Part shown: positions 1 through 64,000 of the stretch, piece by piece
Layout of the letters: each line of letters opens with the position of its first letter
Numbering within the stretch: position 1 is the first letter of the stretch
IMG/VR virus record: IMGVR_UViG_3300028454_001154
Source of the DNA: an uncultured virus (IMG/VR IMGVR_UViG_3300028454_001154)
Taxonomy: Duplodnaviria; Heunggongvirae; Uroviricota; Caudoviricetes
Strand: one strand, 5' to 3'
DNA: 64,000 nucleotides
Position numbers and translations under genes: made by a program
Notes under the pieces: model-generated
Databases searched by the model: none
What the model saw: only the letters and a program-made list of their open reading frames with translations
Told to the model about the DNA's origin: nothing

Positions 1-1029
1 ATGATGAAAACAAGCGATTTCTATTACGAGCTGCCCAAGGAGCTCATCGCCCAGACGCCCATCGCCCAGCGGGACCACTCCCGGCTGATGGTGCTGGACC
101 GCCATACGGGCGCGATCTCCCACGAGCATTTTTACGATATCAAAAAGCACCTGAACCCCGGCGACTGCCTCGTGATCAACGACACCCGCGTGCTGCCTGC
201 CCGTCTGTACGGCGTCAAGCAGGGCGGGGGAGCGAACGTCGAGGTGCTGCTGCTGAAAAACGTCGGAGGCGACGACTGGGAGTGCATCGTCTATCCGGGC
301 CGCAGGCTCAAGACGGGCGCCGTCGTCTCCTTCGGTGACGGTCAGCTGACGGGCGAGATCGTCGAGGTCAGGCCGGACGGCAACCGCGTCGTCCGCTTCA
401 CCTACGAGGGCATCTTCCTGGAACTGCTGGAGAAGATCGGCACCATGCCGCTGCCTCCCTATATCACCGAGCGTCTGGAGGACGGCGAGCGCTACCAGAC
501 CGTCTATTCCCGCGAAAACGGCTCTGCCGCCGCGCCGACGGCTGGCCTGCACTTCACGAAGGAGCTTCTCCGGGAGATCGAGGACATGGGCGTCGATATC
601 GTCCATGTCACGCTGCACGTGGGCCTGGGCACGTTCCGGCCTGTAAAGGAAGAAAACATTACAGACCACGTCATGCATGTGGAGCGCTATCACGTCACCG
701 AAGACGCCGCTGCGCGCATCAACGCCGCCAAGGCCCGGGGCGGACGCGTCATCGCCGTGGGCACCACCTCCTGCCGTACGCTGGAGACAATCGGCGACGA
801 AAACGGCGTCGTCCACGCAGGGGAGGGCGACACCGGCATCTTCATTTATCCCGGTTACCGCTTCAAGGTCCTCGACGGCCTGATCACCAACTTCCACCTC
901 CCGGAAAGCACCCTGATCATGCTCGTCTCCGCCTTCTCTACCCGCGAGATCATCCTCAAAGCCTACGAAGAAGCCGTCCGGGAGCGCTATAGGTTCTTCT
1001 CATTTGGCGATGCGATGTTTCTTTATTAA
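1..1029 (+). CDS. queA: S-adenosylmethionine:tRNA ribosyltransferase-isomerase (host gene)
   Basis: Diagnostic motifs [47 protein letters not shown] and [10 protein letters not shown]. Host-like GC-rich third codon positions. Confidence 0.97.
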
Positions 1030-1248
1030 GGATGCGCCTTTTTCCCAGAAATAAGCGAAAATGCCCGAGAAACCCCTTAAATACTGGACTTTTCGAGTGG
1101 TAAAGCAGAAGTTTTATCTACCGTTATAAGGATTCAGGAAGGAAAATGAAGCATCCTATACGAAAGTTTGCTACCGATGTTTAGTAGACGGTCGGTAATT
1201 ATTATTCAATGTTTTTTGCATAATATGCAGAAATGACATGGTTATTAT

Positions 1249-1280
1249 ATATCCCCTGCACCCAAGGATGCAGGGGATAT
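1249..1280. terminator. Hairpin terminator between convergent queA and integrase
   Basis: 12-bp inverted repeat ATATCCCCTGCA / TGCAGGGGATAT immediately after the integrase stop. Confidence 0.7.
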
Positions 1281-1282
1281 CT

Positions 1283-3022
1283 CTATTCCTCAACTTTGCT
1301 GAACACGCATTTGATTCCGGAGAAAAACTCTATAGATGTCACTGCTCCATCGGTAACAACGATTTCCTTCACTGTGGCGTTGAGAAACGATTTTGGAGCT
1401 GTTGGATCAATCTTGGAAAAGTATTGAGAGTAATCTAAAGGTTCGTCGCTCAAAAGGCGAGAAGCCATTACGAAGTAAGATGCCTTCTCGATAAACTCTT
1501 GTTCGTCATATGCTTTGGAATCTAATGCTTGTTCTTCCGAATGAAGCCGCTGTTCAAGCTCTGATAAGGAGTTCAGCAAAGAATTATGCTTGATGACGTA
1601 ATCTGTTTGAGAGATACCATTATCAGAATACAAGTACAGTGTTTCCAATCGCTTAATAGCGGTTTCGGCCTTTTGCATTTGGGAACGAAGAAGCTCGATC
1701 TCTGCTATTCTGTCAGACGTCATGTGCCGTTCGATTGGCGAAGTGTACTCAACAACAGTGTCTCCTGCTAACAAAGCATTTTTCAAGTCAAGAACGGCGG
1801 TGTCATCTAACCGTAAGCAAGCAAGATATGGTCCTGCGAGAAGCATTTTTTCAAGATTCGCTAATGATGTTTTTGGACCGATCTGGCCTTTTGTCTTAAT
1901 GATATTTGAAATAAAAGAAAAAACAAATGGGCCAAGATATGCGTCGGAAACATACTTGCTTTGACAATCGAGGCCACCCTTACGTTTGTTGGAGCAACCA
2001 TATATTGATGGACGCCAGCCGCTGACTCTACGACGATCCTGAGATGCGCTCATGTTTGCGCCACAGTTACCGCACCGCAGCAATCCCGCGAAGATATGGA
2101 CATTCTTGGTTTGACGTGAACTGTTGCGATCTGGTTGTCCTCGACGGTTACGAGCCAGCTTGTGCTGAACCCGATCAAATGTTATTGCATCGATAAGAGG
2201 CTCATGATGAGCGTCTATCGTTATCCAGTCTTCCGGAGCCCTTTGCTCATAGCCTTTCCTGTCTGAATGGACATTGTACCTGTAAGCTCCTGTGTACCAT
2301 ACATTTGTGAGGATCGTGTATATCCCCGGGATGCTCCATCGCTTTCCAGCTCTCGTAAGAAAGCCTTTATCATTCAGATATTTGACTATCTCCATCAGAG
2401 AAAACCCGCCTGCATCGTATAGTTCAAATATCCTTTTGCAGATTAGAGATTCTGAAATCTCAATGCTGAACGCCTTTGTGGCCTTATCGTACTTATACCC
2501 AAAAGGAACACGACCTCCGTTCCATTGGCCGTTGTTTGCCCGGGAAAGCATGACCGCCGTGACACGTTCGGCGGTCATGTTTCTCTCCAGCTCTGCAAAG
2601 ACAAGGATGATTTTGAGCATGGCTTCGCCTATTGCCGTGGATGTATCGAACTGTTCGTTCATGCTGACAAAGGCAATGCCCAGTGACTTAAGCTCTGCAT
2701 ACATGGAGGAGAAATCGAGAAGGTTACGGCTGATTCTGTCGATCTTCCAAACAAGCAGGTGGGAGAACTCCCCGGAGCGGAGCCTTGCCATCATTTTCTG
2801 GTAGTCCGGCCTGTCCGTATTTTTCGCGGAGTAACCTGCATCCTCAAAAACGACGAAGTCGTTAATACGGAGCACCATTTGAGCGTAAGCCTGCAGTTCG
2901 CGGCGCTGAACATCGAGCGAATCTTTATCAACCTGCCAGTGAGTCGATACCCTGATGTAAATAGCGACTTTTTTGCTGTCTAAAGGGGCTGGTACAGCTT
3001 TATTTTCGTTTGGCATATACAA
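1283..3022 (-). CDS. Large serine recombinase (phage integrase)
   Basis: N-terminal YIRVST catalytic Ser, DRISR, recombinase domain, zinc ribbon CGNCG...C...C, coiled coil. Confidence 0.95.
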   Translation of the reverse strand: MYMPNENKAVPAPLDSKKVAIYIRVSTHWQVDKDSLDVQRRELQAYAQMVLRINDFVVFEDAGYSAKNTDRPDYQKMMARLRSGEFSHLLVWKIDRISRNLLDFSSMYAELKSLGIAFVSMNEQFDTSTAIGEAMLKIILVFAELERNMTAERVTAVMLSRANNGQWNGGRVPFGYKYDKATKAFSIEISESLICKRIFELYDAGGFSLMEIVKYLNDKGFLTRAGKRWSIPGIYTILTNVWYTGAYRYNVHSDRKGYEQRAPEDWITIDAHHEPLIDAITFDRVQHKLARNRRGQPDRNSSRQTKNVHIFAGLLRCGNCGANMSASQDRRRVSGWRPSIYGCSNKRKGGLDCQSKYVSDAYLGPFVFSFISNIIKTKGQIGPKTSLANLEKMLLAGPYLACLRLDDTAVLDLKNALLAGDTVVEYTSPIERHMTSDRIAEIELLRSQMQKAETAIKRLETLYLYSDNGISQTDYVIKHNSLLNSLSELEQRLHSEEQALDSKAYDEQEFIEKASYFVMASRLLSDEPLDYSQYFSKIDPTAPKSFLNATVKEIVVTDGAVTSIEFFSGIKCVFSKVEE

Positions 3023-3063
3023 TCCTTCATTCCGTAAGCTCTTAAAGTCTGGGAGGCAGGGCT

Positions 3064-3441
3064 TTACTCGTCCACATTGTACTTGTCAAGGACAACATCG
3101 ACAACCTGACGATCTTCAAAGGATGCGCGGTTATACTTGAGCAGCAGCCTTCGTTCCTGACTCGTAAGAGAAGGGTATTTGTTGTCCGAGAGGCCGAGAA
3201 GCCAATCTAAGGAAACGTTGAAAAACCGAGCGATTGTCACGACATACTCCATTCGAGGGGCGCGAGCCATAGACAGATACCTATAGATCGTCGGATCCGG
3301 GATGGATGTCAGGTCTGAAAGGGCTTTTCCAGTAAGTCCGTTAGCCTCCATCAAGGATTTCAGGTTTGTTGAGAAAGCAGAGCTATACTCATAAGTGATG
3401 TCGGATGCCATTTGCGCGTACTCCTTTCTATGAGAACCCAT
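3064..3441 (-). CDS. XRE-family HTH repressor (CI-like)
   Basis: HTH ending IARFFNVSLDWLLG. Divergent from a Cro-like gene and upstream of the integrase. Confidence 0.85.
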   Translation of the reverse strand: MGSHRKEYAQMASDITYEYSSAFSTNLKSLMEANGLTGKALSDLTSIPDPTIYRYLSMARAPRMEYVVTIARFFNVSLDWLLGLSDNKYPSLTSQERRLLLKYNRASFEDRQVVDVVLDKYNVDE

Positions 3442-3501
3442 AATGTATTTTACAATGATTTCGGAAAATGTGCAATTATTTCGGGAAAAACAAATTATTT
3501 A

Positions 3502-3530
3502 TTGACTTCTACCAATTGGTAGCTTATAAT
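3502..3530 (+). promoter_or_regulatory. Early lytic sigma-A promoter with palindromic operator in its spacer
   Basis: TTGACT-17bp-TATAAT. Perfect palindrome CTACCAATTGGTAG at 3509-3522. Confidence 0.85.
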
Positions 3531-3565
3531 AATCGTAAAGATATCTAATCCAAGGAGGCGATCAG

Positions 3566-3826
3566 GTGAATGTGCGAGAGCTAAAAGCCGCCAGAGTCAG
3601 GCTTGGTTATAGGCAAAGCGATGTTGCGAAACAGCTCGGCATCAGCACATCGTCTTGGAACGCCAAGGAAAACGGCAGAACAGGTATGACGAGAGACCAG
3701 ATTATCAAATGCTGCGAGATATTCCAACTATCGTTCGACCAGATGAACGATTTTATTTTTGACGGAAAGCTACCGAATGGTAGTTTTACAAATACCAATG
3801 TGGAGACAGCTGCAGATCGGATATGA
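3566..3826 (+). CDS. Cro-like HTH regulator
   Basis: LKAARVRLGYRQSDVAKQLGIS..W..KENG XRE pattern. GTG start with AGGAGG RBS. Confidence 0.85.
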   Translation: MNVRELKAARVRLGYRQSDVAKQLGISTSSWNAKENGRTGMTRDQIIKCCEIFQLSFDQMNDFIFDGKLPNGSFTNTNVETAADRI

Positions 3827-3872
3827 TTCGCTCTCACTATGGTAATTGTATCGCATACGGAGGTAGGAATAA

Positions 3873-4376
3873 ATGGGTCGTGGAGCCACAAAAGCCAGCG
3901 GGAATGTATGGTATCAAGCCCGAATAGATGCCGCAAGGATCAACGAGAAGCTGAGCAGTCGTTCAGGAGCCGCTGAGGTCATGGGGCTGTCTGAAGACGC
4001 CGTCAAATCTGCAGAGCTTGGACTATACAAGTCCATGCCTGTCGAGAATGCGGTGTTAATGGCAGACAGCTACGGTGCGCCCGAGTTGCTCAATTACTAC
4101 TGCTTGCATGAATGTCCCATCGGATGCAATCGGCCCATATCTGCTGATGTTGTCGGCATTGAGCGCGTTACCGTCAAACTCCTAAAGAACCTCAGAGTTG
4201 AGCAGCTGAAGGACTTCAAGGAAAAACTCATTGATATTGCTTATGACGGCAGGGTATCCGCAGAAGAACTGCCAGACATGGTCGATATCATGTCCTACCT
4301 TGACGAGTTGTCCAAGACAGTCAGTGAGTTGAAAATCATCGGGGAGAAAGCGTTGAAAGGCAGGGAAGCCGAATGA
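3873..4376 (+). CDS. Phage regulatory protein (HTH-like)
   Basis: Follows cro, has an RBS and an HTH-like segment RSGAAEVMGLSEDAV. Confidence 0.55.
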   Translation: MGRGATKASGNVWYQARIDAARINEKLSSRSGAAEVMGLSEDAVKSAELGLYKSMPVENAVLMADSYGAPELLNYYCLHECPIGCNRPISADVVGIERVTVKLLKNLRVEQLKDFKEKLIDIAYDGRVSAEELPDMVDIMSYLDELSKTVSELKIIGEKALKGREAE

Positions 4377-4621
4377 CAGAACTGGCTGCTGACCTTTGGA
4401 AGCTGCTTATAAAGCAGTACGGAATCAAGAGCATGAAGGATCTTGACGCCGCCATCAATGAGCTGGGGGCGCTGGACATATCACCAATGACAGAGAAAGG
4501 AACCGAAAGCCATGAAAAAGAAAACCGTGACGTCAGTCATCGCAGCGGCTATTGCAATGTCGAGCGCAGCATTTCCGAGCGCCGAAACCGCCAGCAAAGC
4601 AAAGGACGTTGGGATTATTGA
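4373..4621 (+). CDS. Hypothetical phage protein
   Basis: ATGA overlap with the upstream gene. The 3' half overlaps the next ORF, so the call is uncertain. Confidence 0.4.
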   Translation: MTELAADLWKLLIKQYGIKSMKDLDAAINELGALDISPMTEKGTESHEKENRDVSHRSGYCNVERSISERRNRQQSKGRWDY

Positions 4622-5108
4622 TCTTCTTGACGATCCCGGGCCTGTTGTAACGGCAGACCAGTTAGACATCATCCAAGAGCATGCAGACGAGAAGTTCAGG
4701 ATTATCACTACTGCCGCCAAGGGCCTTGATGTCAACCCCGTTGATGTTGACATGCTCGCCTGTGCCATTTATCAGGAGGCTGGCGGGAACGCCGCCAGCG
4801 ATAAATGCCGGATGATGGTTGGCGATGTAATCCTCAACCGAGTTGCAGATGAACGCTTCCCGAACAATATCCATGATGTGCTGACCCAGAAAAGGCAGTA
4901 TGGAAGGTTCTGGTTGACTGGAATTGTATGGCCTGAACGGGCGTCCAACGCAAACGAAGCCTATGCCGTTCAAAGAGCTTATGACATAGCGGAACGGCTT
5001 TTGTCCGGTGAGCATACGGAGCTTTATGGCAAAGGCTACATCTGGCAGGCAGAGTTCAAACAAGGTCACGACATCATCTATCTGGACGGCCTGTATTTCG
5101 GGAAATAG
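4512..5108 (+). CDS. SleB/Hydrolase_2-family cell wall hydrolase with signal peptide
   Basis: MKKK plus hydrophobic N-terminus. LACAIYQEAGG, VGDVILNRV, FPNNIHDVL.Q..QY. Confidence 0.8.
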   Translation: MKKKTVTSVIAAAIAMSSAAFPSAETASKAKDVGIIDLLDDPGPVVTADQLDIIQEHADEKFRIITTAAKGLDVNPVDVDMLACAIYQEAGGNAASDKCRMMVGDVILNRVADERFPNNIHDVLTQKRQYGRFWLTGIVWPERASNANEAYAVQRAYDIAERLLSGEHTELYGKGYIWQAEFKQGHDIIYLDGLYFGK

Positions 5109-5120
5109 GAGGAATGACTG

Positions 5121-5339
5121 ATGACGAGCAGAGAATATCTCCCCGATTATATGTTGGAACCCAAGGAATCTCGTCCTATTTGCACTTGTCCTTACTGCGG
5201 GGAGGATATTTACCCCGGTGACGAGATTATCGAGTTTGAAGGTGACAAGTATCACGTTGAATGCTTTCAGGATCAAGCCTATGTGATTCTCTGCAATCTT
5301 TATGATCTTCGAGTGAAAGAAGCGTCCAGAGATGAGTGA
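5121..5339 (+). CDS. Small zinc-finger protein
   Basis: CPYCG...H.EC motif, with RBS. Confidence 0.6.
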   Translation: MTSREYLPDYMLEPKESRPICTCPYCGEDIYPGDEIIEFEGDKYHVECFQDQAYVILCNLYDLRVKEASRDE

Positions 5340-5952
5340 GCGTATTCAGATGCCGGAGTTTCCAGAACTGACGTTTGAAGAAGCACCACACATCTATCGG
5401 CTGAACGGTGAACAGATACCGAGCGTGTCCACTATCATGAAGCCCCTCAGCAACGAGTATTACCAAGGCGTGAATGATCGGACATTATCAAAGGCAGCTG
5501 AAAAGGGGACAAATGTCCATAACGCCATTGATAACTGGATCAACTTTGGCTTTGTTGATATCCCGACTGAGAACAGGCCGTACATGGACGCTTTCCTCCA
5601 ATGGTGGGATGTAACGAAACCGGAGGTTGTCGGTACGGAAATAAGGATGTACCACAAGATACGCCAATATGCAGGGACTTGTGATCTGCTTTGTTATATC
5701 AGCGACAAACTGACGCTGATCGACTATAAGACATCCTATAGGATCGTGGAAATGCTGTACGGAGTACAGCTTGAAGCCTATAAGCAGGCGTTATCAAGTC
5801 ACAAAATTGAAGTCGAGCAAAAGATGGTGCTACATCTTGCAAAAGACAGACAGTACAAGGAGCATTGGTTCCCGGCTACTGACCCCGAAAGAGCACTTGT
5901 CTTCGGGGCGTGTGAAACGTTACACCGCTATACGCAGAAGTATAGAGGATAA
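5332..5952 (+). CDS. PD-(D/E)XK exonuclease of the recombination module
   Basis: PSVSTI, KGTNVH, YAGTCDLL, LIDYKT, QLEAY. Confidence 0.8.
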   Translation: MSERIQMPEFPELTFEEAPHIYRLNGEQIPSVSTIMKPLSNEYYQGVNDRTLSKAAEKGTNVHNAIDNWINFGFVDIPTENRPYMDAFLQWWDVTKPEVVGTEIRMYHKIRQYAGTCDLLCYISDKLTLIDYKTSYRIVEMLYGVQLEAYKQALSSHKIEVEQKMVLHLAKDRQYKEHWFPATDPERALVFGACETLHRYTQKYRG

Positions 5953-5975
5953 TAAATGACAAGGAAGGTGCAACT

Positions 5976-6695
5976 ATGAGTGAAGTTTTGGCAGTCAAGG
6001 CCAGCGAGCCTCTGGTTCTTGATACTCAGGCGAAGCAGAATCTCGACAAGGAAGTAAGCATTATTGAGCGTCAGGCCATGGCTATCGATGTTTCTTCCGA
6101 TCTCGGATACTCTGCCGCAGGAAGCCTGCTTGTTCAGATCAAGGACATGCAGAAGAAGATCAAGGAATATTGGAGCCCTCTTAAATCAGCCACAGACAAG
6201 GCGCACAAGGATGTGGTGGCAAGGGAAAAGGAAATGCTCCAGCCGATAGCTGGGGCGGAAATCATCCTTAAGGGAAAGATGGGCGAATACACGAAACGAC
6301 AGCGGCAAATAGCCGAGGAGCTTGAAGCCAGAAAACGCAGAGAAGCCGAGGAGGAAGCAGCGAAAAAGCTCGCCGAAGCAGCTGCACTGGAAAACTCCGG
6401 TGATAACCTCGGCGCCGATTACGCCATGGCGGAAGCTGAGGTCTATGAGCAGTATGCCAACTTCGTAACTGTTGATGTCAAGAAGCCCAAGGTACAGGGC
6501 GTTTCTACCACTAAGTCATGGAAGATCAAGTCCATCGACCCGAATCTTGTACCCACGTTCTTTAATGGAATTGAGCTTCGTCCGGTCGATAAAGCAGCCG
6601 TGCTCAGACTCGTCAAGGCATCCAAGGGATCGATTATCATTCCCGGTGTAGAAATCGAAGAAGATGTGGTAATCAGCGCGAGAGCGCAGAAATGA
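5976..6695 (+). CDS. Coiled-coil phage protein in the recombination module
   Basis: Long E/K/A-rich helix and C-terminal IPGVEI. Lies between the exonuclease and the annealing protein. Confidence 0.6.
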   Translation: MSEVLAVKASEPLVLDTQAKQNLDKEVSIIERQAMAIDVSSDLGYSAAGSLLVQIKDMQKKIKEYWSPLKSATDKAHKDVVAREKEMLQPIAGAEIILKGKMGEYTKRQRQIAEELEARKRREAEEEAAKKLAEAAALENSGDNLGADYAMAEAEVYEQYANFVTVDVKKPKVQGVSTTKSWKIKSIDPNLVPTFFNGIELRPVDKAAVLRLVKASKGSIIIPGVEIEEDVVISARAQK

Positions 6696-6709
6696 CTAAG
6701 GAGGAAACC

Positions 6710-7633
6710 ATGGGAAACGAACTTGCTACAACGAATGAGAAGAGCTTGGCTCCGATGACACCGAAAGCCAGCAACTCCCTCACCATTTTCAGCAGTGCTG
6801 AGAGTTTCCAGCTTGCAATGAAAATGGCCGAGACATTAGCCAAATCGACCATTGTCCCCAAAGCATATCAGGGGAATCCGGGCAACTGCCTTATTGCGAT
6901 TGAAATGGCATCGAGGATCGACACCAGCCCAATGATGGTCATGCAGAACCTCTATATCGTTAATGGCAACCCCAGTTGGTCGAGTCAGTGGATCATTGCC
7001 ATGATCAACAACAGCGGCAGGTTCAGGACAGAGCTTCAGTTTGACTTTGGATATGCTCCCGAGGACGGCGGCCTTAGCTGTATCGCATGGGCACTGGACA
7101 AGGGAGGCCGCAAGGTCACTGGCCCCAAAATCACCATGCAGATGGCAAAAGACGAGGGCTGGTATGGCAAGAGTGGGAGCAAGTGGAAGACTATGCCCGA
7201 GGTCATGATCCGGTATCGCGCGGCGTCGTTCTTCGGACGTGTCAACTGCCCGGATCTGGTCATGGGCATCTACTCACAGGATGAAGTGTACGACATGGGC
7301 GAAGAGGCCACCGAGGTTCCGGCAGTTATGATCACGAACCCCGATACTGGCGAGATTATCACTCTGACGGATGAAGTCAAGGAAGACCCCGAAATCACTC
7401 AGGAGCAGCGCCACATGCTTTTCAGGACAGCGCGACAGAACCTTGGAGCAGACGCTGATTCCGTTCTCAAGGACATTCTCAACAGCAGAGGGCTTGAATC
7501 CACGGCGGGGATGAAAACCTCCAAATACCGCGAAGTCATGTCTGACCTGATGAATGTTATCGATACGGTCAACCGCGAAAGCGAGGCTGCTGATTATGCC
7601 GAGCACAACGAAGAGCCTCCCACGGAGGAATGA
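6710..7633 (+). CDS. RecT-like single-strand annealing protein
   Basis: STIVPKAYQGNPGNCLIA, MMVMQNLYIVNG.PSW, KWKTMPEVM.RYRAASF. Start placed at the ATG after AGGAGG. Confidence 0.75.
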   Translation: MGNELATTNEKSLAPMTPKASNSLTIFSSAESFQLAMKMAETLAKSTIVPKAYQGNPGNCLIAIEMASRIDTSPMMVMQNLYIVNGNPSWSSQWIIAMINNSGRFRTELQFDFGYAPEDGGLSCIAWALDKGGRKVTGPKITMQMAKDEGWYGKSGSKWKTMPEVMIRYRAASFFGRVNCPDLVMGIYSQDEVYDMGEEATEVPAVMITNPDTGEIITLTDEVKEDPEITQEQRHMLFRTARQNLGADADSVLKDILNSRGLESTAGMKTSKYREVMSDLMNVIDTVNRESEAADYAEHNEEPPTEE

Positions 7634-7662
7634 TCCAACCAGTTTGAAAAGCAGGTGATGAT

Positions 7663-8475
7663 ATGGCATGGATCTCGGTCCATGATAGCCTGTACGGTCC
7701 AAAGCTCAGGGAGTTATACCACCGTCTCGGCTGTTCAGAGTTTGAGGCGGTGGGTCTCCTTGTATCACTCTGGATGTGGGGGCTTCAAAATGCAACGGCA
7801 GAAGGAAAGATCCCGCACACAGGCCGGGCTGACATAGAACGATACCTTTACAGCAGATCTTCCGGAAGCGCTACTGAACCCGGAAAGGTTGTCGAAGCAC
7901 TTTTTCAAAGCGGTTGGCTGGAGGAGCGGGAAAGCGATATCTACATCCACGATTGGCTTGAATGGCAGAGGCCCGTTTACAAAGATGAACGGCGGAGAGC
8001 GAGTGATTCCGAGAGGCAGCGAAAATGGCGTCAGCACAAGAACGCGACTCAACAGAGCGATCAGCTCACCCTGCCAGAGGTTTTGCCGGGAAACTCTCCG
8101 GAACAGATCGCACTTACCCCGCAAATCGCATCAAAGCCCCGGGAAAAGGCGAAAACCAAAAGGACAACAAACAACTACCCACAGCACTTTTTGGACTTCT
8201 GGGAGGTCTATCCGCGAAAAGACGACAAGGGAACTGCGTACAAGAACTATCAGGCGAGGCTGAACAATGGCTTTTCTGAGGAGGAGTTGCTTGCAGCTGC
8301 AGAGAAGTACGCCGCTCAATGCAAGAGAAACAAGACGGAGAAGAAGTTTATCAAACAGCCGGGGACATTCCTTTCGGCAAATATGCCGTTTCTTGATTTC
8401 CTACCCAAGGACAAGAACCAAACTCATGAACCCGACAATGGCAACCCGTTTGCCAAGTGGATGGACGGTGAATAG
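7663..8475 (+). CDS. Phage replication initiator
   Basis: MAWI N-terminus, IHDWLEWQ, C-terminal FLDFWEVYPRK domain. Precedes a DnaC-like ATPase. Confidence 0.75.
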   Translation: MAWISVHDSLYGPKLRELYHRLGCSEFEAVGLLVSLWMWGLQNATAEGKIPHTGRADIERYLYSRSSGSATEPGKVVEALFQSGWLEERESDIYIHDWLEWQRPVYKDERRRASDSERQRKWRQHKNATQQSDQLTLPEVLPGNSPEQIALTPQIASKPREKAKTKRTTNNYPQHFLDFWEVYPRKDDKGTAYKNYQARLNNGFSEEELLAAAEKYAAQCKRNKTEKKFIKQPGTFLSANMPFLDFLPKDKNQTHEPDNGNPFAKWMDGE

Positions 8476-8483
8476 GTGAACAA

Positions 8484-9386
8484 ATGATACCGACGATGAA
8501 TGTCTACGCCATGATGAAGGACATTGCCGCAAGAGGGCTGGCAAACCAAACGATTGGCGAGAAAGACTACTATGACGAAAACGACATCCTCATTTGTGGA
8601 GTCTGCGGGGAGCCGAGACAAAGGTTTATGATGATTGCCGACCCAACTAAGGAAGACAAGGATCATCAATCCCCACTCAAAGTCGCCCGGGCCTGTAAGT
8701 GTGATCGGGATAGAGAAGCTGCTATCGAGGCAGAAGAGAAACGGAAGCGTGAGATGCAGGCAATTGCAGCGTTGCGTTCCGCGAGCCTTATGGATGACAG
8801 ACTTGCCGAAGCCACTTTCGATAAGTTTACGCACACTGGCAAGAACGAGGATGTTTACCGTGTATGCAAGCGATACGCTGACCAATTTGAGCTCATGGTT
8901 TCCAAAAACCAAGGGCTTTTGCTGTGCGGTGGCGTTGGAACAGGAAAGACGTTTGCCGCAGCCTGTATTGCGAATCAGCTGCTTGATAAAGGGATTCCCG
9001 TGGTGATGACCTCGTTTGTAAGATTGATTCAGCTTATTCAAAACGGGGACATGAAGGATACCGAAATCATCGAGAAGATGAAACGTGCCAAGCTCGTCAT
9101 CTTTGATGACCTTGGTGCTGAACGCTCTACGGACTATGCACTGGAAAAGGTCTACAGCATCGTTGATGCTCGATACGGTCAGAAACTCCCGTGTATTTTC
9201 ACTTCTAACATTCCGTTGAAGGAAATGCAGGAAGATGACGACGTGCGATTCAGCAGGATATATGACCGAATCTTCAGCAATTGCTATCCTCTGCAGCTGA
9301 CAGGAGCCAGTTGGAGAAAGCGAGAAGCTGGCAGAAGGTTTGTGGACATGGGAAAGTTCTTTGACGATAAGGAGCAAACGCAATGA
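8484..9386 (+). CDS. DnaC/IstB-like helicase loader ATPase
   Basis: Walker A GGVGTGKT, Walker B IFDDLGAE, RIYDRI, N-terminal Cys cluster. Confidence 0.9.
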   Translation: MIPTMNVYAMMKDIAARGLANQTIGEKDYYDENDILICGVCGEPRQRFMMIADPTKEDKDHQSPLKVARACKCDRDREAAIEAEEKRKREMQAIAALRSASLMDDRLAEATFDKFTHTGKNEDVYRVCKRYADQFELMVSKNQGLLLCGGVGTGKTFAAACIANQLLDKGIPVVMTSFVRLIQLIQNGDMKDTEIIEKMKRAKLVIFDDLGAERSTDYALEKVYSIVDARYGQKLPCIFTSNIPLKEMQEDDDVRFSRIYDRIFSNCYPLQLTGASWRKREAGRRFVDMGKFFDDKEQTQ

Positions 9387-9583
9387 TCGAAGATAAATAC
9401 CCTGAGGGCTATTTGCTTATAGAGAATGAGGAAGAACGCTTGAATGTGGCGAGGACTTTGCTTAAACAAGGTTACACGGTACAAATCCGCAGGAAGAAAA
9501 ACGGGAAGTCTTTTCGATACTATGTCTACTACAACATGACGCCGAGAGATATCCCGGACGAAGGCAACTCCGATGAAGGTTAA
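9383..9583 (+). CDS. Hypothetical phage protein
   Basis: RBS and overlaps with both neighbours. Confidence 0.55.
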   Translation: MIEDKYPEGYLLIENEEERLNVARTLLKQGYTVQIRRKKNGKSFRYYVYYNMTPRDIPDEGNSDEG

Positions 9584-10001
9584 GTTTATCATCCTTGGTG
9601 ATCCGTTCGGAAAACAGAGGCCCCGGTCAGCATTGCGCGGGCAGCATGCTCACATGTACACGCCAAAGGAAACCGTTGACTATGAAAAAACGGTTCGGCT
9701 GGAATATGAGAGGCAATGCGGAGAATGGCGTTTTCCTGACGATATGCCCTTGGACATGAGAGTTCTGGCCTATCTGCCAATCCCAAAAAGCACAAGCAAG
9801 AAGAAGAGGCAGCTCATGCTTGACAAAAAACTCCGACCGATCAAGAAGCCGGATTCCTCCAATATCATAAAGACCATTGAAGACGCGCTCAACAATGTCG
9901 CGTACCATGATGATACACAAATTGTGGACAGTATGGTGCGTCGATTCTACGGAGATCCGCCGAGAGTTGTTGTAACCATCGAAGACGCACAAACGGAATA
10001 G
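9573..10001 (+). CDS. rusA: RusA-family Holliday junction resolvase
   Basis: KQRPR, KKPDSSNIIKTIEDALN.VAY.DDTQIV. Confidence 0.88.
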   Translation: MKVKFIILGDPFGKQRPRSALRGQHAHMYTPKETVDYEKTVRLEYERQCGEWRFPDDMPLDMRVLAYLPIPKSTSKKKRQLMLDKKLRPIKKPDSSNIIKTIEDALNNVAYHDDTQIVDSMVRRFYGDPPRVVVTIEDAQTE

Positions 10002-10012
10002 GAGATGGATAT

Positions 10013-10675
10013 ATGCAGATTATCACCCCCAGCGTAGCAATCATGTCTGATCTTAATGGTCTGGACTTGCTGAAGCAGATTGAGGCAGCAGGCCGTACCT
10101 GTTACAAGTCCGAAGAAAGAATCAATACGGATAGTGCCATCGAGTTTGCCCAGAACATTATCAAACGCGGGCATGAGGCTGTACTGGAACATGGCTCTAT
10201 CACTGTCAAGTTCATTGTAGATCGCGGCGTATCGCACGAACTCGTCCGGCACAGGATCGCGTCCTTCTGTCAGGAAAGCACCCGATACTGCAACTACAGC
10301 AAGGGTCGATTCGGAGGCCAGATCACGGTCGTCAAACCTTGTTTCTTCAATGAGGACTCTAAAGAGTATGATGCTTGGTTTGAAGCATGCCAAAATGCCG
10401 AGGCATCATATTTCAAACTGCTTGAAATGGGTTGCAAGCCTCAGGAAGCTCGTTCTGTTCTCCCGAACAGCCTGAAAACCGAGGTTGTCATGACAGCCAA
10501 CCCGAGAGAGTGGCGGCATTTCCTCAAGCTCAGGACCTCGAAAGCCGCACACCCGCAAATGAGAGAGGTAGTAATCCCGCTGCTTTGGAAGCTTCAGACT
10601 GAAGTTCCTGTCCTGTTTGAGGACATTACCATTCAGGAACCTATCGTCTTCAAGAAATATGGCGAGAGAGCTTGA
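10013..10675 (+). CDS. thyX: FAD-dependent thymidylate synthase
   Basis: RHRIASFCQESTRY (RHRx7S motif), GHEAVLEH, EARSVLP, AHPQMRE. Confidence 0.95.
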   Translation: MQIITPSVAIMSDLNGLDLLKQIEAAGRTCYKSEERINTDSAIEFAQNIIKRGHEAVLEHGSITVKFIVDRGVSHELVRHRIASFCQESTRYCNYSKGRFGGQITVVKPCFFNEDSKEYDAWFEACQNAEASYFKLLEMGCKPQEARSVLPNSLKTEVVMTANPREWRHFLKLRTSKAAHPQMREVVIPLLWKLQTEVPVLFEDITIQEPIVFKKYGERA

Positions 10676-10898
10676 GTTTGACGGCTGGTGGGAAGGCGCC
10701 GTCTGTTATTCCTGTGACTGCTGCAAGAAGGAAGTCCGATTTCGCTTTGACAGTGAGGCTTCTGCCAACAATGCCAAAGGTCAGCGGGATGCGTTGAAGA
10801 AAAAGCGCGGATGGATCTTTACCAGAGTCAACGGATACTACAAGGAGTTTTGCGGTGAAGACTGTCGGAACCGCTATATTAGAGAGAACACATTATAA
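10659..10898 (+). CDS. Small Cys-rich hypothetical protein
   Basis: CDCC and C...C pairs. ATG at 10659. Confidence 0.5.
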   Translation: MARELEFDGWWEGAVCYSCDCCKKEVRFRFDSEASANNAKGQRDALKKKRGWIFTRVNGYYKEFCGEDCRNRYIRENTL

Positions 10899-10910
10899 GG
10901 AGGCAAAACT

Positions 10911-11417
10911 ATGAACACCAAGGAAATGGACCTGTCCCTCAACGGCGAGACCTTTGCGGACTATAAGGAGGACTGGTACGCAATCGTCAATAAGACCGTA
11001 GGGAACATGCAGATGAAGGGCGCCCGTGATGCAGTCGTCACGGCCAAGCTGATGATCCATCTTGAGACAGAGAACCGCCACACTCCCGATGGCGTAACGG
11101 AAATGGTTATTCCGCAGTTCAAGCACGACATCACATCTGTGATGCAGGTCAAGGACAAGCTGTCCGGGCAGATGACCGGGGATTATCAACTTGTCTGGGA
11201 TGATGCTGAACAATGCTACGTCATGCGCCCTATCGACGACGGGCAGATGTCCTTCGATGACACCCCTGAATACTATGATGCTGAGTATTCTGTCGCAGAG
11301 GATGACGAAGACACTCCGAAGGATTCTGACATGCTGGAGCAGGCCGACCGGGTCAGCCTTAACGCCCATGAAGAAGAGGAAGAGGACGATTACCAGTACG
11401 ACTCTCCGGAGGACTAA
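10911..11417 (+). CDS. Hypothetical phage protein with acidic tail
   Basis: Strong AAGGAGG RBS. Confidence 0.6.
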   Translation: MNTKEMDLSLNGETFADYKEDWYAIVNKTVGNMQMKGARDAVVTAKLMIHLETENRHTPDGVTEMVIPQFKHDITSVMQVKDKLSGQMTGDYQLVWDDAEQCYVMRPIDDGQMSFDDTPEYYDAEYSVAEDDEDTPKDSDMLEQADRVSLNAHEEEEEDDYQYDSPED

Positions 11418-11435
11418 AAGAACGGAGGCGAATCA

Positions 11436-12158
11436 ATGAGATCGCCTGTAGATGTTATCAAGGGCCGGGTCGTTTCATACGACCCGGTCACTGGGAATGT
11501 AATAATCAAGGCCAACTATCCCGATTGGCAGATGTTCGAGAAGCGGAAGTACCATGATTGCCTGATCCAGATGGTTGATGGCAGACCCATATCAGACAAG
11601 CAGCGGAAAGCATGTTACAAGCTGATTGGCCTCATTGCCGACTGGGTAGGCGATACCGTCGATTCTGCCAAGGAGGACCTCAAAGCCAAGTTCCTGCGTG
11701 AAGAGATCCAGTCAGACACGATGGAAACATTTTCACTCAGCAATGCACCTGTTTCGCTTGTGTGCGCCTTCCAGAAGTTTCTGGTCAGAATGGTGATTGA
11801 CTATGGCATTCCCACTTCATTTCCCTTGCTTGACTATGTTGATGACGTATCTGACTATATTTACTCCTGTACAGCCCGCAAAAGGTGCTGTATCTGCGGA
11901 AAGAAAGCAGAACTCCATCATCACAAGAGGATCGGTATGGGCCGCAACAGGGCCCAAATCGACCAAACAGACCTTCCAGTTGAGCCACTCTGCAGGAAGC
12001 ATCACACTGAATGCCACACGATGTTACAGTCAGAGTTTGACGAAAAGTACCATATTAAGCCTGTAACGCTTGATGAAAACCTTATGAGAGCTTGGGGCAT
12101 CAATGGCAAACGGATCAGATTTGATCAGATGAATGACCCCATTACAAAGGAGATATAG
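11436..12158 (+). CDS. Putative HNH nuclease (DUF968-like)
   Basis: CCICG..AELHH...IGMGRNR...PLCRKHHTECH. Confidence 0.75.
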   Translation: MRSPVDVIKGRVVSYDPVTGNVIIKANYPDWQMFEKRKYHDCLIQMVDGRPISDKQRKACYKLIGLIADWVGDTVDSAKEDLKAKFLREEIQSDTMETFSLSNAPVSLVCAFQKFLVRMVIDYGIPTSFPLLDYVDDVSDYIYSCTARKRCCICGKKAELHHHKRIGMGRNRAQIDQTDLPVEPLCRKHHTECHTMLQSEFDEKYHIKPVTLDENLMRAWGINGKRIRFDQMNDPITKEI

Positions 12159-12160
12159 GA

Positions 12161-12574
12161 ATGCTTAACAAGATGATCATTGTTGGCCGTCTCACGGCTG
12201 ACCCTGAGTTCAAGGAAACCCAGAGCGGCGTATCCAGAGCCAGCTTTGCCATCGCCTGCGATCGCGATTATGCCGATCAGGACGGCAAACGACAGACAGA
12301 TTTTTTCAACGTTGTTGCATGGCGCGGGACTGCTGATTTTGTCTGCAAACACTTCACAAAGGGCCAGCTCATCAACATTGTCGGCAGGCTGGAGCAGCGC
12401 AGATACACAGATGACGAAGGAACTACCCGTAATCTTGTCAACATCAAGGCCGAGAATATTTATTTTGTCGGAAGCAAAAGGGACAACGGCAAGAGTGATG
12501 AATCTTTCGACCCAAGCGTTGAGGTTGACGGAGAGTTCTACGAACTGACATCCGATGATGATTGCCCGTTTTAA
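12161..12574 (+). CDS. ssb: Single-stranded DNA-binding protein
   Basis: MLNKMIIVGRLTADPE, TDFFNVVAW, acidic DDDCPF tail. Confidence 0.95.
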   Translation: MLNKMIIVGRLTADPEFKETQSGVSRASFAIACDRDYADQDGKRQTDFFNVVAWRGTADFVCKHFTKGQLINIVGRLEQRRYTDDEGTTRNLVNIKAENIYFVGSKRDNGKSDESFDPSVEVDGEFYELTSDDDCPF

Positions 12575-12593
12575 CTGAGAAAGGAGCCTGAAG

Positions 12594-12761
12594 ATGAAAA
12601 CCATCCATGAGCTTAAGCTCGACGTCACAATTATCGCAGAAGGCGAACTTGCCAACAGCCAGTTCGAGGACGAGAAAGCTCTTGAAACTCTCCTTAAGAA
12701 CATGCTGCAGGCTGATGATCTCCACGTCACGAAGCATAAAGCATTTGAAGTAGAGCAGTAA
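12594..12761 (+). CDS. Small hypothetical protein (55 aa, not in ORF track)
   Basis: AAAGGAG RBS. Open frame MKTIHELKLDV...EVEQ fills the gap after ssb. Confidence 0.5.
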   Translation: MKTIHELKLDVTIIAEGELANSQFEDEKALETLLKNMLQADDLHVTKHKAFEVEQ

Positions 12762-12827
12762 GACGGATTATCATTCGCAAGATATAGGGTAATTCCTTTG
12801 ACGTAGAACTGAGGTGAGCGGTCATCC

Positions 12828-13316
12828 GTGCAAGTCGAAGAAAAACGATATGATGTGCAGGCAGTCAAGGACAGGCTGAATGCATATCGAGAAGGCGAAA
12901 GGGAAATTGAAACCCAGACCGAAGTTCTTGACAGGCTCGTATCCAAGCTGGAGGGAGTTGGAGCCAAGATTATCACAGACATGCCAAGGTCTCCGAGTCC
13001 TCCAACAGACAGGATGACAGATCTGATCGCTCAAAAGATCGAGCTGGAGGAAATGATTGCAGAAGACATTGCTTTTCAAACCGCTGAAAGGAGAGAAATC
13101 TCCGGAGTCTTGAAGAAACTCAAATCAGCGGATGAAAAGGCTGTGATTCGATTCCGGTACATGATCGGCATGAACTGGCTCGATGTAACCAATGCTATGT
13201 TTGGAACTCTGCCAGATTATTTGGACAAAGAACTCAGCTATCAGCGTAGAGTCCAGAAAATCCATGGCAGGGCCTTGCTGCACATGGCAACTATCATGGA
13301 TCTTGTGAAATCATAA
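12828..13316 (+). CDS. ArpU/RinA-like late transcriptional activator
   Basis: Coiled N-terminus, EKAVIRFRY...W..V and RVQKIHGRALL sigma-region-4-like end. Last gene of the replication module. Confidence 0.75.
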   Translation: MQVEEKRYDVQAVKDRLNAYREGEREIETQTEVLDRLVSKLEGVGAKIITDMPRSPSPPTDRMTDLIAQKIELEEMIAEDIAFQTAERREISGVLKKLKSADEKAVIRFRYMIGMNWLDVTNAMFGTLPDYLDKELSYQRRVQKIHGRALLHMATIMDLVKS

Positions 13317-13319
13317 AAG

Positions 13320-13352
13320 ACGCCGGGGAGATAATCCTCGGCGTATTTCTTT
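13320..13352 (+). terminator. Rho-independent terminator
   Basis: ACGCCGGGGA-loop-TCCTCGGCGT followed by ATTTCTTTT. Confidence 0.7.
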
Positions 13353-13459
13353 TATACGGATGCAAAACAATTCCACGTTGTAACATTATTTGACAAATGA
13401 CTGGTCTGTGTTATCGTATCGTTACAGAAAACCATTAAACAATGAAGGAGGCACAGAAA

Positions 13460-13804
13460 ATGGCAGCAAGGAAGTACATGGGTATTCCCAAGGCAACCAT
13501 CCAGCGCGAAGATCTGGAGGTCTTCTTCACAAGGTTGTATGAAGACGCAAGGGACATGATGTCCGATGTTGCGCGGCCCCAGTGGGAGCCCTGTGATGAT
13601 TTTATCATTACCATTCACAAGGTACGAGTTTGGAGGGAAACCCAGCAGTTCGGACGAGATGCAACCATTGAGATCAAGCACACTGAAACCGAGGATTCCT
13701 TCAAGGCTACACATGTCGGCCTTCAGGATGCTTCGGTTGTTCGGATGGCCGCCAAGCATGGAGCGACATTCGACGAAATCAAGAAATATCTCGAAAGGAG
13801 ATAA
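13460..13804 (+). CDS. Hypothetical protein (small-gene island)
   Basis: Own promoter at 13390 and AAGGAGG RBS. Confidence 0.6.
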   Translation: MAARKYMGIPKATIQREDLEVFFTRLYEDARDMMSDVARPQWEPCDDFIITIHKVRVWRETQQFGRDATIEIKHTETEDSFKATHVGLQDASVVRMAAKHGATFDEIKKYLERR

Positions 13805-13809
13805 CTGCA

Positions 13810-14022
13810 ATGACCCGACAGAAGAAGGAAATACTCAAGAAGATTTCAATAATTCAGGATTGGATCGAGGTCGATAGACAGCTTGGCTGCGGATGTGAGC
13901 CTTACGGTTTCTATGATGATTTGTATTTAGAAATCTATAGTTTGGAAACCAAGTTGGCTGATCTGCAGCACTATGGAACAGTAAATGAAATGTTCATGGA
14001 CACCCGATATCAGGCAATGTAA
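13810..14022 (+). CDS. Hypothetical protein (small-gene island)
   Basis: AAAGGAG RBS. Confidence 0.55.
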   Translation: MTRQKKEILKKISIIQDWIEVDRQLGCGCEPYGFYDDLYLEIYSLETKLADLQHYGTVNEMFMDTRYQAM

Positions 14023-14033
14023 CTGCTTTTCGT

Positions 14034-14061
14034 TTGCCTTTGTTCTACCAAATGGTAGTAT
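14034..14061 (+). promoter_or_regulatory. Promoter overlapped by a copy of the repressor operator
   Basis: TTGCCT-16bp-(TGg)TAGTAT, with CTACCAAATGGTAG at 14045-14058. Confidence 0.7.
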
Positions 14062-14094
14062 ATAAGTACAGAAAAACATCAAGGAGGCTTGAAA

Positions 14095-14511
14095 ATGAAA
14101 ACTTCGTCCGAACGTTTGCATGAGCTGTTTGAGGAAATGGTTCCTATGAGTGGTCCCGCTGATTCTGTTGCTGGAGAACTCGTCAGAGCCATGAGCCGGA
14201 TCGAGTATCGCAACTACAATGACGGAGATCACCTCGGCATCGGTTATGGCAACGAGACCTGCAATCCTGCTGGGCGCTACCTCAAGGTCCATGGTGATAA
14301 GGTGATCAGCGCACTGGTCGATGCGCTGTGGGGCATCTGTGAAGACGAAGCCTACGATGGCATCCTCAACTTGCTTATCGACCATGTTGTTAAGTTCGTT
14401 GATGCTCAGCCGGAGCTGAGAGACCTTCCTACGGAAGATATGTGGACTCACAGAATGCAGGAGGATTATCAATACGAGGACGAAGAGGAGGATTGGGACG
14501 ATGAAGAATGA
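14095..14511 (+). CDS. Hypothetical acidic protein
   Basis: AAGGAGG RBS. Contains P.SG.ADSVAGELVRA..RI.YR.YNDGD. Confidence 0.6.
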   Translation: MKTSSERLHELFEEMVPMSGPADSVAGELVRAMSRIEYRNYNDGDHLGIGYGNETCNPAGRYLKVHGDKVISALVDALWGICEDEAYDGILNLLIDHVVKFVDAQPELRDLPTEDMWTHRMQEDYQYEDEEEDWDDEE

Positions 14512-14842
14512 CGGTTGGGTCAGGTGGAGCCAGTGGTCCGAGGCAGGCATGATCGGCTTCGGCCAGATGCCTCTTAGGAATGTGGACAAGAATCTCCGCG
14601 AGTTTGCGGAAACCGCCAGAACTATCATGGACAAGACTCATGCAGACCATGTAGTCTACGGCCTCAAGACGTATGATGACGATGGCATTCTGGAAGAAGT
14701 CAAGTTCTACCTGATGCCAATGAATGATTACGATTTCCAAAATGATGTTGCAACGTTGACGGGCTGCACCGTCTATGCATTACATAATGGCACGGTCGGC
14801 GCCAGCCGACAGGAAGGAGAATATGATGAGCGCAACTATTGA
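14501..14842 (+). CDS. Hypothetical protein
   Basis: GAGGAGG RBS, overlaps upstream gene. Confidence 0.55.
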   Translation: MKNDGWVRWSQWSEAGMIGFGQMPLRNVDKNLREFAETARTIMDKTHADHVVYGLKTYDDDGILEEVKFYLMPMNDYDFQNDVATLTGCTVYALHNGTVGASRQEGEYDERNY

Positions 14843-15254
14843 AGAAAAGAAGGCTGAAGCTGTTAAGCGGATGCGGAGGCTTGGGATTTTCAAACCGACC
14901 ATCAAGGATTTTGAAAAGAATGGCCTTGTCTGTGTCAGCGAGCCTCCGTATGGAGCTTTCTACTACATCGAGGATGAAGACCGCCAGCGGATCGACGAGT
15001 TCGAGAAGAAATACAACGGCCTTGTCTATATGGTCGTTCGGAGTTTTCTCCGTGACGGAGACGGGCCTGTTTTCACCATGGATAACATGCTGTATGTCAG
15101 CGACTACCCTGAAGAGTGGGATATGGATAACGAGCTTCTGGATGATGGCATTGTGCTTGCCTATGTCTATAACAGTGCAGAGCCTTTCTTTTCGGAATCC
15201 GGCGATATCCGCGTTCAGCGGACAGTAGCTGGTGGTCTTGTCAGAGTGTTTTGA
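14823..15254 (+). CDS. Hypothetical protein
   Basis: AAGGAG RBS before MMSATIEEK. Confidence 0.6.
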   Translation: MMSATIEEKKAEAVKRMRRLGIFKPTIKDFEKNGLVCVSEPPYGAFYYIEDEDRQRIDEFEKKYNGLVYMVVRSFLRDGDGPVFTMDNMLYVSDYPEEWDMDNELLDDGIVLAYVYNSAEPFFSESGDIRVQRTVAGGLVRVF

Positions 15255-15268
15255 TTGGAGGTCTCGCA

Positions 15269-15508
15269 ATGGAGTACAAGAAGTCGTTTTCTTATCGGGA
15301 TCGGTATGACATTGTCGTTGCAAGCGGCAAATACATCGGAGCTGTGGCAAAGATCAAGAAGCTTGCTCAGCTGATTTATGCCAACGACCGGGAAGCTGAC
15401 AAAGAGGACTGCGCTGTACAGGCGCTGGAGGAATACGAGCTGATGACCGGGAACTGGTATGATCCGGACGTTGACACTTATGAAGATATTATCAATTCCA
15501 TCTTGTGA
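15269..15508 (+). CDS. Hypothetical protein
   Basis: GGAGG RBS before MEYKKS. Confidence 0.55.
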   Translation: MEYKKSFSYRDRYDIVVASGKYIGAVAKIKKLAQLIYANDREADKEDCAVQALEEYELMTGNWYDPDVDTYEDIINSIL

Positions 15509-15532
15509 TTTGAAGGAGGAGCAATATAAGCC

Positions 15533-16042
15533 ATGACTATGGACGAATTATACGGTGCTTACATGAATGGGCGCGAGAGGGAAAAAGCCATAATCAGTAG
15601 CCTCGAAGCCAAGCATGATGCGCAGATTGAGATAATCAAACGGCTTCAGGCGAGAATCTACGAAGCAGAGCGCAAAGCTCGCCGTCTATCCGATAGGATA
15701 TCCAAGGCCTCCCGGATAACTTGGATGGATTCTACTGTGAAGCCTCTTGTGGCAGCTATTGAGAAAGAGACAAACTCAGTCGCAAATGTATATGGACCTC
15801 AAGGAATCGGCAACCATGTCACCATTTGTTTTTGTCATGAGGATGGCAAGAACAAGATATTGGTTTTAGAACCGTTCTTTGAAAAAGACGAGTTTCATCT
15901 CGAATACTGGACGGGCAAGATCCTTGACAAGTATGCCCCGGGCACATTGGGCTATGTCAATGACTTGAACTTTGAGATGGCGCCTCTGCCGAATGATCTC
16001 GGCAGCATCATCCAGCTTCTCCGGGAAACAAATAACAGATAG
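15533..16042 (+). CDS. Hypothetical protein with N-terminal coiled coil
   Basis: AAGGAGG RBS. Confidence 0.6.
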   Translation: MTMDELYGAYMNGREREKAIISSLEAKHDAQIEIIKRLQARIYEAERKARRLSDRISKASRITWMDSTVKPLVAAIEKETNSVANVYGPQGIGNHVTICFCHEDGKNKILVLEPFFEKDEFHLEYWTGKILDKYAPGTLGYVNDLNFEMAPLPNDLGSIIQLLRETNNR

Positions 16043-16103
16043 TCTTTGTCCAGCCATAAGGTACGATAAAGATACGGAAAACCAAACCAACAAGGAGGCC
16101 GGA

Positions 16104-16544
16104 ATGATGGCAAAATACTTGACTGATCGCCATGAGATCGCAATGGCAATGAACTTCGGTAAGCATCCTGTTCTCAGGATCAACATGGAGACTCCGAAAG
16201 CTGGCTACGACACCCTGTATTATGGGGATCAGGTCGAAGTCATGACACCTACCCACGGGTATCCGGATAGCAGGGAGCGTGGGAACCTTTACTACTGCGA
16301 GGGCCGTTTTTCAATCTCGTCAAATGCTGCCTTTCTCGATAGCAGCTTTGGCTACAGGGACGTTATCGAGTCCCTCGAATGGGCCCAGGCACCGAAACTC
16401 CATGCGGGTGAGACTGTGGTGGTCATTGAAGATTGGCCCATTGCCCGAAGATGTGCTGTTCACATGATGAAATTGCCCGACCGGATCAGCAAGTTCACTA
16501 CCCCGTGCTGTACGTTGGAAGAAATCGATAAGGAGGAAAAGTAA
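16104..16544 (+). CDS. Hypothetical protein
   Basis: Own promoter cassette at 16040-16100 and AAGGAGG RBS. Confidence 0.6.
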   Translation: MMAKYLTDRHEIAMAMNFGKHPVLRINMETPKAGYDTLYYGDQVEVMTPTHGYPDSRERGNLYYCEGRFSISSNAAFLDSSFGYRDVIESLEWAQAPKLHAGETVVVIEDWPIARRCAVHMMKLPDRISKFTTPCCTLEEIDKEEK

Positions 16545-17072
16545 ATGGGACAGTTTTCGTGGATGTTCGCCGACACCGACAATGAGGAGGCTCTGAACGA
16601 AGGCCACTCCGGGTACTTAGCTACTCCTACAGGCCCCAGCATATTTGAGCCTTGCTATGATGGATATGGCAGGTTCAATGGCGAGGATGCTTATGATCTG
16701 GTAGCTGACTGGAACCGATCCTTCCTTGCCAAGAACCCGGACTACCTTGTTCCTCAGCACGGTTCATGGTTGAAAGCTGATGGAACGTGGGAGAAGGCAG
16801 AGGCTCTCCCGGTCAGCGAATTCAAGTGGTACAAAGCGTATGCGAACCTCTCGTTGAATAGGGAAGAAGTCGTGAAAGAGGCCGATTTGTACGAATACCG
16901 CTATATTGGCATCGACATCGCCTGCTATGATGATCAGAATGCCAAGTTGCCGTTTCCCATCAAGGTCTGCAAAGACCCGGCGAATGCTATTCAATATTAT
17001 CAACTGCCTGCATCAGAGAACGACCCGAATCAGGGCTGGGGATCCGAGTTGGATGAAGAAGACGAAGACTGA
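16545..17072 (+). CDS. Hypothetical protein (MGQFSW-type)
   Basis: AAGGAGG RBS. Contains YDGYGRF. Confidence 0.6.
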   Translation: MGQFSWMFADTDNEEALNEGHSGYLATPTGPSIFEPCYDGYGRFNGEDAYDLVADWNRSFLAKNPDYLVPQHGSWLKADGTWEKAEALPVSEFKWYKAYANLSLNREEVVKEADLYEYRYIGIDIACYDDQNAKLPFPIKVCKDPANAIQYYQLPASENDPNQGWGSELDEEDED

Positions 17073-17086
17073 AAGGAGAATAAAGA

Positions 17087-17761
17087 ATGGGACTTGACAT
17101 GTATCTGGAAAGGTTCCCGCGCTATAAGGGAACAACTGCAAAGGAGATCAATGCTGTAGAGAGCTTGATCGACTATGAAGGCAGAGGAAGTGAGTATTCT
17201 GATATGAGCTTTTCTCAGTACACCTGCTACGATGAAGATGATCTTCCTATGGCAGACGCCATCGAGTTCTATCGGAAGCACTACAGCAAGAAGTTCCTTT
17301 ATGGTGATGTCAGGCATGAGTATGGTTTCAACTCAATCAGTGAAAATGTAGGGTATTGGAGAAAAGCCAATCAAATCCATGGATGGTTTGTCGAAAACAT
17401 TCAGGATGGAGAAGACGATTGCCAGTATCACCGGGAAGTCACCGAAAAGGACATTATCAAACTCCACAACACATGCATCGCTGTCCTCATGAACAGTAAG
17501 CTCGTTCCCGGGGATGTTGTGAACGGATATCATCTTTCCGATAAAGGAAAAAAAGAACCGTTTGTGGAAGCAGGCAAGGTCATTGAAGACCCGTCAGTAG
17601 CCGAAAAGCTTCTGCCTGTGCAGGATGGATTCTTTTTCGGGAACGACGGGTACAATCAGTATTACATCAGGGATTTGGAAGAGACCGTCAAAATCTGCGA
17701 TGACGTACTTGCCAGCACGAACTTTCATACGCATTTTCTGGCATACAGGGCCAGTTGGTAA
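17087..17761 (+). CDS. Conserved hypothetical phage protein (MGLDMYL...YWRKANQIHGWF...GFFFG...Y.ASW type)
   Basis: Recognisable phage hypothetical motif set and an RBS. Function unknown. Confidence 0.65.
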   Translation: MGLDMYLERFPRYKGTTAKEINAVESLIDYEGRGSEYSDMSFSQYTCYDEDDLPMADAIEFYRKHYSKKFLYGDVRHEYGFNSISENVGYWRKANQIHGWFVENIQDGEDDCQYHREVTEKDIIKLHNTCIAVLMNSKLVPGDVVNGYHLSDKGKKEPFVEAGKVIEDPSVAEKLLPVQDGFFFGNDGYNQYYIRDLEETVKICDDVLASTNFHTHFLAYRASW

Positions 17762-17774
17762 AGGAGAGACAGAG

Positions 17775-18029
17775 ATGGATAAGGAAAAGGAGCTCGACTA
17801 CATTCTCCAGTTTATCGAAGAGAGCGACATGGAGCACTCTACAGCGGTCAAACAGCTGCAGGCACTGTGGACAGCTTACTGCTTTCACCACGATCTGGTC
17901 CCAGACACTGATGAATATGACGGAGACCTCATGGCTATTTGGATGAATCTGTGCATGAGTCCGTCAAACCCCTTCGATTCGAGGGGTTTTCACGACTTTG
18001 ACCTTGGTATGAGCCGCCTGCTGGTGTGA
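17775..18029 (+). CDS. Hypothetical protein
   Basis: AAAGGAG RBS before MDKEKELD. Confidence 0.55.
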   Translation: MDKEKELDYILQFIEESDMEHSTAVKQLQALWTAYCFHHDLVPDTDEYDGDLMAIWMNLCMSPSNPFDSRGFHDFDLGMSRLLV

Positions 18030-18038
18030 GGTGATACT

Positions 18039-18230
18039 ATGACATACTATGTTACCTACAAGATCGACTGCAGATATACGGCCATCATAGAAGCAAGAGA
18101 TTATCAGGAGGCTCTCGACAAAGCGGAGGAAAGCTATGTGGATGCTGATTTTGGAGAAGCCTCTGATATCTGCGGTGAACCCGTCGTTGTAGAGGACGAG
18201 TGTGGAATGATCTTTTGGGAGAAGCCTTGA
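18039..18230 (+). CDS. Small acidic hypothetical protein
   Basis: GAGGTG RBS. Confidence 0.55.
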   Translation: MTYYVTYKIDCRYTAIIEARDYQEALDKAEESYVDADFGEASDICGEPVVVEDECGMIFWEKP

Positions 18231-18231
18231 T

Positions 18232-18543
18232 ATGATTATCACCAAAGAAGAAGCAAAGGTCATTGCAAGAGAGGCAATGAACCTCAGGACATTTCACGTT
18301 ACCGACTATACTGGATACTGGCAGATATGTGAATCTGGCGATTACTACTGGATGGTAGCGGTCAACAAGGAGCAGGATGAAAATGGCGGAGATCAGCACT
18401 TCGCAGCGTACTTCGTCGCTGAAGACGGTGAAAACTTCTGGGAGTACACTGACACACTCGACGGAAATGAGTTGGCTGATCTCATTACCAGAACAGCCAA
18501 GCTGTGTTTCGACAATCTGCCAAAAGGGGGAGGAACTATATGA
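18232..18543 (+). CDS. Hypothetical protein
   Basis: Tightly packed in the operon. Confidence 0.55.
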   Translation: MIITKEEAKVIAREAMNLRTFHVTDYTGYWQICESGDYYWMVAVNKEQDENGGDQHFAAYFVAEDGENFWEYTDTLDGNELADLITRTAKLCFDNLPKGGGTI

Positions 18544-18734
18544 AATACTGCGTTGCCGTCGTCAGATATGGATATCTGTTTATAGAAGCGGAGAACTATG
18601 GGGATGCTCTGGATATTGCAGATCATCAATTTACCGATACTGTCAAATGGTCTGATGACTGGAGCCCATCAGAAATATTTGAGGATGATAGCCAACCGGA
18701 TAACTTCTATATCCGCGAAAAGGCTTTCATGTAA
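18540..18734 (+). CDS. Small acidic hypothetical protein
   Basis: GGAGG RBS and ATGA overlap. Resembles 18039-18230 (IEA..Y..AL..A). Confidence 0.55.
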   Translation: MKYCVAVVRYGYLFIEAENYGDALDIADHQFTDTVKWSDDWSPSEIFEDDSQPDNFYIREKAFM

Positions 18735-18751
18735 ACCGCATTACAAGGAAG

Positions 18752-19126
18752 GTGACTACTATGTATGTCTTTAATGGGATCGACTTGAGCGCAAAGTATG
18801 TGAAACCCTCCACTTGGAGATGGATCAAGGCTTGTGAGCATAACTTCGACGCTCCGTTGTCCTGCCACGTTTACGATGAAGGTCAAGGTGCGATCATCTG
18901 GACCTATTCCTCGGAACCTGAATCCCCGGGCTTCCCGGAAGAGCTGAGAACGATTATCAACACGGCTATGGAGCGAGACTGGAGATTCATCGTCATGGAT
19001 TGCGATGGCGCCGATTGCGAGCTGTTTGATGACTACTCGGAGGAGTGGGACGAATGGGAGAAGACTCTGTTCCCGGAGTCCTTAAGAACGTTCCCTATAG
19101 GGCAAGAAGTTCATAAAAAATCATAA
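18752..19126 (+). CDS. Hypothetical protein
   Basis: IDLSAKYV...PEEL..I...A......I.MD.DG pattern. Last gene of the island. Confidence 0.55.
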   Translation: MTTMYVFNGIDLSAKYVKPSTWRWIKACEHNFDAPLSCHVYDEGQGAIIWTYSSEPESPGFPEELRTIINTAMERDWRFIVMDCDGADCELFDDYSEEWDEWEKTLFPESLRTFPIGQEVHKKS

Positions 19127-19180
19127 AAAGTCACCCAAAGTCCCATAAAGTCCCAAAAGTTCATTGAAGGTCATATCCCC
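19111..19180 (+). repeat. Seven degenerate repeats phased at 10 bp (probable late-activator binding array)
   Basis: TCATAAAAAA, TCATAAAAAG, TCACCCAAAG, TCCCATAAAG, TCCCAAAAGT, TCATTGAAGG, TCATATCCCC. Confidence 0.7.
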
Positions 19181-19228
19181 CATAGTGTAAAGTGTAAAAC
19201 AGCAAAATTGCAGGGAGGATAAGGAAGA

Positions 19229-20110
19229 ATGCTGAACGGTCTCATGGCAGATGTTGTCAAGCTTCTCAAACAGGAATGCGACGAGATGCTTAAGGCAGAA
19301 ACAGATCAAGATGCCCGGATTGCCTTAGATGGGATCGTTGAGCTTGTTCAGCTTCTGCTGCGCTGTGAAACCAAAAACTTCTTCACTTCGGCATTTGGAC
19401 ATGATAAAATGATTGATAAGGACTTTATCAATCAAGATGCCAGTCAAAGGTTGGCCTTCGGTCTATGCAAGAAATACGGCATTGACTTGCCCAAGGGAGC
19501 AACCCCCGCTGATGCTTGGGCTGCTCTGAAAGAGCATACTGGCAAAGAAGCAGCCGACTTCTATGCGGAGAGCGGAAACAAAGGCGCTGACAAGATCAAG
19601 TTCAATACTGCCAGTCAAAAGACTTTTGTCAAAAACCTCAACGCTGCAAAAGAAAGCCGTCCACAACAGGATCGCTGGCGTGTCACTGGAATGGACATTT
19701 CCGAGTTGAGAAAGTATCATCCGAATGCAAATCTTCATGTTACAGATGGTGGCTCAACTGTTGCAATCGATAATGGAGATATTGTTGCAGTTTGCAAAAA
19801 TGGCGGAGACTTTAGCGGTAGTGTGCTGCTTCGATTTGCTGTCAAAAACGGTGGGAAAAAGCTCGATAGCTATGACGGCAACCATGAGTTTTATGTCAAG
19901 AATGGATTTGAACCAGTTACTTGGTGCAAATGGGACGATGAGTTTGCTCCAAATGATTGGGATTCGGCTTCAAACAAAAGGGAGAACATCATATTCTATC
20001 GATACACTGGCAAGCAAAGTCCATATAAAAATGCGCAGGACTTCTACCAAGCAGTTCCTCCCAGCCGCGATTATGACGCCGCTTATGCAGAAAGGGATAG
20101 ACAGTTATGA
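19229..20110 (+). CDS. Putative effector: helical leader, NQD site, C-terminal GNAT-like domain
   Basis: GDIVAV...G..LL..AV.NGGKKLDSYD....FY..NGFEPV....W...AP..W resembles a GNAT fold. Confidence 0.55.
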   Translation: MLNGLMADVVKLLKQECDEMLKAETDQDARIALDGIVELVQLLLRCETKNFFTSAFGHDKMIDKDFINQDASQRLAFGLCKKYGIDLPKGATPADAWAALKEHTGKEAADFYAESGNKGADKIKFNTASQKTFVKNLNAAKESRPQQDRWRVTGMDISELRKYHPNANLHVTDGGSTVAIDNGDIVAVCKNGGDFSGSVLLRFAVKNGGKKLDSYDGNHEFYVKNGFEPVTWCKWDDEFAPNDWDSASNKRENIIFYRYTGKQSPYKNAQDFYQAVPPSRDYDAAYAERDRQL

Positions 20111-20367
20111 CAAAGGAATATCTATTTCAACAGTATCTTGAATCCGCCAAAGACGCCTTCAGAAGTGTTTGGTCCCCTGAAAGAATCTCGGACGAAACGA
20201 GAGACAGATACCTCACTGATGAAATGGCAGACTTTATGAAGAGCCGTTTTGATTCAGATTACTCTGCATACAAACGCGGAGAAATAACTGAGAAGATTTT
20301 GACAGTCGGAGCCGGACGATCTGCAGGATACTGTGCCGGGCTAATGTATGATGGTCCTGTAGAATAA
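20107..20367 (+). CDS. Small protein, candidate immunity for the upstream effector
   Basis: 86 aa, ATGA-coupled to the upstream gene. Confidence 0.45.
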   Translation: MTKEYLFQQYLESAKDAFRSVWSPERISDETRDRYLTDEMADFMKSRFDSDYSAYKRGEITEKILTVGAGRSAGYCAGLMYDGPVE

Positions 20368-20380
20368 ACGCAGAAAGAGA

Positions 20381-20674
20381 GTGATGACAACGAGGCTGAT
20401 TATCCAAACGAATGCACTGTTCGGCTACGGATACCAAGTGGCGCTAAAGCCAGATGATGGATCTTGGGCCGTCCTTGATTATAGACCTTACCGCCTTTCT
20501 GAGGCTGTGAAGATGGCCCGGAAAGCACTCCAGATTATCAATAGGCACAATCGTTCAAAGTACATGCTTGAAGACGTTCTTCATATCGAGGTTGACGCTC
20601 TTGAACTCAACAGGAAATACGATTTCATTAGCGCCCGAATATGGAAGGCCTTCCAGCAGAACAACATGGAATAA
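20381..20674 (+). CDS. Hypothetical protein
   Basis: ORF followed by a hairpin at ~20678-20714. Confidence 0.5.
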   Translation: MMTTRLIIQTNALFGYGYQVALKPDDGSWAVLDYRPYRLSEAVKMARKALQIINRHNRSKYMLEDVLHIEVDALELNRKYDFISARIWKAFQQNNME

Positions 20675-20852
20675 TACAGCGCTCCGCATTGCCAAATGAG
20701 ACAAGCGGAGCGCTTTCATATACTCTCCTTTTGCAGTCCGTAATATTGTACAGCATAACAATTCGGCTGTCTGACAATATTTGACAAATGGTGGTTATAT
20801 GTTACGATAAAGATACAGAAAACACCATACAAAATGCAAGGAGGTTTCGACA

Positions 20853-21311
20853 ATGAAAAAAGCATTGTTCACCCCGGAAGAGCTGGAGGAACTCAGAAGG
20901 TTCGACGAAGAGATCGATGCTGAGGGCTTCACCTGTGATGAGCTGGAGGATGCCGCCGTTGTCGAAGGGCTGCTGTTTCCGGAACGTGAAAAGCAGCTGG
21001 CAAGACGCCGCGAACTGTGGAAGCTGAGAGTGCAGCAGATGATCACCGATGGAACTTACGATGCATTCAGAAAGAAGCAGGCCGAATATGCGGAGGCTCA
21101 TAAGGAAGAAATCGCAGAGAGAAGGCGTCGGTATTACGAGGAGAACAAGGAGCTCATCCAGATGAAGCAGCGGGAGTACCGGATCCGGAAGGGCTTGACG
21201 ATGTCTCCCGAGGAGAAAGCCCGGAAGAAGGCCGAGAACAAGGCAAAGAGGGCCGAATACATGAGAGCATACAGAGCGGCGAAAAAGGCAGAGCAGCTCA
21301 AAATGGCTTAG
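20853..21311 (+). CDS. Highly charged hypothetical protein with own promoter
   Basis: TTGACA-16-TACGAT promoter at 20781, AAGGAGG RBS. Acidic N-terminus and K/R/E-rich C-terminus. Confidence 0.6.
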   Translation: MKKALFTPEELEELRRFDEEIDAEGFTCDELEDAAVVEGLLFPEREKQLARRRELWKLRVQQMITDGTYDAFRKKQAEYAEAHKEEIAERRRRYYEENKELIQMKQREYRIRKGLTMSPEEKARKKAENKAKRAEYMRAYRAAKKAEQLKMA

Positions 21312-21323
21312 CCCAATATAAAG

Positions 21324-21354
21324 GAAAGCACGGGAGCTTGCCCGTGCTTTCTTT
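21324..21354. terminator. Bidirectional terminator
   Basis: GAAAGCACGGG / CCCGTGCTTTC between convergent genes. Confidence 0.75.
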
Positions 21355-21357
21355 ATG

Positions 21358-22482
21358 CTATTCGGTTTTCACAGGTTTGTCCGCGCTTGCCCGGATGGCG
21401 TTGTTGAGCAGCGTTATCTGTCTGCTTAGCTCATTAAATGCCTTCTGGTCTTTGAAGGCTTTGATGTCCAAGTAGATCCATGTTGATCCTCCACTCCGGA
21501 AGCCTTTTGCTTCAATCTCCTTGAACAATTCCATTTCATTCAAATAGGATCTGATGCTTTCATCGCTCCATTCGTTGCCAAGATAAATCGCCAGCTGGGA
21601 TGGCGCGAAATCAAAGGATGCCTTATACTTGCCAGCTTTTTTGTAGACGGATACAAGAAATACGGTTTGACCATTGCATTTGGCGAGAAAAGACGGACCA
21701 TTGCTTCCGGTTCCGCCGACGATATCGTAGCCAGCCTTCTTGGCCTCCCATCGGATTTCATTGATCGTTTCGTCAAGGTCTGCAAGGCCATTATCATTCA
21801 AAAACCTTGAGAAGTCAGCATCTGACCACACACGAGCAGTTCTCTTGGCAGTTGGTTTGCTCGATTCATCAGGGCTGTTTCCGATTACATTTGAAGAAAA
21901 GATCAATCTTCTCTCCCGCGTGGTGTAAGGCTGGAGCTCGACGCCATACACCTCGATACCCTGCATCACACGATCCATGAACTCAATGATCGTTTGCATT
22001 TCGGGAGGGATTTCCTCGGCGATGAAGACCAACCGGAAATGCTCTTTCAGGAGGTTGTCGGCGACGGTAGCCCAAAAGGCATCATCCATTTCGTCCTTTT
22101 TGTCGGGATTGCAGTCCTCGAAGGATTTCCGCAGGTCTTCCACGTTCCATCCATGTGCCCGAGCAGCATAGTCTATCATCTGCGCTGCAACCGATCTGCG
22201 AAGCTCCCGATTAGAAGACTTTTTGGCTTCCACCAGCACAGGAACACCTTCGCTGTCCACAAGGAGGACGTCGAGAGACAGTTCGTTTTTATCACTATCC
22301 AAGATGACAGGCTGTTCGTGCCTGATCAGATAAAGCGTGTCCTCGGTGCCATCGCCCCATGCCCGAGAAACCAGCCGAGGATTCTTCATCACATAATGAT
22401 GAAGGTCATCCTCCAGTTTATAGCTCGTTTTGTTCATATCCCAGAAGTGTTCTTCGTCATCCACATAGAACAGTTTGCCCAT
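21358..22482 (-). CDS. PD-(D/E)XK (NucS/restriction-like) nuclease-domain moron
   Basis: E..L, LDVLLVD...VLVEAK, QMIDYAA. Own minus-strand promoter TTGACA-16-TACAAT at 22546-22519. Confidence 0.7.
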   Translation of the reverse strand: MGKLFYVDDEEHFWDMNKTSYKLEDDLHHYVMKNPRLVSRAWGDGTEDTLYLIRHEQPVILDSDKNELSLDVLLVDSEGVPVLVEAKKSSNRELRRSVAAQMIDYAARAHGWNVEDLRKSFEDCNPDKKDEMDDAFWATVADNLLKEHFRLVFIAEEIPPEMQTIIEFMDRVMQGIEVYGVELQPYTTRERRLIFSSNVIGNSPDESSKPTAKRTARVWSDADFSRFLNDNGLADLDETINEIRWEAKKAGYDIVGGTGSNGPSFLAKCNGQTVFLVSVYKKAGKYKASFDFAPSQLAIYLGNEWSDESIRSYLNEMELFKEIEAKGFRSGGSTWIYLDIKAFKDQKAFNELSRQITLLNNAIRASADKPVKTE

Positions 22483-22581
22483 AAGCGTACCTCCGTAATG
22501 TCATTTAGCTTTGAGACCATTGTACAATACGCTTAAGCAATGTCAAGTGATAATCTGTTCAGAAAGATCTGAGAAACCCAA

Positions 22582-23193
22582 ATGGAAAAGATAATTGTTA
22601 TCGGCGCAGGCGACTGTGCCGATTTGATTTTTGACTCGATTGATCCCGATAAGGAAGAAATTGTCGGATTCGTCGATGAATACAGGATAGGGAAACACCT
22701 TGGAAAGCCGATACTCGGAACCAAAGTCGAAGAGGTTCAGGGATACACTGATTACGGCTTTATCATTTCCATTGCAGAGCCTGCTGTCCGCAAAAGACTC
22801 TACAAATCGGTGAAAGCGCTTGGTGTTCGTTTTGTCAATGTAATCGACCCAACCGCAATAGTTTCCAAGACGGCTGCTATTGGCGAAGGAAACTATATTG
22901 GCAAAGGCACTGTCATCAATGCGTTTGCCACCATTGGCAACAATAACATGATTGTTTCAACCGCAATCATTGAGCATCATGCAGTCATACATAACCACAC
23001 AAGAATCGCGCCGGGAGCTGTGATTAACGGGAATGTCATCATGGAAGACGCCGTGTTTGCCGGAAGCAATTCCTGCTTCATAGGCGATCAGAAAATAGGT
23101 ACTTTCTCTATCATCGGTGCCGGAGCAGTTGTGTTGGGTGATGTGCCTGAACGGGCCACCTACGTTGGCGTTCCTGCAAGGCGAATAAAATAA
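22582..23193 (+). CDS. NeuD/PglD-family hexapeptide-repeat sugar acyltransferase
   Basis: IIVIGAG, GFVD, hexapeptide repeats, IIGAGAVVLGDVP...YVGVPARRIK. Confidence 0.88.
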   Translation: MEKIIVIGAGDCADLIFDSIDPDKEEIVGFVDEYRIGKHLGKPILGTKVEEVQGYTDYGFIISIAEPAVRKRLYKSVKALGVRFVNVIDPTAIVSKTAAIGEGNYIGKGTVINAFATIGNNNMIVSTAIIEHHAVIHNHTRIAPGAVINGNVIMEDAVFAGSNSCFIGDQKIGTFSIIGAGAVVLGDVPERATYVGVPARRIK

Positions 23194-23232
23194 AGGGCTG
23201 GAATGGGGATCCGGCTGCGAAGGAGGTAGGAC

Positions 23233-23931
23233 ATGGAAGTAAAGCAGAATAGATATCTATTCGTTGTAGCTCATCCCGACGATGAAGTGCTTGGTGCTGG
23301 CGGAACTATTTTCAAACTTGCTCACGAAGGCGCAACCGTGAACGTTTGTATCCTTTGTGGCGGAGCGGAAGCAAGGTCTTTCCGGCCGGACACAAAAGAG
23401 CTTACAGCGGACATGTATCGTTCTATGGAAACCCTTGGAGTAGCCAAGGTATATCCGGGCGCTTTTCTGGATAGCCGTCTGAATATGGCTTCTCACTTGG
23501 AAGTGGTTCAATTCATTGAATCGGCAATTGTTGACAGCAATGCACAGCAGATCATAACCCATCATCCCAACGATTTGCACAATGACCATAGGCTTGCATC
23601 TCTGGCATGCCAAGAAGCAGCAAGAATATCCATGAGACGAATCGTCAACGTGCCTGCGCTGACAAGCCTTTCCTATATGGAAGTGCTTTCCTCTACAGAT
23701 TGGGCGCTGAACACCTCGAATGATTCGTTCAAGCCGGATACCTTTGTGGAAATTGGAGAGGAAGGCGTCCAGACCAAAATCGAAGCGCTCTCTCAGTACA
23801 GGTATGTAATGAGAGACTTTCCCCACCCGAGGAGTGAGCAGATTATCAAAGGCCTTGCCGCCTATCGCGGAGGCCAAGCCGGGTGCCAATATGCAGAGGC
23901 GTTTGAAACTGCTTTTCGGAGGGAATTGTAA
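23233..23931 (+). CDS. PIG-L/LmbE-family N-deacetylase
   Basis: VAHPDDEVLGAGGT, THHPNDLHNDHR, YAEAF. Confidence 0.9.
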   Translation: MEVKQNRYLFVVAHPDDEVLGAGGTIFKLAHEGATVNVCILCGGAEARSFRPDTKELTADMYRSMETLGVAKVYPGAFLDSRLNMASHLEVVQFIESAIVDSNAQQIITHHPNDLHNDHRLASLACQEAARISMRRIVNVPALTSLSYMEVLSSTDWALNTSNDSFKPDTFVEIGEEGVQTKIEALSQYRYVMRDFPHPRSEQIIKGLAAYRGGQAGCQYAEAFETAFRREL

Positions 23932-24599
23932 TGGAGAAAAGAATCGAACTATGCAAAGTCCGGGCAGGGGATATTAAGACTGGGCTTGGAAACCCCAGAA
24001 AAATATCCGCTAAGAAGATGCAGGAGCTTGAAGAATCGCTGACTACCTTCGGCGACTTTGGCATCTTCCTTATCGATGAGAAGAACAACATTGTCGGTGG
24101 CAACCAACGCCTGAAGGCAGTTATAAAGCTTTTTGGCGAAGATACCATGCTCGACTGCAAACGGCTGATCGGATATACAAAGGCCGAGTTGAAGAGTATC
24201 AACATCAAGGATAATACTCACGCTGGCGAATGGGACCTTGACCTTCTTGCAGATTGGACTGCCGATCTTAACCTTGGCCTTGACCAAAACGACGATGAGA
24301 AGAACATCCCGGATGAACGTGAGATACCCGAGATGGAACTCATCCACTACGAGAAGTACGACTATGTCATGATTGTCTGCCGTTCCGTTCTTGACTACAA
24401 CGACCTTGTTCGCAAGCTTGGAATCGAAGGGAAGAAAGTCAGTATTTCCAAACGCAAGATCAATGCCAGAGCTATCTGGTATGAGAAGATGCCGTGCACC
24501 TTGGTCCCTAATGATCTGCTGGAGGAATACAAAAAAGCATATGATGGCAAGAACGGCGGTCTTCCTGAATGGGATGACGGAGATGCATCGGATGAGTGA
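23931..24599 (+). CDS. ParB/Srx N-terminal domain protein
   Basis: NPRKI, L..SL..FG, IVGGNQRLKA, NIKDN..AGEWD. Confidence 0.8.
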   Translation: MEKRIELCKVRAGDIKTGLGNPRKISAKKMQELEESLTTFGDFGIFLIDEKNNIVGGNQRLKAVIKLFGEDTMLDCKRLIGYTKAELKSINIKDNTHAGEWDLDLLADWTADLNLGLDQNDDEKNIPDEREIPEMELIHYEKYDYVMIVCRSVLDYNDLVRKLGIEGKKVSISKRKINARAIWYEKMPCTLVPNDLLEEYKKAYDGKNGGLPEWDDGDASDE

Positions 24600-25281
24600 T
24601 CGCGTGTTCAGCGGGCATCAGCCCAACTTCCTGCCATACATGGGTTTCTTCTATAAGATGTTCCGCTCGGATGTGTTTATCCTTGACGATGATGTTCAGT
24701 ATTCCTCGAAGGCATGGCACAACACAAACTTTATTAAGGCAGGTCAGGACAAGTACCGTCTCACGGTGCCTGTGAGTTATACATTCGGAGATCCCATCAA
24801 CAAAGTCGAGATCAGCTATGCAAAACCGTGGGATAAGAAACTGCTTTCCACGCTCAGGATGAGCTACGGGAAGGCGCCGTTCTTTGAAGAAGGCTTTTCC
24901 CTTATAGAAAGGCATATTTCCAAACACCCGCAAAAGCTGGTCGATCTGACGATACCTCTTATAAGGGAAGTCCATGATTTATTTGGCCTTGGATGTGAAA
25001 TCGTCCTATCTCACACGATGCCGACTGAATTGCGGAACAACGAGCGGAATATATGGCAATGCGAACAGCTCGGCTGCAACATCTATTATTCCGGCATAGG
25101 GGGCCGTGAGTATAATGATGCTGCTGCTTATGCAGCGCACGGCATTCGACTGGAGTATTCTGACTACGGCCCCACGCCTTACAGACAGGTTGGCAAGGGA
25201 GCTTTTATCGAGAACTTATCGGTTATAGACTATATTTTCAACAAGGGCTTTGTACTGCCGGAAGAGTGGGTGAGAGAATGA
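24592..25281 (+). CDS. WbqC-family protein
   Basis: HQPNFLPYMGFF.K...DVFI.DDVQY, Y.KAPFF, YYSG.GG..Y, NLSVIDYIFN. Start re-set to ATG 24592. Confidence 0.88.
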   Translation: MSDRVFSGHQPNFLPYMGFFYKMFRSDVFILDDDVQYSSKAWHNTNFIKAGQDKYRLTVPVSYTFGDPINKVEISYAKPWDKKLLSTLRMSYGKAPFFEEGFSLIERHISKHPQKLVDLTIPLIREVHDLFGLGCEIVLSHTMPTELRNNERNIWQCEQLGCNIYYSGIGGREYNDAAAYAAHGIRLEYSDYGPTPYRQVGKGAFIENLSVIDYIFNKGFVLPEEWVRE

Positions 25282-25994
25282 GCGGCCCAAGCGAATTGTT
25301 TAACATATATGTCCCCAGTTATAACAGGGCTGAGACGACAACGACTTTCAAGCTGCTGGAGTATTGCACCTACGTCGTCAGGCAATCCCAAGAAGCGGCG
25401 TACCGGGCGCGAGGGATAGAGAACATCTGGGCTGTCCCTGATCATGAGATCGATAACATCGTAAAGGTCTGCAACTATATCAACGATCATGCGCCTGAAA
25501 CCATCATCTGCGAAATAGATGATGATGTGGATTACTTCCTGTACCGGATGGAAAAGAACGAGAAACTGACTGATCCTGAAACCATAACCGCTGAACTTGA
25601 AAGAATCGGGCAGATAATGCTCGACCTCGATATTGGATTCGGAGCGGAAGATGCATCCATTGCACCATGGAACTACGATGCGGAGTTTGGCTTCAAGGGT
25701 ACGACGGGAGCTCTCCGGTGGTTCAATCAGAAGGTGTACAAGTCCCGGTTCCGCGAGGAAGTTTATCATAACTGCGACCTCGACGTCATGCTGCATGAAC
25801 TGTTGGTCAACCGTATAACCCTAAAGCCCAAGTACCTATGCGTTAAAGCAGGAACAGATACAAACGCCGGAGGAAACTCGTCTAAGACCAGACAGGCGCA
25901 GGAGGATTGTGCGCGTGAGATGAAAATACGTTGGGGGAAGTATTTCTCTTACAACTTCAAAACGAATAAGCCAACAATCAACGTCCAAAGGTGA
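25278..25994 (+). CDS. GT-A fold glycosyltransferase (TAGT/GREB1-like, possible DNA glycosyltransferase)
   Basis: IYVPSYNRA, YVVR..Q...Y, IDDD (DxD), D.D..L, NAGGNS, RWG. Confidence 0.7.
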   Translation: MSGPSELFNIYVPSYNRAETTTTFKLLEYCTYVVRQSQEAAYRARGIENIWAVPDHEIDNIVKVCNYINDHAPETIICEIDDDVDYFLYRMEKNEKLTDPETITAELERIGQIMLDLDIGFGAEDASIAPWNYDAEFGFKGTTGALRWFNQKVYKSRFREEVYHNCDLDVMLHELLVNRITLKPKYLCVKAGTDTNAGGNSSKTRQAQEDCAREMKIRWGKYFSYNFKTNKPTINVQR

Positions 25995-26094
25995 TCAAAA
26001 ACCTCTTGTAACCGCATTTTTACTTGACTTTGCCTGACCAAATGTTACGCTTATTGTAACGAATAATACTATAAAGGAGGTCAAGTAAAAAACA

Positions 26095-27213
26095 ATGGGC
26101 ATTCCCTATACGGAAAGTGGTTACAACATGTATGACATGTTGAGCACGATCCAGAAAGGCATAAGGCGAGGCAATTATGAACTCGCTGGATGGGGAGCGC
26201 AGCAGCTACAAGGAGCATACAGGACAGTCATGTGGAATCGCATGATGGTCATTTCCTCCGAAGACTGTTATGGAATCCTCACCAAAGAGATCGTAAGCCT
26301 CAGAGAGCAAGATCTGAAGTACAAGAACAACACGAATATCTCCAACGCGATGGCGTTGCTTTGCAGGGCAAGGAAGAGCAGAGATGCTTGTTACTTCTCC
26401 TGCAATTTTGTTCTTGACCATCGGTGCCCACGGAGTATTGAAGTGAGTGCAGAAGAAATGGCTCATTTCCACTCAATGGTAGGAGATAGTTCTGGAAAGG
26501 TCAGCTATGACCAATTCGGATTCAGGCAATTCAGCCTGTTTGAAGAACCAGTCGAGGAGAAAGTCAACTATTCTCCGGAGGAATATGCAGGAATAAAGCT
26601 CCAGAAAGCCATCGAACACAGGGACATGGATATGATGGGCCACTATATAGATCAGCTCCGCAAGGACAAGCGAGACTATTTGTGGTCAGTTCTGAAGGAT
26701 TATGCCAAGCATCATTCCAAGGGCATGTGTTTTGATGAAGTCGTTGCACTGAATAAGGCTGACGACTTCGTAAACAAGAAAAAAGCAAAAGATAAACGCG
26801 ATGAGATTTTCATTTCAAAGGCGACAATGATTCTCTGTTATGCAGAGGATAAGAACCTTGCGACAGCCTTTGCAAATGATGCCATCAGTTCGGACAGTCT
26901 GTTGGATTGGGACAGACTTGAAGTAAAACCCATCGAAGATTGTATTCTTGCCGATGGGACAATCCCGGAATATGTCTTCGACTGCCATACTATTCGAGGA
27001 AAGAAAGCCGGGAAGACCGATTGGGATATGACAAGGGATGAGCAGGAAGCATTGTTCCCGCTTTACAGGGCATACTTCGACGATGCCAGCTGGTTGTACA
27101 CTTACCAGCAGGATAGAACGAATGGAGTGTTGCCGGATAAAGAATGGCGGTTGATTTTGGAATACTCCAAAACACATCCTGCAAATCCTGTGGAACCATA
27201 CCCATATGAATGA
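26095..27213 (+). CDS. RarA/MgsA C-terminal-like helical protein lacking the ATPase domain
   Basis: LSTIQKGIRRG, WNRMMVISSEDC, PEYVFDCHT.RG. No Walker A. Own promoter at 26024. Confidence 0.55.
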   Translation: MGIPYTESGYNMYDMLSTIQKGIRRGNYELAGWGAQQLQGAYRTVMWNRMMVISSEDCYGILTKEIVSLREQDLKYKNNTNISNAMALLCRARKSRDACYFSCNFVLDHRCPRSIEVSAEEMAHFHSMVGDSSGKVSYDQFGFRQFSLFEEPVEEKVNYSPEEYAGIKLQKAIEHRDMDMMGHYIDQLRKDKRDYLWSVLKDYAKHHSKGMCFDEVVALNKADDFVNKKKAKDKRDEIFISKATMILCYAEDKNLATAFANDAISSDSLLDWDRLEVKPIEDCILADGTIPEYVFDCHTIRGKKAGKTDWDMTRDEQEALFPLYRAYFDDASWLYTYQQDRTNGVLPDKEWRLILEYSKTHPANPVEPYPYE

Positions 27214-27439
27214 GCCGAAAAGCAGCATGGTCAGGAGGCTTCTGACGGAGAATGACTATAAGTCAGCTCTGCGGATCGCCTCCTGTTTTAGGCTGGGCAT
27301 CAGCAGAGAAGACCAGATCGTCATGAAGCGCGGATACGAATGTCTTGTGTATCCTCAGTTTTATCAATCCATCCATGTTGACGTACAACGTTCTATAGAA
27401 AGTGCGAAGGAAACCATCGACAGGCTCTATAGAATGTAA
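27206..27439 (+). CDS. Hypothetical protein
   Basis: Overlaps the upstream stop and is followed by a terminator at ~27451-27484. Confidence 0.55.
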   Translation: MNEPKSSMVRRLLTENDYKSALRIASCFRLGISREDQIVMKRGYECLVYPQFYQSIHVDVQRSIESAKETIDRLYRM

Positions 27440-27507
27440 GAACCGCACACAGCAGCTCCGGGCTATGCCTTGGGGCTGCTTTTCTATAGCAGGAGTGATA
27501 ATAATAC

Positions 27508-28068
27508 ATGGCACGAAACCCAAAACAGGACGCCAATCTGAAGCCTATTCAGAAAGGTGATTTAAGTAATGAAGAGCTAAAGAAACGCCAGAGAAACGGC
27601 GGAAAGAAGTCCGGAGAGGTCAGAAGGGCCAAAAGAGACGCCAAAAAGGCTATGGAATATATCCTCAGTAGGCCTTTGAAGGGTGAAGTCCTTGATACTG
27701 TCAAGAGAACCACCAACTCAGACCCGGTGGATGGCCTGACCAACATTGAAGCTCTGATGGCCAGAATGTTTACCAAAGCATTATCTGGCGATCTGGATGC
27801 TTTTGAAGCAGTCATGAAGTATGCTGGCTTTGAGCCGGAAGAAAACAGGCGTGAACGCGAGAGCATCGCTGCAGACAAACGACGGATGATGGAGATTGAA
27901 GCCAAGTTGAACACCTTAGGGCAGAAGATCGAAGGAACGACTATGGCTATCAACATGAACGATGAAGAAGGCAATTCGGATGTGATTGTCTATGTGCCGA
28001 AGATGCTCAGCGAAGAAGAGTGCTTGGCGCAGGATGCAACGACTGAGGAAGAGCCGGACAACGAATAA
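27508..28068 (+). CDS. Probable terminase small subunit
   Basis: NLKP...GGKKSGE.RR motif. Directly upstream of terL. Confidence 0.7.
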   Translation: MARNPKQDANLKPIQKGDLSNEELKKRQRNGGKKSGEVRRAKRDAKKAMEYILSRPLKGEVLDTVKRTTNSDPVDGLTNIEALMARMFTKALSGDLDAFEAVMKYAGFEPEENRRERESIAADKRRMMEIEAKLNTLGQKIEGTTMAINMNDEEGNSDVIVYVPKMLSEEECLAQDATTEEEPDNE

Positions 28069-28101
28069 GATAATATCCCTCTTAAGGTGGTGGAAAGGCT
28101 C

Positions 28102-29499
28102 ATGGCAAGAGCCATAAAGCCACAGCCGGGGCCTCAGACGGATATGCTCATGAGTCCCGCTGACATTATCATCTTTGGAGGAGCTGCAGGAGGAGGGAAG
28201 ACCTTCAGTTTACTGCTGGCCCCACTCCGGTATAAGAACGTCCCCGGTTTTGGCTGTACGATATTCAGAAAGAACTTCAACCAGATATTTGCCCAAGGCG
28301 GCTTATGGGATGAGTCACTTAAGATATATCAGGGCATGAGAGGAGCAAGGCCGCGGTACTCTGTTGGAGCATGGCAATTCAGCGACTCCGAAGGAAGGCC
28401 GCTCTCTGCTGTTAAGTTTGCCCATATTGAGAAGGATGATGAAGTCCACAAGTGGCAGGGCTCTCAGATCTGCGAAATCGGATTTGACGAGCTGACACAC
28501 TTTAGCGAGAAGACTTTCTTCTATATGCTTTCTCGTAATCGTTCTACTTGTGGCATCAAGCCGCATGTTATAGCAACCTGCAACCCTGACGCAGATAGCT
28601 GGGTGGCAAAGTTCATTGAATGGTGGATCGATCAGGACACGGGATATCCCATCCCAGAGAGAAGCGGGAAGCTCCGTTTTTTCATAAGAAGAGACGAAAA
28701 GCTCTACTGGGCAAGTACGAGGCAGGAGCTTTGGAAGAAGTTTGACCTTACCACAGAAGAAGAGAAGGCAGAGCCGAAGTCTGTCACCTTCATTATGTCA
28801 CGTCTGGAAGACAACAAAGAACTGCTGCGTGTCAACCCTCAATACCTCGCCAACCTGAAGGCCATGTCTCAGGTTGAGCGTGAACGCTTATTGTACGGGA
28901 ACTGGAAGATCAAAGCTGCTGCGGGAATGTTTTTCAAACGTTCTCAGGTAGAGATGATCGATGTTGTTCCGAAGGACATTCAGATGACGTGCCGGGCATG
29001 GGATATCGCGGCTACCGAAGATAAGGAGAGCAATGGAGATCCCGACTATACGTCTGGTGTCTTAATGGGAATCCGTAAGGATCAGACTGTAGTAGTTATG
29101 GATGTCATCAACCAACGCATCAAAGCCGGAGAAGTAGAAAAGCTCATCTACAATACGGCGGTGTCCGATCGAGCGAAGTACGGCTTCAAGTACAGAATCC
29201 ATATACCGCAGGATCCCGGTGCTGCAGGCAAGATCGTTGCCCAGAATTATGCCAAAAAGTTGGCCGGATTCCCTGTCACTGTCACAGGAGTTTCCGGTAG
29301 CAAGGAACTCAGGGCCACCCCGTTCGCAGCCCACTGGCAGAACGGGAATGTGTATGTCCTTGCCGCAGATTGGAATGATGTGTACTTTGCACAGCTTGAA
29401 TCATTCCCGGAGTCCAAGCACGATGACATGGTCGACGCAAGCTCAGATTCGTTTACTGAGCTGACTACTTCCAAGTTCAATATCCGCAACCTGATATAA
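28102..29499 (+). CDS. terL: Terminase large subunit
   Basis: PQPGPQ, GGAAGGGKT, FDELTHF, ATCNP, RAWDIAAT, HDDMVDA nuclease motif. Confidence 0.95.
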   Translation: MARAIKPQPGPQTDMLMSPADIIIFGGAAGGGKTFSLLLAPLRYKNVPGFGCTIFRKNFNQIFAQGGLWDESLKIYQGMRGARPRYSVGAWQFSDSEGRPLSAVKFAHIEKDDEVHKWQGSQICEIGFDELTHFSEKTFFYMLSRNRSTCGIKPHVIATCNPDADSWVAKFIEWWIDQDTGYPIPERSGKLRFFIRRDEKLYWASTRQELWKKFDLTTEEEKAEPKSVTFIMSRLEDNKELLRVNPQYLANLKAMSQVERERLLYGNWKIKAAAGMFFKRSQVEMIDVVPKDIQMTCRAWDIAATEDKESNGDPDYTSGVLMGIRKDQTVVVMDVINQRIKAGEVEKLIYNTAVSDRAKYGFKYRIHIPQDPGAAGKIVAQNYAKKLAGFPVTVTGVSGSKELRATPFAAHWQNGNVYVLAADWNDVYFAQLESFPESKHDDMVDASSDSFTELTTSKFNIRNLI

Positions 29500-29512
29500 A
29501 GAAAGTCCACTG

Positions 29513-29587
29513 TGGGGTGTCGCCAAGCGGTGAAGGCATGGGACTTTGACTTCCATATCGCAGGTTCGATTCCTGCCACCCCAGCCA
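29513..29587 (+). tRNA. tRNA-Gln(UUG)
   Basis: Acceptor TGGGGTG/CACCCCA, anticodon loop CTTTGAC, T arm GCAGG-TTCGATT-CCTGC, encoded CCA. Confidence 0.92.
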
Positions 29588-29588
29588 T

Positions 29589-29663
29589 GCTCGGGTAGCT
29601 CAATGGTTAGAGCGGGCGCCTTTTAAGCGCTTGATGATAGTTCGATTCTGTCCCCGAGCACCA
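29589..29663 (+). tRNA. tRNA-Lys(UUU)
   Basis: Acceptor GCTCGGG/CCCGAGC, anticodon loop CTTTTAA, T loop TTCGATT, encoded CCA. Confidence 0.88.
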
Positions 29664-29740
29664 TTCATGGCTTGTAACCGACTTTATACTTGACACCCCG
29701 GTAGGGTGTGTTACGATAAAAGTATAAGGAGGTATTTACC

Positions 29741-30673
29741 ATGAAAACCAATTACAACAAAATCTTAACAAACCCCAACATCAAACATTACAACTACATC
29801 ATGGACTCCAGCAGGAGGTTTCACTACTACGGGGAGGAGGGTAACTTTACTTTGCTGGCGCCTCTTTTCCAATCCTTCAACACGGATTTATTGTGGACCC
29901 TTATCACCAGCTGGGCGGACCCCAATAATCAGGGAATCCTCAAGGAGGAGCTGGAGAAGGCGGAAAATGGGGAGATGATGGATCGGAATATTTTTGAGAC
30001 GGCGGATTACATCAACTATACTATTCTTCAAATCCAATACACCACCCCAACCATTTTAGTGGTGGATCAGGAAACTGGAGCCATCAACAAAAAAATTGAC
30101 CTCACTCCAAACAACTTGGAAAAAACTATCGAGGAAATCTTCCCGGAGATTTACTCTATCAATCAACCTCAATTCATCTTTTCTTTCCCCTATCCGGACC
30201 CTTCCCCATTTGATTCTTCCACTGAGGACCCTTCCCCGAGAGGGGAGGAGTCCTCTCAGGAGGAAGAAGATGATGAAAAAGATTACTTGGTATTCGGAGG
30301 CTTCTTCCCGGAATCCAAGAGAAACCCGGGTGTGACTTATACAAAAGGAGATGTCCGGGAACACCATCCACCTTTTCAGGGAGTCTGGTCGGACCATCAG
30401 TTGAACCCATTCAAAACAGGATGGATCATTGACATGGATACCCGGAAGGTGCTGGATATTTTCTACGGAATCTGTAATGACTTCAATGAATGGTTTCTCT
30501 CTTATGTTTGGCAGGGTAAGCGGTTTGAAGTTTACATCGATCGCCACAAAGAAAATGAGCCGCCTTTCAAAGCGGATTATGTTGGAGCATTTATCAATCA
30601 TGATTCCGTCTATTTCTATTGCGACAATGGTTGCTGGACTATCGAAGATACACCAAATAGAATAAGTGCTTAA
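29741..30673 (+). CDS. Hypothetical moron protein inside the tRNA cluster
   Basis: Own promoter (TTGACA 29690, TACGAT 29712), AAGGAGG RBS and terminator at 30672-30696. No family recognised. Confidence 0.7.
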   Translation: MKTNYNKILTNPNIKHYNYIMDSSRRFHYYGEEGNFTLLAPLFQSFNTDLLWTLITSWADPNNQGILKEELEKAENGEMMDRNIFETADYINYTILQIQYTTPTILVVDQETGAINKKIDLTPNNLEKTIEEIFPEIYSINQPQFIFSFPYPDPSPFDSSTEDPSPRGEESSQEEEDDEKDYLVFGGFFPESKRNPGVTYTKGDVREHHPPFQGVWSDHQLNPFKTGWIIDMDTRKVLDIFYGICNDFNEWFLSYVWQGKRFEVYIDRHKENEPPFKADYVGAFINHDSVYFYCDNGCWTIEDTPNRISA

Positions 30674-30696
30674 AGCCTGCTAATGCAGGCTTTTTT
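30672..30696 (+). terminator. Rho-independent terminator
   Basis: AAAGCCTGC-TAAT-GCAGGC-TTTTTT. Confidence 0.85.
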
Positions 30697-30700
30697 ATAT

Positions 30701-30756
30701 GCCGATTGCTTGGTGAGCGTGTGTAGACATCCGGGTTCGATTCCCGGTTTCGGCCA
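30701..30756 (+). ncRNA. Miniature tRNA-like element
   Basis: GCCGA/TCGGC acceptor-like stem and perfect T arm CCGGG-TTCGATT-CCCGG. D and anticodon arms are shrunken. Confidence 0.55.
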
Positions 30757-30802
30757 CTGCCCGAAGGCCAAGGGCTGACGCCTCGGAAAGACGAGGGCAT
30801 GC

Positions 30803-30878
30803 GCTGGTGTAGCTCAGTTGGCAGAGCAGCTGATTTGTAATCAGCAGGTCGTGGGTCCGAATCCCACCGTCAGCTCCA
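30803..30878 (+). tRNA. tRNA-Thr(UGU)
   Basis: GCTGA-TTTGTAA-TCAGC anticodon arm, canonical D arm, CCA. T loop is TCCGAAT. Confidence 0.9.
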
Positions 30879-30924
30879 ACAGTATTGACAATGTATGCTT
30901 TTACTGTAAAATGAGGATTAGCAA

Positions 30925-31683
30925 ATGAACTATTATCAATTGCTGCAGCGAGAAGTCAGAAAACGCCTCAGGCGTGATGCCGACATCCCTGATGATGAAA
31001 TCATCTTCAGAACAGCGGAAAACGGCAAGGTGTATGCCATCAATCAGGCCACCGGGGAAACGAGCGGCCTTGGGCCAGAGTTGGATAAATCCCAAAACGG
31101 GAATGGCAAAAGCGCAGGGCATGTTTCTGACGAAACGAGAAAGGCTGCGGAAGCTCATGGAATAGACATAGATGAAACCGTTCGGAGTCCAGAAAAAGAC
31201 TCCGACTGGACTTTTATCAATCCGAGAGTCGGAACAAGCGATGAGTTCGATAACAATTGTGCCCACTGCGCTGTTTGCTTTGAACTCCGAAGACGCGGGA
31301 TGGACGTTACGGCTGCCCCGATCGACGGGATGCACCAGCGAGAACTTGCGAAGAAGTTCAAAGGCTTCAAGTGGGAATCGCTTACAGCTAAGCGAAAAAA
31401 GTCCTCCAAGGCTGAACTGGACCAAGCCCTATCTAAACTCGGAGACGGCGCCAGAGGAATTGTCTATGTTTGGTGGGACGGTAAAAGTTGGGGACACTTT
31501 TTCAACTTTGAAGTAGTTGGAGGAACTGCACGCTACTTTGATGGGCAGGAAGATGCCAGAGATGTGGAAGCAGCATTTACTATGTGTCGTCCTTCTAAGA
31601 CTCAGTACGCGAGGACGGACAACCTTGAGTTGAATGAAGATACATTTTCTTGCGTGGAGAACAGAAAGAAGGGACGGTCATGA
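30925..31683 (+). CDS. Papain-fold toxin (Tox-PL / glutamine deamidase-like) with RRD-ENG leader module
   Basis: NNCAHC...ELRRRG.DV.A, GHFFN, YFDGQ give a Cys-His-Asp triad pattern. Confidence 0.75.
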   Translation: MNYYQLLQREVRKRLRRDADIPDDEIIFRTAENGKVYAINQATGETSGLGPELDKSQNGNGKSAGHVSDETRKAAEAHGIDIDETVRSPEKDSDWTFINPRVGTSDEFDNNCAHCAVCFELRRRGMDVTAAPIDGMHQRELAKKFKGFKWESLTAKRKKSSKAELDQALSKLGDGARGIVYVWWDGKSWGHFFNFEVVGGTARYFDGQEDARDVEAAFTMCRPSKTQYARTDNLELNEDTFSCVENRKKGRS

Positions 31684-31895
31684 TAAGCAAAGAAAAGGCT
31701 CTTGATATCGCGAAAAACAAGCGAACTGGCATCAAGCTCATCGATTCCTTTGAAGCGGGCCGTTGCTGGGCGTTTGTATTTGCTCCGGAAGATTGGGACG
31801 GAACAGATGGAATCGGAACTGCACCCACCTTCGTCGATAAAGAAACGGGCGATATTGTTCACATGAGCATGACCGAATACCTCAAATACCTTTAA
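31680..31895 (+). CDS. Small protein, candidate immunity for the papain-fold toxin
   Basis: 71 aa, ATGA-coupled. MIS.E.A..IA...W.F...FVDKETG pattern. Confidence 0.6.
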   Translation: MISKEKALDIAKNKRTGIKLIDSFEAGRCWAFVFAPEDWDGTDGIGTAPTFVDKETGDIVHMSMTEYLKYL

Positions 31896-31905
31896 GAAGA
31901 AAGCG

Positions 31906-31933
31906 ACGACCTTGTATAAGCAAGGTCGTTTTT
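31906..31933 (+). terminator. Rho-independent terminator
   Basis: ACGACCTTG-TATAAG-CAAGGTCGT-TTTT. Confidence 0.8.
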
Positions 31934-31937
31934 ATAT

Positions 31938-31984
31938 GCCGATGACATTGCTTATAGCAGGTTCACGTCCTGCCATCGGCACAA
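31938..31984 (+). ncRNA. tRNA minihelix-like element (acceptor and T arm only)
   Basis: Perfect 7-bp GCCGATG/CATCGGC, 12-nt connector, GCAGG-TTCACGT-CCTGC, ending ACAA. Confidence 0.55.
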
Positions 31985-32053
31985 AGGGGTTGCCCCCATG
32001 GTTTTGCCTGCCCACGAGGGATGAAACAGTTTGAAAATGTCTCGTGGCCTCCT

Positions 32054-32127
32054 GCGGGTGTAGTTTAACGGAAGAACATCAGACCTCCAATCTGATCGTC
32101 GGGGTTCGATTCCTCGTATCCGCTCCA
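32054..32127 (+). tRNA. tRNA-Gly(UCC), with C at position 33
   Basis: GCGGGTG/TATCCGC acceptor, TCAGA-CCTCCAA-TCTGA anticodon arm, T loop TTCGATT, TCCA end. Confidence 0.85.
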
Positions 32128-32460
32128 ACACCGGGAAGGGAATGCCATGATCGGAATGATCTTGCACCCGGTTTACCAAAAATGCAAACGATGGCTGTAT
32201 CGGGGTGATTATTATGCCGGGGATTGCCCAAAGGCATGGGCAGCAAATCATGACTGCTGGTAACGAACAGCCTGCCAGCATCAGAGGCTTGCACGGTGTT
32301 GCGCTGCATCGTCTATAGAGATCCGCCAGCGTGTATGAATCAGAGGCGTGGATGACTGGAGAGGCATCGGCAGAGCGAATGCTCTCGGCCGAGGGTATGA
32401 TTCATACGGACGGATCGGCAATAATGGTTCAGGAGCATCTTGCTGATGCTCCTTTTACTT
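32128..32460 (+). ncRNA. Candidate structured non-coding RNA
   Basis: Several nested helices and no convincing ORF (see findings). Confidence 0.45.
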
Positions 32461-32503
32461 TTCCAACAAAGGATCTGCATAGCGGGAGGATGATGAAAGT
32501 AAT

Positions 32504-34840
32504 ATGGCCGATAAGAATGCTTCGCGGCTGAAACAGATCGACAGATACAATCACTTGATTGAGCGGGAAATGGGCGTCACAGTAGTTCGCCCTTTCAGAC
32601 AAGATGGATACATCAACCTCGTAAACCGCTATGGCACTTCGAAGGATATCAATGAACATTATCGGTTCATGCCAGAGCCGGATGTTCCGGATGAAGTGAT
32701 TTCGCGATTCTACGAAGGCAACGGTTTGTTCGCGAAGATCATCGATGCCCCCGCAGAAGAAGCCGTCAAGCATGGCTTTGAACTGGAGGATGTCACTGAC
32801 AGCAGACTCGTTACCTTCTACAGCGAAGCACTGGACGAGCTGGATTGGGAAGAAACTGCTATGACGGCTGTCAAGTGGGCCAGATTGTTCGGCGGCTCCA
32901 TTGCTGTCATGCTCATCAACGATGGCAGAGGACTGGAAGAACCGCTTGACTGGAGGAACATCAAGTCCATTGATGATATCCGGGTCTTCGACAGGTCGCT
33001 TATCAGTCCTGATTACCAAAGCCTGTACAACTACGAAGGCTTCGACCCGTTCCGGACAAGAGGCTCCCGCCTTGGTATGCCCGAGACCTTTCAGGTTTCC
33101 AGCATGTATGGAACCTTTGTAGTCCATGAAAGCCGCTGTCTTGTTTTCCAAAACGGCATTCTCCCTGAAAACACGGAAAGAAGCGAGTATCAGGTCTGGG
33201 GCGTTCCCGAGTATATCCGCATCCATCGGGCTGTCCGTGATGCCGAGATCGCTCACGGCAATGCACCAAAGTTGCTTGAACGATCCGTCCAGCCTGTCTA
33301 CAAAATGAAGGATCTGTCAGCGGAGCTTTCTACAGAGCAAGGCGAGAACTTCCTTCTTCGCAGGCTGCAGGCCATCGACGCGGCGCGTGGCTTAATGAAC
33401 AGCATAGTCGTGGATGCCGAGGGCGAGGATTACCATTTCGAGCAATTCAGCTTTAGCGGGATCAACGATGTATTGGCAGCTTCCTGCAACATGCTTTCCG
33501 CCGTAACGAATATTCCTCAGACCATCCTGTTCGGTCAGCCTGTCGGAGGTCTCAGCTCCACGGATGATACGGCGATGGAGAACTACTACAACTACGTCGA
33601 GCGCATTCAGAAACGAATGCTTCGAAGCAATCTTAGATATCTGCTGTCTGTCATTTTCCAAGCTGGTGTTCGCACTGGTGAGGTTGATGAAGTTCCCAAG
33701 ATCAAGGTTAAGTTCAATCCGCTGTGGTCGCTTTCTGATGCAGAGCAGGCGTCCCTTGAACAGCAGAAGGCTCAGGTCCAGCAGACCAAAGCTCAGACAG
33801 CTCAGATTTATGTTGGCATGCAAGCCATCGATCCTACCGAGGTTCGCAAGAAGCTGGCTGATTCTGAAGAGTTTGACGTTGAGAATATGCTCGACGAGTA
33901 CGACGATGAAGACCTGTTTGGCGAGGAGATCCCGGAAGAGCTGTCCTATCTTAGCGAGGAAGACCAGCAGAAGGCTCTCGAACTGTACGGCAGTTATGGC
34001 GGAGCCCATCCTCCTCAGCCGCAAGCGCAAGGAGAAGGCGGCGAACAACCGGGCATGGATCCTGCAGCAGGGATGATTCCTCAAATGCCAGGCGTTGCGG
34101 AAGCACCCAAAAACACCGATCCAGGCACAGAAGGCTCTGCATCTCCTGCGGCTCCAGCAGCTACGAAGCTCCCTCAGGATATGAGCCCGGAAGAACTCGC
34201 AAATCTTAATAAAGCCCCCAGAATGGGAGAAAGCGAGGAAAAGGATAAACTACCTTCCGAATCAGAAAACAAGGATTCTGAGGCTTTTTCTGCGATTTCC
34301 AATTCAGGCGAGGACAAAAAAACTATTGACATTGCTTCCGTTCATGATATCGTATCCTTAAAGGATTACATCCTCCAGTTTCAAAGCGACGAAACCATGC
34401 ATGCCGATTTCGGAAGAAAGGGCATGAAATGGGGCCAGCATATCTTTGGCAATGAATCCGAGACGAGCAAAGCCAATAGAAAAGACCTGATGGCAAAGCT
34501 CAATAACGGAACTTTGTCTTATAAGATGAGTGCGTCAAGGCAAAACCGCCACAGAAAGGGAACACCCGAAAATGCCAAGGCAGCCGCAGCGGGATCAATA
34601 AAGTCCGTCGTTACTATTGGCGATGCAGAACTGAAACGCATTGTCAACAATCACGAAGGTAGCTTGCGGGTAGTTAAAAAGAGTGACGGCAGCTATCGGG
34701 AGTTTTTCCGCGCCGAAAAGAATATCGGAATAGCTGTCGGCAAAAGCGGTAAAGGATCGCTCACGGTATATGGATGTATCTTCTACAGCCGATACGGCTG
34801 GCATGTAGTTCCTGTGTTGGAGGAAGAGATATATGGATAA
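32504..34840 (+). CDS. DUF1073-type portal protein fused to a C-terminal Ntox50-like RNase toxin domain
   Basis: Portal motifs KIIDAPAEEA, WARLFGGS, IPQTILFGQ, NYYNYV, FNPLW. After an acidic linker: QNRH..G...IG......T....IFYSRYGWHVVP. Confidence 0.85.
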   Translation: MADKNASRLKQIDRYNHLIEREMGVTVVRPFRQDGYINLVNRYGTSKDINEHYRFMPEPDVPDEVISRFYEGNGLFAKIIDAPAEEAVKHGFELEDVTDSRLVTFYSEALDELDWEETAMTAVKWARLFGGSIAVMLINDGRGLEEPLDWRNIKSIDDIRVFDRSLISPDYQSLYNYEGFDPFRTRGSRLGMPETFQVSSMYGTFVVHESRCLVFQNGILPENTERSEYQVWGVPEYIRIHRAVRDAEIAHGNAPKLLERSVQPVYKMKDLSAELSTEQGENFLLRRLQAIDAARGLMNSIVVDAEGEDYHFEQFSFSGINDVLAASCNMLSAVTNIPQTILFGQPVGGLSSTDDTAMENYYNYVERIQKRMLRSNLRYLLSVIFQAGVRTGEVDEVPKIKVKFNPLWSLSDAEQASLEQQKAQVQQTKAQTAQIYVGMQAIDPTEVRKKLADSEEFDVENMLDEYDDEDLFGEEIPEELSYLSEEDQQKALELYGSYGGAHPPQPQAQGEGGEQPGMDPAAGMIPQMPGVAEAPKNTDPGTEGSASPAAPAATKLPQDMSPEELANLNKAPRMGESEEKDKLPSESENKDSEAFSAISNSGEDKKTIDIASVHDIVSLKDYILQFQSDETMHADFGRKGMKWGQHIFGNESETSKANRKDLMAKLNNGTLSYKMSASRQNRHRKGTPENAKAAAAGSIKSVVTIGDAELKRIVNNHEGSLRVVKKSDGSYREFFRAEKNIGIAVGKSGKGSLTVYGCIFYSRYGWHVVPVLEEEIYG

Positions 34841-35084
34841 AAGCAAGGTTGATCTCATGAGAGAGAGTCTCGGAGAGATTGTCAGGTTGCGAGATACTGA
34901 AGGACATGTCGTTACTGGCAGATGTGTCATGTTCTCAACGGCTGAAGACAATGATCTTGATGATACGGGCAACGCTGAGGCATCGATAGCATTGTTTTGG
35001 AGAGAAAACGGCAATTTTAACGCAGATGACTTCGACGAAAGCCAAATCCTTTCTATCGAGATCTTGCCAGAAAAGAATCAGTAA
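34833..35084 (+). CDS. Candidate immunity protein for the portal-fused toxin
   Basis: 83 aa, acidic, overlaps the portal stop. G..V......G....G...EDND...ESQILSIEIL pattern. Confidence 0.65.
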   Translation: MDKSKVDLMRESLGEIVRLRDTEGHVVTGRCVMFSTAEDNDLDDTGNAEASIALFWRENGNFNADDFDESQILSIEILPEKNQ

Positions 35085-35189
35085 CCCTGATATAAAAGAC
35101 CCGAGAATCGGCCTATTTGATTTATTATCGTAATCAACGGAGTTGCTTAATGCAGCTCCGTTTTCTTATACCAAAAAGGCGGTGTTGTA

Positions 35190-38100
35190 TTGGATACTGA
35201 ATACTATAATGCTCTGCAGCGGCTTGAAATCCCTCAGGCCACGTTTGACAACATCATATCGGATGAAGGCACCCGGCAACAGATTGTCGAGTGCCTTTAT
35301 CATTGCTTCACTAACGTACCTTCCTTAAAGGAGGTTGCGTCTGTTCTGCTGCAATACACCGCCGCCCATGTCCATATGGATGATGACGACATCGATTGGA
35401 TCACTGTCGAGAACGGCGAGCATGTTCCGCTCAAAAACGGAACGGCGATTGGCGGGCCGCTCAAAGGGGCTGACTTCGGCTATGCCAAAAGCGAAACAGG
35501 CTTTTCTTCTAAAAGCAAAAAAGCAGAATCTGCCTTTACACCAAAACGGTCAGATTATGCATTCGAGCAGAAGGATCAATACGGTGTTGTCAAGGTGTCT
35601 GACTTCGACCCGTATGATCAGCGCGATGCTTGGGAGGAAATCAACCGAGACAAGCTGAAAGAGCTTGTAGATCAGGACAGAGAAGCATCCAAGAAGGAAG
35701 GCCGGGCGCGGACACCTATTACCGCTCTGATTGACCGGGAATGGTATGGTTCCAAAACCGAGAAAGTCACCCCAGACAGCTTCGAGCTGATGGATGACGT
35801 TAAGGCCGACAATGTTTTGGCCGAGAAGATGCCGAGGAACGTGTTCCTTGGCTGGTTCCGCGAGGCTGACAGCAATTACAAGCCGAGGGTCATCGATTCC
35901 ATCATCAGCACACCGGAGACGAGAACAGCAGCCCTCAGCATTATGTATGAGAATTATCGTCAGCTTGTCGACGATACTCTTTCATTCGAGGATTTTCTGA
36001 CGACTCCCGTCAAGATGTATCGTGGCGGTCATGGACAGAAGCACATGAAAGAGGACATCTTTTCCGCCTACTCTTTCAGCAAAAGCACCGCTCAAAAGTT
36101 CGCCGGGAACGATGGAAACGTCTATGAAGCTGAGATCCGGCCAATAGACACTTGGGGCAGTGTTACCACAAATAAGGAATCTGAGATCATGGTCCCGTCG
36201 TGGATCGCTCCGAATGGCAATGTTGATCATGCCGATTCTGCCTATGACGAATGGTTGGAAGACAACCTCGATCAGTTTGCCTCTGACGATGAGGAGAAAG
36301 ACTTTTCCAATTTCCGCATGAAAGATGGAGCCAAAGTCCGATCTGCCATCCGAAAAGAGGATGTCGCTGCTGCGTGGAAATCCTTCAAAGAGACAAGGCA
36401 AGACGCTGATGATGTAGACTGGATCACCGTGGAAAACGGGACACATGTTCCCATCGACAAAAGTGGCAAAGCTGTCGGCGGACCTCTTGAAGGAAAGGAT
36501 TTCAGCAAGGCGCAAAGCCAGAAGAAGGCATTCTCGTCTGTTTCCAAGTCTGACACCTCGAACTTTGGCAAGCCCGGAAAGTATCAGGTTTATCGCTCTG
36601 GCGGTATTTTCGATTCTCCGCTCGGCTATCTTTCCTTTGGCATTGACAGAAATCAATCTGAACCATATGAGAAGGAAAGAGGCAAGCCGATAGAAGCATA
36701 CGATGTTGAAATCAAAAAGCCGTACAGCATGACCGGATCCGATTTCAACGATATGCAGGATGAAATCTGCAAAAAGTATCTCGGCAAGTCTTACTACGAA
36801 GGCGAAAACCTTTCCGAAATGCGCCAAATCATGAGCGAGGCTGCTGAAAAGCTGGAGCAGGAAGGATACGATTCAATTCTTCTCGAACAGAGAAACGCGC
36901 TGTCTGGCGAAAGCAAATATGAAGTTCTTCTCCTGAATAAGTATAAAGACCGTGCGGTTTCCACTTCTGACAAGAGCAATTCTGGTGCTACCGACAACAG
37001 AAAACAGCTTACTCCCAAAGAAAGCGCAAAACAGACTGCTGACCTCAACAAACATCTCCATGAAGCAGTCGATGCCGAGACATCCATGGAGAAAAAGTTC
37101 AATGCCGCCAAGGAGGCTATAAAGAACGCCCCTGTTGGTCAGAGCGTGAAGGTCGGCTTTACTGAATACCGCAAGCTGTTCGACACGGACGACAACCAAG
37201 AGAAATGCTACGCAATCGGAAGCAACGACCATCCTTCGAGATCATTCGACGAAGTCATGCACTTGGTTGGTTATGATGGCTGGGGCGCAGAACCTGAGTT
37301 TGTCGATTTCGTTTCTCAAATGAAAGCAGCTCAGGATAAGGTCAATGAGCTCCGCGATTCTGGCAAGGTTTCTGGATCCGATGAAGTCAAAAAGGCCGAA
37401 GAAGGCTTGATCAATTCCCGCAGTTCCGATTACGGAAAACCCGGAGAATATGCCATATATCGCACTGGCGCTATTCCCCAAAAAGGAATGACGTTTTTTG
37501 CAGCCACCAAAGAGGGCGCGGATTCTTATGCCGGGCTGCATCCTGAAGGAACTACTGTCCAGTATAAAGTCAATCTTTCCAACCCGCTTGTTGTGACGGG
37601 ATCTGCTGACGGTGAATGTCTGAGAAAGGCGTATGAGACACTGCATCCGGGACAAAAGATGGAAGGTGAGCTCAACTCCAAGTCGTGGATGAAAGCTGAT
37701 AAGCAGAATGCAGCAGCCCTTGCCAGCAGCGAATACGACTCCATCATTTACATCGTCAATGGAAAGCCTACTGAGATTCAGATGCGGGCAAATGATGCTG
37801 ACAAAAAGGCGGAGAAGCTCGGCTCCTATACAACGACAGCGTGGTCCAGAAGCGGCAGAAATCTCGAACGTGCCATGTACGATGATATGTTCAAAAAGGA
37901 GCCTGACGATTATGTCAGAGTAGACGGTAGAGAAGATGGCGGCCCCGGATCCGGGAACTTCAATCACAAAGGAAGGCCCGGGGAGCAAGGCGGCTCAGCA
38001 CCCGGCAACGGCTCCAGAGAGGTTGCACACGGTAAGGACATTACCAAAAGCTATAATGGCCCTACCGACATCAAGTCTGTCATCCATGCTCAGGGCTTCG

Positions 38101-39401
38101 ATGGTTTGCCCAAGGTCGTTAAGAAAGCTGAGTTTGATGCTGCCGTCAAGAAAAGCAGTTTCATAGCCCAAAGAACATACTCCGCATCATCTCAGGAGAT
38201 TCTGGATGCATACCGAGATCAGCTGTACAACGGCGAATGGTATGTTGAATGCACTGTCGGTGGCGCCGGATATGGTCAGGGCATGTACTGTGCCGCTGAT
38301 TATGATGGGGAACTCAGCGATGGCATTAGAACTGAGATTCTCCATTACCAACAGCTTTACGACAGGACGGCAACTCATGAAGAAGCCATGGAAACGCTTA
38401 CGGGTTTGCTTCAGACATCCGTAGTTCGTAGGGCAAAGAATGATCTCAATGAGCGGTTCCACAAGTATGTTGATGGCTTTGATTTCCAAAGCGGCAAATG
38501 GAAAGAGGACTTTCGAGAAGAAGCAAAGGCGTTCAAAGACTCTGACCCCACTCTGTATGATAAGCTGTTGGGCTCCCTGCGACAGAAGGAAAGCTGGTAT
38601 GATGATCAGCTTCAGCAGGCGAAGTTTATGAGCGTCTCTGAGATCGCTGGAAAGTATCATATTCCCGTCGAAGTTGATGTTCCCTCATTTACGGAAACGC
38701 TTACGCTTGATCCAAGCGCGAAAATCATCACATATGATGATATCGATGGTATCTATAATGGGCGAATGGCAGAAAGCGAGACCAAGGCCATCCGCGACGG
38801 TGTACTCAAGAAGAGTGTTGAGAGTTTGGATGATAACGAGAAGACGTTTGTCAGGTACAATATTTTGTTCGGAACTGAAGATAGTGTGTCTTGGGATGAA
38901 GTGTACGAAGCGGCCAAGGATATGTCGAAAGAGAAACGGTCAGAGCTTGTCGCACTGTCTCGCAGCATCTATGAACAAGCGAGCAAGGAAATAGATAAAG
39001 CAAAAGATGAGCGTTATGAGACAGCCAGAAAGAACAGGGATAAATACCAAGACATTGGAGCGTTCGCAGCCGCTCTTGGATACGACGCCATCAATGCTGA
39101 GAATCATGGAGCTTCTGGGTCCTATACGGTTGTTCTAAACAGGACGAAAGTTCTGTTCCTTGATGAAAGTGAGCATATGGACAGCAAAGAGGATTCTGTT
39201 ATCACGTTCCAGCTCGGCAAGGATGGTGTTGTTTACGCTATTAAGGATCGAAAGGTTGTCGGCTGGGTCAAAGAGTATTTCTCCCAAAAGGAAGAGGCTG
39301 CCTCCGATCGCAAAGACAATCGCACCGATTCCAAGCGTGTTCTCAGCTATGAAGAGCTTCAGAATGCCTATACCAAGGCGAATAAAGCCGATATTGTATA
39401 G
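35190..39401 (+). CDS. 1403-aa polyvalent protein with four ADP-ribosyltransferase-like domains
   Basis: YRG..SAYSFS..ESE; two related YR.G..F....Y....P..YDSI..E domains; GFDGLP..YGQGMY..GYDAI..VLNR. Repeated linker modules lie between them. Confidence 0.7.
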   Translation: MDTEYYNALQRLEIPQATFDNIISDEGTRQQIVECLYHCFTNVPSLKEVASVLLQYTAAHVHMDDDDIDWITVENGEHVPLKNGTAIGGPLKGADFGYAKSETGFSSKSKKAESAFTPKRSDYAFEQKDQYGVVKVSDFDPYDQRDAWEEINRDKLKELVDQDREASKKEGRARTPITALIDREWYGSKTEKVTPDSFELMDDVKADNVLAEKMPRNVFLGWFREADSNYKPRVIDSIISTPETRTAALSIMYENYRQLVDDTLSFEDFLTTPVKMYRGGHGQKHMKEDIFSAYSFSKSTAQKFAGNDGNVYEAEIRPIDTWGSVTTNKESEIMVPSWIAPNGNVDHADSAYDEWLEDNLDQFASDDEEKDFSNFRMKDGAKVRSAIRKEDVAAAWKSFKETRQDADDVDWITVENGTHVPIDKSGKAVGGPLEGKDFSKAQSQKKAFSSVSKSDTSNFGKPGKYQVYRSGGIFDSPLGYLSFGIDRNQSEPYEKERGKPIEAYDVEIKKPYSMTGSDFNDMQDEICKKYLGKSYYEGENLSEMRQIMSEAAEKLEQEGYDSILLEQRNALSGESKYEVLLLNKYKDRAVSTSDKSNSGATDNRKQLTPKESAKQTADLNKHLHEAVDAETSMEKKFNAAKEAIKNAPVGQSVKVGFTEYRKLFDTDDNQEKCYAIGSNDHPSRSFDEVMHLVGYDGWGAEPEFVDFVSQMKAAQDKVNELRDSGKVSGSDEVKKAEEGLINSRSSDYGKPGEYAIYRTGAIPQKGMTFFAATKEGADSYAGLHPEGTTVQYKVNLSNPLVVTGSADGECLRKAYETLHPGQKMEGELNSKSWMKADKQNAAALASSEYDSIIYIVNGKPTEIQMRANDADKKAEKLGSYTTTAWSRSGRNLERAMYDDMFKKEPDDYVRVDGREDGGPGSGNFNHKGRPGEQGGSAPGNGSREVAHGKDITKSYNGPTDIKSVIHAQGFDGLPKVVKKAEFDAAVKKSSFIAQRTYSASSQEILDAYRDQLYNGEWYVECTVGGAGYGQGMYCAADYDGELSDGIRTEILHYQQLYDRTATHEEAMETLTGLLQTSVVRRAKNDLNERFHKYVDGFDFQSGKWKEDFREEAKAFKDSDPTLYDKLLGSLRQKESWYDDQLQQAKFMSVSEIAGKYHIPVEVDVPSFTETLTLDPSAKIITYDDIDGIYNGRMAESETKAIRDGVLKKSVESLDDNEKTFVRYNILFGTEDSVSWDEVYEAAKDMSKEKRSELVALSRSIYEQASKEIDKAKDERYETARKNRDKYQDIGAFAAALGYDAINAENHGASGSYTVVLNRTKVLFLDESEHMDSKEDSVITFQLGKDGVVYAIKDRKVVGWVKEYFSQKEEAASDRKDNRTDSKRVLSYEELQNAYTKANKADIV

Positions 39402-39464
39402 CAGAGTGTCAAGGATGCTCTGCTTTCTTGATTCCCATTTTGAGCGCAAGGAGGTGTATGCCGC

Positions 39465-40520
39465 TTGCACATAGATATCGAACTGAAGAAGCAATGCGTG
39501 GAAGCCTATGAGCAAGGCATGCCGCCGAAAGAGATTTACAACGAAATCTTCCATAAGCAGCACCCTGCAGGCAGCTATGAATCCTTCAAACGTGCTCTGC
39601 GTTCGTGGAGAAGGAAAGCTTATCCTGACCGAACTACGTTGGAACGAGGAACATATGAAGGCTTTACGGCGCACAATGCCACGGTGCAGGTTAATCAAAA
39701 AGGCGAGATCGTTCAAGCGTGGATTAAGCAGGAACTTGATGATGGGCAATGGGATGCCCTGCTGCAGTCTATTCACGACAATGTAGAGCCGACAAGGATC
39801 GAGCCTAAAACTGGCGATGGCATCGGAATGTTGGAGATCCCGCTGTACGATATGCACCTCCCGCTTTCCGACCATACCAAAAGTATCGAGCAGCTTCTTG
39901 GCATCATTGAACGCCAGAAATGGAAAGAGATCAATATCATCATTGGTCAGGATATGTTCCACAACGATGACATGCGCGGAAGAACGTCATCCGGACGGCC
40001 TATCGAGAAGGTCGATGTTCCACTCGCTTGGCGTATGGCAAAGGAGATCTGGTACAACGTCATCGAGACAGCGCTTGCTCAGTCCGAACGTGTTCGGCTC
40101 CTATACAGCAAAGGAAACCATGACGAGAGCCTCGCATGGGCATTTGTCCAAATGCTCAAAGACCACTTTCCACAGCTTGAAGTGGATGACAGCTTAAAGC
40201 AACGGAAATGCATCTACTGGGAGAACTGCTTCATTGGCATAACACACGGGCATTATGCAAGGAGCAGGAAGACTGATCTTCGCGGGCAGTTCACGATTGA
40301 ATACCCGCAGGAGTTTTCCAAATCCACCGTGCGAGAGATTCACGCAGGGCATCTCCACCATGAAGACGAAGGAGATATCTATGGCGTCATGGTACGCCGC
40401 CTGTCCAGAAACGGTGAAACCGACCAATGGTCAGAAGATGAAGGATTCGTAGGAGCTCACAAGAGATTCATGGTGTTTGAATGGATGCCAGGCTGTCTCA
40501 AGGCTGTTTATTACATATGA
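39465..40520 (+). CDS. Calcineurin-like metallophosphoesterase with N-terminal HTH-like region
   Basis: DMH, QDMFHND, GNHDE, THGH, GHLHH. Confidence 0.82.
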   Translation: MHIDIELKKQCVEAYEQGMPPKEIYNEIFHKQHPAGSYESFKRALRSWRRKAYPDRTTLERGTYEGFTAHNATVQVNQKGEIVQAWIKQELDDGQWDALLQSIHDNVEPTRIEPKTGDGIGMLEIPLYDMHLPLSDHTKSIEQLLGIIERQKWKEINIIIGQDMFHNDDMRGRTSSGRPIEKVDVPLAWRMAKEIWYNVIETALAQSERVRLLYSKGNHDESLAWAFVQMLKDHFPQLEVDDSLKQRKCIYWENCFIGITHGHYARSRKTDLRGQFTIEYPQEFSKSTVREIHAGHLHHEDEGDIYGVMVRRLSRNGETDQWSEDEGFVGAHKRFMVFEWMPGCLKAVYYI

Positions 40521-40581
40521 CCGTGACCGCCGATAGACCATCACAAATCCCGCCAAAGTTTCAGGAAAGGGGGAAACGCCC

Positions 40582-41514
40582 TTGGATAATCAACATCTTC
40601 ATGAGATGACAAAGGAGGCTGCCAAGGGCGCTTTCAAAGGAAAGAAAAGCCTCCCTTGCAAAACGGTCCCGAGATACCCTGCATCAGCCGAACGGGAGTT
40701 CCGCAGGGTTATGAACGCCTATATGAAAATCCTGAACAGCGAACTCAAGAAAGAGCTGCCGTCCATCATGAAAGCCTATAAGGCGGAACTCGGAAATGAT
40801 TCCCGGTTTGACAGCTTCAATGATTTGGAGAAGAAGATCAGAGAGTCGTTTCTGATTATCTCAAAGGCGCTGGAGCAGAAATACTTCCGTTTTGATTTGA
40901 AGCGGAAGTTAGACGCCATTGCCAAGAGGGCCAAAGAAATCACTGCTGATGAGTGGTATAGGACGGTAAAGCAAACGCTCGGAATCGACCTGATGAAGGA
41001 CTACTACAAAGGTTCGTTTTATGAGGAAGGCGTCAAGAACTGGGTAGGGCAGAATGTGCAGAATATTCACACACTGCCCAATCAGGTGCTTGATGATATC
41101 CGGGACACCATCATAGATGGATATCGGAAAGGCATCCACGTTAAAGACCTTCAGAAGGAAATCCAGCACAGGTACAACATATCGAAAGAAACGGCTCAGA
41201 CGATTGCGAGAGACCAGATGTCTACGCTTAATGCGCAGATAACTCAGGAACAGCACAGGTCGGCTGGCGTGACACGGTACAAATGGTCAACGTCAAGAGA
41301 CCAGCGCGTTCGCGATTGCCACAGGGAGCTTGATGGGAAAATCATTTCTTGGGACGATCCTCCCGAAATGTGGTACATGACAAAGTCCAGAGGCAAAGTA
41401 TACACAGGCAGGCGATGCCATCCCGGCGAAGATTATTGCTGCAGATGCGTCGCACTGCCTGTTTTTGATGAAGACACAATAATCCTCCCGATGAATGGGA
41501 CGGACAAGAGGTAA
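40582..41514 (+). CDS. MuF / SPP1 gp7-family minor head protein (short form, no toxin extension)
   Basis: IARDQ...LN, YKWSTSRDQRVRDCH..LDG, HPGEDYCCRCVA.P. Confidence 0.9.
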   Translation: MDNQHLHEMTKEAAKGAFKGKKSLPCKTVPRYPASAEREFRRVMNAYMKILNSELKKELPSIMKAYKAELGNDSRFDSFNDLEKKIRESFLIISKALEQKYFRFDLKRKLDAIAKRAKEITADEWYRTVKQTLGIDLMKDYYKGSFYEEGVKNWVGQNVQNIHTLPNQVLDDIRDTIIDGYRKGIHVKDLQKEIQHRYNISKETAQTIARDQMSTLNAQITQEQHRSAGVTRYKWSTSRDQRVRDCHRELDGKIISWDDPPEMWYMTKSRGKVYTGRRCHPGEDYCCRCVALPVFDEDTIILPMNGTDKR

Positions 41515-41954
41515 TGCCAATGACGACCCCGGAACGCATTGCGCTGGCTGAAATGATTGCAAAGCATGCCCACAAAGGCCAAAAAGACAGTCAAGGCCAA
41601 CCTTATTATCAACACCCGATAGCGATAGCCAAGAGAGTCCGAACAGAGGACGAGAAGATCGTCGCTCTGCTTCATGGCGTACTGGAGCACTCCGATATTC
41701 TGATAACGACAATCAGGAACCTGTTCGGATCAGTTATTGCTGATGCTGTTCGAGCTGCTTCGCGCATGGAGGGAGAGAGCTTCGAAGCCTATTTGCGCAG
41801 GATCAAGAAGAACCCGTTGGCTACCACGGTCAAGCTGACCGATTTTGAATATGCAATAGCTGTCGCTCGTTTGCCGGGCGCCAGCCAAGGAGCTATTCGA
41901 AAGGCTCAGCAATACAAAGATGCAAGAGATTATTTGCTCGGACATAAAGTCTGA
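41514..41954 (+). CDS. Mesh1/SpoT-like HD-domain protein with degenerate active site
   Basis: AHKGQKD..G.PY..HP and VKL.D are present, but ALLHGVLEH replaces ALLHDxxED. Confidence 0.75.
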   Translation: MPMTTPERIALAEMIAKHAHKGQKDSQGQPYYQHPIAIAKRVRTEDEKIVALLHGVLEHSDILITTIRNLFGSVIADAVRAASRMEGESFEAYLRRIKKNPLATTVKLTDFEYAIAVARLPGASQGAIRKAQQYKDARDYLLGHKV

Positions 41955-41980
41955 GATTCTATAGAAATGGAGGCTCCGAT

Positions 41981-44356
41981 TTGTATAACGATTCCTTTCT
42001 GGATACGCTTGCCCATGCATACCGTGACGCAAGAGACAAAAATGAAAGCCTTGCCAAGTACCTGATAGGCGTATTCCATGAAATCGGTGTACTCCACAAC
42101 GATGGTGGTCCGGGCTCCGGGAATCATGGTCATAAGGGTGTACCGGGGCAGGTGGGTGGTTCCGCTCCGTCAGGCTCTGGAAGCGGCCCCAAATTCGTTG
42201 GCAGGTCTAAGAGAGACTTTTTCCCTGCCACATCATATATGGATAGCCCCGTTTTTCAGAAAGCGGTAAAGGCCGCGAAAGAAGCATTGCAAAAGCGTGA
42301 GCAATTGTCCAAACGAATAGAAGAGATCGATACTGAACTCAAGACGGAATCCAAGCCGAAGCCTCGAAAGTATTGGACGGATAAAGACATGATCGATGAT
42401 TTACTCGGTCGTCGGCCCAAGATTCTTACAGAAAGAGGCGAACAACTCCAAAAGGAACGGAAGAAAGTCTTCAATGAAAAGATGGACGCTGATCATCAGT
42501 TCACTGATGAAGGCGAAAAGCTAAATAAGCTAAAAAAAGAAGCCCATCGGCGTGAGATCGAAAGCTTTCACCCAGAACCTTTGGTCCCTGCGCAGAACGA
42601 TGATTACGAGGGCTTCACTCTTGAAGAAACAAGCAACAGCTACGGTGACGAATATCTGCACAATGGGCAAGGCGTTATTTGCGAGATGACTCCAAAGGAA
42701 TACCTTGAGCGATGTGCATATGAGATCTTTGACGACGCGACTATAGAGTCTTGTGTTTCGGCCATTGACGAAGAAATCGCTCGGGGATATGCCAAAAAAA
42801 TGCGCGATGGCACTAAGTTTCATCTTCCATACCTGAATTATAAACAGGGCGGGCAGGAAGGTCGCCACCGTGCTTATGCTGCTTACTTGTGCGGCATTGA
42901 CAAGATTCCTGTTCTTATAATCGGACGCTCAAGACGTCAAGACGGCGGGCCCGGTTCCGGCAATTTCGGCCATGAAGGTCGGCCCGGCGAAGTCGGCGGA
43001 AGCGCTCCTTCTGATGATGCCAGCGATACCCCTACAGCGACGAATCCTCAGGCTATTTCCAAACGCAGGGCCAACGAAACAATAGCCTCCATTCTTGGAA
43101 ATGGCGAATCCTCTGATGACCGAAGGGACAAGCTCAAGAAAATCGTCGATCAGTTGCATCCGGGCAGCAAAGTCCAGATGCCCGACACTTGGGATAATGA
43201 CGATGGAACCCATGTTGTCTATATCAAGGATGATGTCAACGGTGAAAGCCGCTGGTATCAAAAGTACGACGGGCAAAAAATGTACATGAGCGAAGACGAC
43301 CTTGTGTACTACATGCTCAGCGAGTACGACAATTTCAACGGGAATCTCTGCAAAGTGACATCCTCCGCTGAAAGCGAGGCAGAAAAGCGGGCGGCAGTTG
43401 AAGAATGGAACAAGAAATACAATTGGCGATATAATGCTTCGATCTGGCAGGACCATGGAGCGCTGACAGAACAAGCATCTATTCATATGCAGAAGTTCGA
43501 TCTGGATAACTGCGGTTATGGATTTGAACTTACAGGGTCGGACGGGAAGAAGTATATTAAAGACCAATACCTTGGATGGGTTGACAGCGACACATACAAG
43601 AAAGCAGACATGCGCAAGCTGAAGAATCCGACATTTGAAGGAGATTTCTTCGATATAAACCTCGGAATGAATGGTGTTTCTGCAGAATCTTGCGCGAAAG
43701 TACGAGAAGTATATGAAAATCTTCCCGAAAAGCTCAAGACGGCTTATGAAGACCGATTCAGAAATCAATCCTGTTTTGTCCAGAACCCGGAGTATGGCGT
43801 CAGCCATTGCGATGCTTACGGGAATGTTTCCCTGACACCTGATTCGTCCGCTCGAACCGTTTTCCATGAGTATGGGCACAGCATTGACTTCTACAGCGAG
43901 AAGATAAATGAGTTTCCATCTCAGCATCTGGACAGGTTGGGCAACAGCCCTCAGCAATATCGGCAGGATGTAGAGGCTATGGCAAAGGTTGTCGGGCTTT
44001 CCACTGACGGAAACGGAAACCTTACAGAATCGGAAGCCGATCGCACCCAAAAGTATTGGAGCTGGGCAAAGAATCAGGAAAAGAAAATCGCTGGGTTTGA
44101 AAATGTCTCCGATGCCATATCAGCTCTCACACACGCTTCGTGTGGAGAAGCGCTTTACGGAGGCCATGAGTCATCGTACTGGTATAAAGTATCTTCGCGT
44201 GGCGCCGCAAGCATGCGCTCCGCTGAGTTCTGGGCAGAATACTGCCAGATGAAAGCTTTTGGGCAAGAAGAAGCGCTTGACCTTATGAAGCAGATTGCGC
44301 CGAATCTTTACGATGCCTGCGAAAAGACTTATATGGAGGTCATTGAGAATGGCTAA
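41981..44356 (+). CDS. Polyvalent effector: shared leader, ParB/Srx-like domain, zincin metallopeptidase
   Basis: Two DGGPGSGN modules. QEGRHRAYAA, and FHEYGH...EFWAE. Confidence 0.7.
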   Translation: MYNDSFLDTLAHAYRDARDKNESLAKYLIGVFHEIGVLHNDGGPGSGNHGHKGVPGQVGGSAPSGSGSGPKFVGRSKRDFFPATSYMDSPVFQKAVKAAKEALQKREQLSKRIEEIDTELKTESKPKPRKYWTDKDMIDDLLGRRPKILTERGEQLQKERKKVFNEKMDADHQFTDEGEKLNKLKKEAHRREIESFHPEPLVPAQNDDYEGFTLEETSNSYGDEYLHNGQGVICEMTPKEYLERCAYEIFDDATIESCVSAIDEEIARGYAKKMRDGTKFHLPYLNYKQGGQEGRHRAYAAYLCGIDKIPVLIIGRSRRQDGGPGSGNFGHEGRPGEVGGSAPSDDASDTPTATNPQAISKRRANETIASILGNGESSDDRRDKLKKIVDQLHPGSKVQMPDTWDNDDGTHVVYIKDDVNGESRWYQKYDGQKMYMSEDDLVYYMLSEYDNFNGNLCKVTSSAESEAEKRAAVEEWNKKYNWRYNASIWQDHGALTEQASIHMQKFDLDNCGYGFELTGSDGKKYIKDQYLGWVDSDTYKKADMRKLKNPTFEGDFFDINLGMNGVSAESCAKVREVYENLPEKLKTAYEDRFRNQSCFVQNPEYGVSHCDAYGNVSLTPDSSARTVFHEYGHSIDFYSEKINEFPSQHLDRLGNSPQQYRQDVEAMAKVVGLSTDGNGNLTESEADRTQKYWSWAKNQEKKIAGFENVSDAISALTHASCGEALYGGHESSYWYKVSSRGAASMRSAEFWAEYCQMKAFGQEEALDLMKQIAPNLYDACEKTYMEVIENG

Positions 44357-44591
44357 GATCGATACAGGGTACACTCCAACAGATAAAGATAAAGCATTTT
44401 CAAAAGCTGCGTTAGATCGTGGCTGTCCATATCAGGCGAAATACATCCTCATGTTTGGCGTTGATGCTTTGGAACAAAGCCGTCTCATTGAAGGCATCAT
44501 TCCAAAGCATGAGGCGGTCTATAAGAAATGGGTTGAGGAAGGCCATCCGTGGGACTGGTATTTTGACCTTCCAGAAGACACGATTCTATAA
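44349..44591 (+). CDS. Small protein, candidate immunity
   Basis: 80 aa, GGAGG RBS, overlaps the upstream stop. Confidence 0.55.
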   Translation: MAKIDTGYTPTDKDKAFSKAALDRGCPYQAKYILMFGVDALEQSRLIEGIIPKHEAVYKKWVEEGHPWDWYFDLPEDTIL

Positions 44592-44602
44592 GGAGGATAG
44601 CA

Positions 44603-45763
44603 ATGGCGATAGATCGATTCCTCGATGATCTTGCATCGGCTTACAAAGGATCGCTCGGAACCAACGATCATCTTACTCTGTATTTGCTGGGCATTTTCCG
44701 TGAGATCGGTGTCATCCGAACTGACGGAGGCCCGGGAAGCGGAAACTGGGGCCATGAAGGCCGTCCAGGAAAAATCGGCGGCTCTGCCGAAGGCGGCGGC
44801 GTTCATAATAGGGAAGGAAGCAAAGCTCAGGGCTTCACCTCGTTTTCCAAAAAGAGTGCTGCTGCAGCCAAGCCGCACTCGTACACGATTGCTGACAGGA
44901 ATCTCGTCAAACAAATGAAAGGCTCCCTTATCAAGGTCAATGGCCGGATATATTCCGTAGCCGGGGATACCCTGTACGATATCAAGGCTCAAACATTCAG
45001 GCATGACTGGCCCACTATGGACGACACCGTTCAAGTGTTCCTCCACCATGGAGAGAACAAGAACTATTCCAAGGTCAAAGAGACGACAAGGCAGCATTTT
45101 GAAAGCATTGCTAAATCGTCCTTTAATGCTCAAAACGGGCAAGAAGCTGACGATAAGTTCCGCGAACAGTCCGGTAAGGTTTGGCGTACTTTGAGCCATG
45201 CACAGAAAAAAGACCTTTTTGGTTACACAGACTTCGATTATTCAGCCATAAACAGTGCTCTCAGGAGCAATGGAGGTTCCAGTCCGCTTGATGACGAGAA
45301 AACTGCAAGTCAGATTCGCAATATCACAAGAGCTATCGACAAGTCAGAACTCCAGCAGGACACTACCCTTTATCGCGGCGTTGCTAAGGGAACCTTCGAA
45401 AGTTTCATGGGGTTGCCATCAGGCTCACTTCAAGCTGACACTGTTGATCAGCTCGTAGGACGATGCAGAACAGATCACGGATTCCTGTCTTGCGGCTCGT
45501 CAAAAGAGAATGGGATGCCTCATTCCAACGTGCAATTGGAGATACTATGTCCAAAAGGTACTAAGGGTCTATACGCGGAGCCCTTTTCCGCTTTTGGCGA
45601 AGGCGATGGTGAGAAGTGGGACGGACGATCAAAGCAGAACAGCATTTCTCTTGAGGGCGAAACAATTCTGCAGCGGGGTACGTCGCTCGTTATTCTGTCT
45701 GCTGCTTATGACGGGAAGAAATACCGAATCAAGTGTGCTGTAAGAGGGCAAAGCCATAACTGA
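44603..45763 (+). CDS. VIP2/C3-like ADP-ribosyltransferase with shared leader
   Basis: YT...Y..IN..LR, LYRG, GFLSC, EGETILQRGT (R-S-ExE). Confidence 0.85.
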   Translation: MAIDRFLDDLASAYKGSLGTNDHLTLYLLGIFREIGVIRTDGGPGSGNWGHEGRPGKIGGSAEGGGVHNREGSKAQGFTSFSKKSAAAAKPHSYTIADRNLVKQMKGSLIKVNGRIYSVAGDTLYDIKAQTFRHDWPTMDDTVQVFLHHGENKNYSKVKETTRQHFESIAKSSFNAQNGQEADDKFREQSGKVWRTLSHAQKKDLFGYTDFDYSAINSALRSNGGSSPLDDEKTASQIRNITRAIDKSELQQDTTLYRGVAKGTFESFMGLPSGSLQADTVDQLVGRCRTDHGFLSCGSSKENGMPHSNVQLEILCPKGTKGLYAEPFSAFGEGDGEKWDGRSKQNSISLEGETILQRGTSLVILSAAYDGKKYRIKCAVRGQSHN

Positions 45764-45833
45764 TTTCTGCTTGCCTTTGCCTTTTGAAATGGTACAATGT
45801 AGATATAGAAACCATCTACAAGGAGGTCGTTGA

Positions 45834-46076
45834 ATGAAGAACCCGAGATTTGCCGACGATTCCGATTTCGGCGAGACCGTTGGTCCTGATCCCGATAAGA
45901 TTCCTTGTCGGAACTGTGCTTTGAGAGCGGAGGATTCCAAGTTCGGAAGCTTTGTCGAACCCGGATGCATTTCGGCGAAATGTCAAGTCTACGACATCAA
46001 ACCGAGTGAGATCCTGCTTGAGTATAAGGAATGTCCATATCACGTTGCCGAGGACAATCCTGAAGAAGACGAGTAA
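45834..46076 (+). CDS. Small Cys-rich protein, candidate immunity, with own promoter
   Basis: CRNC...C..Y..KP......CPY. Promoter TTGCCT-16-TACAAT at 45771 and terminator at ~46093-46123. Confidence 0.65.
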   Translation: MKNPRFADDSDFGETVGPDPDKIPCRNCALRAEDSKFGSFVEPGCISAKCQVYDIKPSEILLEYKECPYHVAEDNPEEDE

Positions 46077-46150
46077 CAAACCAATACTGCATGAAGCAGA
46101 GTACATTAAGTGCTCTGCTTTTTGTTTTGCCTGAACGGGGATGATGTTAT

Positions 46151-46324
46151 ATGAGGGAGAAGGAACTAATCGAAGTTTACATACGGACTGAGGCCGGGAA
46201 AACAGTCTGTATTTGTGAGCGGTCTCACAAGATGTGCGATAAAAAGTGTGAATGTGACATTGTCGAACGCGACAGGTTCCGTGGCTGGCAAGATGTCATG
46301 CGGGTGAATAAATACGGGAAATAG
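46151..46324 (+). CDS. Small Cys-rich protein (57 aa, not in ORF track)
   Basis: Open frame MREKELIEVY...CIC.....C...C.C...NKYGK directly before the next gene. Confidence 0.45.
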   Translation: MREKELIEVYIRTEAGKTVCICERSHKMCDKKCECDIVERDRFRGWQDVMRVNKYGK

Positions 46325-46329
46325 TTGTC

Positions 46330-47022
46330 ATGAAAGACTTTTCTGATTCCTTTATCAAACAGGTTGCCACAGCCTATATAGAAAGTGTTGGCGTGAACGA
46401 CGGCCTTGCAGATTATCTTCTCAGCATCCTTCAAGAAATCGGCGTTTTTACGCCATCATCTATTGACAAATCTTGCTCTAATAGTATGATGGTAACAGAA
46501 GCGAAGCATTCGGATTACGGCGTCAAAGGTATGAAATGGGGCGTTCGTAAAGAACGGCTATCCAAAAAGGACCTCGACGCTCTTACACGCTACAAATCGT
46601 CTGAGTCTTACAAAATCAATGCCAAGCTCCGCGATGGAGGGTATGACGCTCTACCCGATCCAGACAAGGCTTTTGTCGACCAGTTGGACGCTGCGCTGAA
46701 GAAGATGCCCCACTATGAAGGCCCTATCATTCGTGATCTTCTAATCGATGATCCAGAGGAATTATCGGATTTCCTTTCTAAGCATCCGCAAGACGGCCTA
46801 TCTCAATATGAAGCATATTCCTCTTTCAGCAAAAAGCCGGGATACAATCCAGATGCGAATGTCCACCTTGTAGTGCAGCATTCCAAGAATGCCCGTGATA
46901 TCAGTAATATTGGCCTTAACGAGAATGAGGTCATATATGAACGGGGGGCTCGATTCCATGTTTCGCGGATAATCCAAAGCGGAAATCAGTGGTACATCAT
47001 GGAGGAAGAAGTCAATGGATGA
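46330..47022 (+). CDS. VIP2/C3-like ADP-ribosyltransferase with shared leader and GMKWG module
   Basis: AL.RY....SY.IN.KLR, LD.ALKKMP.YEG...R, YSSFS, ENEVIYERG. Confidence 0.82.
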   Translation: MKDFSDSFIKQVATAYIESVGVNDGLADYLLSILQEIGVFTPSSIDKSCSNSMMVTEAKHSDYGVKGMKWGVRKERLSKKDLDALTRYKSSESYKINAKLRDGGYDALPDPDKAFVDQLDAALKKMPHYEGPIIRDLLIDDPEELSDFLSKHPQDGLSQYEAYSSFSKKPGYNPDANVHLVVQHSKNARDISNIGLNENEVIYERGARFHVSRIIQSGNQWYIMEEEVNG

Positions 47023-47227
47023 TGAAGAGTATATTCCCGGTTTTGAGCACGTACAGAAAGGCTACGGCGGGAAGATAGCAAAACTGTGTGGATTTGTTCA
47101 CGTCGACGAGGCCACCCGCGCCAAAAATTACGAAGAAGCGCTCAAGATGGTAGCTTGGTATGAAGAAGGCCGCGAAAAAGCTCGGCAAGAGATGATTAAG
47201 AAAGGTCTTATTGGGCCGGATGATTAG
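47015..47227 (+). CDS. Small protein, candidate immunity
   Basis: 70 aa, GGAGG RBS, overlaps the ART stop. Confidence 0.55.
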   Translation: MDDEEYIPGFEHVQKGYGGKIAKLCGFVHVDEATRAKNYEEALKMVAWYEEGREKARQEMIKKGLIGPDD

Positions 47228-47483
47228 CTGTTGCATCTCTATTTGCATAATGCTCGTGATCAGTCTGAAATCAAAGCTCATGCTGAATTGATTTACCAAA
47301 GCTGAATACCCGAACAAGCAGAGTATCAACTGATACCCTGCTTTTTTCATGCTCAAATCCAAATAAAAGGCCGAGAAAGGAGGAAACTCCTCTGGCTACC
47401 CAACTTTACATCCGAAGTAATAGAAAGGCTCCCACGAGGGCTACAGGCCCTCCCGTAAGGATGGCTACAAGGAGGATATCAAA

Positions 47484-47786
47484 ATGAAAAACGCTTATGT
47501 GCTTCAGAACATGGCAAGAACGCTGGCAAGAACAGCAGAGAATATCGATTTGCTGGTTCAGAACAGCAATCTCACCGACCGCGAAATGCCCAGTCTTTCT
47601 CCGATGTATGGCGATATGGCCCTCGACGAGTTGAACCATGTCCAAATCATCACACTTGAGCTGACCAAGCTTTTGCTTTCAAATACAAAGCCGGAAGTAC
47701 AAGAGGATGAAGCAGAAGGCAGCACGTTCGGCCCCGGCGAGCTTGACGATAAGCTGTCGTCCAAGGAGGCAGATACTGATGAATAG
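47484..47786 (+). CDS. Hypothetical protein
   Basis: AAGGAGG RBS. Confidence 0.6.
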   Translation: MKNAYVLQNMARTLARTAENIDLLVQNSNLTDREMPSLSPMYGDMALDELNHVQIITLELTKLLLSNTKPEVQEDEAEGSTFGPGELDDKLSSKEADTDE

Positions 47787-48066
47787 AGCAGAAGTGCTTG
47801 AAGCCGCTAAGATTTGCGTGTGCGGACAGAGGGAGCAGGACTATGGTAGTCCCGAAGATAACTTCGGCGTTATTGCCGATCTGTGGTCTGTTTATTCGGG
47901 ACACAAGTTCAGCGCTCTTGATGTCGCCATGATGATGGCTCTGCTGAAGGTGGCCCGTATCAAAAGCGGTGGCGGAACCGGAGACAGCTTTGTTGACCTT
48001 GCTGGCTATGCAGCCTGTGCAGGAGAAATCCACAGCAGGCTGACGGAGGAGGAATCCGATGAATAG
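47779..48066 (+). CDS. DUF6378-like phage protein
   Basis: REQDYGSPEDNF..IA.LWS.Y, DVAMMMALLKVAR, DSFVDLAGYAAC. Confidence 0.75.
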   Translation: MNRAEVLEAAKICVCGQREQDYGSPEDNFGVIADLWSVYSGHKFSALDVAMMMALLKVARIKSGGGTGDSFVDLAGYAACAGEIHSRLTEEESDE

Positions 48067-49630
48067 CCCCACGCTGAAAAGAGTGATCCGTCTCGACAAC
48101 ATGCCTATGAACGAGACGTATTTCACTTCCGAAGGATACCTGCGCGATAAGCCGATACTGACTCGCGTGGGTATTTTTGAATACACAAACTCCGATGGAA
48201 GCATTCGTAGGGAGCTCAGACTACCCGAGGAAGTCTTCGATCCGGAAAGCCTTGCTTCCTATAAGGGAAAGCCCATCATCTGTACGCATGATGCCGGGCT
48301 GATCGATAAGGATAATGTGTCTGATGAAGGCATCGGCACAATCCTGTCGGAAGGGATTAAGGACGGAGACAATGTTAGAGCTGATATCGTCATTCACGAT
48401 ACGGATATTCTCAAAGAAACCAAGATGCGCGAGCTCAGCCTTGGCTATTCCTTGGATCTTGATGAAGAACCGGGTGAATGGAACGGAAAGCACTACGACG
48501 CTATCCAACGGAACATAAGAATCAATCACCTCGCTCTGGTTGGTGAGGCCAGAGCTGGCGATAAGGCACGGTTGAATATCGATGGCCGTGACTCTGAAAA
48601 ATCTCTCAAAGGAGGAAAAGGAATGAAGAACTCTCACACCGCCCGTACTGACGGTATCCTCTCCGCTGAAGAGCTGGAGCAGGCTATCGCTGAGTACAAG
48701 GCCAACCGCAAGAACAGCGCCACACCTGCTCAGGATGGCGAGGAGGGCAAGCCCATCATGAGTACCCCTCCCGTCATGAAACAACCGATGAAGGAGCCTG
48801 TCGTCAAGCCCGTCGAGAAGAAGGAAGACGAGGACGAGGATAAGCCCGTGTCTCCCATGGACACCAACGAGGCTATCGAGGAAAAGGTTGCCGCCATCAA
48901 GGATAAGCACGAAGATGAAGACCCTGATCTTCAGAAGCTGTACGACATCATCGACTCTCTGCTTGCTGAGCGCCAGTTCAAGGCTGCTGACTGCAAGAGC
49001 ATGGATGGCGAGGACGAGGAGGATGTCTTCGAGAAGGACTGCATCGTAAAGGACTCCGAAGATGAGACCGAGGTCAAGAAGCCTGCGTTCATGGAGGATG
49101 AAGATGACTTCGAGCTTACCGATAAGAAAAAGAAGAACAAAGCCCCCTTTATCGACGAGGATGATGCCGACGAGGATATTCCTGACACGAATGAAGAAGA
49201 GGCCGCGAACCTCGACGACGACGATGAGGACATCCCGGTGAAGACTCCCGAAGAGGTCGATGATGATAAGCCCCTGAACACTGACTCTGTTGACGCCATT
49301 GTTCGGGCTCGCATTCAGGTCGGCATGATGGGCCGTGCGTTGAACATGGATGGTCTGGAGTCTATGAAGCTGCGCGATGCGAGAAAGGCCATCATCAAGG
49401 CTGTTCGTCCTTCCATGAATCTGGATGGCAAGAGCAACGCTTTCGTTCGCGCTGCTTATGAGATGGCCTGTGATGAGATTCGCTCCCGTCGACAGAAGGA
49501 TACCCGCTATCAGAAGCGCCAGATGTTCAACGGCCTCCGCAAGGATTCCGCTGATAATTCTGGCTCCGCCAATGCTGCCCGTGAGCGCATGATTGCTCGC
49601 CAGCAGAACAGAAACAATAAGGAGGACTAA
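48059..49630 (+). CDS. DUF2213-type prohead protease / scaffold protein
   Basis: EGYL, RVGIFEY, SLAS..GKPI...H, ELSLGY, YDAIQRNI..NHLALV..ARAG. Long acidic scaffold-like C-terminus. Confidence 0.88.
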   Translation: MNSPTLKRVIRLDNMPMNETYFTSEGYLRDKPILTRVGIFEYTNSDGSIRRELRLPEEVFDPESLASYKGKPIICTHDAGLIDKDNVSDEGIGTILSEGIKDGDNVRADIVIHDTDILKETKMRELSLGYSLDLDEEPGEWNGKHYDAIQRNIRINHLALVGEARAGDKARLNIDGRDSEKSLKGGKGMKNSHTARTDGILSAEELEQAIAEYKANRKNSATPAQDGEEGKPIMSTPPVMKQPMKEPVVKPVEKKEDEDEDKPVSPMDTNEAIEEKVAAIKDKHEDEDPDLQKLYDIIDSLLAERQFKAADCKSMDGEDEEDVFEKDCIVKDSEDETEVKKPAFMEDEDDFELTDKKKKNKAPFIDEDDADEDIPDTNEEEAANLDDDDEDIPVKTPEEVDDDKPLNTDSVDAIVRARIQVGMMGRALNMDGLESMKLRDARKAIIKAVRPSMNLDGKSNAFVRAAYEMACDEIRSRRQKDTRYQKRQMFNGLRKDSADNSGSANAARERMIARQQNRNNKED

Positions 49631-49633
49631 TAA

Positions 49634-50134
49634 ATGAGCGCACAGACTCGCTATTCCTACTCGACCCCGATGGGAGCCCCCGGTGGCATCGTCGATCTGG
49701 CTCCCCATGCTATCGATACCTTCCTGAACGAGGAAAATACCGGAGTGATGAAGCCCGGCTTTGGCGTCGTTTACGGCACGACTCCTGGCGTCAACATCAA
49801 GCTGCCTGTGTCTGGCAAGACCGCTGCGAATTTCGCCGGAATTGTCACGAACAACCGCACCACTGAGTACGACCTTGAGGGCGCCATCCATGTCCGCAAG
49901 GGTGCCGCCATGGGCGTTATGCGCTATGGCCGCATTTATGGCCGCGTTCCCGCCGATACTGAGATCGCTTACGGAGATCCCGTCAAGCTGATCATCACTG
50001 GCGATCACGCGGGTAAGTTCTGCGCTACCGCTCCCACTGGTGCTTCCACTGTGAACATCAAGGGTCGGTTCCTCAGCACTGTTGACACGACCACTGAGGT
50101 CGCCATGATCGAGCTTTTCAACGAGGCTCAGTAA
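49634..50134 (+). CDS. Capsid decoration/cement protein
   Basis: Lies between protease and major capsid genes, with high-expression codon bias. Confidence 0.7.
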   Translation: MSAQTRYSYSTPMGAPGGIVDLAPHAIDTFLNEENTGVMKPGFGVVYGTTPGVNIKLPVSGKTAANFAGIVTNNRTTEYDLEGAIHVRKGAAMGVMRYGRIYGRVPADTEIAYGDPVKLIITGDHAGKFCATAPTGASTVNIKGRFLSTVDTTTEVAMIELFNEAQ

Positions 50135-50155
50135 CCTATAAGGAGGAAACGAATA

Positions 50156-51193
50156 ATGGCTAAGAGCAAAAAGCACATGAACTATGACAAGGCGGATGCC
50201 AAGGCTCTCCTGAAGTCTGCCATCCCCACTGCCATTCTCAACTCTCCCGGCACTCGTTTCGACAGTGCCGAGGATGCTTCGGTATTTTTCGCTCGTGAGC
50301 TGGATCACGTCAAATCCCAGTCTTACGACGTCGAATACCCCGAGATGACCGCGCTGTCGAAGTTCCCCATCACCTCTGAGGCTGATCCCGGCGCTGAGAC
50401 AGTTACTTATTACACCTACGATAAGCAGGGTCTGGCAAAGGTCATCGACAACTACAGCGACGACCTGCCCCGCGCGGACGTGAACGGCAAGCCCTCCACG
50501 GCTGTTGTGAAGTCCCTCGGTGATTCCTATGGCTACTCCGCTCAGGAGATGCGTGCTTCCCGTCTGGCTGGCAAGTCTCTTGACAGCCGCAAGGCCGAGG
50601 CCGCCCGGTATGCCATCGACAACAAGACCAACATGATCGCTTGGAGAGGCGATGCCAACAGCGGTCTGCTGGGCGTCCTGTCCACTGAGCAGAACATTCC
50701 TCTGTACACCGTTCCCAACGGTGCTGCCGGAAGCTCTTCTTGGAAGACCAAGACTGCCGATGAGATTCTGGCCGATGTAAGCGGCATGCAGATGCAGGTC
50801 GCTGAGACCACCAATAACGTCGAGCGTCCTGATACTCTGTGCGTCCCCGCTGATGTCTATATGGATATCAGCACCCGTCGCATTCCCGACACCAGCAGCA
50901 CTGTCCTGAAGTTCATCCTTGACCATTCTCCGTACATCAAGGAAGTCATCAGCACCGCTGAACTGGGCGCGAAGAACACTGAGACTAACCCCTATGCTGC
51001 TGCTTCTGGCGGCTCCGGTGTTGCCTTCCTGTTTACCAATAACGAGCGTAAGCTCGCGTTGGAGAACCCCATGCCCTTCTATCAGTATCCCATCCAGACC
51101 CGCAATCTGGAGACCATCATTCCCTGCGAGGCCCGCACTGCTGGCGTCATCGTGTACTATCCGATGTCTGCCCTGATTGCTGTCGGCGTCTAA
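50156..51193 (+). CDS. Major capsid protein (DUF2184-type)
   Basis: FFAREL, DDLP.AD, YGYS.QE, W..KT..EI..D, RTAGVIVYYP. Strongest codon bias in the window. Confidence 0.9.
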   Translation: MAKSKKHMNYDKADAKALLKSAIPTAILNSPGTRFDSAEDASVFFARELDHVKSQSYDVEYPEMTALSKFPITSEADPGAETVTYYTYDKQGLAKVIDNYSDDLPRADVNGKPSTAVVKSLGDSYGYSAQEMRASRLAGKSLDSRKAEAARYAIDNKTNMIAWRGDANSGLLGVLSTEQNIPLYTVPNGAAGSSSWKTKTADEILADVSGMQMQVAETTNNVERPDTLCVPADVYMDISTRRIPDTSSTVLKFILDHSPYIKEVISTAELGAKNTETNPYAAASGGSGVAFLFTNNERKLALENPMPFYQYPIQTRNLETIIPCEARTAGVIVYYPMSALIAVGV

Positions 51194-51207
51194 TAACGTT
51201 CCATATA

Positions 51208-51239
51208 CAAGAGGGTGCTGTGAAAGCAGCACCCTCTTG
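51208..51239 (+). terminator. Strong hairpin after the capsid gene
   Basis: 13-bp CAAGAGGGTGCTG / CAGCACCCTCTTG. No U tract, so it may be a stabiliser or partial terminator. Confidence 0.6.
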
Positions 51240-51277
51240 CTATAATCAGTTTTCCACTATCACAGGAGGTTGCAAAA

Positions 51278-51646
51278 ATGAAGTTTACCAATAGGAGCGC
51301 GAAGATCATCGGTATTAACGGTGTCTACCTGATGCCTGATGAATCCATCGAGATCACCAAGAAGCAGTCGGAGTCTCCTGCCGTTCAGGCTTATCTGCGG
51401 CTCAATCTCGGAACTCTCGAAGAGGGTCAGATTGAGTTTCAGGCAGCTGTAGAAGCCGCTGCGAAGGCCGCTGCTGAGAAAGCTGCCGAAGAAGCCACCG
51501 CAAAAGCTGCCGCCGAAAAGGAATTGGCTGCAAATGCTTCCGAATCCGCTGATACCAAGGCCGAAGAGGACGCTCCCGCTGAACAGAAGCCTGCTACCAA
51601 GAGAGGCAGAAGCTCCAAGAACGCTGCCACAGAAACCAAAGAATAA
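51278..51646 (+). CDS. Hypothetical head-associated protein
   Basis: AGGAGG RBS and an A/E/K-rich tail. Confidence 0.6.
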   Translation: MKFTNRSAKIIGINGVYLMPDESIEITKKQSESPAVQAYLRLNLGTLEEGQIEFQAAVEAAAKAAAEKAAEEATAKAAAEKELAANASESADTKAEEDAPAEQKPATKRGRSSKNAATETKE

Positions 51647-51658
51647 AGGAATGAGATC

Positions 51659-52084
51659 ATGACGGTCTTACAGATGATTCGAGTTCTTGCACCAGAGTTC
51701 TCGGAAGTGTCTGATGAAGAGCTTAAGCAGTACATCGACATCTTCAGGCCAATGGTGAGCAGAAAGCAGTTCGGCAATCTGTTCAAGCAAGGGCTTGCAT
51801 ACCTTGTCTGCCACAAACTCAAAATCGCTGGCTTTGGCGAGAACCCGCTCGGTGAAATGGGGAAGATCGGCGTAGGCTTTTCCATAGGCAGTGTTTCTGA
51901 GGGTGGCAGCAGCATCAGCTTTGGCGCCGGGCAGTCGTCCAACCTGACGCCCGACGCAGAGCTTGGGTTGACCATTTATGGTGTTCAGTTCCTCCAGTTG
52001 CGAAGGTATGTCATTGTTCCTATCCATATTTCCAACGAAAAGGTGGAAGTGCCGGATTACGATTCGGACGAGGAATTGTACTAA
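51659..52084 (+). CDS. Head-tail adaptor (DUF4054-like)
   Basis: PEF, YLVCH.L, SVSEG..SISF, T.YG.QF.QL. Confidence 0.75.
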
Positions 52085-52097
52085 GGATGGTGGACCT

Positions 52098-52562
52098 ATG
52101 GCATTTTTTAATGCTCCCGGACTCACACTTACATCTGAAGGCCGTCAAGTCACCCAAAAGCTCAAAGAGCTTGAAGGGATAACGCTGAAGTTTGGCTTTC
52201 AGGCTGGTGAAGATCCGTATGAAGACGGTACGGAGCTTACCACCATTGCTGCAGCGAACGAACTCGGCGGTTCCAACAGGCCAGCTCGTCCGTTCATGCG
52301 CCAGTCGTGGGAAAACCATGAAGACGAGCTTAAACAGATGTGTGAGCGAGGGCTTAAGATAATCTACGGCGGCGGATCGGTAGAACAGGCATGTGCCTCA
52401 ATCGGTGTTGGTGGAGTTGGTCTTATCCAACGGGAAATCGTTGAAGGCGGCTTTGCTCCCAATGCACCTGCAACTATTGCAAGGAAGGGCTCTGACACGC
52501 CTCTGATCGATACGGCGCACATGCGTCAATCTGTACGATTCAAAGTTGAGAAGGGAGAATAG
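52098..52562 (+). CDS. Neck / tail-completion protein
   Basis: IAAANELG...PARPFMR, PNAPATIARKGSD.PLIDT. Confidence 0.75.
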   Translation: MAFFNAPGLTLTSEGRQVTQKLKELEGITLKFGFQAGEDPYEDGTELTTIAAANELGGSNRPARPFMRQSWENHEDELKQMCERGLKIIYGGGSVEQACASIGVGGVGLIQREIVEGGFAPNAPATIARKGSDTPLIDTAHMRQSVRFKVEKGE

Positions 52563-52565
52563 CCG

Positions 52566-52976
52566 ATGAACATAACGCTGTTCAACAAGTATTACTGGAT
52601 CAGACGCTTTGGAGTACAGCGTGAAGTGAAGGGCTATCTTGTTTCCAGCAATGAGGACTTCGTCGTTCATATCCATGTTCACCCGCTCGGAACCGACCAG
52701 CAACAGGCGCTGCCTGAAGGTGAACGAAGGCTAAAGCACCTTGAAGGTCATGGCACAGTGCAACTACTGGTTGCCGACGAGCGGCTGAACAGGAAAGGCG
52801 ATCTCCTGTATTATGGCGGTGAATGGTACGAATGCAAGAGTTGTGTCCTTTGGGATCATACGATTCTGGAGCATTACAATTATCAATTTATGCTTGTACC
52901 GCAAGACGGTTCGTGGTCGCCGGATCTTGATAATCCGCCCAATACCGTACCGAGTAAGGCAGGTGTTAGACCGTGA
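52566..52976 (+). CDS. Head closure-like protein
   Basis: QALPEGER and GDLLYY.GEWYE. Position in the neck module. Confidence 0.6.
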   Translation: MNITLFNKYYWIRRFGVQREVKGYLVSSNEDFVVHIHVHPLGTDQQQALPEGERRLKHLEGHGTVQLLVADERLNRKGDLLYYGGEWYECKSCVLWDHTILEHYNYQFMLVPQDGSWSPDLDNPPNTVPSKAGVRP

Positions 52977-53566
52977 GAGTAACAGAAGCACTTGAGTTTT
53001 TCCGCACGGTTACAAAAACGTACTTCGCAAATGCCACCGTAGTATATTCACGTCAAAGCCGTGTTGCAAAGCCAGAGCTCGGCTTGGTGGTTATCACACC
53101 CGGGAACCTGAAACGTTCCTATCTGCCCACCTATGAACAGATGGCCCCGAAGTTCATCGGATGCTACGAGTCCAACATCCAGCTCACAATTGACCTGTTC
53201 ACACATGGCTGGCCGATTGAAGAGGAAGGAGTGACCGTCGCATACGAGAATACGGCCCTTGAAGATATGCTGGAGTTCGAGAATTATCTCAATTCGCAGT
53301 ATGTAACTGACCTCTGCCATGCACAGGATACAGCTATTATCATCGAGGGTGAATCTCAGGACCTCACCGGAATCGTCAACGATACCAACTATGAGTATCG
53401 TGCGAGGATCATTGTCTCGCTCCGATTCATTCAGAAGGCGATCGGCTATGCTGGCGTAGAAGGTGGGCGAATCCCTACCTCCACTGGTGGAGGAACAGAA
53501 TGGCTGGCATCGCAAGATGGTGGCTACTTCGAAGATGTTGAAATAGAGGAGGAAGAAAATGTCTAA
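52973..53566 (+). CDS. Tail terminator-like protein
   Basis: Immediately before the sheath gene. YEYRA motif. Confidence 0.6.
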   Translation: MRVTEALEFFRTVTKTYFANATVVYSRQSRVAKPELGLVVITPGNLKRSYLPTYEQMAPKFIGCYESNIQLTIDLFTHGWPIEEEGVTVAYENTALEDMLEFENYLNSQYVTDLCHAQDTAIIIEGESQDLTGIVNDTNYEYRARIIVSLRFIQKAIGYAGVEGGRIPTSTGGGTEWLASQDGGYFEDVEIEEEENV

Positions 53567-54668
53567 GAACTACGATCAGATTGCCAAAGTCAACATCGAC
53601 ATTTCTGGAGCTATCGTTGATGAAGCCAGCTTTGACAATCTGCTTATTGTAGGACCGCTGCCCAGCACAGCTCCGACCGAAGACCCTGAGCTTGTCGGTG
53701 TGTATCGTTCTCTGCAGGATGTCATCAATGCAGGCTGGAGCCTCACTGGTGCTCAGCCTGATCCGGTTGCCGTGGCAGCTCAGGTTGCTTTTGCCCAGAG
53801 CCCGGCGCCCTCGGCTATCTATATTGCTCCGATTCAGGTAGATAACAACGTCGCTGAAGATGTTACCAACACAATCGAAAGAGCGCTCGGAACGCCCGGC
53901 TGGTATGTTTGCTGCCCGGCAGGTGTTGCTTCCAATAAGTTTAGCTCTATTGCCGGAGTTATCGAGGCTCAGGAGAAGCTGTTCGCATATCCTGAAACCA
54001 ACCTTGTAGCCGGAAGTGCTGATGCGCTTGTTGCCGACACATATGCAAGAACGATCGGCGTATACGCCAATCCCAGCGGAACCGCAGCTGTTGATGGTTC
54101 CAGCATCAACAATTTCATTCATGTCGCATTCGTAGCGAAATGGCTTGCTTATCAGTCCGGCAGTGAGACTGCCGCGTTCAAGCAGCTTGCCTTGGTTGAG
54201 CCTTCTGAGCTTACAGCGTCCCAAATGACGAAGCTTGACAACAGCGGTATGAACTACTTTATCACCGTGGGCAACCGTCATATCACCATGAATGGCAAGA
54301 CCAGAAACGGTGAGTGGGCAGATATCATTCGCTTCCGCGACTGGCTGAAGAATGATATGCAGGTTCGCATCGTCAACCTGTTCATTGCCAACCCGAAGAT
54401 CCCGTACACCGATGCTGGCATTGCTCTGGTGCAGAATCAGATGCTGGCTTCCCTTAAGGCAGGTCAGGATGCCGGAGGCATCGCTCCCGATGAATACGAT
54501 GAGCTTGGTGATCTGATCCCTGCTTATCGGACAACTGTGCCGCTGGCGGCGTCTATCTCCGCTGCTGACAGAGCATCGCGCAGGCTCACCGGATGCAAGT
54601 TCACCGCGAGACTGTCTGGCGCGATCCATTATGCCGAGATCAACGGCACCGTTTCTTACACATTCTAA
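53559..54668 (+). CDS. Tail sheath protein (DUF3383-type)
   Basis: F.Q.P.P, GEWADIIRFRDWL, KIPYTDAGI, LSGAIH. Confidence 0.85.
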   Translation: MSKNYDQIAKVNIDISGAIVDEASFDNLLIVGPLPSTAPTEDPELVGVYRSLQDVINAGWSLTGAQPDPVAVAAQVAFAQSPAPSAIYIAPIQVDNNVAEDVTNTIERALGTPGWYVCCPAGVASNKFSSIAGVIEAQEKLFAYPETNLVAGSADALVADTYARTIGVYANPSGTAAVDGSSINNFIHVAFVAKWLAYQSGSETAAFKQLALVEPSELTASQMTKLDNSGMNYFITVGNRHITMNGKTRNGEWADIIRFRDWLKNDMQVRIVNLFIANPKIPYTDAGIALVQNQMLASLKAGQDAGGIAPDEYDELGDLIPAYRTTVPLAASISAADRASRRLTGCKFTARLSGAIHYAEINGTVSYTF

Positions 54669-54684
54669 GGAGGTCGAAGAGTAA

Positions 54685-55101
54685 ATGGGACAGATTCATA
54701 CCTATAACCCGAAAGAAGTCATCATTTCGCTTGGCCCCCACACTGTAACCGGATACGCTGAAGACAGCTTCATCACTGTTGATTCCAACGGCGACGGCGT
54801 GACCAAGAAGGTCGGTGCTGACGGCGAGATTGTCCGCAGCATCAGCCCTGATGACACCTACAATGTCAAGCTCGTTGTTCTGAGCTCGTCTCCCACGAAC
54901 TCGTTCCTGCAGAACAAGTTCAATCAGGACAGGCTTCAGGGCGACGCTATGTTCCCGATCCAAATTAAGGATCTGAAGGGCGGCATGCTTTTCTCGTCTG
55001 ATGCCGCATGGCCTATCAAGCCCGCGAGCCGTGGTTTCGGCCGTGAATCCGGCAACCGTGAGTGGGACCTGCAGACTGGCTCCGGAATGATCACGGAGTA
55101 G
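54685..55101 (+). CDS. Tail tube protein
   Basis: TYNPKEV, G.DGE..RS, S.TN.FL, REW. Follows the sheath gene. Confidence 0.8.
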   Translation: MGQIHTYNPKEVIISLGPHTVTGYAEDSFITVDSNGDGVTKKVGADGEIVRSISPDDTYNVKLVVLSSSPTNSFLQNKFNQDRLQGDAMFPIQIKDLKGGMLFSSDAAWPIKPASRGFGRESGNREWDLQTGSGMITE

Positions 55102-55166
55102 TAATTCCAAGGCCGCTCCAGCGATGGGGCGGCCTTTTCTCAAAAACAAATGGGGGTTGAAAAGCA

Positions 55167-55697
55167 ATGAAACAGACGGAGGTTATTGAAAAACGGATAG
55201 GGGAGAATACATTCTACCTCAGGCCGTTTGGCGCCTTCATTGCCGCTAATCTCAGCGGTGAATTGATGGCTATTCTCACGCCGATCATTGGAGCTATCGC
55301 TCCGATTATTTCCGGCGCAATGGGGGAGAACCCTCAGAGTGCTGAAGACTTCGATATCATGAAACTTGACACAGATTCGGCTCTGCCTGCATTGAGCAAG
55401 GCTCTCAGTAGCCTGTCTGGTGATGATTTCGAAGCACTCATGAAAAAGCTGCTTATCACCTATCGTAATGTATCGGTCGAAGGACCTGTCACGGATGGTA
55501 TGACCAAGCAGCTCGACTATGATCTTGCCAATGAAGTGTTCTGCGGGGAACTGCAGGATATGCTTGTTCTCTGCTTCGAGGTCCTGAAGCTTAATTTTGG
55601 CGGTTTTTTCGCGAAGCTGTTCGCCCGATTTGGCGTCCAAGCGGCTATGCCTCAGGTAGTGGAGACAGCTACGAAAAATATGGCGAACTTGATTTAG
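55167..55697 (+). CDS. Tail assembly chaperone (with -1 frameshift extension to 55882)
   Basis: Between tube and tape measure. Slippery T TTT TTC at 55604-55610, and the -1 frame is open to TGA 55880-55882. Confidence 0.8.
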   Translation: MKQTEVIEKRIGENTFYLRPFGAFIAANLSGELMAILTPIIGAIAPIISGAMGENPQSAEDFDIMKLDTDSALPALSKALSSLSGDDFEALMKKLLITYRNVSVEGPVTDGMTKQLDYDLANEVFCGELQDMLVLCFEVLKLNFGGFFAKLFARFGVQAAMPQVVETATKNMANLI

Positions 55698-55903
55698 AAC
55701 AATTCTCCGATCTGGAGCTCAGAATGTACATCCTGATAAAGGATCATATGGCTTCCATGTGGGAGTTGAAAGAGATATACACATTGGATGAAGCGCTCAA
55801 ACTGTATGCCCTCCGCCAAATGGATATCGACATACAGTCGGGCCAAGCCGAGGAAATGCGAAGAAGCGCTGATAACCACTGATGGAAAAGGAAGTGATTT
55901 GAT

Positions 55904-57970
55904 TTGACGATAGCGGAGTTTGTCAACAGTGTTGGCTTTCGAGTAAACAAGCAAGACGTTCAAGCAGTCAATTCCACCATCAACTCAATAGCGAATACTG
56001 CGAAGAAGCTCCTCGGCGCTCTCGGCATCGGCTTCAGCTTGAAGTACCTCAACTCGCTTGCAGAAGAGTTTGACGGTATCGGCGACAGGATCGCTTATGC
56101 TGCCGGAGAAGGTGCAAACCTTGAAGAAATCCAGAAGAAGATTCTTCAATCCGCGAATAATAGCCGTGCGACATATGCCAGCATGGCTAACTCTGTCATA
56201 GCCCTAAAGCAGGCGAACGAGAAAATCTTTCCGTTGGATGAAGCGGCGACGTTCGTCGAGTATGTCAATAAGCTCGGTGCGACAGCAGGCTACTCTGATA
56301 GTGAGATTTCTGCCATGCATGCTACCATCAAGCGTGTGGCTGCAAGTGGTAAGGCCAGCGCAAACGATGTCACCAGAATGATCAGCCAGACACCTGCATT
56401 ATCAAAGGTGCTTGGAGAAAGTCTCGGAAAGACGAACGAGCAACTGATCGCAATGGGCAAGAGCGGACAGCTTACCGCAGAAACCATCAAGAAAGCTGTC
56501 ATCGGCTCAGCCGAATCAATCGATAAAGCCTACGGAGAGTTGTCCTTTGGAGTAAGCGATGCTCTCCGTTACATACGCAACAGCTTTGGCTTCTGGGTCG
56601 ATGAGACCAACAAAATGTTCGGCATAACAGATATGGTCGGACGCAATATGGCAAAGCTGTTCGATAAACTTCTATCGCTCCTCAGTAAAGCGCGCACCGG
56701 AGTGCAATGGCTGAACGATAAAGTTGGCGGAACTGAAAACCTGATAAAATCGCTTCTTATTGTAATTGGCCCGTTTCTCCTTGCGTGGAAGTTCCCTGCA
56801 ATCCTTTCTGGACTGGAGAAGATTTGGAAGTTCATTAAGGTTATCAGCAATGTTCTCCATCCGCTTTATATAACTTTAATAGCTATCGCGCTTATTGTTG
56901 AAGATTTTATCGGCTTCATGCAAGGTAAAGACTCTGTGATAGGCTATGCTTTTGAAAAAGCTGGCATTGATGCAGAAACAATGCGTGATAAGATTATTCA
57001 CATTTGGGGCAATCTCAAGAAGTTCTTTGCTGGTGTGTGGGACTCGCTAAAAAAGATAGCAGAGCCAGTTATCAATTGGCTTAAAAAGAAGCTCGGCGAT
57101 GATTTGTTTGAAAATCTTGGAGAAGGATTTGCAGGCGTCATTGAGTTCATTGATCGCCTTACAGGAAAACTTAGCGAAGATAAAGGAGAGCAGTCCTTCA
57201 TCGCGTGGATCATTGCATTCGGCGCTTTAGCTAAGTTTTTTTCTCCTATACTCAGCTTCTTCAAAATCGGAAGCGGACTGTTAAAGCTTCTACGGACAGA
57301 TGTCGCAGAAACCGTAGACAAAGGGAAGGAAGCTGGTGGGCTTGTGAAAAAAGCACCAGCGTTGCTCTCTTTGCTTGGAAATAAGGTTTTTTGGATTGCT
57401 GCCGCTATAGCTGCCGTTGTCGCTATTGGAGTTGTTGTCTACAAGAATTGGGATACCATCAAAGAGAAAGGAAAGGCTGCATTCGAGGCCATCCATAAGG
57501 CTATTGAACCCGTAGTCGAAATCCTCCAGTTCCTTGGTGGCATTATTGAAGGCGTTATTTCTGGAATCGGAAAAGTCGTCAATTGGGTCAAGGGATTTTC
57601 TTGGTCGGCTGATGGAAAGATTCAAGCTCCACAACTTAACGTTTCAGCGGCGGATGGCTATGAAAGAAACGGTGTTGAACATTACGGCGGTGGACGCAGC
57701 GAAACGAATTATAAAGATAAGGCTAATGCCTTGCTTTACGGATACAATGAGGCTGCAGGACAAATCAGGACATCCCAGTATGCAAAGAAAAGCACGGCAG
57801 TGTCCAGCACACGGAACACCACGAACAATAAGACAGTTAATCAGAAGGTTGAAATCCACAACACATTCAACGGCGATAAGGCGGGACAGGAAAAATCTGC
57901 TTCTGCCATGAATAAGGCTGCCAGCGATGCTTCTGATCAGCTTGCGAGAAGTCTTGCATATTGTCAGTAA
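55904..57970 (+). CDS. Tape measure protein
   Basis: TTG start, tape-measure N-domain (..MGKSGQLTAE), hydrophobic helices and W-spaced repeats (KNWDTIK). Confidence 0.88.
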   Translation: MTIAEFVNSVGFRVNKQDVQAVNSTINSIANTAKKLLGALGIGFSLKYLNSLAEEFDGIGDRIAYAAGEGANLEEIQKKILQSANNSRATYASMANSVIALKQANEKIFPLDEAATFVEYVNKLGATAGYSDSEISAMHATIKRVAASGKASANDVTRMISQTPALSKVLGESLGKTNEQLIAMGKSGQLTAETIKKAVIGSAESIDKAYGELSFGVSDALRYIRNSFGFWVDETNKMFGITDMVGRNMAKLFDKLLSLLSKARTGVQWLNDKVGGTENLIKSLLIVIGPFLLAWKFPAILSGLEKIWKFIKVISNVLHPLYITLIAIALIVEDFIGFMQGKDSVIGYAFEKAGIDAETMRDKIIHIWGNLKKFFAGVWDSLKKIAEPVINWLKKKLGDDLFENLGEGFAGVIEFIDRLTGKLSEDKGEQSFIAWIIAFGALAKFFSPILSFFKIGSGLLKLLRTDVAETVDKGKEAGGLVKKAPALLSLLGNKVFWIAAAIAAVVAIGVVVYKNWDTIKEKGKAAFEAIHKAIEPVVEILQFLGGIIEGVISGIGKVVNWVKGFSWSADGKIQAPQLNVSAADGYERNGVEHYGGGRSETNYKDKANALLYGYNEAAGQIRTSQYAKKSTAVSSTRNTTNNKTVNQKVEIHNTFNGDKAGQEKSASAMNKAASDASDQLARSLAYCQ

Positions 57971-57982
57971 GGAGGAGACTGG

Positions 57983-58603
57983 ATGAGAGCAAAACAGCCT
58001 GTATCTATCTCTGGCATAGAGTTTGATGCTTTGATCGAAGAAGAGCGAACTCTTGAAGCTACCGTCCCTGAGTATGCAGTGGAGTCAGGCTTCTCTGTGA
58101 GCGACGCAATTCTTTTCAATCCGGAAACACTGTCCATGACGTTGTTTGTAACTGACTCTCCGGTCAGTTGGGCAACGATACACCAGACCGAGCGCGGACG
58201 CACTGAACGAATCTGCAAGCAGTTGGAGGAATTGTATTTCAAATCCGAACCTGTCACTGTCATCACCACGGATTCGTCGTACACAGATATGGCGATCACG
58301 AGCATATCGTTCCGCAAGACTGCAGAATATGGTTATTCCAAAGAAATCCCGATCAGCTTCAAGAAGATCCGTGTCACGTCCCTGCAGACCACCAGCATCC
58401 CAGATTACTATGGAAAGTCCGGTGGCACAACGACATCTGCTGGTTCGGCTAATACGTCAAATGGCTCGACGTCCGGCAACAATAAGAATGGATCTGAAAG
58501 TGAGCGGAAGAAAACCATTCTTAAGTCCCTGTTTGATTCTGCTGGAATAACTCAGGACGGATCTGGAACCGCTAATAACAACACAGGCGTTATCGTAACG
58601 TAG
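57983..58603 (+). CDS. Baseplate/tube-initiator (Dit-like) protein
   Basis: FDA..EE......PEYAVESG..VSD, Y.DMAI.SI. Confidence 0.7.
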   Translation: MRAKQPVSISGIEFDALIEEERTLEATVPEYAVESGFSVSDAILFNPETLSMTLFVTDSPVSWATIHQTERGRTERICKQLEELYFKSEPVTVITTDSSYTDMAITSISFRKTAEYGYSKEIPISFKKIRVTSLQTTSIPDYYGKSGGTTTSAGSANTSNGSTSGNNKNGSESERKKTILKSLFDSAGITQDGSGTANNNTGVIVT

Positions 58604-58611
58604 GAGACCTT

Positions 58612-58938
58612 ATGGAATACACAATCATCGAAGTCCCTGATTTGAACGATAGTCTGTCCCGCATTGTTCTTAATGGGACGGTTTATCATATTCGGTTCAC
58701 ATATAACGATACGAAAGACTTCTGGAAGTTCGGCGTCTATACGGCTCTGGATGAACCTATAGCAATCGGGATCAGAGTTGTCCCGAACTTTTTCCTCAAC
58801 CTATTCACTGGATCGGAAGACTTCCCGGTCGGAGGCTTTGCAGCACTTACTACCCTTGACCATATCGGAAGGTATGATTTTCGGGATGGCGTTGCCCAAT
58901 TCGTTTATTTCCCGATTGACCTAAAACGCAGATCGTAG
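58612..58938 (+). CDS. Baseplate plug-like protein
   Basis: L.G..Y...F.YN....W, GI.VVP. Position in the baseplate module. Confidence 0.6.
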   Translation: MEYTIIEVPDLNDSLSRIVLNGTVYHIRFTYNDTKDFWKFGVYTALDEPIAIGIRVVPNFFLNLFTGSEDFPVGGFAALTTLDHIGRYDFRDGVAQFVYFPIDLKRRS

Positions 58939-58998
58939 CGTCTACTATAACGTTATTGTCACCGTGACAAATTGGCAGGTTCCTTAAAGGAGGTTTTT

Positions 58999-59880
58999 GT
59001 GGCTAACTATCAGAACTTTGATCGACAATACAGGCTGGCTGCAGGCCCCGGAGGAGGAACCGGGTTTGAAATCGGAGCTACTACTCCTGAACAGCCAGTG
59101 CCTCTGCACATCGAGTTTTCGCTTCAGAAAAGCGATGATGATAAGCAAAACACAGGAAAGGTGACAGTCTGGAACCTCAACAAAGACCATCTGTCTGTTC
59201 TGGACAGGAAGAACTGCGTCTTGTCTTTGAGAGCGGGTTACGGTGATCGAATCGCGTTGGTCTTTGCCGGAAACGTTTCTTATTCAAAGACCACGCTGGA
59301 CAGTGCAGACCGCAAGACTGAGATCGAGATTGTAGACAGCCTTGTCGCAACGCGAGACACCTATGTTTCGCTGGCTTACAGCGGAACGGTGAGCTGGAAA
59401 GCCATCATAGACAATCTGGCTAACCAAATGGGTGTGGCTGTGACTTATTCATACAATGCCACCTTCAAGGATGCCGTGAATGGCTTCTCTTTCGTAGGGA
59501 AAGCAAAAGATGCCTTAACAAAGGCCTGCAATAGCTGTGGCCTCACTTGGACGCTGCAGAATGGAGTTCTCCAGATCAAGAGACCCGGCGATGTCATGAG
59601 CAAGGAAGTCTACCTGCTTAATGCTGACACGGGACTTATTGAGATTCCTGCAAGAGTGTCTTTGGAGAAAAGCTCCACTAAAGATAACGGCACGTCCGAA
59701 AAACAGCTTGGCTGGGAAGTTGTGTATTTCCTCAACGCATCCATCGATATCGGCGACTATGTCAAACTGGAGAGTAAAACCGTGACTGGTTACTTCCGCG
59801 TGAAGAAGCTCGAAATCACCGGGGACAATGTGTCTGGTGACTGGGTATGCAAAGCCCAGCTTTTGGAGGTGAAGGGATAA
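58999..59880 (+). CDS. Baseplate hub protein
   Basis: VWNL, LRAGY, W.LQNG.L, L...TGLI..P, GDN..GDW. GTG start after AAGGAGG. Confidence 0.7.
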   Translation: MANYQNFDRQYRLAAGPGGGTGFEIGATTPEQPVPLHIEFSLQKSDDDKQNTGKVTVWNLNKDHLSVLDRKNCVLSLRAGYGDRIALVFAGNVSYSKTTLDSADRKTEIEIVDSLVATRDTYVSLAYSGTVSWKAIIDNLANQMGVAVTYSYNATFKDAVNGFSFVGKAKDALTKACNSCGLTWTLQNGVLQIKRPGDVMSKEVYLLNADTGLIEIPARVSLEKSSTKDNGTSEKQLGWEVVYFLNASIDIGDYVKLESKTVTGYFRVKKLEITGDNVSGDWVCKAQLLEVKG

Positions 59881-60401
59881 TGCTTTCTGAGTTTGTTGAT
59901 ATGGTGCATGAGACCGCCAAGAATGTAATGAACGGAATGCACACCGCATTCCCGGGTGAGATTGTCAGCTTTGATCCCTCCACATGCCGAGCCACCATCA
60001 TGCCGAAGATGTTCTTTCGCATACCGTCTGGCGGCACATTACCATATCCGAATGTATCCGGTGTCCCGGTCGTGATTCCTCAGTCAGCTGCACAGGGCAC
60101 AACAATCGCATTTCCGATTAAGCCGGGAGATGGCTGTCTTGTAATCGTTGCTGAGCAAAGCCTCGACTATTGGATGTACGGAATCAACCGCGATGGCAAC
60201 GAAGGATCCGATCTTGGGTTTGACCTGACGAATGCCATTTGCATTCCCGGCCTGTTTGTCACACCGAATGCTGCGTTGGCGAAGGCTTGCGCGGAAAACG
60301 CTGTTGTCATCCAATCTCCAAAGGTAATCGTTGACGGTGATTTGCATGTTGACGGAGATCTCACTGTTTCCGGCAGCTATCCGTACTACGATCCAAATTA
60401 A
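59880..60401 (+). CDS. Baseplate spike (Gp138/gpV-like)
   Basis: HTAFPG.IVSFD, FPIKPGDGCL, FDLTNAICIPG. Confidence 0.75.
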   Translation: MLSEFVDMVHETAKNVMNGMHTAFPGEIVSFDPSTCRATIMPKMFFRIPSGGTLPYPNVSGVPVVIPQSAAQGTTIAFPIKPGDGCLVIVAEQSLDYWMYGINRDGNEGSDLGFDLTNAICIPGLFVTPNAALAKACAENAVVIQSPKVIVDGDLHVDGDLTVSGSYPYYDPN

Positions 60402-60529
60402 CGCACAAATCCCACCAAAGCCCCGGGAAAACGAGGAACGCTGATCGGAAACACACTTACCAAAAACTACGTTTCAGGCTTTCTTGGGCTTTTCGGAGGA
60501 ACTATACGCCATCCAGAAAGGAAACACAC

Positions 60530-60883
60530 ATGAACGATGTTTTGCTTACAAAAGACGGGGATATCGTTGTGACAGAGAATGGAGACATTTCGCTTACTGA
60601 CAGTATTCGGCAGGCGGTAGCTATCCGATTGAAATGGATTTACCACGAATGGCGGCTTGGACCCGAATTTGGTTTGCCGTGGTTTGAAGAAATCTGGGTA
60701 AAGAACCCGAACATTCTGAAGATCAAGAGCCTTATCCGCAGCGAGATCGTGCAGGTGCAAGGCGTTGACAATGCTATCGTCACCAATGTCCAGTATGATC
60801 CCAAGTCTCGTAAAGCAAAGTTCGATTACGATATCTATATTGGGGAAGACAAGTATCGAGAGGAGGTAGAGCTCGTTGGCTGA
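60530..60883 (+). CDS. Baseplate wedge/sheath initiator (gp25-like)
   Basis: Q....RL.W...EW......GLPW, I..V.GV. Confidence 0.7.
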   Translation: MNDVLLTKDGDIVVTENGDISLTDSIRQAVAIRLKWIYHEWRLGPEFGLPWFEEIWVKNPNILKIKSLIRSEIVQVQGVDNAIVTNVQYDPKSRKAKFDYDIYIGEDKYREEVELVG

Positions 60884-62348
60884 TTATGGTTTGACCAACA
60901 AAGGGCCGAATATCAAGCGTCTGGATGTTATTCTTGACCAGATGCATTCCCAGCTCAGCGATGCATGGGGAGTCAATACACGGCAAAATCCACAGTCGTT
61001 TATCAACCATCTTCTGACGAATATTGCCGATAGAATCGCGGAACTCTGGGAGTTCGGCGAAGATGTGTACTATTCGCAGTATCCGTCTTCTGCTGAAGGA
61101 GAAAATCTTGATATGGCTGTCCAGTACGGCGGCATTACAAGAGAGCAGGCGAGAAAATCCTACTATCCGATTCATGTTACTGGTGATGATAACACTGAGC
61201 TTCCAACGGGAACGATGCTCAGCACAACTACGAAGCCAAAAACAAATCTGATTATAGATGAGCCTCAGAAGATAACCACGCAAGCCTTCAATGAAATCGA
61301 ACTGCAGATTGGCACCTTGATTCCGAACAATTGGTATTCCATTGTTTTGAATGATTTTGAAGTAAAAGCCTACGCTTCAAGCACAACTACAAAATCAGTC
61401 CTCATGATTCAGTTGGTAAGTGGAATCAATAACCTTGCTGCATTTAGCGCTGGCGTCTCCGGCTTGACAGAAGATGAGCAAGTCTTGTGGATCAAAGCGA
61501 GAGATACTGCTTCCTCCAACACTATTTCCGTCAGCGCTGGTGTTGAAATCAACGAAGTCACTTCCGTCATTCTATTTGCAACAGAAGAGTATGGGGATAT
61601 TGTTATTCCCGATGGAGCCGTTACTGAGGTTATTGGCACACTGTCTGACAAGATCAGTGTCACAAACAAGTGCCCCTATATTCCCGGCAGAGAGCAAGAG
61701 ACTGACACCCAGCTCCGGCAAACGTATGCATCCAAGATATTCAACCGCTCGTCCACGATGACAGATAGCATCAAGTCTGCGATCCTCACAAACGTGGAAA
61801 CTGTACAGAGCTGCGCGGTTTATGAGAACGATACAGATGTCACAGATTCCTCCGGAAGGCCTCCCCATAGTATTGAGGTCATCGTTGACAGCGGCACCGA
61901 ATCTACAAGCGATGGTCAAGCCATTGCGCAACAAATCCTCAATACCAAAGCAGCAGGCATTTCTACCTTCGGAACAGAATCGTACACATTAACGGGCAAC
62001 AATGGTGAAGAGATCGTCGTCCGATTCAATCGACCTGAGAGTATTGACGTGTACTTCCAGCTGCTCGTAACGCCTATCGACAGTTCGACTTTTGTGTTGA
62101 CGAACGAGATCAAAGACACCATGAAGGACATTGTGCTCAACTACATGACCATCCTCACAGCTGGACAAGCTGTCATTCCGCAACAGTTTATGACACCGCT
62201 TTACGATGCAGTTGAGGGTATCTCTTATATCGATATTGGAATCGGTATTGGCAGCTCTGCTTCGTACAACGCAAGAAGCTTTACCCCTACTGCGCGTCAA
62301 AGAGCTGTATCCACCGCGAGCAAGATTGTGGTGATTCTTGATGAATGA
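60876..62348 (+). CDS. Baseplate J/gp47-family protein
   Basis: YGLT..G, AEG.NLD, G...ETD..LR, YENDT, PPHSIE, IA..I...K.AGI.T.G. Confidence 0.88.
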   Translation: MADYGLTNKGPNIKRLDVILDQMHSQLSDAWGVNTRQNPQSFINHLLTNIADRIAELWEFGEDVYYSQYPSSAEGENLDMAVQYGGITREQARKSYYPIHVTGDDNTELPTGTMLSTTTKPKTNLIIDEPQKITTQAFNEIELQIGTLIPNNWYSIVLNDFEVKAYASSTTTKSVLMIQLVSGINNLAAFSAGVSGLTEDEQVLWIKARDTASSNTISVSAGVEINEVTSVILFATEEYGDIVIPDGAVTEVIGTLSDKISVTNKCPYIPGREQETDTQLRQTYASKIFNRSSTMTDSIKSAILTNVETVQSCAVYENDTDVTDSSGRPPHSIEVIVDSGTESTSDGQAIAQQILNTKAAGISTFGTESYTLTGNNGEEIVVRFNRPESIDVYFQLLVTPIDSSTFVLTNEIKDTMKDIVLNYMTILTAGQAVIPQQFMTPLYDAVEGISYIDIGIGIGSSASYNARSFTPTARQRAVSTASKIVVILDE

Positions 62349-63000
62349 TTACACGGTCTATCTTCGCGATGATTTGCTTGAACAGTTTAAGGAGCAGCCA
62401 AACATTGAATCTCTTATCCAAGTAATCGGCAAGCAGTTGCAGGATGTTTACGAGTTCTTAGAAGACCTTTCCGCGCTCAGATGGATTGATTCTGCAAAGG
62501 GCATTCAGCTTGATCGAGTTGGAGATATCGTTGTTCTCTCAAGAGCTGAGGCTCTGAAGCTGCTTGGAAGATCTGGAACTATTACTGATGACGAGTATAG
62601 ATATCTTCTAAAATACAAGATTTTCAGAAACTCCGTCACACCGACTTACCCAGATATGATGCGAGCGATCCGTACATTCTGGACCAAGCCTTTATATTAC
62701 GGAGAGAAGCCTGAGAATCCTGCAACTATCTTCCTCAAAACCGATCCGCTTTCTGATCAGACGGATATAGAAACGGTCGTAACTATTCCGGTGCCGAAGC
62801 CAGCAGGTGTTCAGCTGGCTATTGAACTGCAGAACCCCACAAAAAGAGAGAACCTCGCATGTGGGATGGTTTCATATACCGTTCAGCATATCAAGGTCAC
62901 ATGTGAGAAGCCAGGCGTTACTGTGTTTGTACTTGTAGACGAAAACGGAAATCAGCTTTTGGATGAGTACGGAAACCGCATTCTGGACAATGCGTTGTAA
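62341..63000 (+). CDS. Baseplate wedge protein (DUF2612-like)
   Basis: AKGIQLD.VG.IV, DDEYR..LK.KI, PKPAGV. Confidence 0.75.
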   Translation: MNDYTVYLRDDLLEQFKEQPNIESLIQVIGKQLQDVYEFLEDLSALRWIDSAKGIQLDRVGDIVVLSRAEALKLLGRSGTITDDEYRYLLKYKIFRNSVTPTYPDMMRAIRTFWTKPLYYGEKPENPATIFLKTDPLSDQTDIETVVTIPVPKPAGVQLAIELQNPTKRENLACGMVSYTVQHIKVTCEKPGVTVFVLVDENGNQLLDEYGNRILDNAL

Positions 63001-63020
63001 TGATAAACAGGAGGTAATAG

Positions 63021-64000
63021 ATGCTACTCTTAACAAATGGAGGCCGTGACCTCCTTGCCAGAACTGTAGCTGGTGAAACGGGGATAGTATTCACCAAAGT
63101 ACAGCGAGGCAATGGCTCTGATCAAGGCCGCACTGCCACAGCTCTGGGAAACAGCCTTCTGGAGGTTGGTATCAGCAGTTATGAGATTAACGTTGACGGC
63201 ACGATCACCTTGCATTGGAACTACAACAATGCCAATGTCTTTAGCGGATTCCGGGCCACCGAACTTGGCATTTTTGCCGTTGAAGATGAAGATGACGCCG
63301 ACGATCCAACTGCCCAGATTCTGTTTGCTTATGAATACTGCCCGAGTGCGGATGCCGATTATGTTCCGGCGAACAGCAGCGGACGGATCGTAACCACGTC
63401 TTTTGATACTGATGTGTACATCGGCGATGCAACAGATGTCAGCGTAGTCATTTCGGAGAGCTCCATTTATGCGACAAAAGCAGAGCTTGATGCTCTGGCA
63501 GACGAGGTTGACAACTTGGGCCCGAGTGATGTTGGTCTCGGCAATGTGCCGAACGTTAGCACGAATGAACAGACGCCGACATATACAGTCGCTCAAACGC
63601 TTTCCAATCTTGTAAGTGGAGAGCATCTCAGCATTGCTTTTAGCAAAATCTCCAAGGCGATTTCCAGCCTTATCGACCACATTGCAAACCGAAGCAATCC
63701 TCATGGAGTAACCGCCACTCAAATAGGTGCTGCCGCAGAAGATCATACTCATGGAGCATCTGATATTTCTTCCGGTGTCTTATCTATCGAAAGAGGCGGA
63801 ACTGGAAACATAGATGGCGCTGCGCAAAAACTGTATTCAGCTCGCTTGCTTCGCGTCAATCTGGAGAGCTCAGATGCCGTCACATTTAACGGAACGCAAA
63901 ATGCCGACAATATAGGGACTTCGGGAGTTCTTCCCATTCACAAAGGCGGCACAGGACGAGTTGACGGACATGCTATCGCTCTGGCAAATAAGAGACAGAT
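63021..64000 (+). CDS. Tail fibre protein (partial, runs off the window)
   Basis: ATG 63021 after AGGAGG: MLLLTNGGRDLLA..., DVGLGNVPNV, H..N.SNPH.VT..Q.GA, repeated GVL.I..GGTG. Confidence 0.8.
   Translation, partial: MLLLTNGGRDLLARTVAGETGIVFTKVQRGNGSDQGRTATALGNSLLEVGISSYEINVDGTITLHWNYNNANVFSGFRATELGIFAVEDEDDADDPTAQILFAYEYCPSADADYVPANSSGRIVTTSFDTDVYIGDATDVSVVISESSIYATKAELDALADEVDNLGPSDVGLGNVPNVSTNEQTPTYTVAQTLSNLVSGEHLSIAFSKISKAISSLIDHIANRSNPHGVTATQIGAAAEDHTHGASDISSGVLSIERGGTGNIDGAAQKLYSARLLRVNLESSDAVTFNGTQNADNIGTSGVLPIHKGGTGRVDGHAIALANKRQ

Follow-up and report, generated by a model that had tools for sequence, protein, structure and literature searches.

Why are genes for toxin-type enzymes interspersed among the head genes of a prophage, and what do the short peptides that recur within them signify? 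The question is raised by the window, a 64,000-nucleotide stretch assigned to an uncultured virus (IMG/VR IMGVR_UViG_3300028454_001154), which is a temperate prophage from a bacterium of gut type, with contractile-tail genes, sited beside host queA (1-1029). A serine recombinase (1283-3022) and a CI-like repressor (3064-3441), both temperate-phage markers on the minus strand, together with queA give the element the temperate character of phages bearing MuF- or portal-fused polymorphic toxins (Jamet 2017, PMC5576092).

Tags and cargo among the head genes

The head module comprises genes for a portal_3-type portal, a MuF protein and a DUF2213 protease, and the head block runs in the order TerL (28087), portal (32504), MuF (40582), protease (48059) and MCP (50156). 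Cargo genes are interspersed with those for the terminase, portal, MuF protein and protease, the late, virion-gene location in a portal-terminase phage that typifies polyvalent proteins; ORF 19229 lies outside the block, some 9 kb before the terminase gene. A first-pass annotation had proposed that the MuF gene bears no toxin and that the protease is of the DUF2213 family, and both proposals hold. The sole domain of the 310-aa MuF protein (40582..41514, plus strand) is MuF itself (Phage_Mu_F, residues 171-291, E = 2.9e-23), Pfam detecting no toxin or other added domain. The head maturation protease (48059..49630, plus strand), which includes a long acidic and C-terminal scaffold-like part, matches PF09979 (E = 1.1e-34) and phrog_530 (E = 1.7e-76), and is a candidate for the enzyme that would cut before the tags described below.

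Three short modules recur in these genes and are referred to as tag 1 (GGPGSGNxGHxGxPGxxGGS), tag 2 (DWITVENGxHVP...GGPL) and tag 3 ([FY]GxKGMKWG; Pfam DUF7211). A six-frame regular-expression scan of the window (tag 1 pattern GGPGSGN.(1-2)H.G.PG..GGS) located four copies of tag 1 (37938, 42104, 42944 and 44726), two of tag 2 (DWITVENG.HV; 35397 and 36420), a tag 2 variant, IIFRTAENGKVYAI, at 31006, and two of tag 3 ([FY]G.KGMKWG; 34409 and 46516), the nine places at which the modules had been reported; no tag motif was found in any other frame. A tag follows the core of the portal, a further cassette or a short helical leader. In all nine cases [R/H]-x-D occurs 0-7 residues before the module, against a background of 24 occurrences of [RH]xD in the seven ORFs (4,140 aa in total), and D stands before all three unrelated tag types. 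The first-pass annotation had credited seven late-region ORFs, all of which are present, with a shared grammar of leader or structural domain, [R/H/N]-x-D site, module and variable cargo. This grammar, with the portal as the structural domain, stands except in ORF 19229, where the scan found none of the three modules and to which the N form of the site is confined. Tag 3 of ORF 46330 belongs to DUF7211 (PF23847), a family without assigned function, scoring 29.5 bits against a gathering cut-off of 27 bits, while the portal copy, at 13.4 bits, falls under it. The family may represent one of several interchangeable cargo tags.

The seven ORFs lie on the plus strand. ORF 30925 (30925..31683) begins with a basic helical leader ending in RRD, similar to the RRxD leaders on tag-bearing proteins, followed by the tag 2 variant (31006-31035) and a papain-fold glutamine deamidase (Gln_amidase, E = 1.4e-11). 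The portal (32504..34840; Phage_portal_3, E = 8.7e-73) extends past the junction motif ATKLPQDMS (34160..34186), which lies at the border of portal core and extension and is kept in 30 of 33 related portal ORFs, into a linker, a tag 3 copy identified by the scan (HAD-FGRKGMKWG, 34409..34435) and an Ntox50 RNase-type toxin domain (residues 677-770, E = 1e-7). ORF 35190 (35190..39401) encodes a 1403-aa polyvalent protein in which a leader precedes tag 2 (35397-35426), cargo, tag 2 (36420-36449), one or more cargoes, tag 1 (37938-37997) and a last cargo. Its cassettes recur piecewise in the proteins P0066, P0072 and P0074 and in the portals of L002, L024 and L032, and its leader, which here precedes tag 2, precedes tag 1 in P0072 and P0074. 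In the 791-aa ORF 41981 (41981..44356) a leader is followed by tag 1 (42104-42163), cargo with a GRHR motif (residue 294), tag 1 again (42944-43003) and cargo with an HEYGH motif (residue 629); in its AF2 model two parts are folded, and the pLDDT is below 50 in each tag region. ORF 44603 (44603..45763) consists of a leader, tag 1 (44726-44785), a small domain and a C3-like ADP-ribosyltransferase (ADPrib_exo_Tox, E = 3.1e-26; Foldseek match to C3 exoenzyme, E = 3e-13), the AF2 model displaying a pLDDT of 82, and under 50 in the tag region (39-78). ORF 46330 (46330..47022) carries a leader, tag 3 (46516-46542) and an ADP-ribosyltransferase (ADPrib_exo_Tox, E = 6.3e-10). The leader of these last three ORFs is held in common (40 aa, 45-50% identity), as are the N-terminal propeptides of T4-type capsid targeting; leaders in other tag-bearing proteins are short, basic, helical and diverse. 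Finally, the C-terminal 170 aa of the untagged, 293-aa ORF 19229 (19229..20110) constitute a cassette common to tagged polyvalent proteins, matched by BLAST in P0129 (852-1028), P0090, P0126 and one ORF of L028. At least two independent modules per polypeptide are thus evident in ORF 41981 (AF2), ORF 35190 (piecewise matches) and the portal-Ntox50 fusion.

The domain list of the first-pass annotation was sustained in part. Ntox50, the glutamine deamidase and two ADP-ribosyltransferases, all in separate genes, are above the Pfam cut-offs, while the other assignments are weak or at motif level. Six ADP-ribosyltransferases had been named; those of ORFs 44603 and 46330 are identified by Pfam, while the four placed in ORF 35190 correspond to two ART-PolyVal matches below cut-off (E = 2e-4 and 0.026) and to hhalign probabilities of 22-43% for one segment and approximately 1% for the others. 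The GNAT of ORF 19229 is a PDB profile lead to GNA1 at an E value of only 0.53. Pfam, PDB-sequence and fold searches did not support the ParB-like and zincin domains of ORF 41981, for which the conserved GRHR and HExxH motifs alone speak.

As had been claimed, all but one of the seven ORFs have a gene of 70-86 aa behind them, and all six small genes, on the plus strand, have a purine-rich, Shine-Dalgarno-like stretch upstream (containing GGAGG in four). The genes at 20107..20367 (86 aa, AAAGGG before the ATG) and 47015..47227 (70 aa, GGAGG) have no family match. The 71-aa gene at 31680..31895 gave a lead to an Imm35 cluster (Atlas feature score 0.81, TM 0.72, both under the tool's bar), and the 83-aa gene at 34833..35084 (GGAGG), a predicted small beta-barrel, gave Atlas structure matches to unnamed clusters. 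Two of the six are co-inherited with homologous cargo in relatives: the 80-aa gene at 44349..44591 (GGAGG) has a 40%-identical homologue after the homologous cargo that ends the L028 portal gene, and the 80-aa Cys-rich gene at 45834..46076 (AAGGAGG) has one, with five Cys conserved, after the homologous ADP-ribosyltransferase gene in L032. No homologue of the other four was found among the loci searched, and none of the six matched an immunity family.

The tags in other phages

A survey of other phages, proposed beforehand, found the same modules in front of different cargo, as anticipated. At E <= 1e-3 a tag 1 profile matched 4,496 protein cluster representatives, of which 108 reached E <= 1e-30; single proteins contain as many as 10 copies, and across 432 copies 13 positions, including an Asn and a His, are invariant. 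Variants of tag 2 occur in eight distinct contexts in relatives, P0128 containing three copies. By tblastn, tag 3 was located in 134 cultured actinophage records, at up to seven places per record; it stands at the head of four genes in the terminase-portal interval of Streptomyces phage GirlPower and of six successive genes in Rhodococcus phage ReqiPoco6. Cargo was surveyed by Pfam in 35 of the top 150 tag 1 matches, a set biased to many-copy proteins because it was drawn from the top scorers. While 18 of the 35 had no family, the domains present were ART-PolyVal, ADPrib_exo_Tox, MuF, Zeta toxin, Tad3, DRAT, NUDIX, HipA/PI3K-like kinase, 2H, pentapeptide and topoisomerase IB.

Portals are similarly variable, since 29 of 33 related portal ORFs, of 678-1454 aa, differ in their C-terminal cargo, which comprises NUDIX plus ADP-ribosyltransferase, zincin-motif or other domains. 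The hallmark of the toxins of Jamet 2017, a variable C-terminal toxin on the N-terminus of a virion protein, is therefore seen in the portal-Ntox50 fusion here and, with other cargo, in relatives. The same cassettes occur in portal fusions and as free-standing genes, and their borders follow the tags: among 3,642 HSPs that link tag-bearing proteins, the start falls at -12 to +5 aa relative to the beginning of a tag in 60%, compared with 7.6% when HSPs are placed at random, and the end falls at +1 to +30 aa relative to the beginning of the next tag in 49%, compared with 9.4%.

In pairwise comparison, the four tag 1 copies of the window have the same residue at 17-19 of 22 codons, although 12-15 of these identical residues use different codons and nucleotide identity is 58-68%. 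The retention of residues through different codons indicates that tag 1 is selected as a peptide. In the AF2 models of window proteins the pLDDT is below 50 across every tag region, with folded domains on either side. The tags are thus real, conserved as peptides, widespread and located at the borders of exchangeable cassettes.

The residue preceding the tag, in contrast, varies by phage: the window and the loci related to it through the portal have D, other phages K, L/A, R or N. It is constant across separate genes (K in L039, L/A/F in L040 and R in L042), and in actinophages H precedes 11 of 11 copies of tag 3. Within proteins containing at least three tags, 80% of tag pairs agree in this residue, compared with 25% after shuffling (98 proteins, 1000 shuffles, maximum 32%), an agreement that is inflated, as the repeats of one protein are related by descent.

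What the tags may do

From these patterns we infer that a constant tag is preceded by a site at which a protease particular to the phage cuts; the tags probably mark the enzymes' point of loading into the virus head or of release by cutting within it. The specific proposal, to which we assign an even chance, is that the locus encodes tagged cargo effectors of the polyvalent and portal-fused toxin class, which a head-protease cut before the tag would set free. The leader or portal would keep the cargo protein in the procapsid, where the phage's own head protease (DUF2213 here) would cut immediately N-terminal to the tag, behind the D of x-x-D. The tag-headed enzymes so released would remain in the head and exit with the DNA, and the small gene 3' of each cargo gene would neutralize that enzyme in the lysogen or producing cell. 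It should be emphasized, however, that an invariant stretch of 20 residues far exceeds what known head-protease sites need, and the tag must therefore do more than be cut. Furthermore, L040 also has a DUF2213 protease and yet its tags follow L/A, so the Pfam family alone does not predict the residue, and in G002, a K-type phage of 90% completeness, no head protease could be recognized. In some proteins the tag is merely 8-12 residues from the N-terminus, while the portals of L005 and L009 stop approximately 30 aa past a tag, with no cargo behind it.

It could be argued that the tags are not cut at all but are loading, docking or ejection signals that bind a common partner (portal, scaffold, capsid interior or exit channel), the preceding residue being part of the recognition surface. 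The length and near-invariance of tag 1, the presence of a tag at the start of every cassette, even directly after short leaders, and the cargo-less tags that close the L005 and L009 portals are in harmony with such a role, and low AF2 confidence suits a binding motif as well as it does a cut site. This explanation, however, does not account for a preceding residue that is constant per phage across three unrelated tags, and would require chains of 1,400-2,700 aa, left uncut and bearing as many as 10 docking motifs, to cross the portal whole. On its own we consider it unlikely, but it is compatible with cutting. If the tags are cleaved, the enzyme might instead be a peptidase borne by the cargo, such as the HExxH domain of ORF 41981, or the tag might cleave itself. 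Zincin MPTases have been proposed as the processing enzymes of polyvalent proteins (Iyer 2017, PMC5512222), HEYGH is kept in the homologues of ORF 41981 as well, 60 of 150 tag-bearing proteins contain HExxH, and the invariant Asn and His of tag 1 could point to self-cleavage. Set against this, 90 of the 150 lack HExxH, a bare string that is common by chance in long proteins, ORF 41981 matched no zincin family or fold, and self-cleavage would not call for a phage-specific residue ahead of the tag. Such processing appears improbable.

A role outside the virion, in which the proteins are polymorphic toxins released on lysis or used by the lysogen in bacterial competition, the small genes confer immunity and the tags serve as signals for export or activation with no link to the capsid, would fit a temperate phage with toxin-type domains beside small genes, and Jamet 2017 linked MuF toxins to temperate phages. 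Portal proteins with cargo fused to them, encoded here and by 29 of 33 relatives, indicate a head location, for that cargo only; in addition, cassettes shuttle between portal fusions and free-standing genes, and cultured actinophages of lytic type have arrays of tag 3 genes in the terminase-portal interval. We therefore regard a purely non-virion role as highly improbable. That the modules bound exchangeable cassettes and are modelled with very low confidence might also suggest mere flexible linkers or DNA-level recombination joints lacking a peptide function. Such an origin is already disfavoured, and has in our view only a very slight chance of being correct, as the codon comparison reveals peptide selection, a DNA identity of 58-68% is too low for homologous exchange, and plain linkers are not invariant over 4,496 clusters.

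Comparison with known systems

The T4 gp21-type protease belongs to S77 and its site has the consensus L/I-x-E. The locus described here is not of this type, having a DUF2213 protease and sites that end in D. Short or long N-terminal propeptides, according to Ali 2017 (PMC5694885), target T4 Alt and internal proteins, and the ejection proteins of the giant phages SPN3US and phiKZ, to the prohead; there the propeptides are cleaved off by the prohead protease, which recognizes a short consensus, and the mature proteins exit with the DNA. The sites reported there are of three residues ending in E (AXE in SPN3US, SxE in phiKZ), and E-ending sites are cut by the T4 gp21 and phiKZ gp175 (MEROPS S80) proteases. 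The candidate P1 residue here is D, and T4 has no counterpart to the invariant tag of about 20 residues after the site. By analogy, the DUF2213 system may work like that of T4 without being a member of it.

The first-pass annotation had suspected an undescribed system. Instead, the locus falls mostly within a known class, that of phage-type polyvalent proteins together with portal- and MuF-fused polymorphic toxins. The former, as defined by Iyer, Burroughs, Anand, de Souza and Aravind (2017, PMC5512222), are capsid-delivered, multi-enzyme products of late genes that include portal fusions and MuF-less forms. The likeness extends to large multi-module proteins among the late or virion genes of portal-terminase phages, to ART, GNAT, ParB, zincin and RNase domains, to portal or MuF fusions and to predicted packaging, injection and proteolytic release; indeed, the tag-carrying relative P0075 contains the ART-PolyVal domain named by these authors (E = 3.8e-56). 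In contrast, most cargo here is distributed over several small genes rather than one giant protein, and Iyer 2017 suggests embedded zincin MPTases for the processing. The same text, as far as available, describes neither short tags, nor a phage-specific preceding residue, nor tags on leader-bearing single-domain proteins, and the words 'linker' and 'glycine' are absent from it. The MuF toxins of Jamet 2017 resemble the present proteins in their temperate phage hosts, in joining a variable C-terminal toxin to a virion-protein N-terminus, in the small gene downstream and in their position beside the portal gene; 'linker', 'conserved motif', 'cleav' and 'glycine' have no occurrence in the portion of that paper at hand. 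Here, however, the MuF protein is toxin-free, and it is the portal and free-standing leader proteins that bear the cargo, headed by three modules that appear to be undescribed.

The prophage and its tag-bearing genes

Host queA (1-1029) stands at the start of the window and is followed, on the minus strand, by a serine recombinase (1283-3022) and a CI-like repressor (3064-3441), which together identify the element as an integrated temperate phage. The late region, on the plus strand, encodes the large terminase (28087-29499), the portal (32504-34840), a MuF protein (40582-41514), a DUF2213 head protease (48059-49630; E 1e-34), a cement protein (from 49634) and the major capsid protein (from 50156), and is completed by contractile-tail and baseplate genes. 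One IMG/VR contig (L001) has a portal identical to that of the window, and among cultured phages the region matched nothing by DNA megablast except one tRNA and the 43-nt stretch of tag 3. The D-type tag pattern, in which aspartate directly precedes the tag, was found at 45 loci in bacterial genomes with a search pattern that itself fixed the D; the titles of 35 of these loci name Clostridia-type bacteria of the gut or rumen, a pointer to the host range.

Four tRNA genes (Gln, Lys, Thr and Gly; 29513-29663, 30803-30878 and 32054-32127) are interspersed among the terminase, cargo and portal genes, and the tRNA-Thr gene is 89% identical to one of Bacillus phage Mater. Genes of sugar- or DNA-modification type form a run 5' of the terminase (22582-25994), encoding a PglD-like hexapeptide acetyltransferase, a PIG-L deacetylase, a ParB-like nuclease, WbqC and a TET-associated glycosyltransferase-like protein; ThyX (10013-10675) was grouped with them, and the set is possibly a DNA hypermodification module. 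The head-gene block also holds two genes that bear no tag, for a metallophosphoesterase (39465-40520; phrog_704, 'DNA repair exonuclease') and an HD-domain protein (41514-41954). Opposite the protease, cement and capsid genes, the minus strand has an open frame of 1003 aa (48221-51232), which is probably not a gene but a side effect of how those genes use codons.

The first-pass annotation had singled out seven ORFs, named here by their starts (19229, 30925, 32504, which is the portal, 35190, 41981, 44603 and 46330), as sharing a cut-site-like tripeptide, short reused modules (here, tags) and a variable enzyme-like segment, the cargo. The seven ORFs and nine tags lie where that annotation placed them, and a six-frame regex scan of the window found the motifs nowhere else. 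An [R/H]-x-D tripeptide stands 0-7 residues upstream of every tag, and the seven ORFs, 4,140 residues in total, contain [RH]xD only 24 times. The MuF protein indeed has no extra domain, and small genes do follow six of the ORFs (86, 71, 83, 80, 80 and 70 aa). ORF 19229 has none of the three tags and lies ~9 kb upstream of the terminase; it belongs to the set solely through its 170 C-terminal residues, a cassette also found in three tag-bearing proteins (P0129, P0090 and P0126).

The enzymatic domains that had been proposed stood in part. Ntox50, Gln_amidase and two ADPrib_exo_Tox domains score above the Pfam cut-off, whereas the remaining ADP-ribosyltransferases (ARTs), the GNAT, the ParB-like domain and the zincin have no such support. 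ORF 44603 displays a C3-like ART fold (AlphaFold2 pLDDT 82; Foldseek E 3e-13). For the four ARTs assigned to ORF 35190 there are two ART-PolyVal matches, both below the cut-off, and hhalign scores of 22-43% for one segment and ~1% for the others, in a comparison to which shallow alignments lend little power, two bona fide ARTs scoring just 63.5% against each other. The putative GNAT of ORF 19229 has one lead at E 0.53, and the 'ParB-like' and 'zincin' domains of ORF 41981 are candidates put forward from the conserved motifs GRHR and HEYGH. ORF 41981 and six homologues matched no Pfam family, and the protein found nothing in the PDB by sequence. A Foldseek search with the model of all 791 residues gave no match at E<=1e-3, and a VIA wide search with that model was filled by a helical hairpin (aa 89-185); because the model is multi-domain, these fold searches are weak tests. 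PDB sequence searches with six segments or profiles returned nothing significant.

The small genes look genuine. Each is preceded by a purine-rich stretch resembling a Shine-Dalgarno sequence, which in four of the six is GGAGG. Two travel with their cargo: 44349-44591 has a homologue (40% identity) behind the HEYGH cassette in locus L028, and 45834-46076 one with five conserved cysteines behind a homologous ART gene in locus L032. None of the six matched a family, one had an Imm35-like lead below the tool's bar, and a search of viral contigs for relatives of two of them returned near-identical phages or short fragments alone. In a temperate phage an immunity role would be plausible; alternatively, the small genes may encode loading chaperones.

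Conservation, distribution and exchange at the tags

The window's four copies of tag 1 share 17-19 of 22 residues at a nucleotide identity of just 58-68%, and 12-15 of the identical residues use different codons. Together these figures show selection on the tag 1 peptide and rule out recent duplication or a DNA-level joint. AlphaFold2 pLDDT is below 50 over every tag region (ORF 44603 aa 39-78; ORF 41981 aa 1-73 and 320-356), with folded domains on either side, and in these models, where low confidence is not proof of disorder, the tags behave as a linear motif.

A profile built from the four copies retrieved 4,496 proteins at E<=1e-3 (108 at E<=1e-30) from 1.84 billion cluster representatives; single proteins hold as many as 10 copies, at intervals of roughly 150-300 residues. 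The consensus, R-x-[K/L/A/D]-GGPGSGNFGHAGRPGxVGGS, derives from 432 regex-defined copies in the best 150 of the 4,496 proteins, and since the regex fixed ten of the near-invariant positions (GG, G-SGN, H, G), the independent evidence lies in the others, such as R, P, G and GGS. In 35 of these best 150, the cargo behind the tag included ART-PolyVal, ADPrib_exo_Tox, MuF, Zeta toxin, the Thoeris inhibitor Tad3, DRAT, NUDIX, HipA/PI3K-like kinase, 2H phosphoesterase, pentapeptide repeats and topoisomerase IB, and 18 of the 35 contained no Pfam family; the tag 1 proteins examined are polyvalent proteins as defined by Iyer et al. 2017. Queried with its leader and tag, ORF 44603 retrieved 53 proteins, of which 42 carry ADPrib_exo_Tox, two Gln_amidase, one NUDIX alone and eight nothing. 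In the tag-bearing protein P0084 (2443 aa), MuF and two ART-type domains are joined by Tad3, a type I Thoeris inhibitor, so that an anti-defence protein occurs as one cassette of a polyvalent protein. Locus L040 (12859-14004) encodes a type IB topoisomerase behind a ~95-aa leader and tag, in an L/A-type phage with the same portal_3/MuF/DUF2213 head module.

Tag 3, [FY]GxKGMKWG, corresponds to Pfam DUF7211 and was located by tblastn in 134 cultured actinophage records, at up to seven places each, among them phages of Streptomyces, Gordonia, Arthrobacter and Rhodococcus. In Streptomyces phage GirlPower, four genes between terminase and portal each encode a short leader, H, YGVKGMKWGVRK and then differing cargo, in which, by eye, one gene may have an HExxH motif and another a GNAT-like stretch. 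Similarly, six consecutive genes between TerL and portal in Rhodococcus phage ReqiPoco6 (gp018-gp023; 5575-9897) begin ...FLAH-YGVKGMKWG and then diverge; the annotation of gp020 notes similarity to a Lactococcus phage 1706 structural protein. The expectation that the same tags would head different domains in other phages is thus borne out for tag 1, by its varied Pfam cargo, and for tag 3, by GirlPower. Tag 2 (DWITVENGxHVP type) occurs as variants (DWVTINGTH, QWITVNGTH and others) in eight distinct contexts in portal-related loci and three times in P0128. Against cultured phages, tblastn gave no match for tag 2, nor for tag 1, where the BLAST low-complexity filter is suspected; word-index searches with the tag 2 and tag 3 regions returned the window's own proteins alone. 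Neither tag 1 nor tag 2 has a Pfam model, and tag 3 is listed there as a DUF.

Cassettes are exchanged at the tags, as the portals illustrate. Related portal ORFs (29 of 33) span 678-1454 aa and typically run from the core through a junction motif and NUDIX to a tag and variable cargo. The junction motif, APAATKLP[Q/E/V]DM[S/T], is present in 30 of the 33 (window 34160-34186; loci L002-L034) amid varying surroundings, and may mark the point at which the portal core is released. The site was likened to the tag sites in ending with D. ORF 35190 ends in a cassette (aa 940-1403) that is also found immediately after a tag on three portals (L002, L024 and L032), near the N-terminus of P0066 and in the middle of P0072, and the HEYGH cassette of ORF 41981 forms the end of the L028 portal gene. 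In all pairwise comparisons of 150 tag-bearing proteins (3,642 HSPs), 60% of HSPs start within -12 to +5 residues of a tag start (7.6% by random placement) and 49% end within +1 to +30 residues of the next tag start (9.4%); as HSPs are non-independent and tags alignable between all proteins, these figures show that homology stops at the tags and do not resolve on which side. The portal ORFs of L005 and L009 (9965-12931) end ~30 residues past a second tag, so that no cargo follows that tag.

The residue before the tag and what the tags may do

Of all the results, those on the residue before the tag are the most telling. Among 98 proteins with at least three tags, the residue directly before GG is common to 80% of tag pairs, against 25% when shuffled (maximum 32% in 1000 shuffles), and the neighbouring positions vary. 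Genes of the same phage also agree in this residue: three L039 genes have K, four L040 genes have L/A/F, two L042 genes have R, and the window and its portal-related loci have D. In the window, D precedes all three unrelated tag types, and in actinophages H precedes tag 3 in 11 of 11 copies; the leader of ORF 35190 is followed by tag 2 in the window and by tag 1 in P0072 and P0074. Since the residue is constant within a phage and, for the same tag, different between phages, it is the phage that sets it rather than the tag; a site cut by a protease of the phage would look like this. Loci came to hand for phages of the K, L/A and R types and for none of the N type. Among the loci searched for proteases, one was seen in L040 and L028 alone, DUF2213 in both, that of L040 (L/A type) as a weak match; the K-type phage genome G002 yielded no head protease by Pfam family search or PHROGs. 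Papers on DUF2213, as far as their listing shows, offer nothing on specificity.

We propose, at even chances, that each protein would be brought into the procapsid by its leader or by the portal core and cut after x-x-D by the head protease, whereupon the enzymes headed by a tag would remain in the head and exit with the DNA. Packaging is direct for the portal fusion; for the other proteins we infer it, as we do cutting, delivery and target for all. The tag would have an added role, for instance in protease recognition on the primed side, in retention or in exit, since a 20-residue invariant stretch exceeds what a cut site needs. It could be argued that the tags are instead docking signals on proteins that stay uncut, which we consider doubtful. 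Processing by an embedded zincin or by self-cleavage is unlikely; HExxH, which a zincin such as that proposed for ORF 41981 would bring, is found in just 60 of the 150 tag-bearing proteins. That the proteins are toxins released at lysis seems very unlikely, and that the tags are plain linkers is the most improbable reading, disfavoured by the codon-level evidence for peptide selection in the four tag 1 copies.

A broader form of the proposal, which we put forward tentatively, is that many phage lineages share a few interchangeable 'address tags' (three here), each behind a cut site matched to the phage's own head protease, so that the combination of leader, site and tag would load, free and deliver any protein.

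Relation to known systems

To our knowledge, it is only for T4 and a handful of giant phages that the choice, loading and release of injected proteins are understood, and we know of no case in which the predicted cutting of polyvalent proteins into separate enzymes has been located. The tags supply exact candidate positions for such cutting. If they are cut sites, thousands of unannotated phage proteins could become readable as injected effectors with known cassette borders; if the address-tag reading is true, it would constitute a general and still undescribed rule by which tailed phages assemble and swap sets of injected enzymes.

The first-pass annotation had presented the genes as a new system independent of MuF fusion, a claim that does not hold because its components are already on record. 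Iyer et al. 2017 (PMC5512222) report capsid-delivered multi-enzyme proteins beside late genes, together with fusions to portal and MuF and a prediction of release by proteolysis, Jamet et al. 2017 (PMC5576092) report MuF toxins with immunity genes in temperate phages, and the work on T4 and SPN3US/phiKZ ejection proteins (PMC5694885) establishes leader-directed loading and removal by protease. The words 'linker' and 'glycine' are absent from the main texts of Iyer 2017 and Jamet 2017, and a full-text search of open-access papers and bioRxiv for tag 1, tag 3 and DUF7211 turned up a single, unrelated paper. We conclude that the original observation, with the corrections made here, is real, that the class of system to which it belongs is known, and that the tag grammar appears to be an undescribed variant of that class.

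Follow-up and report, generated by a model that had tools for sequence, protein, structure and literature searches.

The virus record IMGVR_UViG_3300028454_001154 contains an open reading frame (ORF) that raises a question: can a phage portal protein serve as the carrier of an RNase toxin, and is the small gene that overlaps its end the matching immunity gene? We addressed this question in a 64,000-nt stretch of this viral DNA, which we analyzed as a whole and refer to as "the window". The window is best explained as holding a temperate Brigitvirus-like myophage, a prophage of a gut-type bacterium, integrated beside queA; the temperate life style is suggested by a serine recombinase and a CI-like repressor that adjoin queA.

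A portal protein fused to an Ntox50 module

The 778-aa ORF consists of a portal domain, an acidic linker, a short tag containing the motif GMKWG, and an Ntox50 module (Table 1). The portal domain is recognized by Pfam as Phage_portal_3 (PF06381; aa 67-425, E 8.7e-73) and by PHROGs as portal family phrog_15528 (aa 23-501, E 9e-161). It is homologous in phmmer searches to the solved portals 9jlf, 9l01, Pam3 8hds and E217 8fvh, the chains of which stop at around query residue 476. For four of the six matching sequences, a single entry holds 12 chains; the 9jlf portal has 14 chains, spread over two entries. An earlier note on this DNA had named portals as dodecamers, and these matches show homology to solved dodecameric portals. 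Among the ORFs scanned between 26 and 58 kb, there was no second ORF with a portal family as its best match.

Table 1. Features of the portal-Ntox50 locus (positions in the window)
Feature	Position	Strand	Basis or remark
Portal-Ntox50 ORF	32504-34840	+	778 aa
Portal domain proper, aa 1-476	32504..33931	+	Pfam, PHROGs, phmmer
Acidic Pro/Gly/Ala-rich linker, aa 477-632	33932..34399	+	Composition
Junction tag H-A-D-F-G-R-K-G-M-K-W-G-Q-H, aa 633-646	34400..34441	+	Just 5' of the toxin module
Ntox50-family BECR/RNase A-like module, aa 654-778	34463..34840	+	Pfam, AlphaFold2, Foldseek, alignments
Codon TTC (Phe760), at the YxiD His521/MafB2 His402 position	34781-34783	+	Alignments
83-aa acidic protein, phrog_1865, candidate immunity protein/inhibitor	34833-35084	+	PHROGs, model, linkage
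Terminator-like hairpin, 11-pair stem and T-run	35136..35162	+	Separates the 83-aa ORF from the 1403-aa gene

The earlier note had proposed an Ntox50-like C-terminal domain from a residue pattern, and the Pfam search that it called for supports the proposal. Ntox50 (PF15542) matches aa 677-770 over profile positions 3-92 of 92, with an E-value of 9.9e-8 and a score of 33.1 bits, where the curated cut-off is 22.2. The predicted fold agrees: the AlphaFold2 model of the module (pLDDT 91.1) has as its best Foldseek match in the PDB the toxin domain YxiD-CT (9v8i_B; E 5.5e-6, TM 0.69/0.79, rmsd 1.9 over 100 columns), followed by MafB2-CT (8hhj_B; E 2.1e-3), both of them characterized Ntox50 RNases, with the third solved match reaching only E 0.27. 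The module sequence has no match below E 0.08 among PDB chains, and it is 22-33% identical to 12 other aligned modules. These data show that the module is an Ntox50 homologue; it is not a catalytically complete member of the family, because its second catalytic histidine is replaced by Phe760. The charges described earlier for the acidic linker, the basic module and the acidic 83-aa protein were also confirmed, with pI values of 4.24 (aa 477-635), 9.96 and 4.21, respectively.

Could the fusion be an assembly or gene-calling error that joins separate portal and toxin genes? This doubt, raised in the earlier note, is very hard to sustain, since an independent, near-identical viral contig carries the same sequence. 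The contig, a 48,182-bp IMG/VR record, is identical to the window over 8,375 bases, and a second stretch of it has one mismatch in 8,249 overlapping bases. The exact 778-aa protein is on record on two contigs, and four species-representative genomes (L013-L016) keep the same reading frame through the fusion. Among 29 longer relatives of the module, 23 contain the portal family PF06381 and two the MuF-type family PF06152; the 23 represent further portal-Ntox50 fusion clusters and come from many assemblies. In one locus (L015), Ntox50 is joined to a different portal family, PF04860. The near-identical contig, the 23 related fusions and the second portal family together establish that the fusion is real. 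Scans of viral contigs with the window module, the 83-aa ORF, an alignment of modules (A1) and two other module types returned the near-identical contig, chance fragments or nothing.

Portal relatives with exchanged cargo

Neither portal-fused RNases nor MuF-Ntox50 toxins are new to the literature. BECR-fold RNases (PBECR) and 2H, InPase, Nudix and ART domains fused to portals were described by Iyer et al. (Iyer 2017, PMC5512222; Iyer 2022, PMC9503650). As in the window, these effectors are C-terminal enzyme domains on a head-assembly protein, and passages of the two papers infer that they are packaged and injected. The neighbors of the window's portal gene also fit this description: MuF, HD, two ART proteins, and a multi-module protein of 1403 aa that weakly matches ART-PolyVal. 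Two differences stand out. The window module is Ntox50, a classical polymorphic-toxin RNase and not a PBECR family, and it has a dedicated small partner gene; the passages of Iyer 2017 and 2022 that concern such effectors mention neither Ntox50 on portals nor a small partner. Among the MuF polymorphic toxins that temperate phages encode (Jamet et al. 2017, PMC5576092) is the MuF-Ntox50 protein of Clostridioides phage phiC2. The window also has a MuF gene (40582-41514), which is separate and toxin-less. The earlier statement that phage toxins of this kind typically sit on MuF needs correcting, as portal fusions had been described as well (PMC5512222, PMC9503650).

Portal homologues are very common in gut metagenomes, with 6,292 proteins at E <= 1e-20 among 7,999 candidates scored. 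The best 120, leaving aside the window's own 100% record, are 645-1307 aa long and 58-73% identical to the window portal. Their cargo comprises NUDIX (116 proteins), ADPrib_exo_Tox (52), Ntox50 (9) and Gln_amidase (3); the window portal itself lacks the NUDIX domain that nearly all of them carry. In the cultured phage FP_Brigit, the portal carries NUDIX and a C-terminal domain without assignment, and the next gene, Cys_rich_CPCC, overlaps it; a literature search on this portal surfaced only work on tail proteins. As the earlier note had suggested might be found, related portals therefore end in different domains (Ntox50, ADPrib_exo_Tox, Gln_amidase or unassigned). A constant carrier with varied C-terminal toxins is one criterion for polymorphic toxins, and it describes these portals: judging by their domain content, the portal stays the same among relatives while its cargo is exchanged (Ntox50, ADP-ribosyltransferase or glutamine deamidase), in the manner of polymorphic toxins.

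A second such criterion, a conserved short motif at the junction of carrier and toxin, also describes this protein. Between the portal and the module, P, G, A, S, E, D and Q make up 65% of the linker residues. The linker segment A-T-K-L-P-x-D-M is kept in relatives; in the form A-T-K-[LQ]-P-x-D-M it occurs in 119 of 121 portal proteins (the best 120 homologues and FP_Brigit), the exceptions being FP_Brigit and P0038. The tag lies where the earlier note had placed it, directly before the module. The motif has one further copy in the window, inside a 230-aa ADP-ribosyltransferase protein, where Pfam assigns it to DUF7211 (E 5e-7), and it stands before the last module in the relatives P0007, P0008, P0020 and P0152. 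GMKWG is one of three interchangeable tags that precede modules, the others being G-G-P-G-S-G-N...G-G-S and W-[IV]-T-x-x-N-G-x-H. Free-standing cargo-like proteins, encoded between the portal and capsid genes, share a 38-aa leader that is followed by a tag. The tag is shared with other probable head cargo of the same phage; it could act as a recombination joint or a folding element instead of a cut site. Literature searches found DUF7211 in no paper, and for the GMKWG and GPGSGN tags they returned unrelated work only.

In phage T4, capsid-targeting sequences load the internal proteins IPI-III and Alt into the prohead; the gp21 prohead protease trims these proteins, which are later ejected together with the DNA. 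The parallel lies in a short loading handle, which the shared leader and tag would provide for the window's free cargo-like proteins. The portal fusion differs in that its handle is the portal itself, and the window's motifs are unrelated to those of T4. Alt is mentioned in PMC5512222.

A small, probably Sm-like protein encoded downstream

The two ORFs exist as the earlier note described them: the 83-aa ORF overlaps the portal ORF by 8 nt (ATGGATAA), with its start overlapping the portal stop codon. GGAGG stands 8 nt before the ATG. The overlap and this ribosome-binding site predict that the small gene is translated together with the portal by translational coupling.

Evidence on the identity of the small protein came from PHROGs, where it has a modest match to phrog_1865 (E 9.4e-5). 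An exhaustive search gave 13 matches at E <= 0.001, of which its own record and the homologues P0124 and P0128 were accepted; ten long multi-stretch matches, which look like repetitive acidic proteins, were dropped. A word-index search returned the protein's own cluster only, the ESM Atlas yielded unnamed small-protein clusters only, and Pfam found no credible family for five members of the small family or for nine downstream ORFs. A 2012 survey listed no immunity family for Ntox50.

Evidence for linkage between the two genes came from genomic context. An ORF of the phrog_1865 family starts between -79 and +15 nt from the toxin stop in all 11 phage-type loci examined. These are the window; six portal carriers (L008, L009 and L013-L016); the cultured phages Javan645, pSp_SNUABM-S and phiC2, whose carriers are MuF-type (L010, L011 and L012); and L049, where the toxin carrier is cut off and the small ORF is P0124. 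Matches to phrog_1865 have E-values of 2.3e-6 for L008, 2.3e-9, 1.4e-12 and 1.1e-31 for L010-L012, and 5e-7 for P0124. With a custom family profile, scored against a file of 62 sequences, E-values were 8e-27 to 1e-16 for L013, L016 and L014 and 3.5e-4 for L015; L009 matches by construction, because its sequence is part of the profile. The 83-aa ORF gives no BLASTP alignment with the L008 ORF, and its profile-profile similarity to the L008 and L009 ORFs is moderate (probability 73%). By gene order, the family of the 83-aa gene is tightly linked to phage Ntox50 modules.

The structural model of the 83-aa protein (pLDDT 84.2) shows a helix (aa 5-11) followed by five strands in an Sm-like barrel. 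Between strands 2 and 3 lies a floppy acidic loop (aa 37-49), modeled with low confidence; aa 36-50 include six Asp/Glu and no Lys/Arg. The best structural match is YaeO (6jie_A; Z 8.3, rmsd 3.5, 67 residues aligned), and Hfq and LSm proteins also match, with Z-scores (7.5-8.3) in the range that the tool calls common. Sm/LSm proteins are likewise the best solved-sequence matches of the small-family profile (E 0.026 and 0.048).

These features resemble those of the YxiD-YxxD pair of Bacillus subtilis 6633 (LXG/T7SS; PDB 9V8I; PMC12700104), the toxin of which is the module's best structural match. Passages of that paper describe YxxD, the proven immunity protein of this Ntox50 toxin, as Sm-like and as blocking the active site of YxiD with its acidic beta2-beta3 loop, and list for it the same structural neighbors (YaeO, Hfq and LSm). 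The shape and charge of YxxD are those predicted for the 83-aa protein. By contrast, YxxD-type proteins exceed the 83-aa family in length (101-120 aa in loci L017-L027), and the sequence similarity between the two is marginal: hhalign gave a probability of 30% and an E-value of 5.5e-4 for YxxD-type ORFs from Bacillus and other loci, over 37 columns that run from the helix through strands 1 and 2 into the first part of the loop. Against a third, unrelated downstream family, used as the control, E was 0.69; the 15 loci of that family, and likewise L038 and L042 as weak members (E 0.013 and 0.021), were assigned to their groups partly by eye. YxxD itself (9v8i_A) does not appear among the 50 matches listed by Foldseek and by two further structure searches with the 83-aa model, which speaks neither for nor against a shared fold. 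The immunity protein of MafB2 is described in a passage of PMC12700104 as unlike YxxD in architecture. The 83-aa protein is most likely a small Sm-fold protein and a putative YxxD-like inhibitor of the module. The gene that the earlier note called immunity-like is linked to Ntox50 modules by family and would encode such an inhibitor.

Of the three terminator-like sites in the region, one lies behind the 83-aa ORF; shuffled sequences have a mean of 2.0, which is not below the observed count by more than chance, so this hairpin marks only a possible cassette boundary. One promoter-like site (34326-34353) upstream of the 83-aa gene is likewise not above chance in shuffles, and the gene sits inside the late operon; these data therefore give no support for protection of a lysogen by the 83-aa protein.

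Loss of a catalytic histidine

MafB2-CT of the Neisseria meningitidis MafB2-CT/MafI2 pair (PDB 8HHJ; PMC9970974), the second-best structural match, has three histidines with the same spacing as the catalytic positions of the module; it is a secreted Maf toxin, and its His402 has no equivalent in the window. YxiD shares with the module the conserved Lys/Arg-His, His-x-x-Lys and His-x-Val-Pro positions, but it is delivered by type VII secretion and not in a phage head, and it has His521 where the window has Phe. In the module, His683 (module position 30, equivalent to YxiD His447 and MafB2 His335) is invariant in a 13-sequence alignment, and His767-Val-Val-Pro770, the C-terminal H-x-V-P motif (YxiD His528-Pro531), is kept. 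The second catalytic histidine, seven residues before that of the H-x-V-P motif, is Phe760. The earlier note had named histidine as the expected residue here, correctly: the position is His in the other 12 alignment rows, in 30 of 30 further relatives and in the nearest relative, L049, which has CAT at this codon. It is also His in all 12 relatives that were found without bias towards this residue (eight Ntox50 portals found through their portal part, three tblastn matches of the window module, and L049, found through its small gene). The tally in L013-L048 (39/41) is biased, because one scan pattern contained T-I-H-Y; in this set, L036 is a spurious match and L038 lacks the final Pro.

Published mutants indicate what such a change may cost. 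MafB2 variants H335A, H402A and H409A are all described as non-toxic (passages of PMC9970974), and Ala substitution of conserved His and Lys residues in YxiD restored growth (passages of PMC12700104). Since Phe760 replaces a His that is needed in homologues and that 12 of 12 relatives keep, RNase activity and toxicity of this copy are doubtful. Phe760 replaces one of the three active-site histidines and is not a minor variation, and with one of the three replaced, the RNase activity of this allele is probably weak, altered or lost. "RNase toxin" may thus overstate the ability of this copy, and because the module is possibly inert, "toxin plus immunity" is weaker as a description of a working pair. 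In the absence of an assay, annotation of this copy as an active toxin should be avoided.

For the same reasons, it is unlikely that the module is, as the earlier note proposed, a fully active injected toxin that is cut free, with Phe760 compensated by nearby lineage-specific residues such as Arg763 and Tyr764 and the 83-aa protein acting as true immunity. In favor of this reading, both His683 and His767-x-Val-Pro persist, and neither the ORF nor its partner is disrupted. CdiA-CT of Y. kristensenii, of related fold, has Thr/Tyr where RNase A has His (a passage of PMC9970974), a non-His solution within this fold. Amino-acid identity to L049 is 60% in the toxin segment and 46% in the small protein, with synonymous sites saturated, so that no dN/dS ratio is computable; the comparison points to long-term purifying selection on both genes. 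However, this signal averages both lineages and is silent on the time since the His-to-Phe change. Around Phe760, three residues within five differ from L049, which could reflect remodeling instead of decay.

Decay itself would make the module an inactive relic, kept through its fusion to an essential portal gene, with the 83-aa gene as a leftover. Phe760 and the low identity to the other aligned modules fit this idea, and the missing NUDIX domain suggests deletions in this lineage. The 778 and 83 codons are nonetheless free of stops and frameshifts, the module is modeled with confidence and keeps the other invariant positions of its family, and the small ORF has lost neither the ribosome-binding site nor the acidic loop, and it is still coupled to the portal stop. 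Decay is consequently an improbable account.

A proposed cargo portal

The C-terminus of solved portals points into the capsid lumen, so up to 12 copies of the module should be present per head, beside the DNA exit channel. To our knowledge, no portal leaves the capsid; without cleavage, the module could therefore not reach a target cell. We consider the following explanation somewhat better than even. The portal gene would be one allele of a polymorphic "cargo portal", in which the constant Phage_portal_3 part forms the usual 12-mer and the disordered acidic linker, the conserved tag and the Ntox50-type RNase module extend beyond the portal crown. The acidic loop of the 83-aa protein would plug the module on its basic, RNA-binding face, in the way that YxxD blocks YxiD, and so protect the producing cell while portals accumulate. 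The head protease (encoded at 48059-49630) would most likely cut the module off at or near the tag, and the freed module would leave with the DNA into the next cell, where, if active, it would cut tRNA or other RNA; in the present allele, this activity is probably weak, altered or lost. Head location, copy number, inhibition, cleavage, ejection and target are all inferred parts of this explanation, as are the 12 copies, cut free, that the earlier note had envisaged.

Alternatively, the module might stay on the portal inside the head or act in the producer only, binding nucleic acid during packaging or plugging the channel, with the small protein as a chaperone or assembly partner. A module this basic would lie next to the packaged DNA, a missing catalytic histidine fits a role in binding alone, and Sm-like proteins are often nucleic-acid binders or chaperones. 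This is nevertheless unlikely: the ADP-ribosyltransferases, glutamine deamidases and NUDIX domains on related portals make sense as enzymes for delivery, but not as components of packaging; the tags also stand at the front of separate enzyme proteins whose genes lie between those for portal and capsid; and the same Ntox50-phrog_1865 pair occurs on MuF-type proteins in three cultured phages.

The cargo-portal explanation can be extended, tentatively, to Brigitvirus-like portals in general. Taken as a whole, the extended proposal is possible but speculative. These portals of gut phages would form a particle-borne polymorphic toxin platform, a phage-head counterpart of CDI and Rhs systems, in which about 12 effector chains, each of NUDIX and a variable toxin, are fired per virion. 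Toxin-immunity cassettes would be swapped at the three tags, which would be both joints and protease sites and, with the 38-aa leader, would load free cargo. The His-less module of the window would then be a disarmed allele with a non-catalytic role.

If the cargo is loaded and released, a portal fusion would give about ten times more effector per particle than a MuF fusion. Given how common portal relatives are in gut metagenomes, and that cargo is present on almost every one of the best 120, such fusions may be a major way for temperate gut phages to introduce enzymes into Bacillota. FP_Brigit, cultured on Faecalibacterium, offers a tractable system for the question of portal-cargo cleavage and ejection. 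We now read phrog_1865, an unnamed family, as partnering the Ntox50 modules that phages carry, and probably as a compact YxxD-like inhibitor.

The portal-Ntox50 fusion

The earlier note had placed an RNase domain of the Ntox50 type at the C-terminus of the portal protein, and a Pfam search agrees: the match covers nearly the full profile (positions 3-92 of 92), with an E-value of 9.9e-8 and 33.1 bits against a cut-off of 22.2. The layout of the protein, and of the prophage in which it lies, is given in the table. That the fusion might be an assembly error was raised at the same time, and is contradicted by a near-identical viral contig and by relatives fused in the same way. A 48-kb IMG/VR viral contig is identical over 8,375 bases and matches a second, overlapping stretch of 8,249 bases with one mismatch; the exact 778-aa protein is recorded on two contigs. 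Portal fusions account for 23 of the toxin module's 29 longer relatives, and MuF-type (PF06152) fusions for two. Three species-representative genomes (L013, L014 and L016) encode portal, NUDIX and Ntox50 in a single frame, and another (L015) joins Ntox50 to the portal family PF04860. At the level of sequence, the fusion is no artefact. Since PF04860 is a different portal family, L015 suggests an independent origin, such that portal-Ntox50 fusions would have arisen more than once. The L015 locus is from an uncultured Clostridia MAG, where PF04860 (Phage_portal) and Ntox50 share a 585-aa reading frame (2894-4913).

Features of the prophage and of its portal protein
Feature	Position (nt; strand where given)	Details
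queA	1-1029	bacterial; first gene of the window
Large serine recombinase	1283-3022 (minus)	after queA
CI-like repressor	3064-3441 (minus)	after recombinase
ThyX-type thymidylate synthase and sugar/DNA-modification-like cluster	10013-10675 and 22582-25994	
Large terminase	28087-29499	
Four tRNA genes	29513-32127	Gln-UUG, Lys-UUU, Thr-UGU, Gly-UCC
Second toxin-like pair	30925-31895	between terminase and portal
Portal ORF	32504-34840 (plus)	778 aa
Phage_portal_3 domain		aa 67-425; E 8.7e-73
Acidic Pro/Gly/Ala-rich linker		156 residues; pI 4.24 over aa 477-635
String H-A-D-F-G-R-K-G-M-K-W-G-Q-H		aa 633-646
Basic C-terminal domain		pI 9.96; Pfam Ntox50 match
Promoter-like site	34326-34353	10/12 matches, with TG
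83-aa ORF	34833-35084 (plus)	candidate inhibitor
Terminator-like hairpin	35136-35162	11-pair stem
1403-aa multi-module protein	35190-39401	directly after toxin pair
MuF	40582-41514	
791-aa protein, function unknown	41981-44356	leader region 41981-42100
386-aa ADP-ribosyltransferase	44603-45763	leader region 44603-44720
230-aa ADP-ribosyltransferase	46330-47022	leader/tag region 46330-46560
Head protease/scaffold	48059-49630	
Major capsid	50156-51193	preceded by cement protein

The window is a prophage; beyond its first genes it consists of a myophage head and tail module, with sheath, tape measure and baseplate among the tail genes. Among cultured phages the nearest is Faecalibacterium phage FP_Brigit, whose portal is 55% identical over residues 6-493. 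Four tRNA genes are interleaved with toxin genes just upstream of the portal; YxiD, the Bacillus subtilis Ntox50 toxin, is a tRNase, and phage tRNAs beside an Ntox50 module may be no coincidence. The modification-like cluster encodes a hexapeptide transferase with a PglD N-domain, a PIG-L deacetylase, WbqC and a weak match to a TET-associated glycosyltransferase, and together with ThyX it may form a DNA hypermodification pathway.

Fold and catalytic residues of the module

AlphaFold2, given a 13-sequence alignment, modelled aa 654-778 with a mean pLDDT of 91.1. Compared with the PDB by Foldseek, the model matches YxiD-CT of B. subtilis (9v8i_B; E 5.5e-6, TM 0.69/0.79, rmsd 1.9 Å over 100 columns) and MafB2-CT of Neisseria meningitidis (8hhj_B; E 2.1e-3), which stand apart from a third-ranked match at E 0.27. 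Both are characterised Ntox50 RNases (PMC12700104, PMC9970974). YxiD-CT cleaves tRNAs, with an active site of His447, His521, His528, Lys446 and Lys524, and alanine substitution of its conserved active-site residues restored growth (PMC12700104); each of H335A, H402A and H409A abolished MafB2-CT toxicity (PMC9970974).

When the YxiD residues are mapped onto the window by the spacing His-x6-His-x-Val-Pro, Lys446-His447 corresponds to Arg682-His683, Lys524 to Arg763 and His528-x-Val-Pro to His767-Val-Val-Pro, while His521 corresponds to Phe760. The earlier note had expected a histidine where the window has phenylalanine; it was right about the change, and the position is a catalytic one. All 12 relatives found without bias towards that residue have histidine there: eight Ntox50 portals reached through the portal part, three phage proteins retrieved when the window's module was the tblastn query, and L049, a locus reached through the small gene. 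Histidine is also present in 39 of 41 loci in a wider tally, but one biased by the scan pattern. Over 80 residues the nearest relative, L049, is 60% identical; its codon at this position is CAT for His, versus TTC for Phe in the window, so that all three bases differ. Strong RNase activity of this allele is unlikely because a catalytic histidine is missing. The portal ORF, the module fold and the partner gene are intact. Compared with L049, dN is 0.37 and 0.53 for the two genes, with synonymous sites saturated, and on this comparison purifying selection has acted on both since they split from L049.

The partner gene

The acidic 83-aa gene reported to overlap the toxin module is present, with a pI of 4.21; its start lies within the portal's last codons (ATGGATAA), with GGAGG 8 nt upstream. 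A sensitive search recovered only two true relatives, the proteins P0124 (46% identity) and P0128 (52%). The 83-aa protein and both relatives hit the family phrog_1865 (64 positions, function unknown), with E-values of 9.4e-5, 5e-7 (P0124) and 4.7e-8 (P0128).

An ORF of this family follows Ntox50 in 11 of the 11 phage-type loci examined, the window included. In L008 and L009, portal carriers with a toxin about 30% identical to that of the window, a 70-aa ORF begins 7 nt after the stop; the L008 ORF matches the PHROG at E 2.3e-6, and hhalign gives these ORFs a probability of 73% against the window family. With our own profile, the small ORF was found after the portal carriers L013, L014 and L016 (E 8e-27 to 1e-16) and, more weakly, after the other-family portal of L015 (E 3.5e-4). 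The MuF-type loci of phages Javan645, pSp_SNUABM-S and phiC2 (L010, L011 and L012) have PHROG matches of E 2.3e-9, 1.4e-12 and 1.1e-31. In L049 the carrier is cut off, and the small ORF, overlapping the toxin end, is P0124 itself.

The 83-aa protein is modelled (pLDDT 84.2) as one helix with five strands after it. The model has a low-confidence loop at residues 37-49, and aa 36-50 contain six Asp/Glu but not a single Lys/Arg. Among solved structures, the closest folds are those of YaeO, Hfq, LSm and the RimP C-domain (Z 7.5-8.3), and the best matches of the family profile to PDB sequences are Sm/LSm proteins (E 0.026 and 0.048). YxxD, the proven immunity protein of YxiD, is described in PMC12700104 as Sm-like: it resembles YaeO, Hfq and LSm in structure, and its acidic beta2-beta3 loop blocks the basic active site of the toxin. 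In Bacillus loci L017-L022 and a few others, LXG-Ntox50 toxins are followed by ORFs of the YxxD type (101-120 aa). The profile of these ORFs matches the small family marginally (probability 30%, E 5.5e-4), from the helix through strands 1 and 2 to where the loop begins. The 83-aa protein is taken to be a candidate compact, YxxD-like inhibitor, either a homologue or an analogue of YxxD.

A third family of 100-130-aa proteins follows Ntox50 in L025, L028-L032, L034, L037, L039-L041 and L043-L046, on genome contigs of Chlamydiae, a cyanobacterium, Flavobacteriaceae and others. Its members, grouped partly by eye, share a pattern of the type R-A-L-L-G...L-R-A-V...F-Y-Y-D...S-D-F-P. Pfam gave no match in the two scanned (L028, L031), and comparison with the small family found no similarity (E 0.69). 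These proteins probably form a further Ntox50 immunity family, as yet without a name.

A terminator-like hairpin separates the toxin-partner pair, which it directly follows, from the 1403-aa gene, and a promoter-like site lies just upstream of the module coding region; counts of either did not exceed those in shuffles.

Portal polymorphism, junction tags and other likely cargo

The expectation that related portals carry different C-termini was borne out. By our count from the listing of the best 120 portal homologues (645 to 1,307 aa), NUDIX follows the linker in 116, ADPrib_exo_Tox occurs in 52 (many of them near-identical 1,120-aa proteins), Ntox50 in nine and Gln_amidase in three; NUDIX stands without another named domain in 53, and the portal domain alone in three. 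The window protein and only three others lack NUDIX. The FP_Brigit portal (gp30; L001, 11980-14638; 828 aa) has NUDIX at aa 526-627 and a further C-terminal domain without assignment, and is followed by an overlapping 62-aa Cys_rich_CPCC gene (phrog_6332); its record is annotated merely as 'portal protein'.

Three short conserved tags separate modules in these relatives: G-G-P-G-S-G-N-x-G-H-x-G-x-P-G-x-x-G-G-S, W-[IV]-T-x-x-N-G-x-H and G-x-x-G-M-K-W-G. The tag ahead of Ntox50 varies, and is G-M-K-W-G in the window and the related protein P0152. Judged by sequence, this arrangement of a carrier that stays constant, a motif at the junction and a toxin that varies is that of polymorphic toxins. 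No relevant literature was found for the tag strings or DUF7211.

Tags also occur elsewhere in the phage. Three free-standing proteins (791, 386 and 230 aa) have a common 38-aa N-terminal leader with 17 invariant columns, followed directly by a tag of the G-G-P-G-S-G-N type or G-M-K-W-G, or about a dozen residues later in the 230-aa protein; the leader looks like a capsid-loading handle. The 1403-aa protein has three internal tags, two of D-x-D-W-I-T-V-E-N-G-x-H-V-P (nt 35397 and 36420) and one G-G-P-G-S-G-N near aa 905. It also matches ART-PolyVal weakly, below the cut-off (E 1.8e-4), and looks like a phage 'polyvalent protein'.

In the second toxin-like pair, a 252-aa protein has a Gln_amidase domain (papain-fold glutamine deamidase; E 1.4e-11), which is portal-fused in the relatives P0026, P0032 and P0067; its residues 28-52 resemble the tag preceding Ntox50 in the related protein P0013. 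The 81-aa ORF overlapping it by 34 nt had no family match.

Proposed mechanism

Homology of the 778-aa protein to solved portals ends near residue 476, and in established portal structures the C-terminal crown faces the capsid lumen; the linker and module should therefore hang inside the head, in up to 12 copies. Delivered cargo is the most economical reading of the module, because the same tags introduce further proteins of this phage that are likely cargo, because relatives place ADP-ribosyltransferases, deamidases and NUDIX on the same portal, and because the same toxin-partner pair occurs on MuF-type proteins of three cultured phages. The portal itself stays in the particle, so the module could be delivered only if it were cut off; candidate cleavage sites are either the tags themselves or an [IL]-D-[KFI]-S element that precedes some of them by 15-25 residues. 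The small protein, which is co-translated with the portal, would keep the module masked inside the producing cell. Expression from the prophage for protection of the lysogen found no support in the promoter scan, where counts were not above shuffles.

Relation to known systems

Fusions of BECR RNase (PBECR), 2H and InPase domains to MuF and portal domains were described by Iyer et al. 2017 (PMC5512222), who inferred their packaging and injection, and Nudix and ART fusions to portals by Iyer et al. 2022 (PMC9503650). The cited part of Zhang et al. 2012 includes MuF among Ntox50 carriers, notes Ntox50 in phage phiC2 and lists no immunity family for it. Jamet et al. 2017 (PMC5576092) defined MuF toxins of temperate phages, Ntox50 included, and reported small downstream ORFs.

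The system in the window is a real, well-supported example of this known kind. Relative to the cited parts of these papers it makes three additions, all modest, and an earlier portal-Ntox50 example could sit in a published supplement: Ntox50 on portals of two portal families, an Ntox50 allele with a catalytic histidine lost, and phrog_1865 as the likely Sm-like partner, as predicted from sequence and model, of phage Ntox50 modules.

Follow-up and report, generated by a model that had tools for sequence, protein, structure and literature searches.

To our knowledge, how effectors are loaded into heads for injection is largely unknown for phages other than T4. In polymorphic toxins, pre-toxin boundary motifs are known, for example VENN in CdiA and PxxxxDPxGL in Rhs. 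The capsid targeting sequence (CTS) of phage T4, described in part in PMC5512222, is a short N-terminal peptide shared by otherwise unrelated internal proteins (IPI-III and Alt), which are packed inside the head and then injected. Alt is an ADP-ribosyltransferase (ART). MuF polymorphic toxins are described as head-module proteins with a constant virion-entry part and a variable C-terminal toxin, often with a small ORF behind (Jamet et al., 2017, PMC5576092). Polyvalent proteins carry several effectors, have their genes next to those for portal, terminase and MuF, and are predicted to be packaged (Iyer et al., 2017, PMC5512222). Residues 286-326 of Pa193 gp24 (PDB 9B40) form a helix-turn-helix that binds the capsid interior (PMC11456595).

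The window, i.e. the whole stretch of 64,000 nucleotides that was analysed, contains three + strand genes, at 41981, 44603 and 46330, whose products (791, 386 and 230 aa) start with a common peptide of about 37 residues, the leader (Table 1). As with the T4 CTS, a short N-terminal peptide stands on several head-module proteins with differing bodies, and two of the cargos are ARTs like Alt; however, the leader is longer (37 residues, two predicted helices) and the head is of another type, with Pbunavirus-like capsid and cement proteins and a scaffold-like DUF2213 protein. The locus resembles the MuF polymorphic toxins in that the genes lie in the head module near the portal gene, each with a small ORF behind it, and in that the ART cargos have MuF-fused homologues, but here MuF is a separate gene and the constant part is the 37-residue peptide. 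Polyvalent proteins are exactly the proteins that are punctuated by the glycine motif found behind two of the leaders, although two of the three leader proteins have a single effector domain. Scaffold coat-binding domains (P22 gp8, Pa193 gp24) are likewise helix-turn-helices of about 40 residues, a fold that is only predicted for the leader, which has no sequence or profile similarity to the scaffold protein. Like the pre-toxin boundary motifs, the glycine motif is short and conserved, and the domains downstream of it are exchanged by recombination; it differs in being multicopy (up to seven per protein) and in occurring in phage head-module proteins rather than secreted toxins.

We give about an even chance to the reading that the leader is a non-covalent head-loading adaptor on modular, virion-delivered effectors. 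The effectors would be built as address, junction and cargo. As the address, the helix-turn-helix leader would bind the protein non-covalently to some part of the head during assembly, the candidates being the scaffold-like DUF2213 protein, the capsid interior, MuF or the portal. The capsid would then close around the attached effector, which would be injected together with the DNA. The leader is read as a loading handle because in related phages enzymes of this kind are fused to head proteins, and it would thus do the job of the covalent portal or MuF fusion. The junction motif would mark where one cargo cassette is exchanged for another, and it may also be a processing site that frees the cargo. 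If so, the locus is a concrete candidate for a small helix-turn-helix that replaces a covalent portal or MuF fusion, and the reading would account for the shuffling of phage effector arsenals.

Table 1. Head-module features and parts of the three leader genes, with positions in the window
Feature	Position	Strand	Remarks
Portal protein fused to Ntox50	32504..34840	+	KGMKWG junction motif between them at 34418-34435
1403-aa polyvalent protein	35190..39401	+	Own ~60-aa N-terminal module
Stand-alone MuF (SPP1 gp7-like) head protein	40582..41514	+	PF04233; candidate docking partner
791-aa protein ORF	41981-44356	+	TTG start
Leader of 791-aa protein, aa 1-37	41981..42091	+	GGAGG 7 nt 5' of TTG start
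Glycine junction motif DGGPGSGNHGHKGVPGQVGGS, behind leader of 791-aa protein	42101..42163	+	
Cargo module 1, 791-aa protein	42164..42940	+	ParB/Srx-like (weak lead only)
Internal glycine junction motif between cargo modules, 791-aa protein	42941..43003	+	
Cargo module 2, 791-aa protein	43004..44356	+	HExxH motif (HEYGH, read from sequence)
Small ORF overlapping 3' end of 791-aa gene	44295..44591	+	Probable start: internal ATG near 44352
386-aa protein ORF	44603-45763	+	
Leader of 386-aa protein, aa 1-37	44603..44713	+	
Glycine junction motif DGGPGSGNWGHEGRPGKIGGS, 386-aa protein	44723..44785	+	
ADP-ribosyltransferase cargo, 386-aa protein	44786..45763	+	PF03496, 92.4 bits
80-aa Cys-rich ORF behind 386-aa ART gene	45834..46076	+	
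230-aa protein ORF	46330-47022	+	
Leader of 230-aa protein, aa 1-39	46330..46446	+	
Junction motif YGVKGMKWGVRK, 230-aa protein	46516..46557	+	Pfam DUF7211
Second ADP-ribosyltransferase cargo, 230-aa protein	46558..47022	+	PF03496, 39.1 bits
DUF2213 protein	48059..49630	+	Homologue of Pa193 gp24 scaffolding protein (E 1.2e-12); candidate docking partner
Major capsid protein (MCP)	50156..51193	+	PF09950; candidate docking partner

Sequence, distribution and predicted fold of the leader

An earlier note on this DNA had proposed a leader shared by three unrelated effectors, and the starts that it gave are the first residues of the three ORFs. Alignment of the three leaders showed 14 invariant columns (M1, D4, F6, A11, A13, Y14, N21, L24, Y27, L28, E34, I35, G36 and V37), which give the same consensus as the one noted before. 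When the leader of a related locus, L027, was included, the alignment score was matched by 0 of 2000 shuffles in all six leader pairs. Local alignment of the cargo pairs gave noise-level scores of 25-46 and no pairwise similarity, and BLASTP between the two ART cargos gave just E = 0.11 over 18 residues. The word 'unrelated' is too strong, because the cargos of the 386-aa and 230-aa proteins both match PF03496 (ADPrib_exo_Tox), each above the curated cut-off of 23.4 bits.

The DNA of the leaders is just 50-54% identical (55-60 of 111 nt), and the same codon is used at only 5-9 of the 15-18 identical residues per pair. The leaders thus diverged long ago under constraint at the level of the protein and do not stem from a recent duplication. 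Residues that are kept despite divergence at the codon level argue for selection on the leader peptide. It is very improbable that the leader is a functionless leftover of a duplicated 'leader plus junction' gene start, retained by recombination at the junction. Cargo swaps at the junction do leave the upstream part untouched, as would be expected of such a leftover, but half or more of the identical residues have different codons, and the 14 columns are invariant in the three leaders with the pattern kept in four more proteins; at such a DNA distance, neutral drift would have erased it.

A regular expression for the leader had three matches in the six-frame translation of the window, all at the three ORF starts. 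A profile search of 1.84 billion proteins (representatives) returned seven proteins at E <= 0.001, namely the window's own three, three new bearers and one repeat protein judged spurious; no T4-type internal protein was among these matches, and no leader relative was detected outside the leader's own small group. Together with contig scans, which used the three-leader alignment since the six-leader alignment was too variable, the cargo catalogue by leader profile that the earlier note had envisaged yielded four further bearers. The distinct bearers are thus the three window proteins, P0004/P0008, P0005/P0009, P0006 and L027; the leader is N-terminal (residue 1) in 7/7, the cargos differ, and all three junction types described below occur behind it. 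The leader is rare, and the genomic context of leader genes comes from one phage lineage and one 1.25-kb fragment. A word-indexed profile search returned the window's own three proteins alone (3/291 candidates), leader scans of species genomes found no relative among 66 pattern matches, and tblastn with the leader and the glycine motif found no match in 50,697 phage records, where the BLAST low-complexity filter may mask the motif. Viral contigs yielded neither P0005 nor P0004, and species genomes did not yield P0009, the longest contig of which is 37.8 kb.

AlphaFold2 models of eight leaders showed a helix at residues 2-17, a turn and a helix at residues 22-34 (mean pLDDT 84.8), so the leader is predicted to be a helix-turn-helix (two-helix hairpin), in agreement with the two-helix peptide supposed earlier. 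For the complete 230-aa protein, single-sequence AlphaFold2 gave no usable model (pLDDT 36). A Foldseek search of the PDB with the leader model gave nothing at E <= 0.001. Comparison by hhalign of the leader alignment with that of the phage's own scaffold (DUF2213) protein showed no similarity (probability 0.07%, E 0.67). The capsid-targeting role that had been proposed is therefore not borne out by profile comparison with the scaffold, but it agrees with the anatomy and the comparison with relatives, i.e. the N-terminal position, the head module and the place otherwise held by portal or MuF. A signal-peptide role was rejected, the leader being acidic and without a hydrophobic core as read from its sequence.

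Effector genes in the head module

The order of the head module, all on the + strand, is TerL, portal-Ntox50, polyvalent protein, MuF, the three leader genes, the scaffold-like DUF2213 protein, cement protein and MCP, so that the leader genes lie between the MuF and DUF2213 genes of a prophage head module. The 1403-aa polyvalent protein, which has no match among isolated phages, contains two WITVENGxHVP motifs (35397 and 36420) and a glycine junction motif (37935-37997). By its PHROG label, 'head maturation protease', the DUF2213 protein is a putative protease; the available part of the Pa193 paper describes the homologue as a putative scaffold, and the word 'protease' occurs 0 times in it (PMC11456595). 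Judged by title and abstract, none of the papers found on DUF2213 concerns head assembly.

In the 791-aa protein, which is encoded in a phage packaging context, a glycine motif separates two modules. Neither module has a Pfam match, and the Atlas lead for module 2 is 'Zincin-like metallopeptidase' (score 0.93). The 386-aa and 230-aa proteins have one Pfam effector domain each, and no MuF domain was found by Pfam in any of the three leader proteins. No longer homologue of the 230-aa cargo was found at E <= 1e-5. The 386-aa cargo also matches a PHROG named after Bxa with the label 'moron, auxiliary metabolic gene and host takeover'. Small ORFs lie behind all three effector genes, the third at 47015-47227. 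A homologue of the first is kept in L027, and its product is possibly an immunity or partner protein; homologues of the second, the 80-aa Cys-rich ORF, sit behind effector genes in L009, L012 and L013. A terminator-like hairpin (46093-46121) lies 3' of the latter ORF, and such hairpins flank some of the cassettes.

These features bear on the possibility that the proteins are not packaged, being late toxins or fitness factors that are released at lysis or act in the producing cell, with the leader as an export, regulation or immunity-binding peptide. The Bxa-named PHROG with its 'moron' label, the small ORF behind each effector gene, as in the toxin-immunity pairs in the available part of PMC5576092, and the hairpins beside some cassettes, as in morons, are all consistent with it. 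However, the leader lacks a hydrophobic signal-peptide core, the genes share their strand with the head module that surrounds them, these cargo modules also occur fused to portal and MuF, both of them virion components, and promoter-like sites are at chance level (18 found vs 16.4 expected). We regard this explanation as quite improbable.

Junction motifs and fused forms in relatives

Behind every leader stands a junction motif of one of three kinds, namely the glycine motif DGGPGSGNxGHxGRPGxxGGS, the motif HYGVKGMKWGVRK (KGMKWG), which corresponds to Pfam DUF7211, or WxTxNGxHV. In the 230-aa protein, DUF7211 (PF23847) was matched at residues 63-76 with 29.5 bits (curated cut-off 27). An 'xD site' had been noted earlier behind each leader; in two proteins this turned out to be the first residue of the glycine motif (DGGPGSGN...), and the third has no evident site of its own. 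Removal of the leader at maturation, also supposed in that note, found no support. The junction motifs behind the leader, on which the earlier note is silent, are a feature more general than the leader, and at least 1352 other proteins contain them.

The glycine motif, present in at least 1352 proteins, sits between the domains of phage polyvalent proteins and directly behind portal domains, with a median spacing between copies of 247 residues, and the domains of these proteins are ART-PolyVal, Zeta toxin, Ntox50, NUDIX, portal and MuF. The KGMKWG motif was found in 134 isolated phage records; it stands at ORF position <= 35 in 135 of 174 distinct instances, in small phage ORFs, and 60 of 75 loci, next to terminase and portal genes, have at least two copies. 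Several DUF7211 motifs per genome occur in cultured phages of Streptomyces, Gordonia and Arthrobacter, which are thus tractable systems; in Streptomyces phage TaidaOne, gp7, gp9, gp10 and gp11 are tagged in this way. A DUF7211-tagged ORF of L080 had no match in isolated phages. Literature searches returned nothing on DUF7211 and nothing relevant on GPGSGN. The terms 'glycine-rich', 'linker' and 'leader' have 0 occurrences in the available part of Iyer et al. (2017, PMC5512222), where the junction motifs and short N-terminal modules appear to be undescribed.

These motifs occur by far most often at the very start of small phage ORFs, so that loading might be signalled by the motif and not by the leader. 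The junction motif (glycine, KGMKWG or WxTxNGxHV) would then be the real head-loading or processing signal and the leader would do another job, for example keeping the toxin inactive, pairing effectors or directing them after injection. The far wider spread of the motifs than of the leader and the multicopy occurrence of KGMKWG beside terminase and portal genes are in line with this, as is the ART homologue in L005, in which the glycine motif is retained although the 20 residues at the start are quite different. A 37-residue two-helix hairpin, moreover, usually needs a partner or a second copy for stability, and the weak Foldseek rows for the leader, none of them significant, include a homodimerising hairpin. 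In contrast, the leader pairs with all three junction types, as would an independent module upstream of an exchangeable boundary, and stands exactly at the portal's place in relatives; internal motif copies can be explained as relics of fused cassettes, and a function would still be needed for a leader that is clearly under selection. We consider the motif as the real loading signal rather unlikely. Some polyvalent proteins with a C-terminal MuF (P0052, P0109 and P0113) also have a short peptide and then a glycine motif at their start, so a peptide that precedes the first motif is not necessarily an address.

The adaptor reading of the leader rests on its genomic context, N-terminal position, predicted fold and conservation, on the accessory nature of the genes (see below) and on the swapped and fused forms in relatives. 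In L006, L007 and L009 the glycine motif stands directly behind the portal part of a single protein of 1530-1905 aa; as far as the motif at residue 746 these portal fusions share about 90-100% identity, which falls to about 20% beyond it, and between L006 and L007 identity returns from the next motif, at 1186, at about 65% and rises to about 100%. Near-identical phages thus differ exactly from one junction motif to the next. L027 has the same upstream small ORF, leader (25/37 residues identical) and glycine motif as the 386-aa locus, with another cargo behind them. In the 791-aa protein, residues 75-343 (module 1) are 43-47% identical to the module behind the glycine motif in two portal fusions, P0048 and P0105. 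Matches of the ART cargos in isolated phages include the MuF-ART fusions phiCD24-1 gp4 and Alakazam gp6, the latter without the glycine motif, and many records carry the annotation MuF-like or minor head protein. The N-terminal part of PHROG 595 matches the window's MuF and its adjacent C-terminal part matches the 230-aa cargo. With the motif behind the portal and the cargos fused to portal or MuF elsewhere, the leader occupies the place of portal or MuF in relatives.

Wider reading and accessory nature of the leader genes

The junction motif behind the leader is very widespread and marks exchange points of effector cassettes. A broader reading, possible but doubtful, is that many tailed phages share an undescribed address, junction and cargo grammar for head-delivered effectors; the three junction motifs would be a universal boundary and a processing or ejection signal of the cassettes, and the exchangeable front ends (portal, MuF or lineage-specific peptides like the leader) would decide how the cassette is fixed in the procapsid. 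If this wider grammar is true, proteins could be directed into phage heads by a portable tag made up of the 37-residue leader and the 22-residue junction.

The nearest isolate is Faecalibacterium phage FP_Brigit, which infects Faecalibacterium prausnitzii and has an MCP 61% identical to that of the window, and no junction motif was found in its 11 ORFs after the terminase up to the scaffold-like gene. Relatives with 69-76% identical DUF2213 domains have other leaders or no such genes, suggesting that the leader genes are accessory in nature. The window also encodes a Gln_amidase protein; its N-terminus and the 'RRxxRL' leaders found in L008 and L012 show no more than a weak alignment, at 19-31% identity.

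The leader peptide and its bearers

The peptides in which the earlier note had read a common leader proved to be the starts of three plus-strand ORFs (leader genes 1 to 3 in the table), and the consensus drawn from them was borne out by 14 invariant columns in the alignment of the three leaders. In all six comparisons among four leaders, the real score was reached by none of 2000 shuffles. A six-frame translation of the window gave three matches to the leader pattern, all at these ORF starts. The leaders share 50-54% DNA identity, and different codons are used at no fewer than half of the identical residues; from this low identity and the differing codons, the leader must be old and under selection and not the product of a fresh duplication.

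A word-indexed search with the leader returned no proteins beyond the window's own three. HMMER, run in full with the leader profile on 1,835,955,588 representatives, gave seven proteins at E ≤ 0.001, namely the window's three, the database proteins P0004, P0005 and P0006, in all of which the leader starts at residue 1, and P0007. The last, a repeat protein of 616 aa, was matched in five internal stretches and was judged to be spurious. Cluster look-up yielded the longer forms P0008 and P0009. Among viral contigs the leader occurred only in two, 98% identical to the window, and a metagenome scan revealed one new leader locus, L027. When the leader HMM was run on the ORFs from six-frame translation of the window and of 26 loci, only the window and the near-identical loci L001-L004 matched, the best match elsewhere having E = 2.9. 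There are seven distinct bearers; the leader is N-terminal in all seven and the cargos differ.

Cargos and gene neighbourhood

The cargos had been called different and unrelated. Their pairwise scores were indeed at the level of noise, but Pfam places both the 386-aa and the 230-aa cargo among the PF03496 ADP-ribosyltransferases (ARTs); compared with each other by BLASTP, they gave E = 0.11. The 791-aa protein has two modules, neither with a Pfam match. For module 2 the Atlas lead is a zincin-like metallopeptidase, with a high score (0.93), and HEYGH is legible in the sequence; module 1 gave weak ParB-like leads alone (0.83).

Several cargos recur fused to virion proteins. Residues 75-343 of the 791-aa protein are 43-47% identical to the module behind a copy of the glycine motif (DGGPGSGNxGHxGRPGxxGGS) in the portal fusions P0048 and P0105, and its entire cargo was found again in P0064 and P0103 with other N-termini. 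phiCD24-1 gp4, which is 472 aa long and takes the MuF slot by its position after the portal gene, matches the 230-aa cargo; so do genes called 'minor head protein' in phages of Xanthomonas and Pseudomonas. On the PHROG 595 profile, the window MuF covers 125-302 and the 230-aa cargo 350-497. For the 386-aa cargo, the matches are actinophage genes whose annotation is a MuF-like ADP-ribosyltransferase fusion.

The prophage-like element in the window has almost all of its genes on the plus strand, and its gene order was assigned with Pfam and PHROGs. The closest isolate is Faecalibacterium phage FP_Brigit (61% identity in the major capsid protein). The portal carries Ntox50 and is therefore itself an effector carrier in the window phage.

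Features of the head module and the leader genes
Feature	Position	Strand	Length	Remark
Large terminase	28087
tRNA genes, four (Gln-ttg, Lys-ttt, Thr-tgt, Gly-tcc)	29513-29663, 30803-30878, 32054-32127			dispersed from terminase to portal genes, within the head module
Gln_amidase toxin (papain-fold)	30925-31683			between terminase and portal genes
Portal fused to Ntox50	32504-34840			Ntox50 toxin domain C-terminal (residues 677-770); KGMKWG before it at 34418-34435
1403-aa polyvalent protein	35190-39401		1403 aa	ART-PolyVal match below cut-off; flanked by strong terminator-like hairpins (35136-35162, 39400-39424)
Exonuclease-like protein	39465
MuF	40582
HD-domain protein	41514
Leader gene 1	41981-44356	+	791 aa	followed by small ORF
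Leader gene 2	44603-45763	+	386 aa	followed by small ORF
Leader gene 3	46330-47022	+	230 aa	followed by small ORF
DUF6378	47707
DUF2213 protein	48059-49630
Cement protein	49634
Major capsid protein	50156

At the window start (1-3022), a 342-aa ORF is cut and adjoins a minus-strand ORF of 579 aa, which by eye begins like a serine recombinase and may mark the prophage end. In two relatives, L005 (region 3505-5844) and L012 (region 6355-7575), the effector gene, which is the ART homologue in L005 and an ORF of 1162 aa in L012, has a small Cys-rich ORF behind it and after that an ORF starting MLGAIVGDVVGSIYEF… that is ADP-ribosylglycohydrolase-like by eye. This ORF, which the window lacks, could be an immunity gene.

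Junction motifs and the proposed loading signal

Each leader is followed by one of three short motifs: the glycine motif in the 791-aa and 386-aa proteins, P0005/P0009, P0006 and L027; HSDYGVKGMKWGVRK, which is Pfam DUF7211, in the 230-aa protein; and WKTINGTHVLLD in P0008. In the 791-aa protein a further glycine motif separates module 1 from module 2. The 1403-aa protein contains one internal glycine motif and two copies of WITVENGxHVP, and KGMKWG lies between portal and Ntox50.

A glycine-motif profile (A5) built from 11 copies matched at least 1352 proteins at E ≤ 0.001, with 8000 candidates scored. Among the 120 matches listed, 115 contained the strict motif, with 391 copies together, up to seven per protein and 247 residues apart at the median; 43 of the 120 had their first copy no further than 40 residues from the start. 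Precomputed Pfam domains in glycine-motif proteins included portal (PF06381 and PF04860), MuF, ART-PolyVal, ADPrib_exo_Tox, Zeta toxin, Ntox50 and NUDIX. A Pfam scan of 12 of the proteins showed no domain running across a glycine motif in any of them. In three nearly identical phages (L006, L007 and L009), the portal fusions keep ~90-100% identity as far as the motif at residue 746. Past this residue L006 and L007 share ~20% identity, rising from ~65% to ~100% from the motif at 1186, whereas L006 and L009 diverge only past 1186. L027 has the upstream small ORF, the leader (25 of 37 residues identical to the 386-aa leader) and the glycine motif as in the window, then a different cargo. These comparisons argue for the glycine motif as a general boundary of cargo cassettes.

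The retrieved text on polyvalent proteins (Iyer et al., 2017; PMC5512222) contained no occurrence of 'glycine-rich', 'linker' or 'leader', and that on MuF toxins (Jamet et al., 2017; PMC5576092) none of 'linker', 'glycine', 'motif' or 'cleav'. Nothing relevant was found in the literature under 'GPGSGN' or 'DUF7211'.

The loading signal could alternatively be the junction motif and not the leader, the main argument being that DUF7211 is a common start tag. The motif was found in 174 distinct instances in 75 viral loci, at ORF position 35 or earlier in 135 instances and in two or more copies in 60 loci. Tagged ORFs of L080, L077 and L041 lie between a small ORF upstream, the gene for the large terminase and that for the portal. 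The motif is also present in 134 isolated phage records; in Streptomyces phage TaidaOne, gp7, gp9, gp10 and gp11 are tagged, around the terminase and upstream of the portal gene. The annotated start of TaidaOne gp7 (L108 2624-3130; MKWGVRR…) falls within the motif; translation probably begins upstream, as for its L041 homologue.

The leader, for its part, is combined with all three junction types. Sequence comparison places it in the slot of portal or MuF in covalent fusions, and it is both selected and lineage-specific. It is most economically read as a putative non-covalent head-loading adaptor for modular injected effectors, a reading to which we give an even chance.

Predicted fold, candidate partners and other front ends

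AlphaFold2 predicted a confident helix-turn-helix for eight leaders, with low confidence at the start of the glycine motif; Foldseek with the leader model gave no significant match. The window DUF2213 protein is homologous to gp24 of Pa193 (PDB 9B40, E 1.2e-12), a scaffolding protein whose helix-turn-helix, according to the retrieved text of PMC11456595, attaches to the inside of the capsid at five-fold vertices. A similar fold type is predicted for the leader, but profile comparison of the leader with the window gp24 homologue showed no similarity. Among relatives, the conserved head proteins that diverge most are MuF, at 37-48% identity, and the scaffold in its C-terminal part, at 43-49%. 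This divergence is compatible with MuF or scaffold as a lineage-specific candidate partner but decides nothing. In the alignment of DUF2213 scaffold-like proteins (A6), the window protein lacks 19 residues ('RRDRRDE.GDPED..', columns 329-347) in the region corresponding to the Pa193 gp24 helix-turn-helix; these are present in all five aligned relatives, which have other leader types or none.

Proteins with an early glycine motif have recurrent yet differing N-terminal peptides, including an 'AARLL' helix, 'MEIGVV' (resembling the leader end) and a 93-residue domain. The 1403-aa protein begins with an N-terminal module of its own, ~60 residues long, which shares 39-43% identity with the beginnings of P0032 and P0040; these have a glycine motif at the place of the window's WITVENG. 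Of the relatives with DUF2213 domains 69-76% identical, L008, L012 and L005 carry other effector leaders, and L010 and FP_Brigit lack such effector genes. The Gln_amidase start (…RKRLRRDAD…FRTAENGKVYAI) bears only a weak likeness (19-31% identity) to the leaders of the 'RRxxRL' type in L008 and L012.
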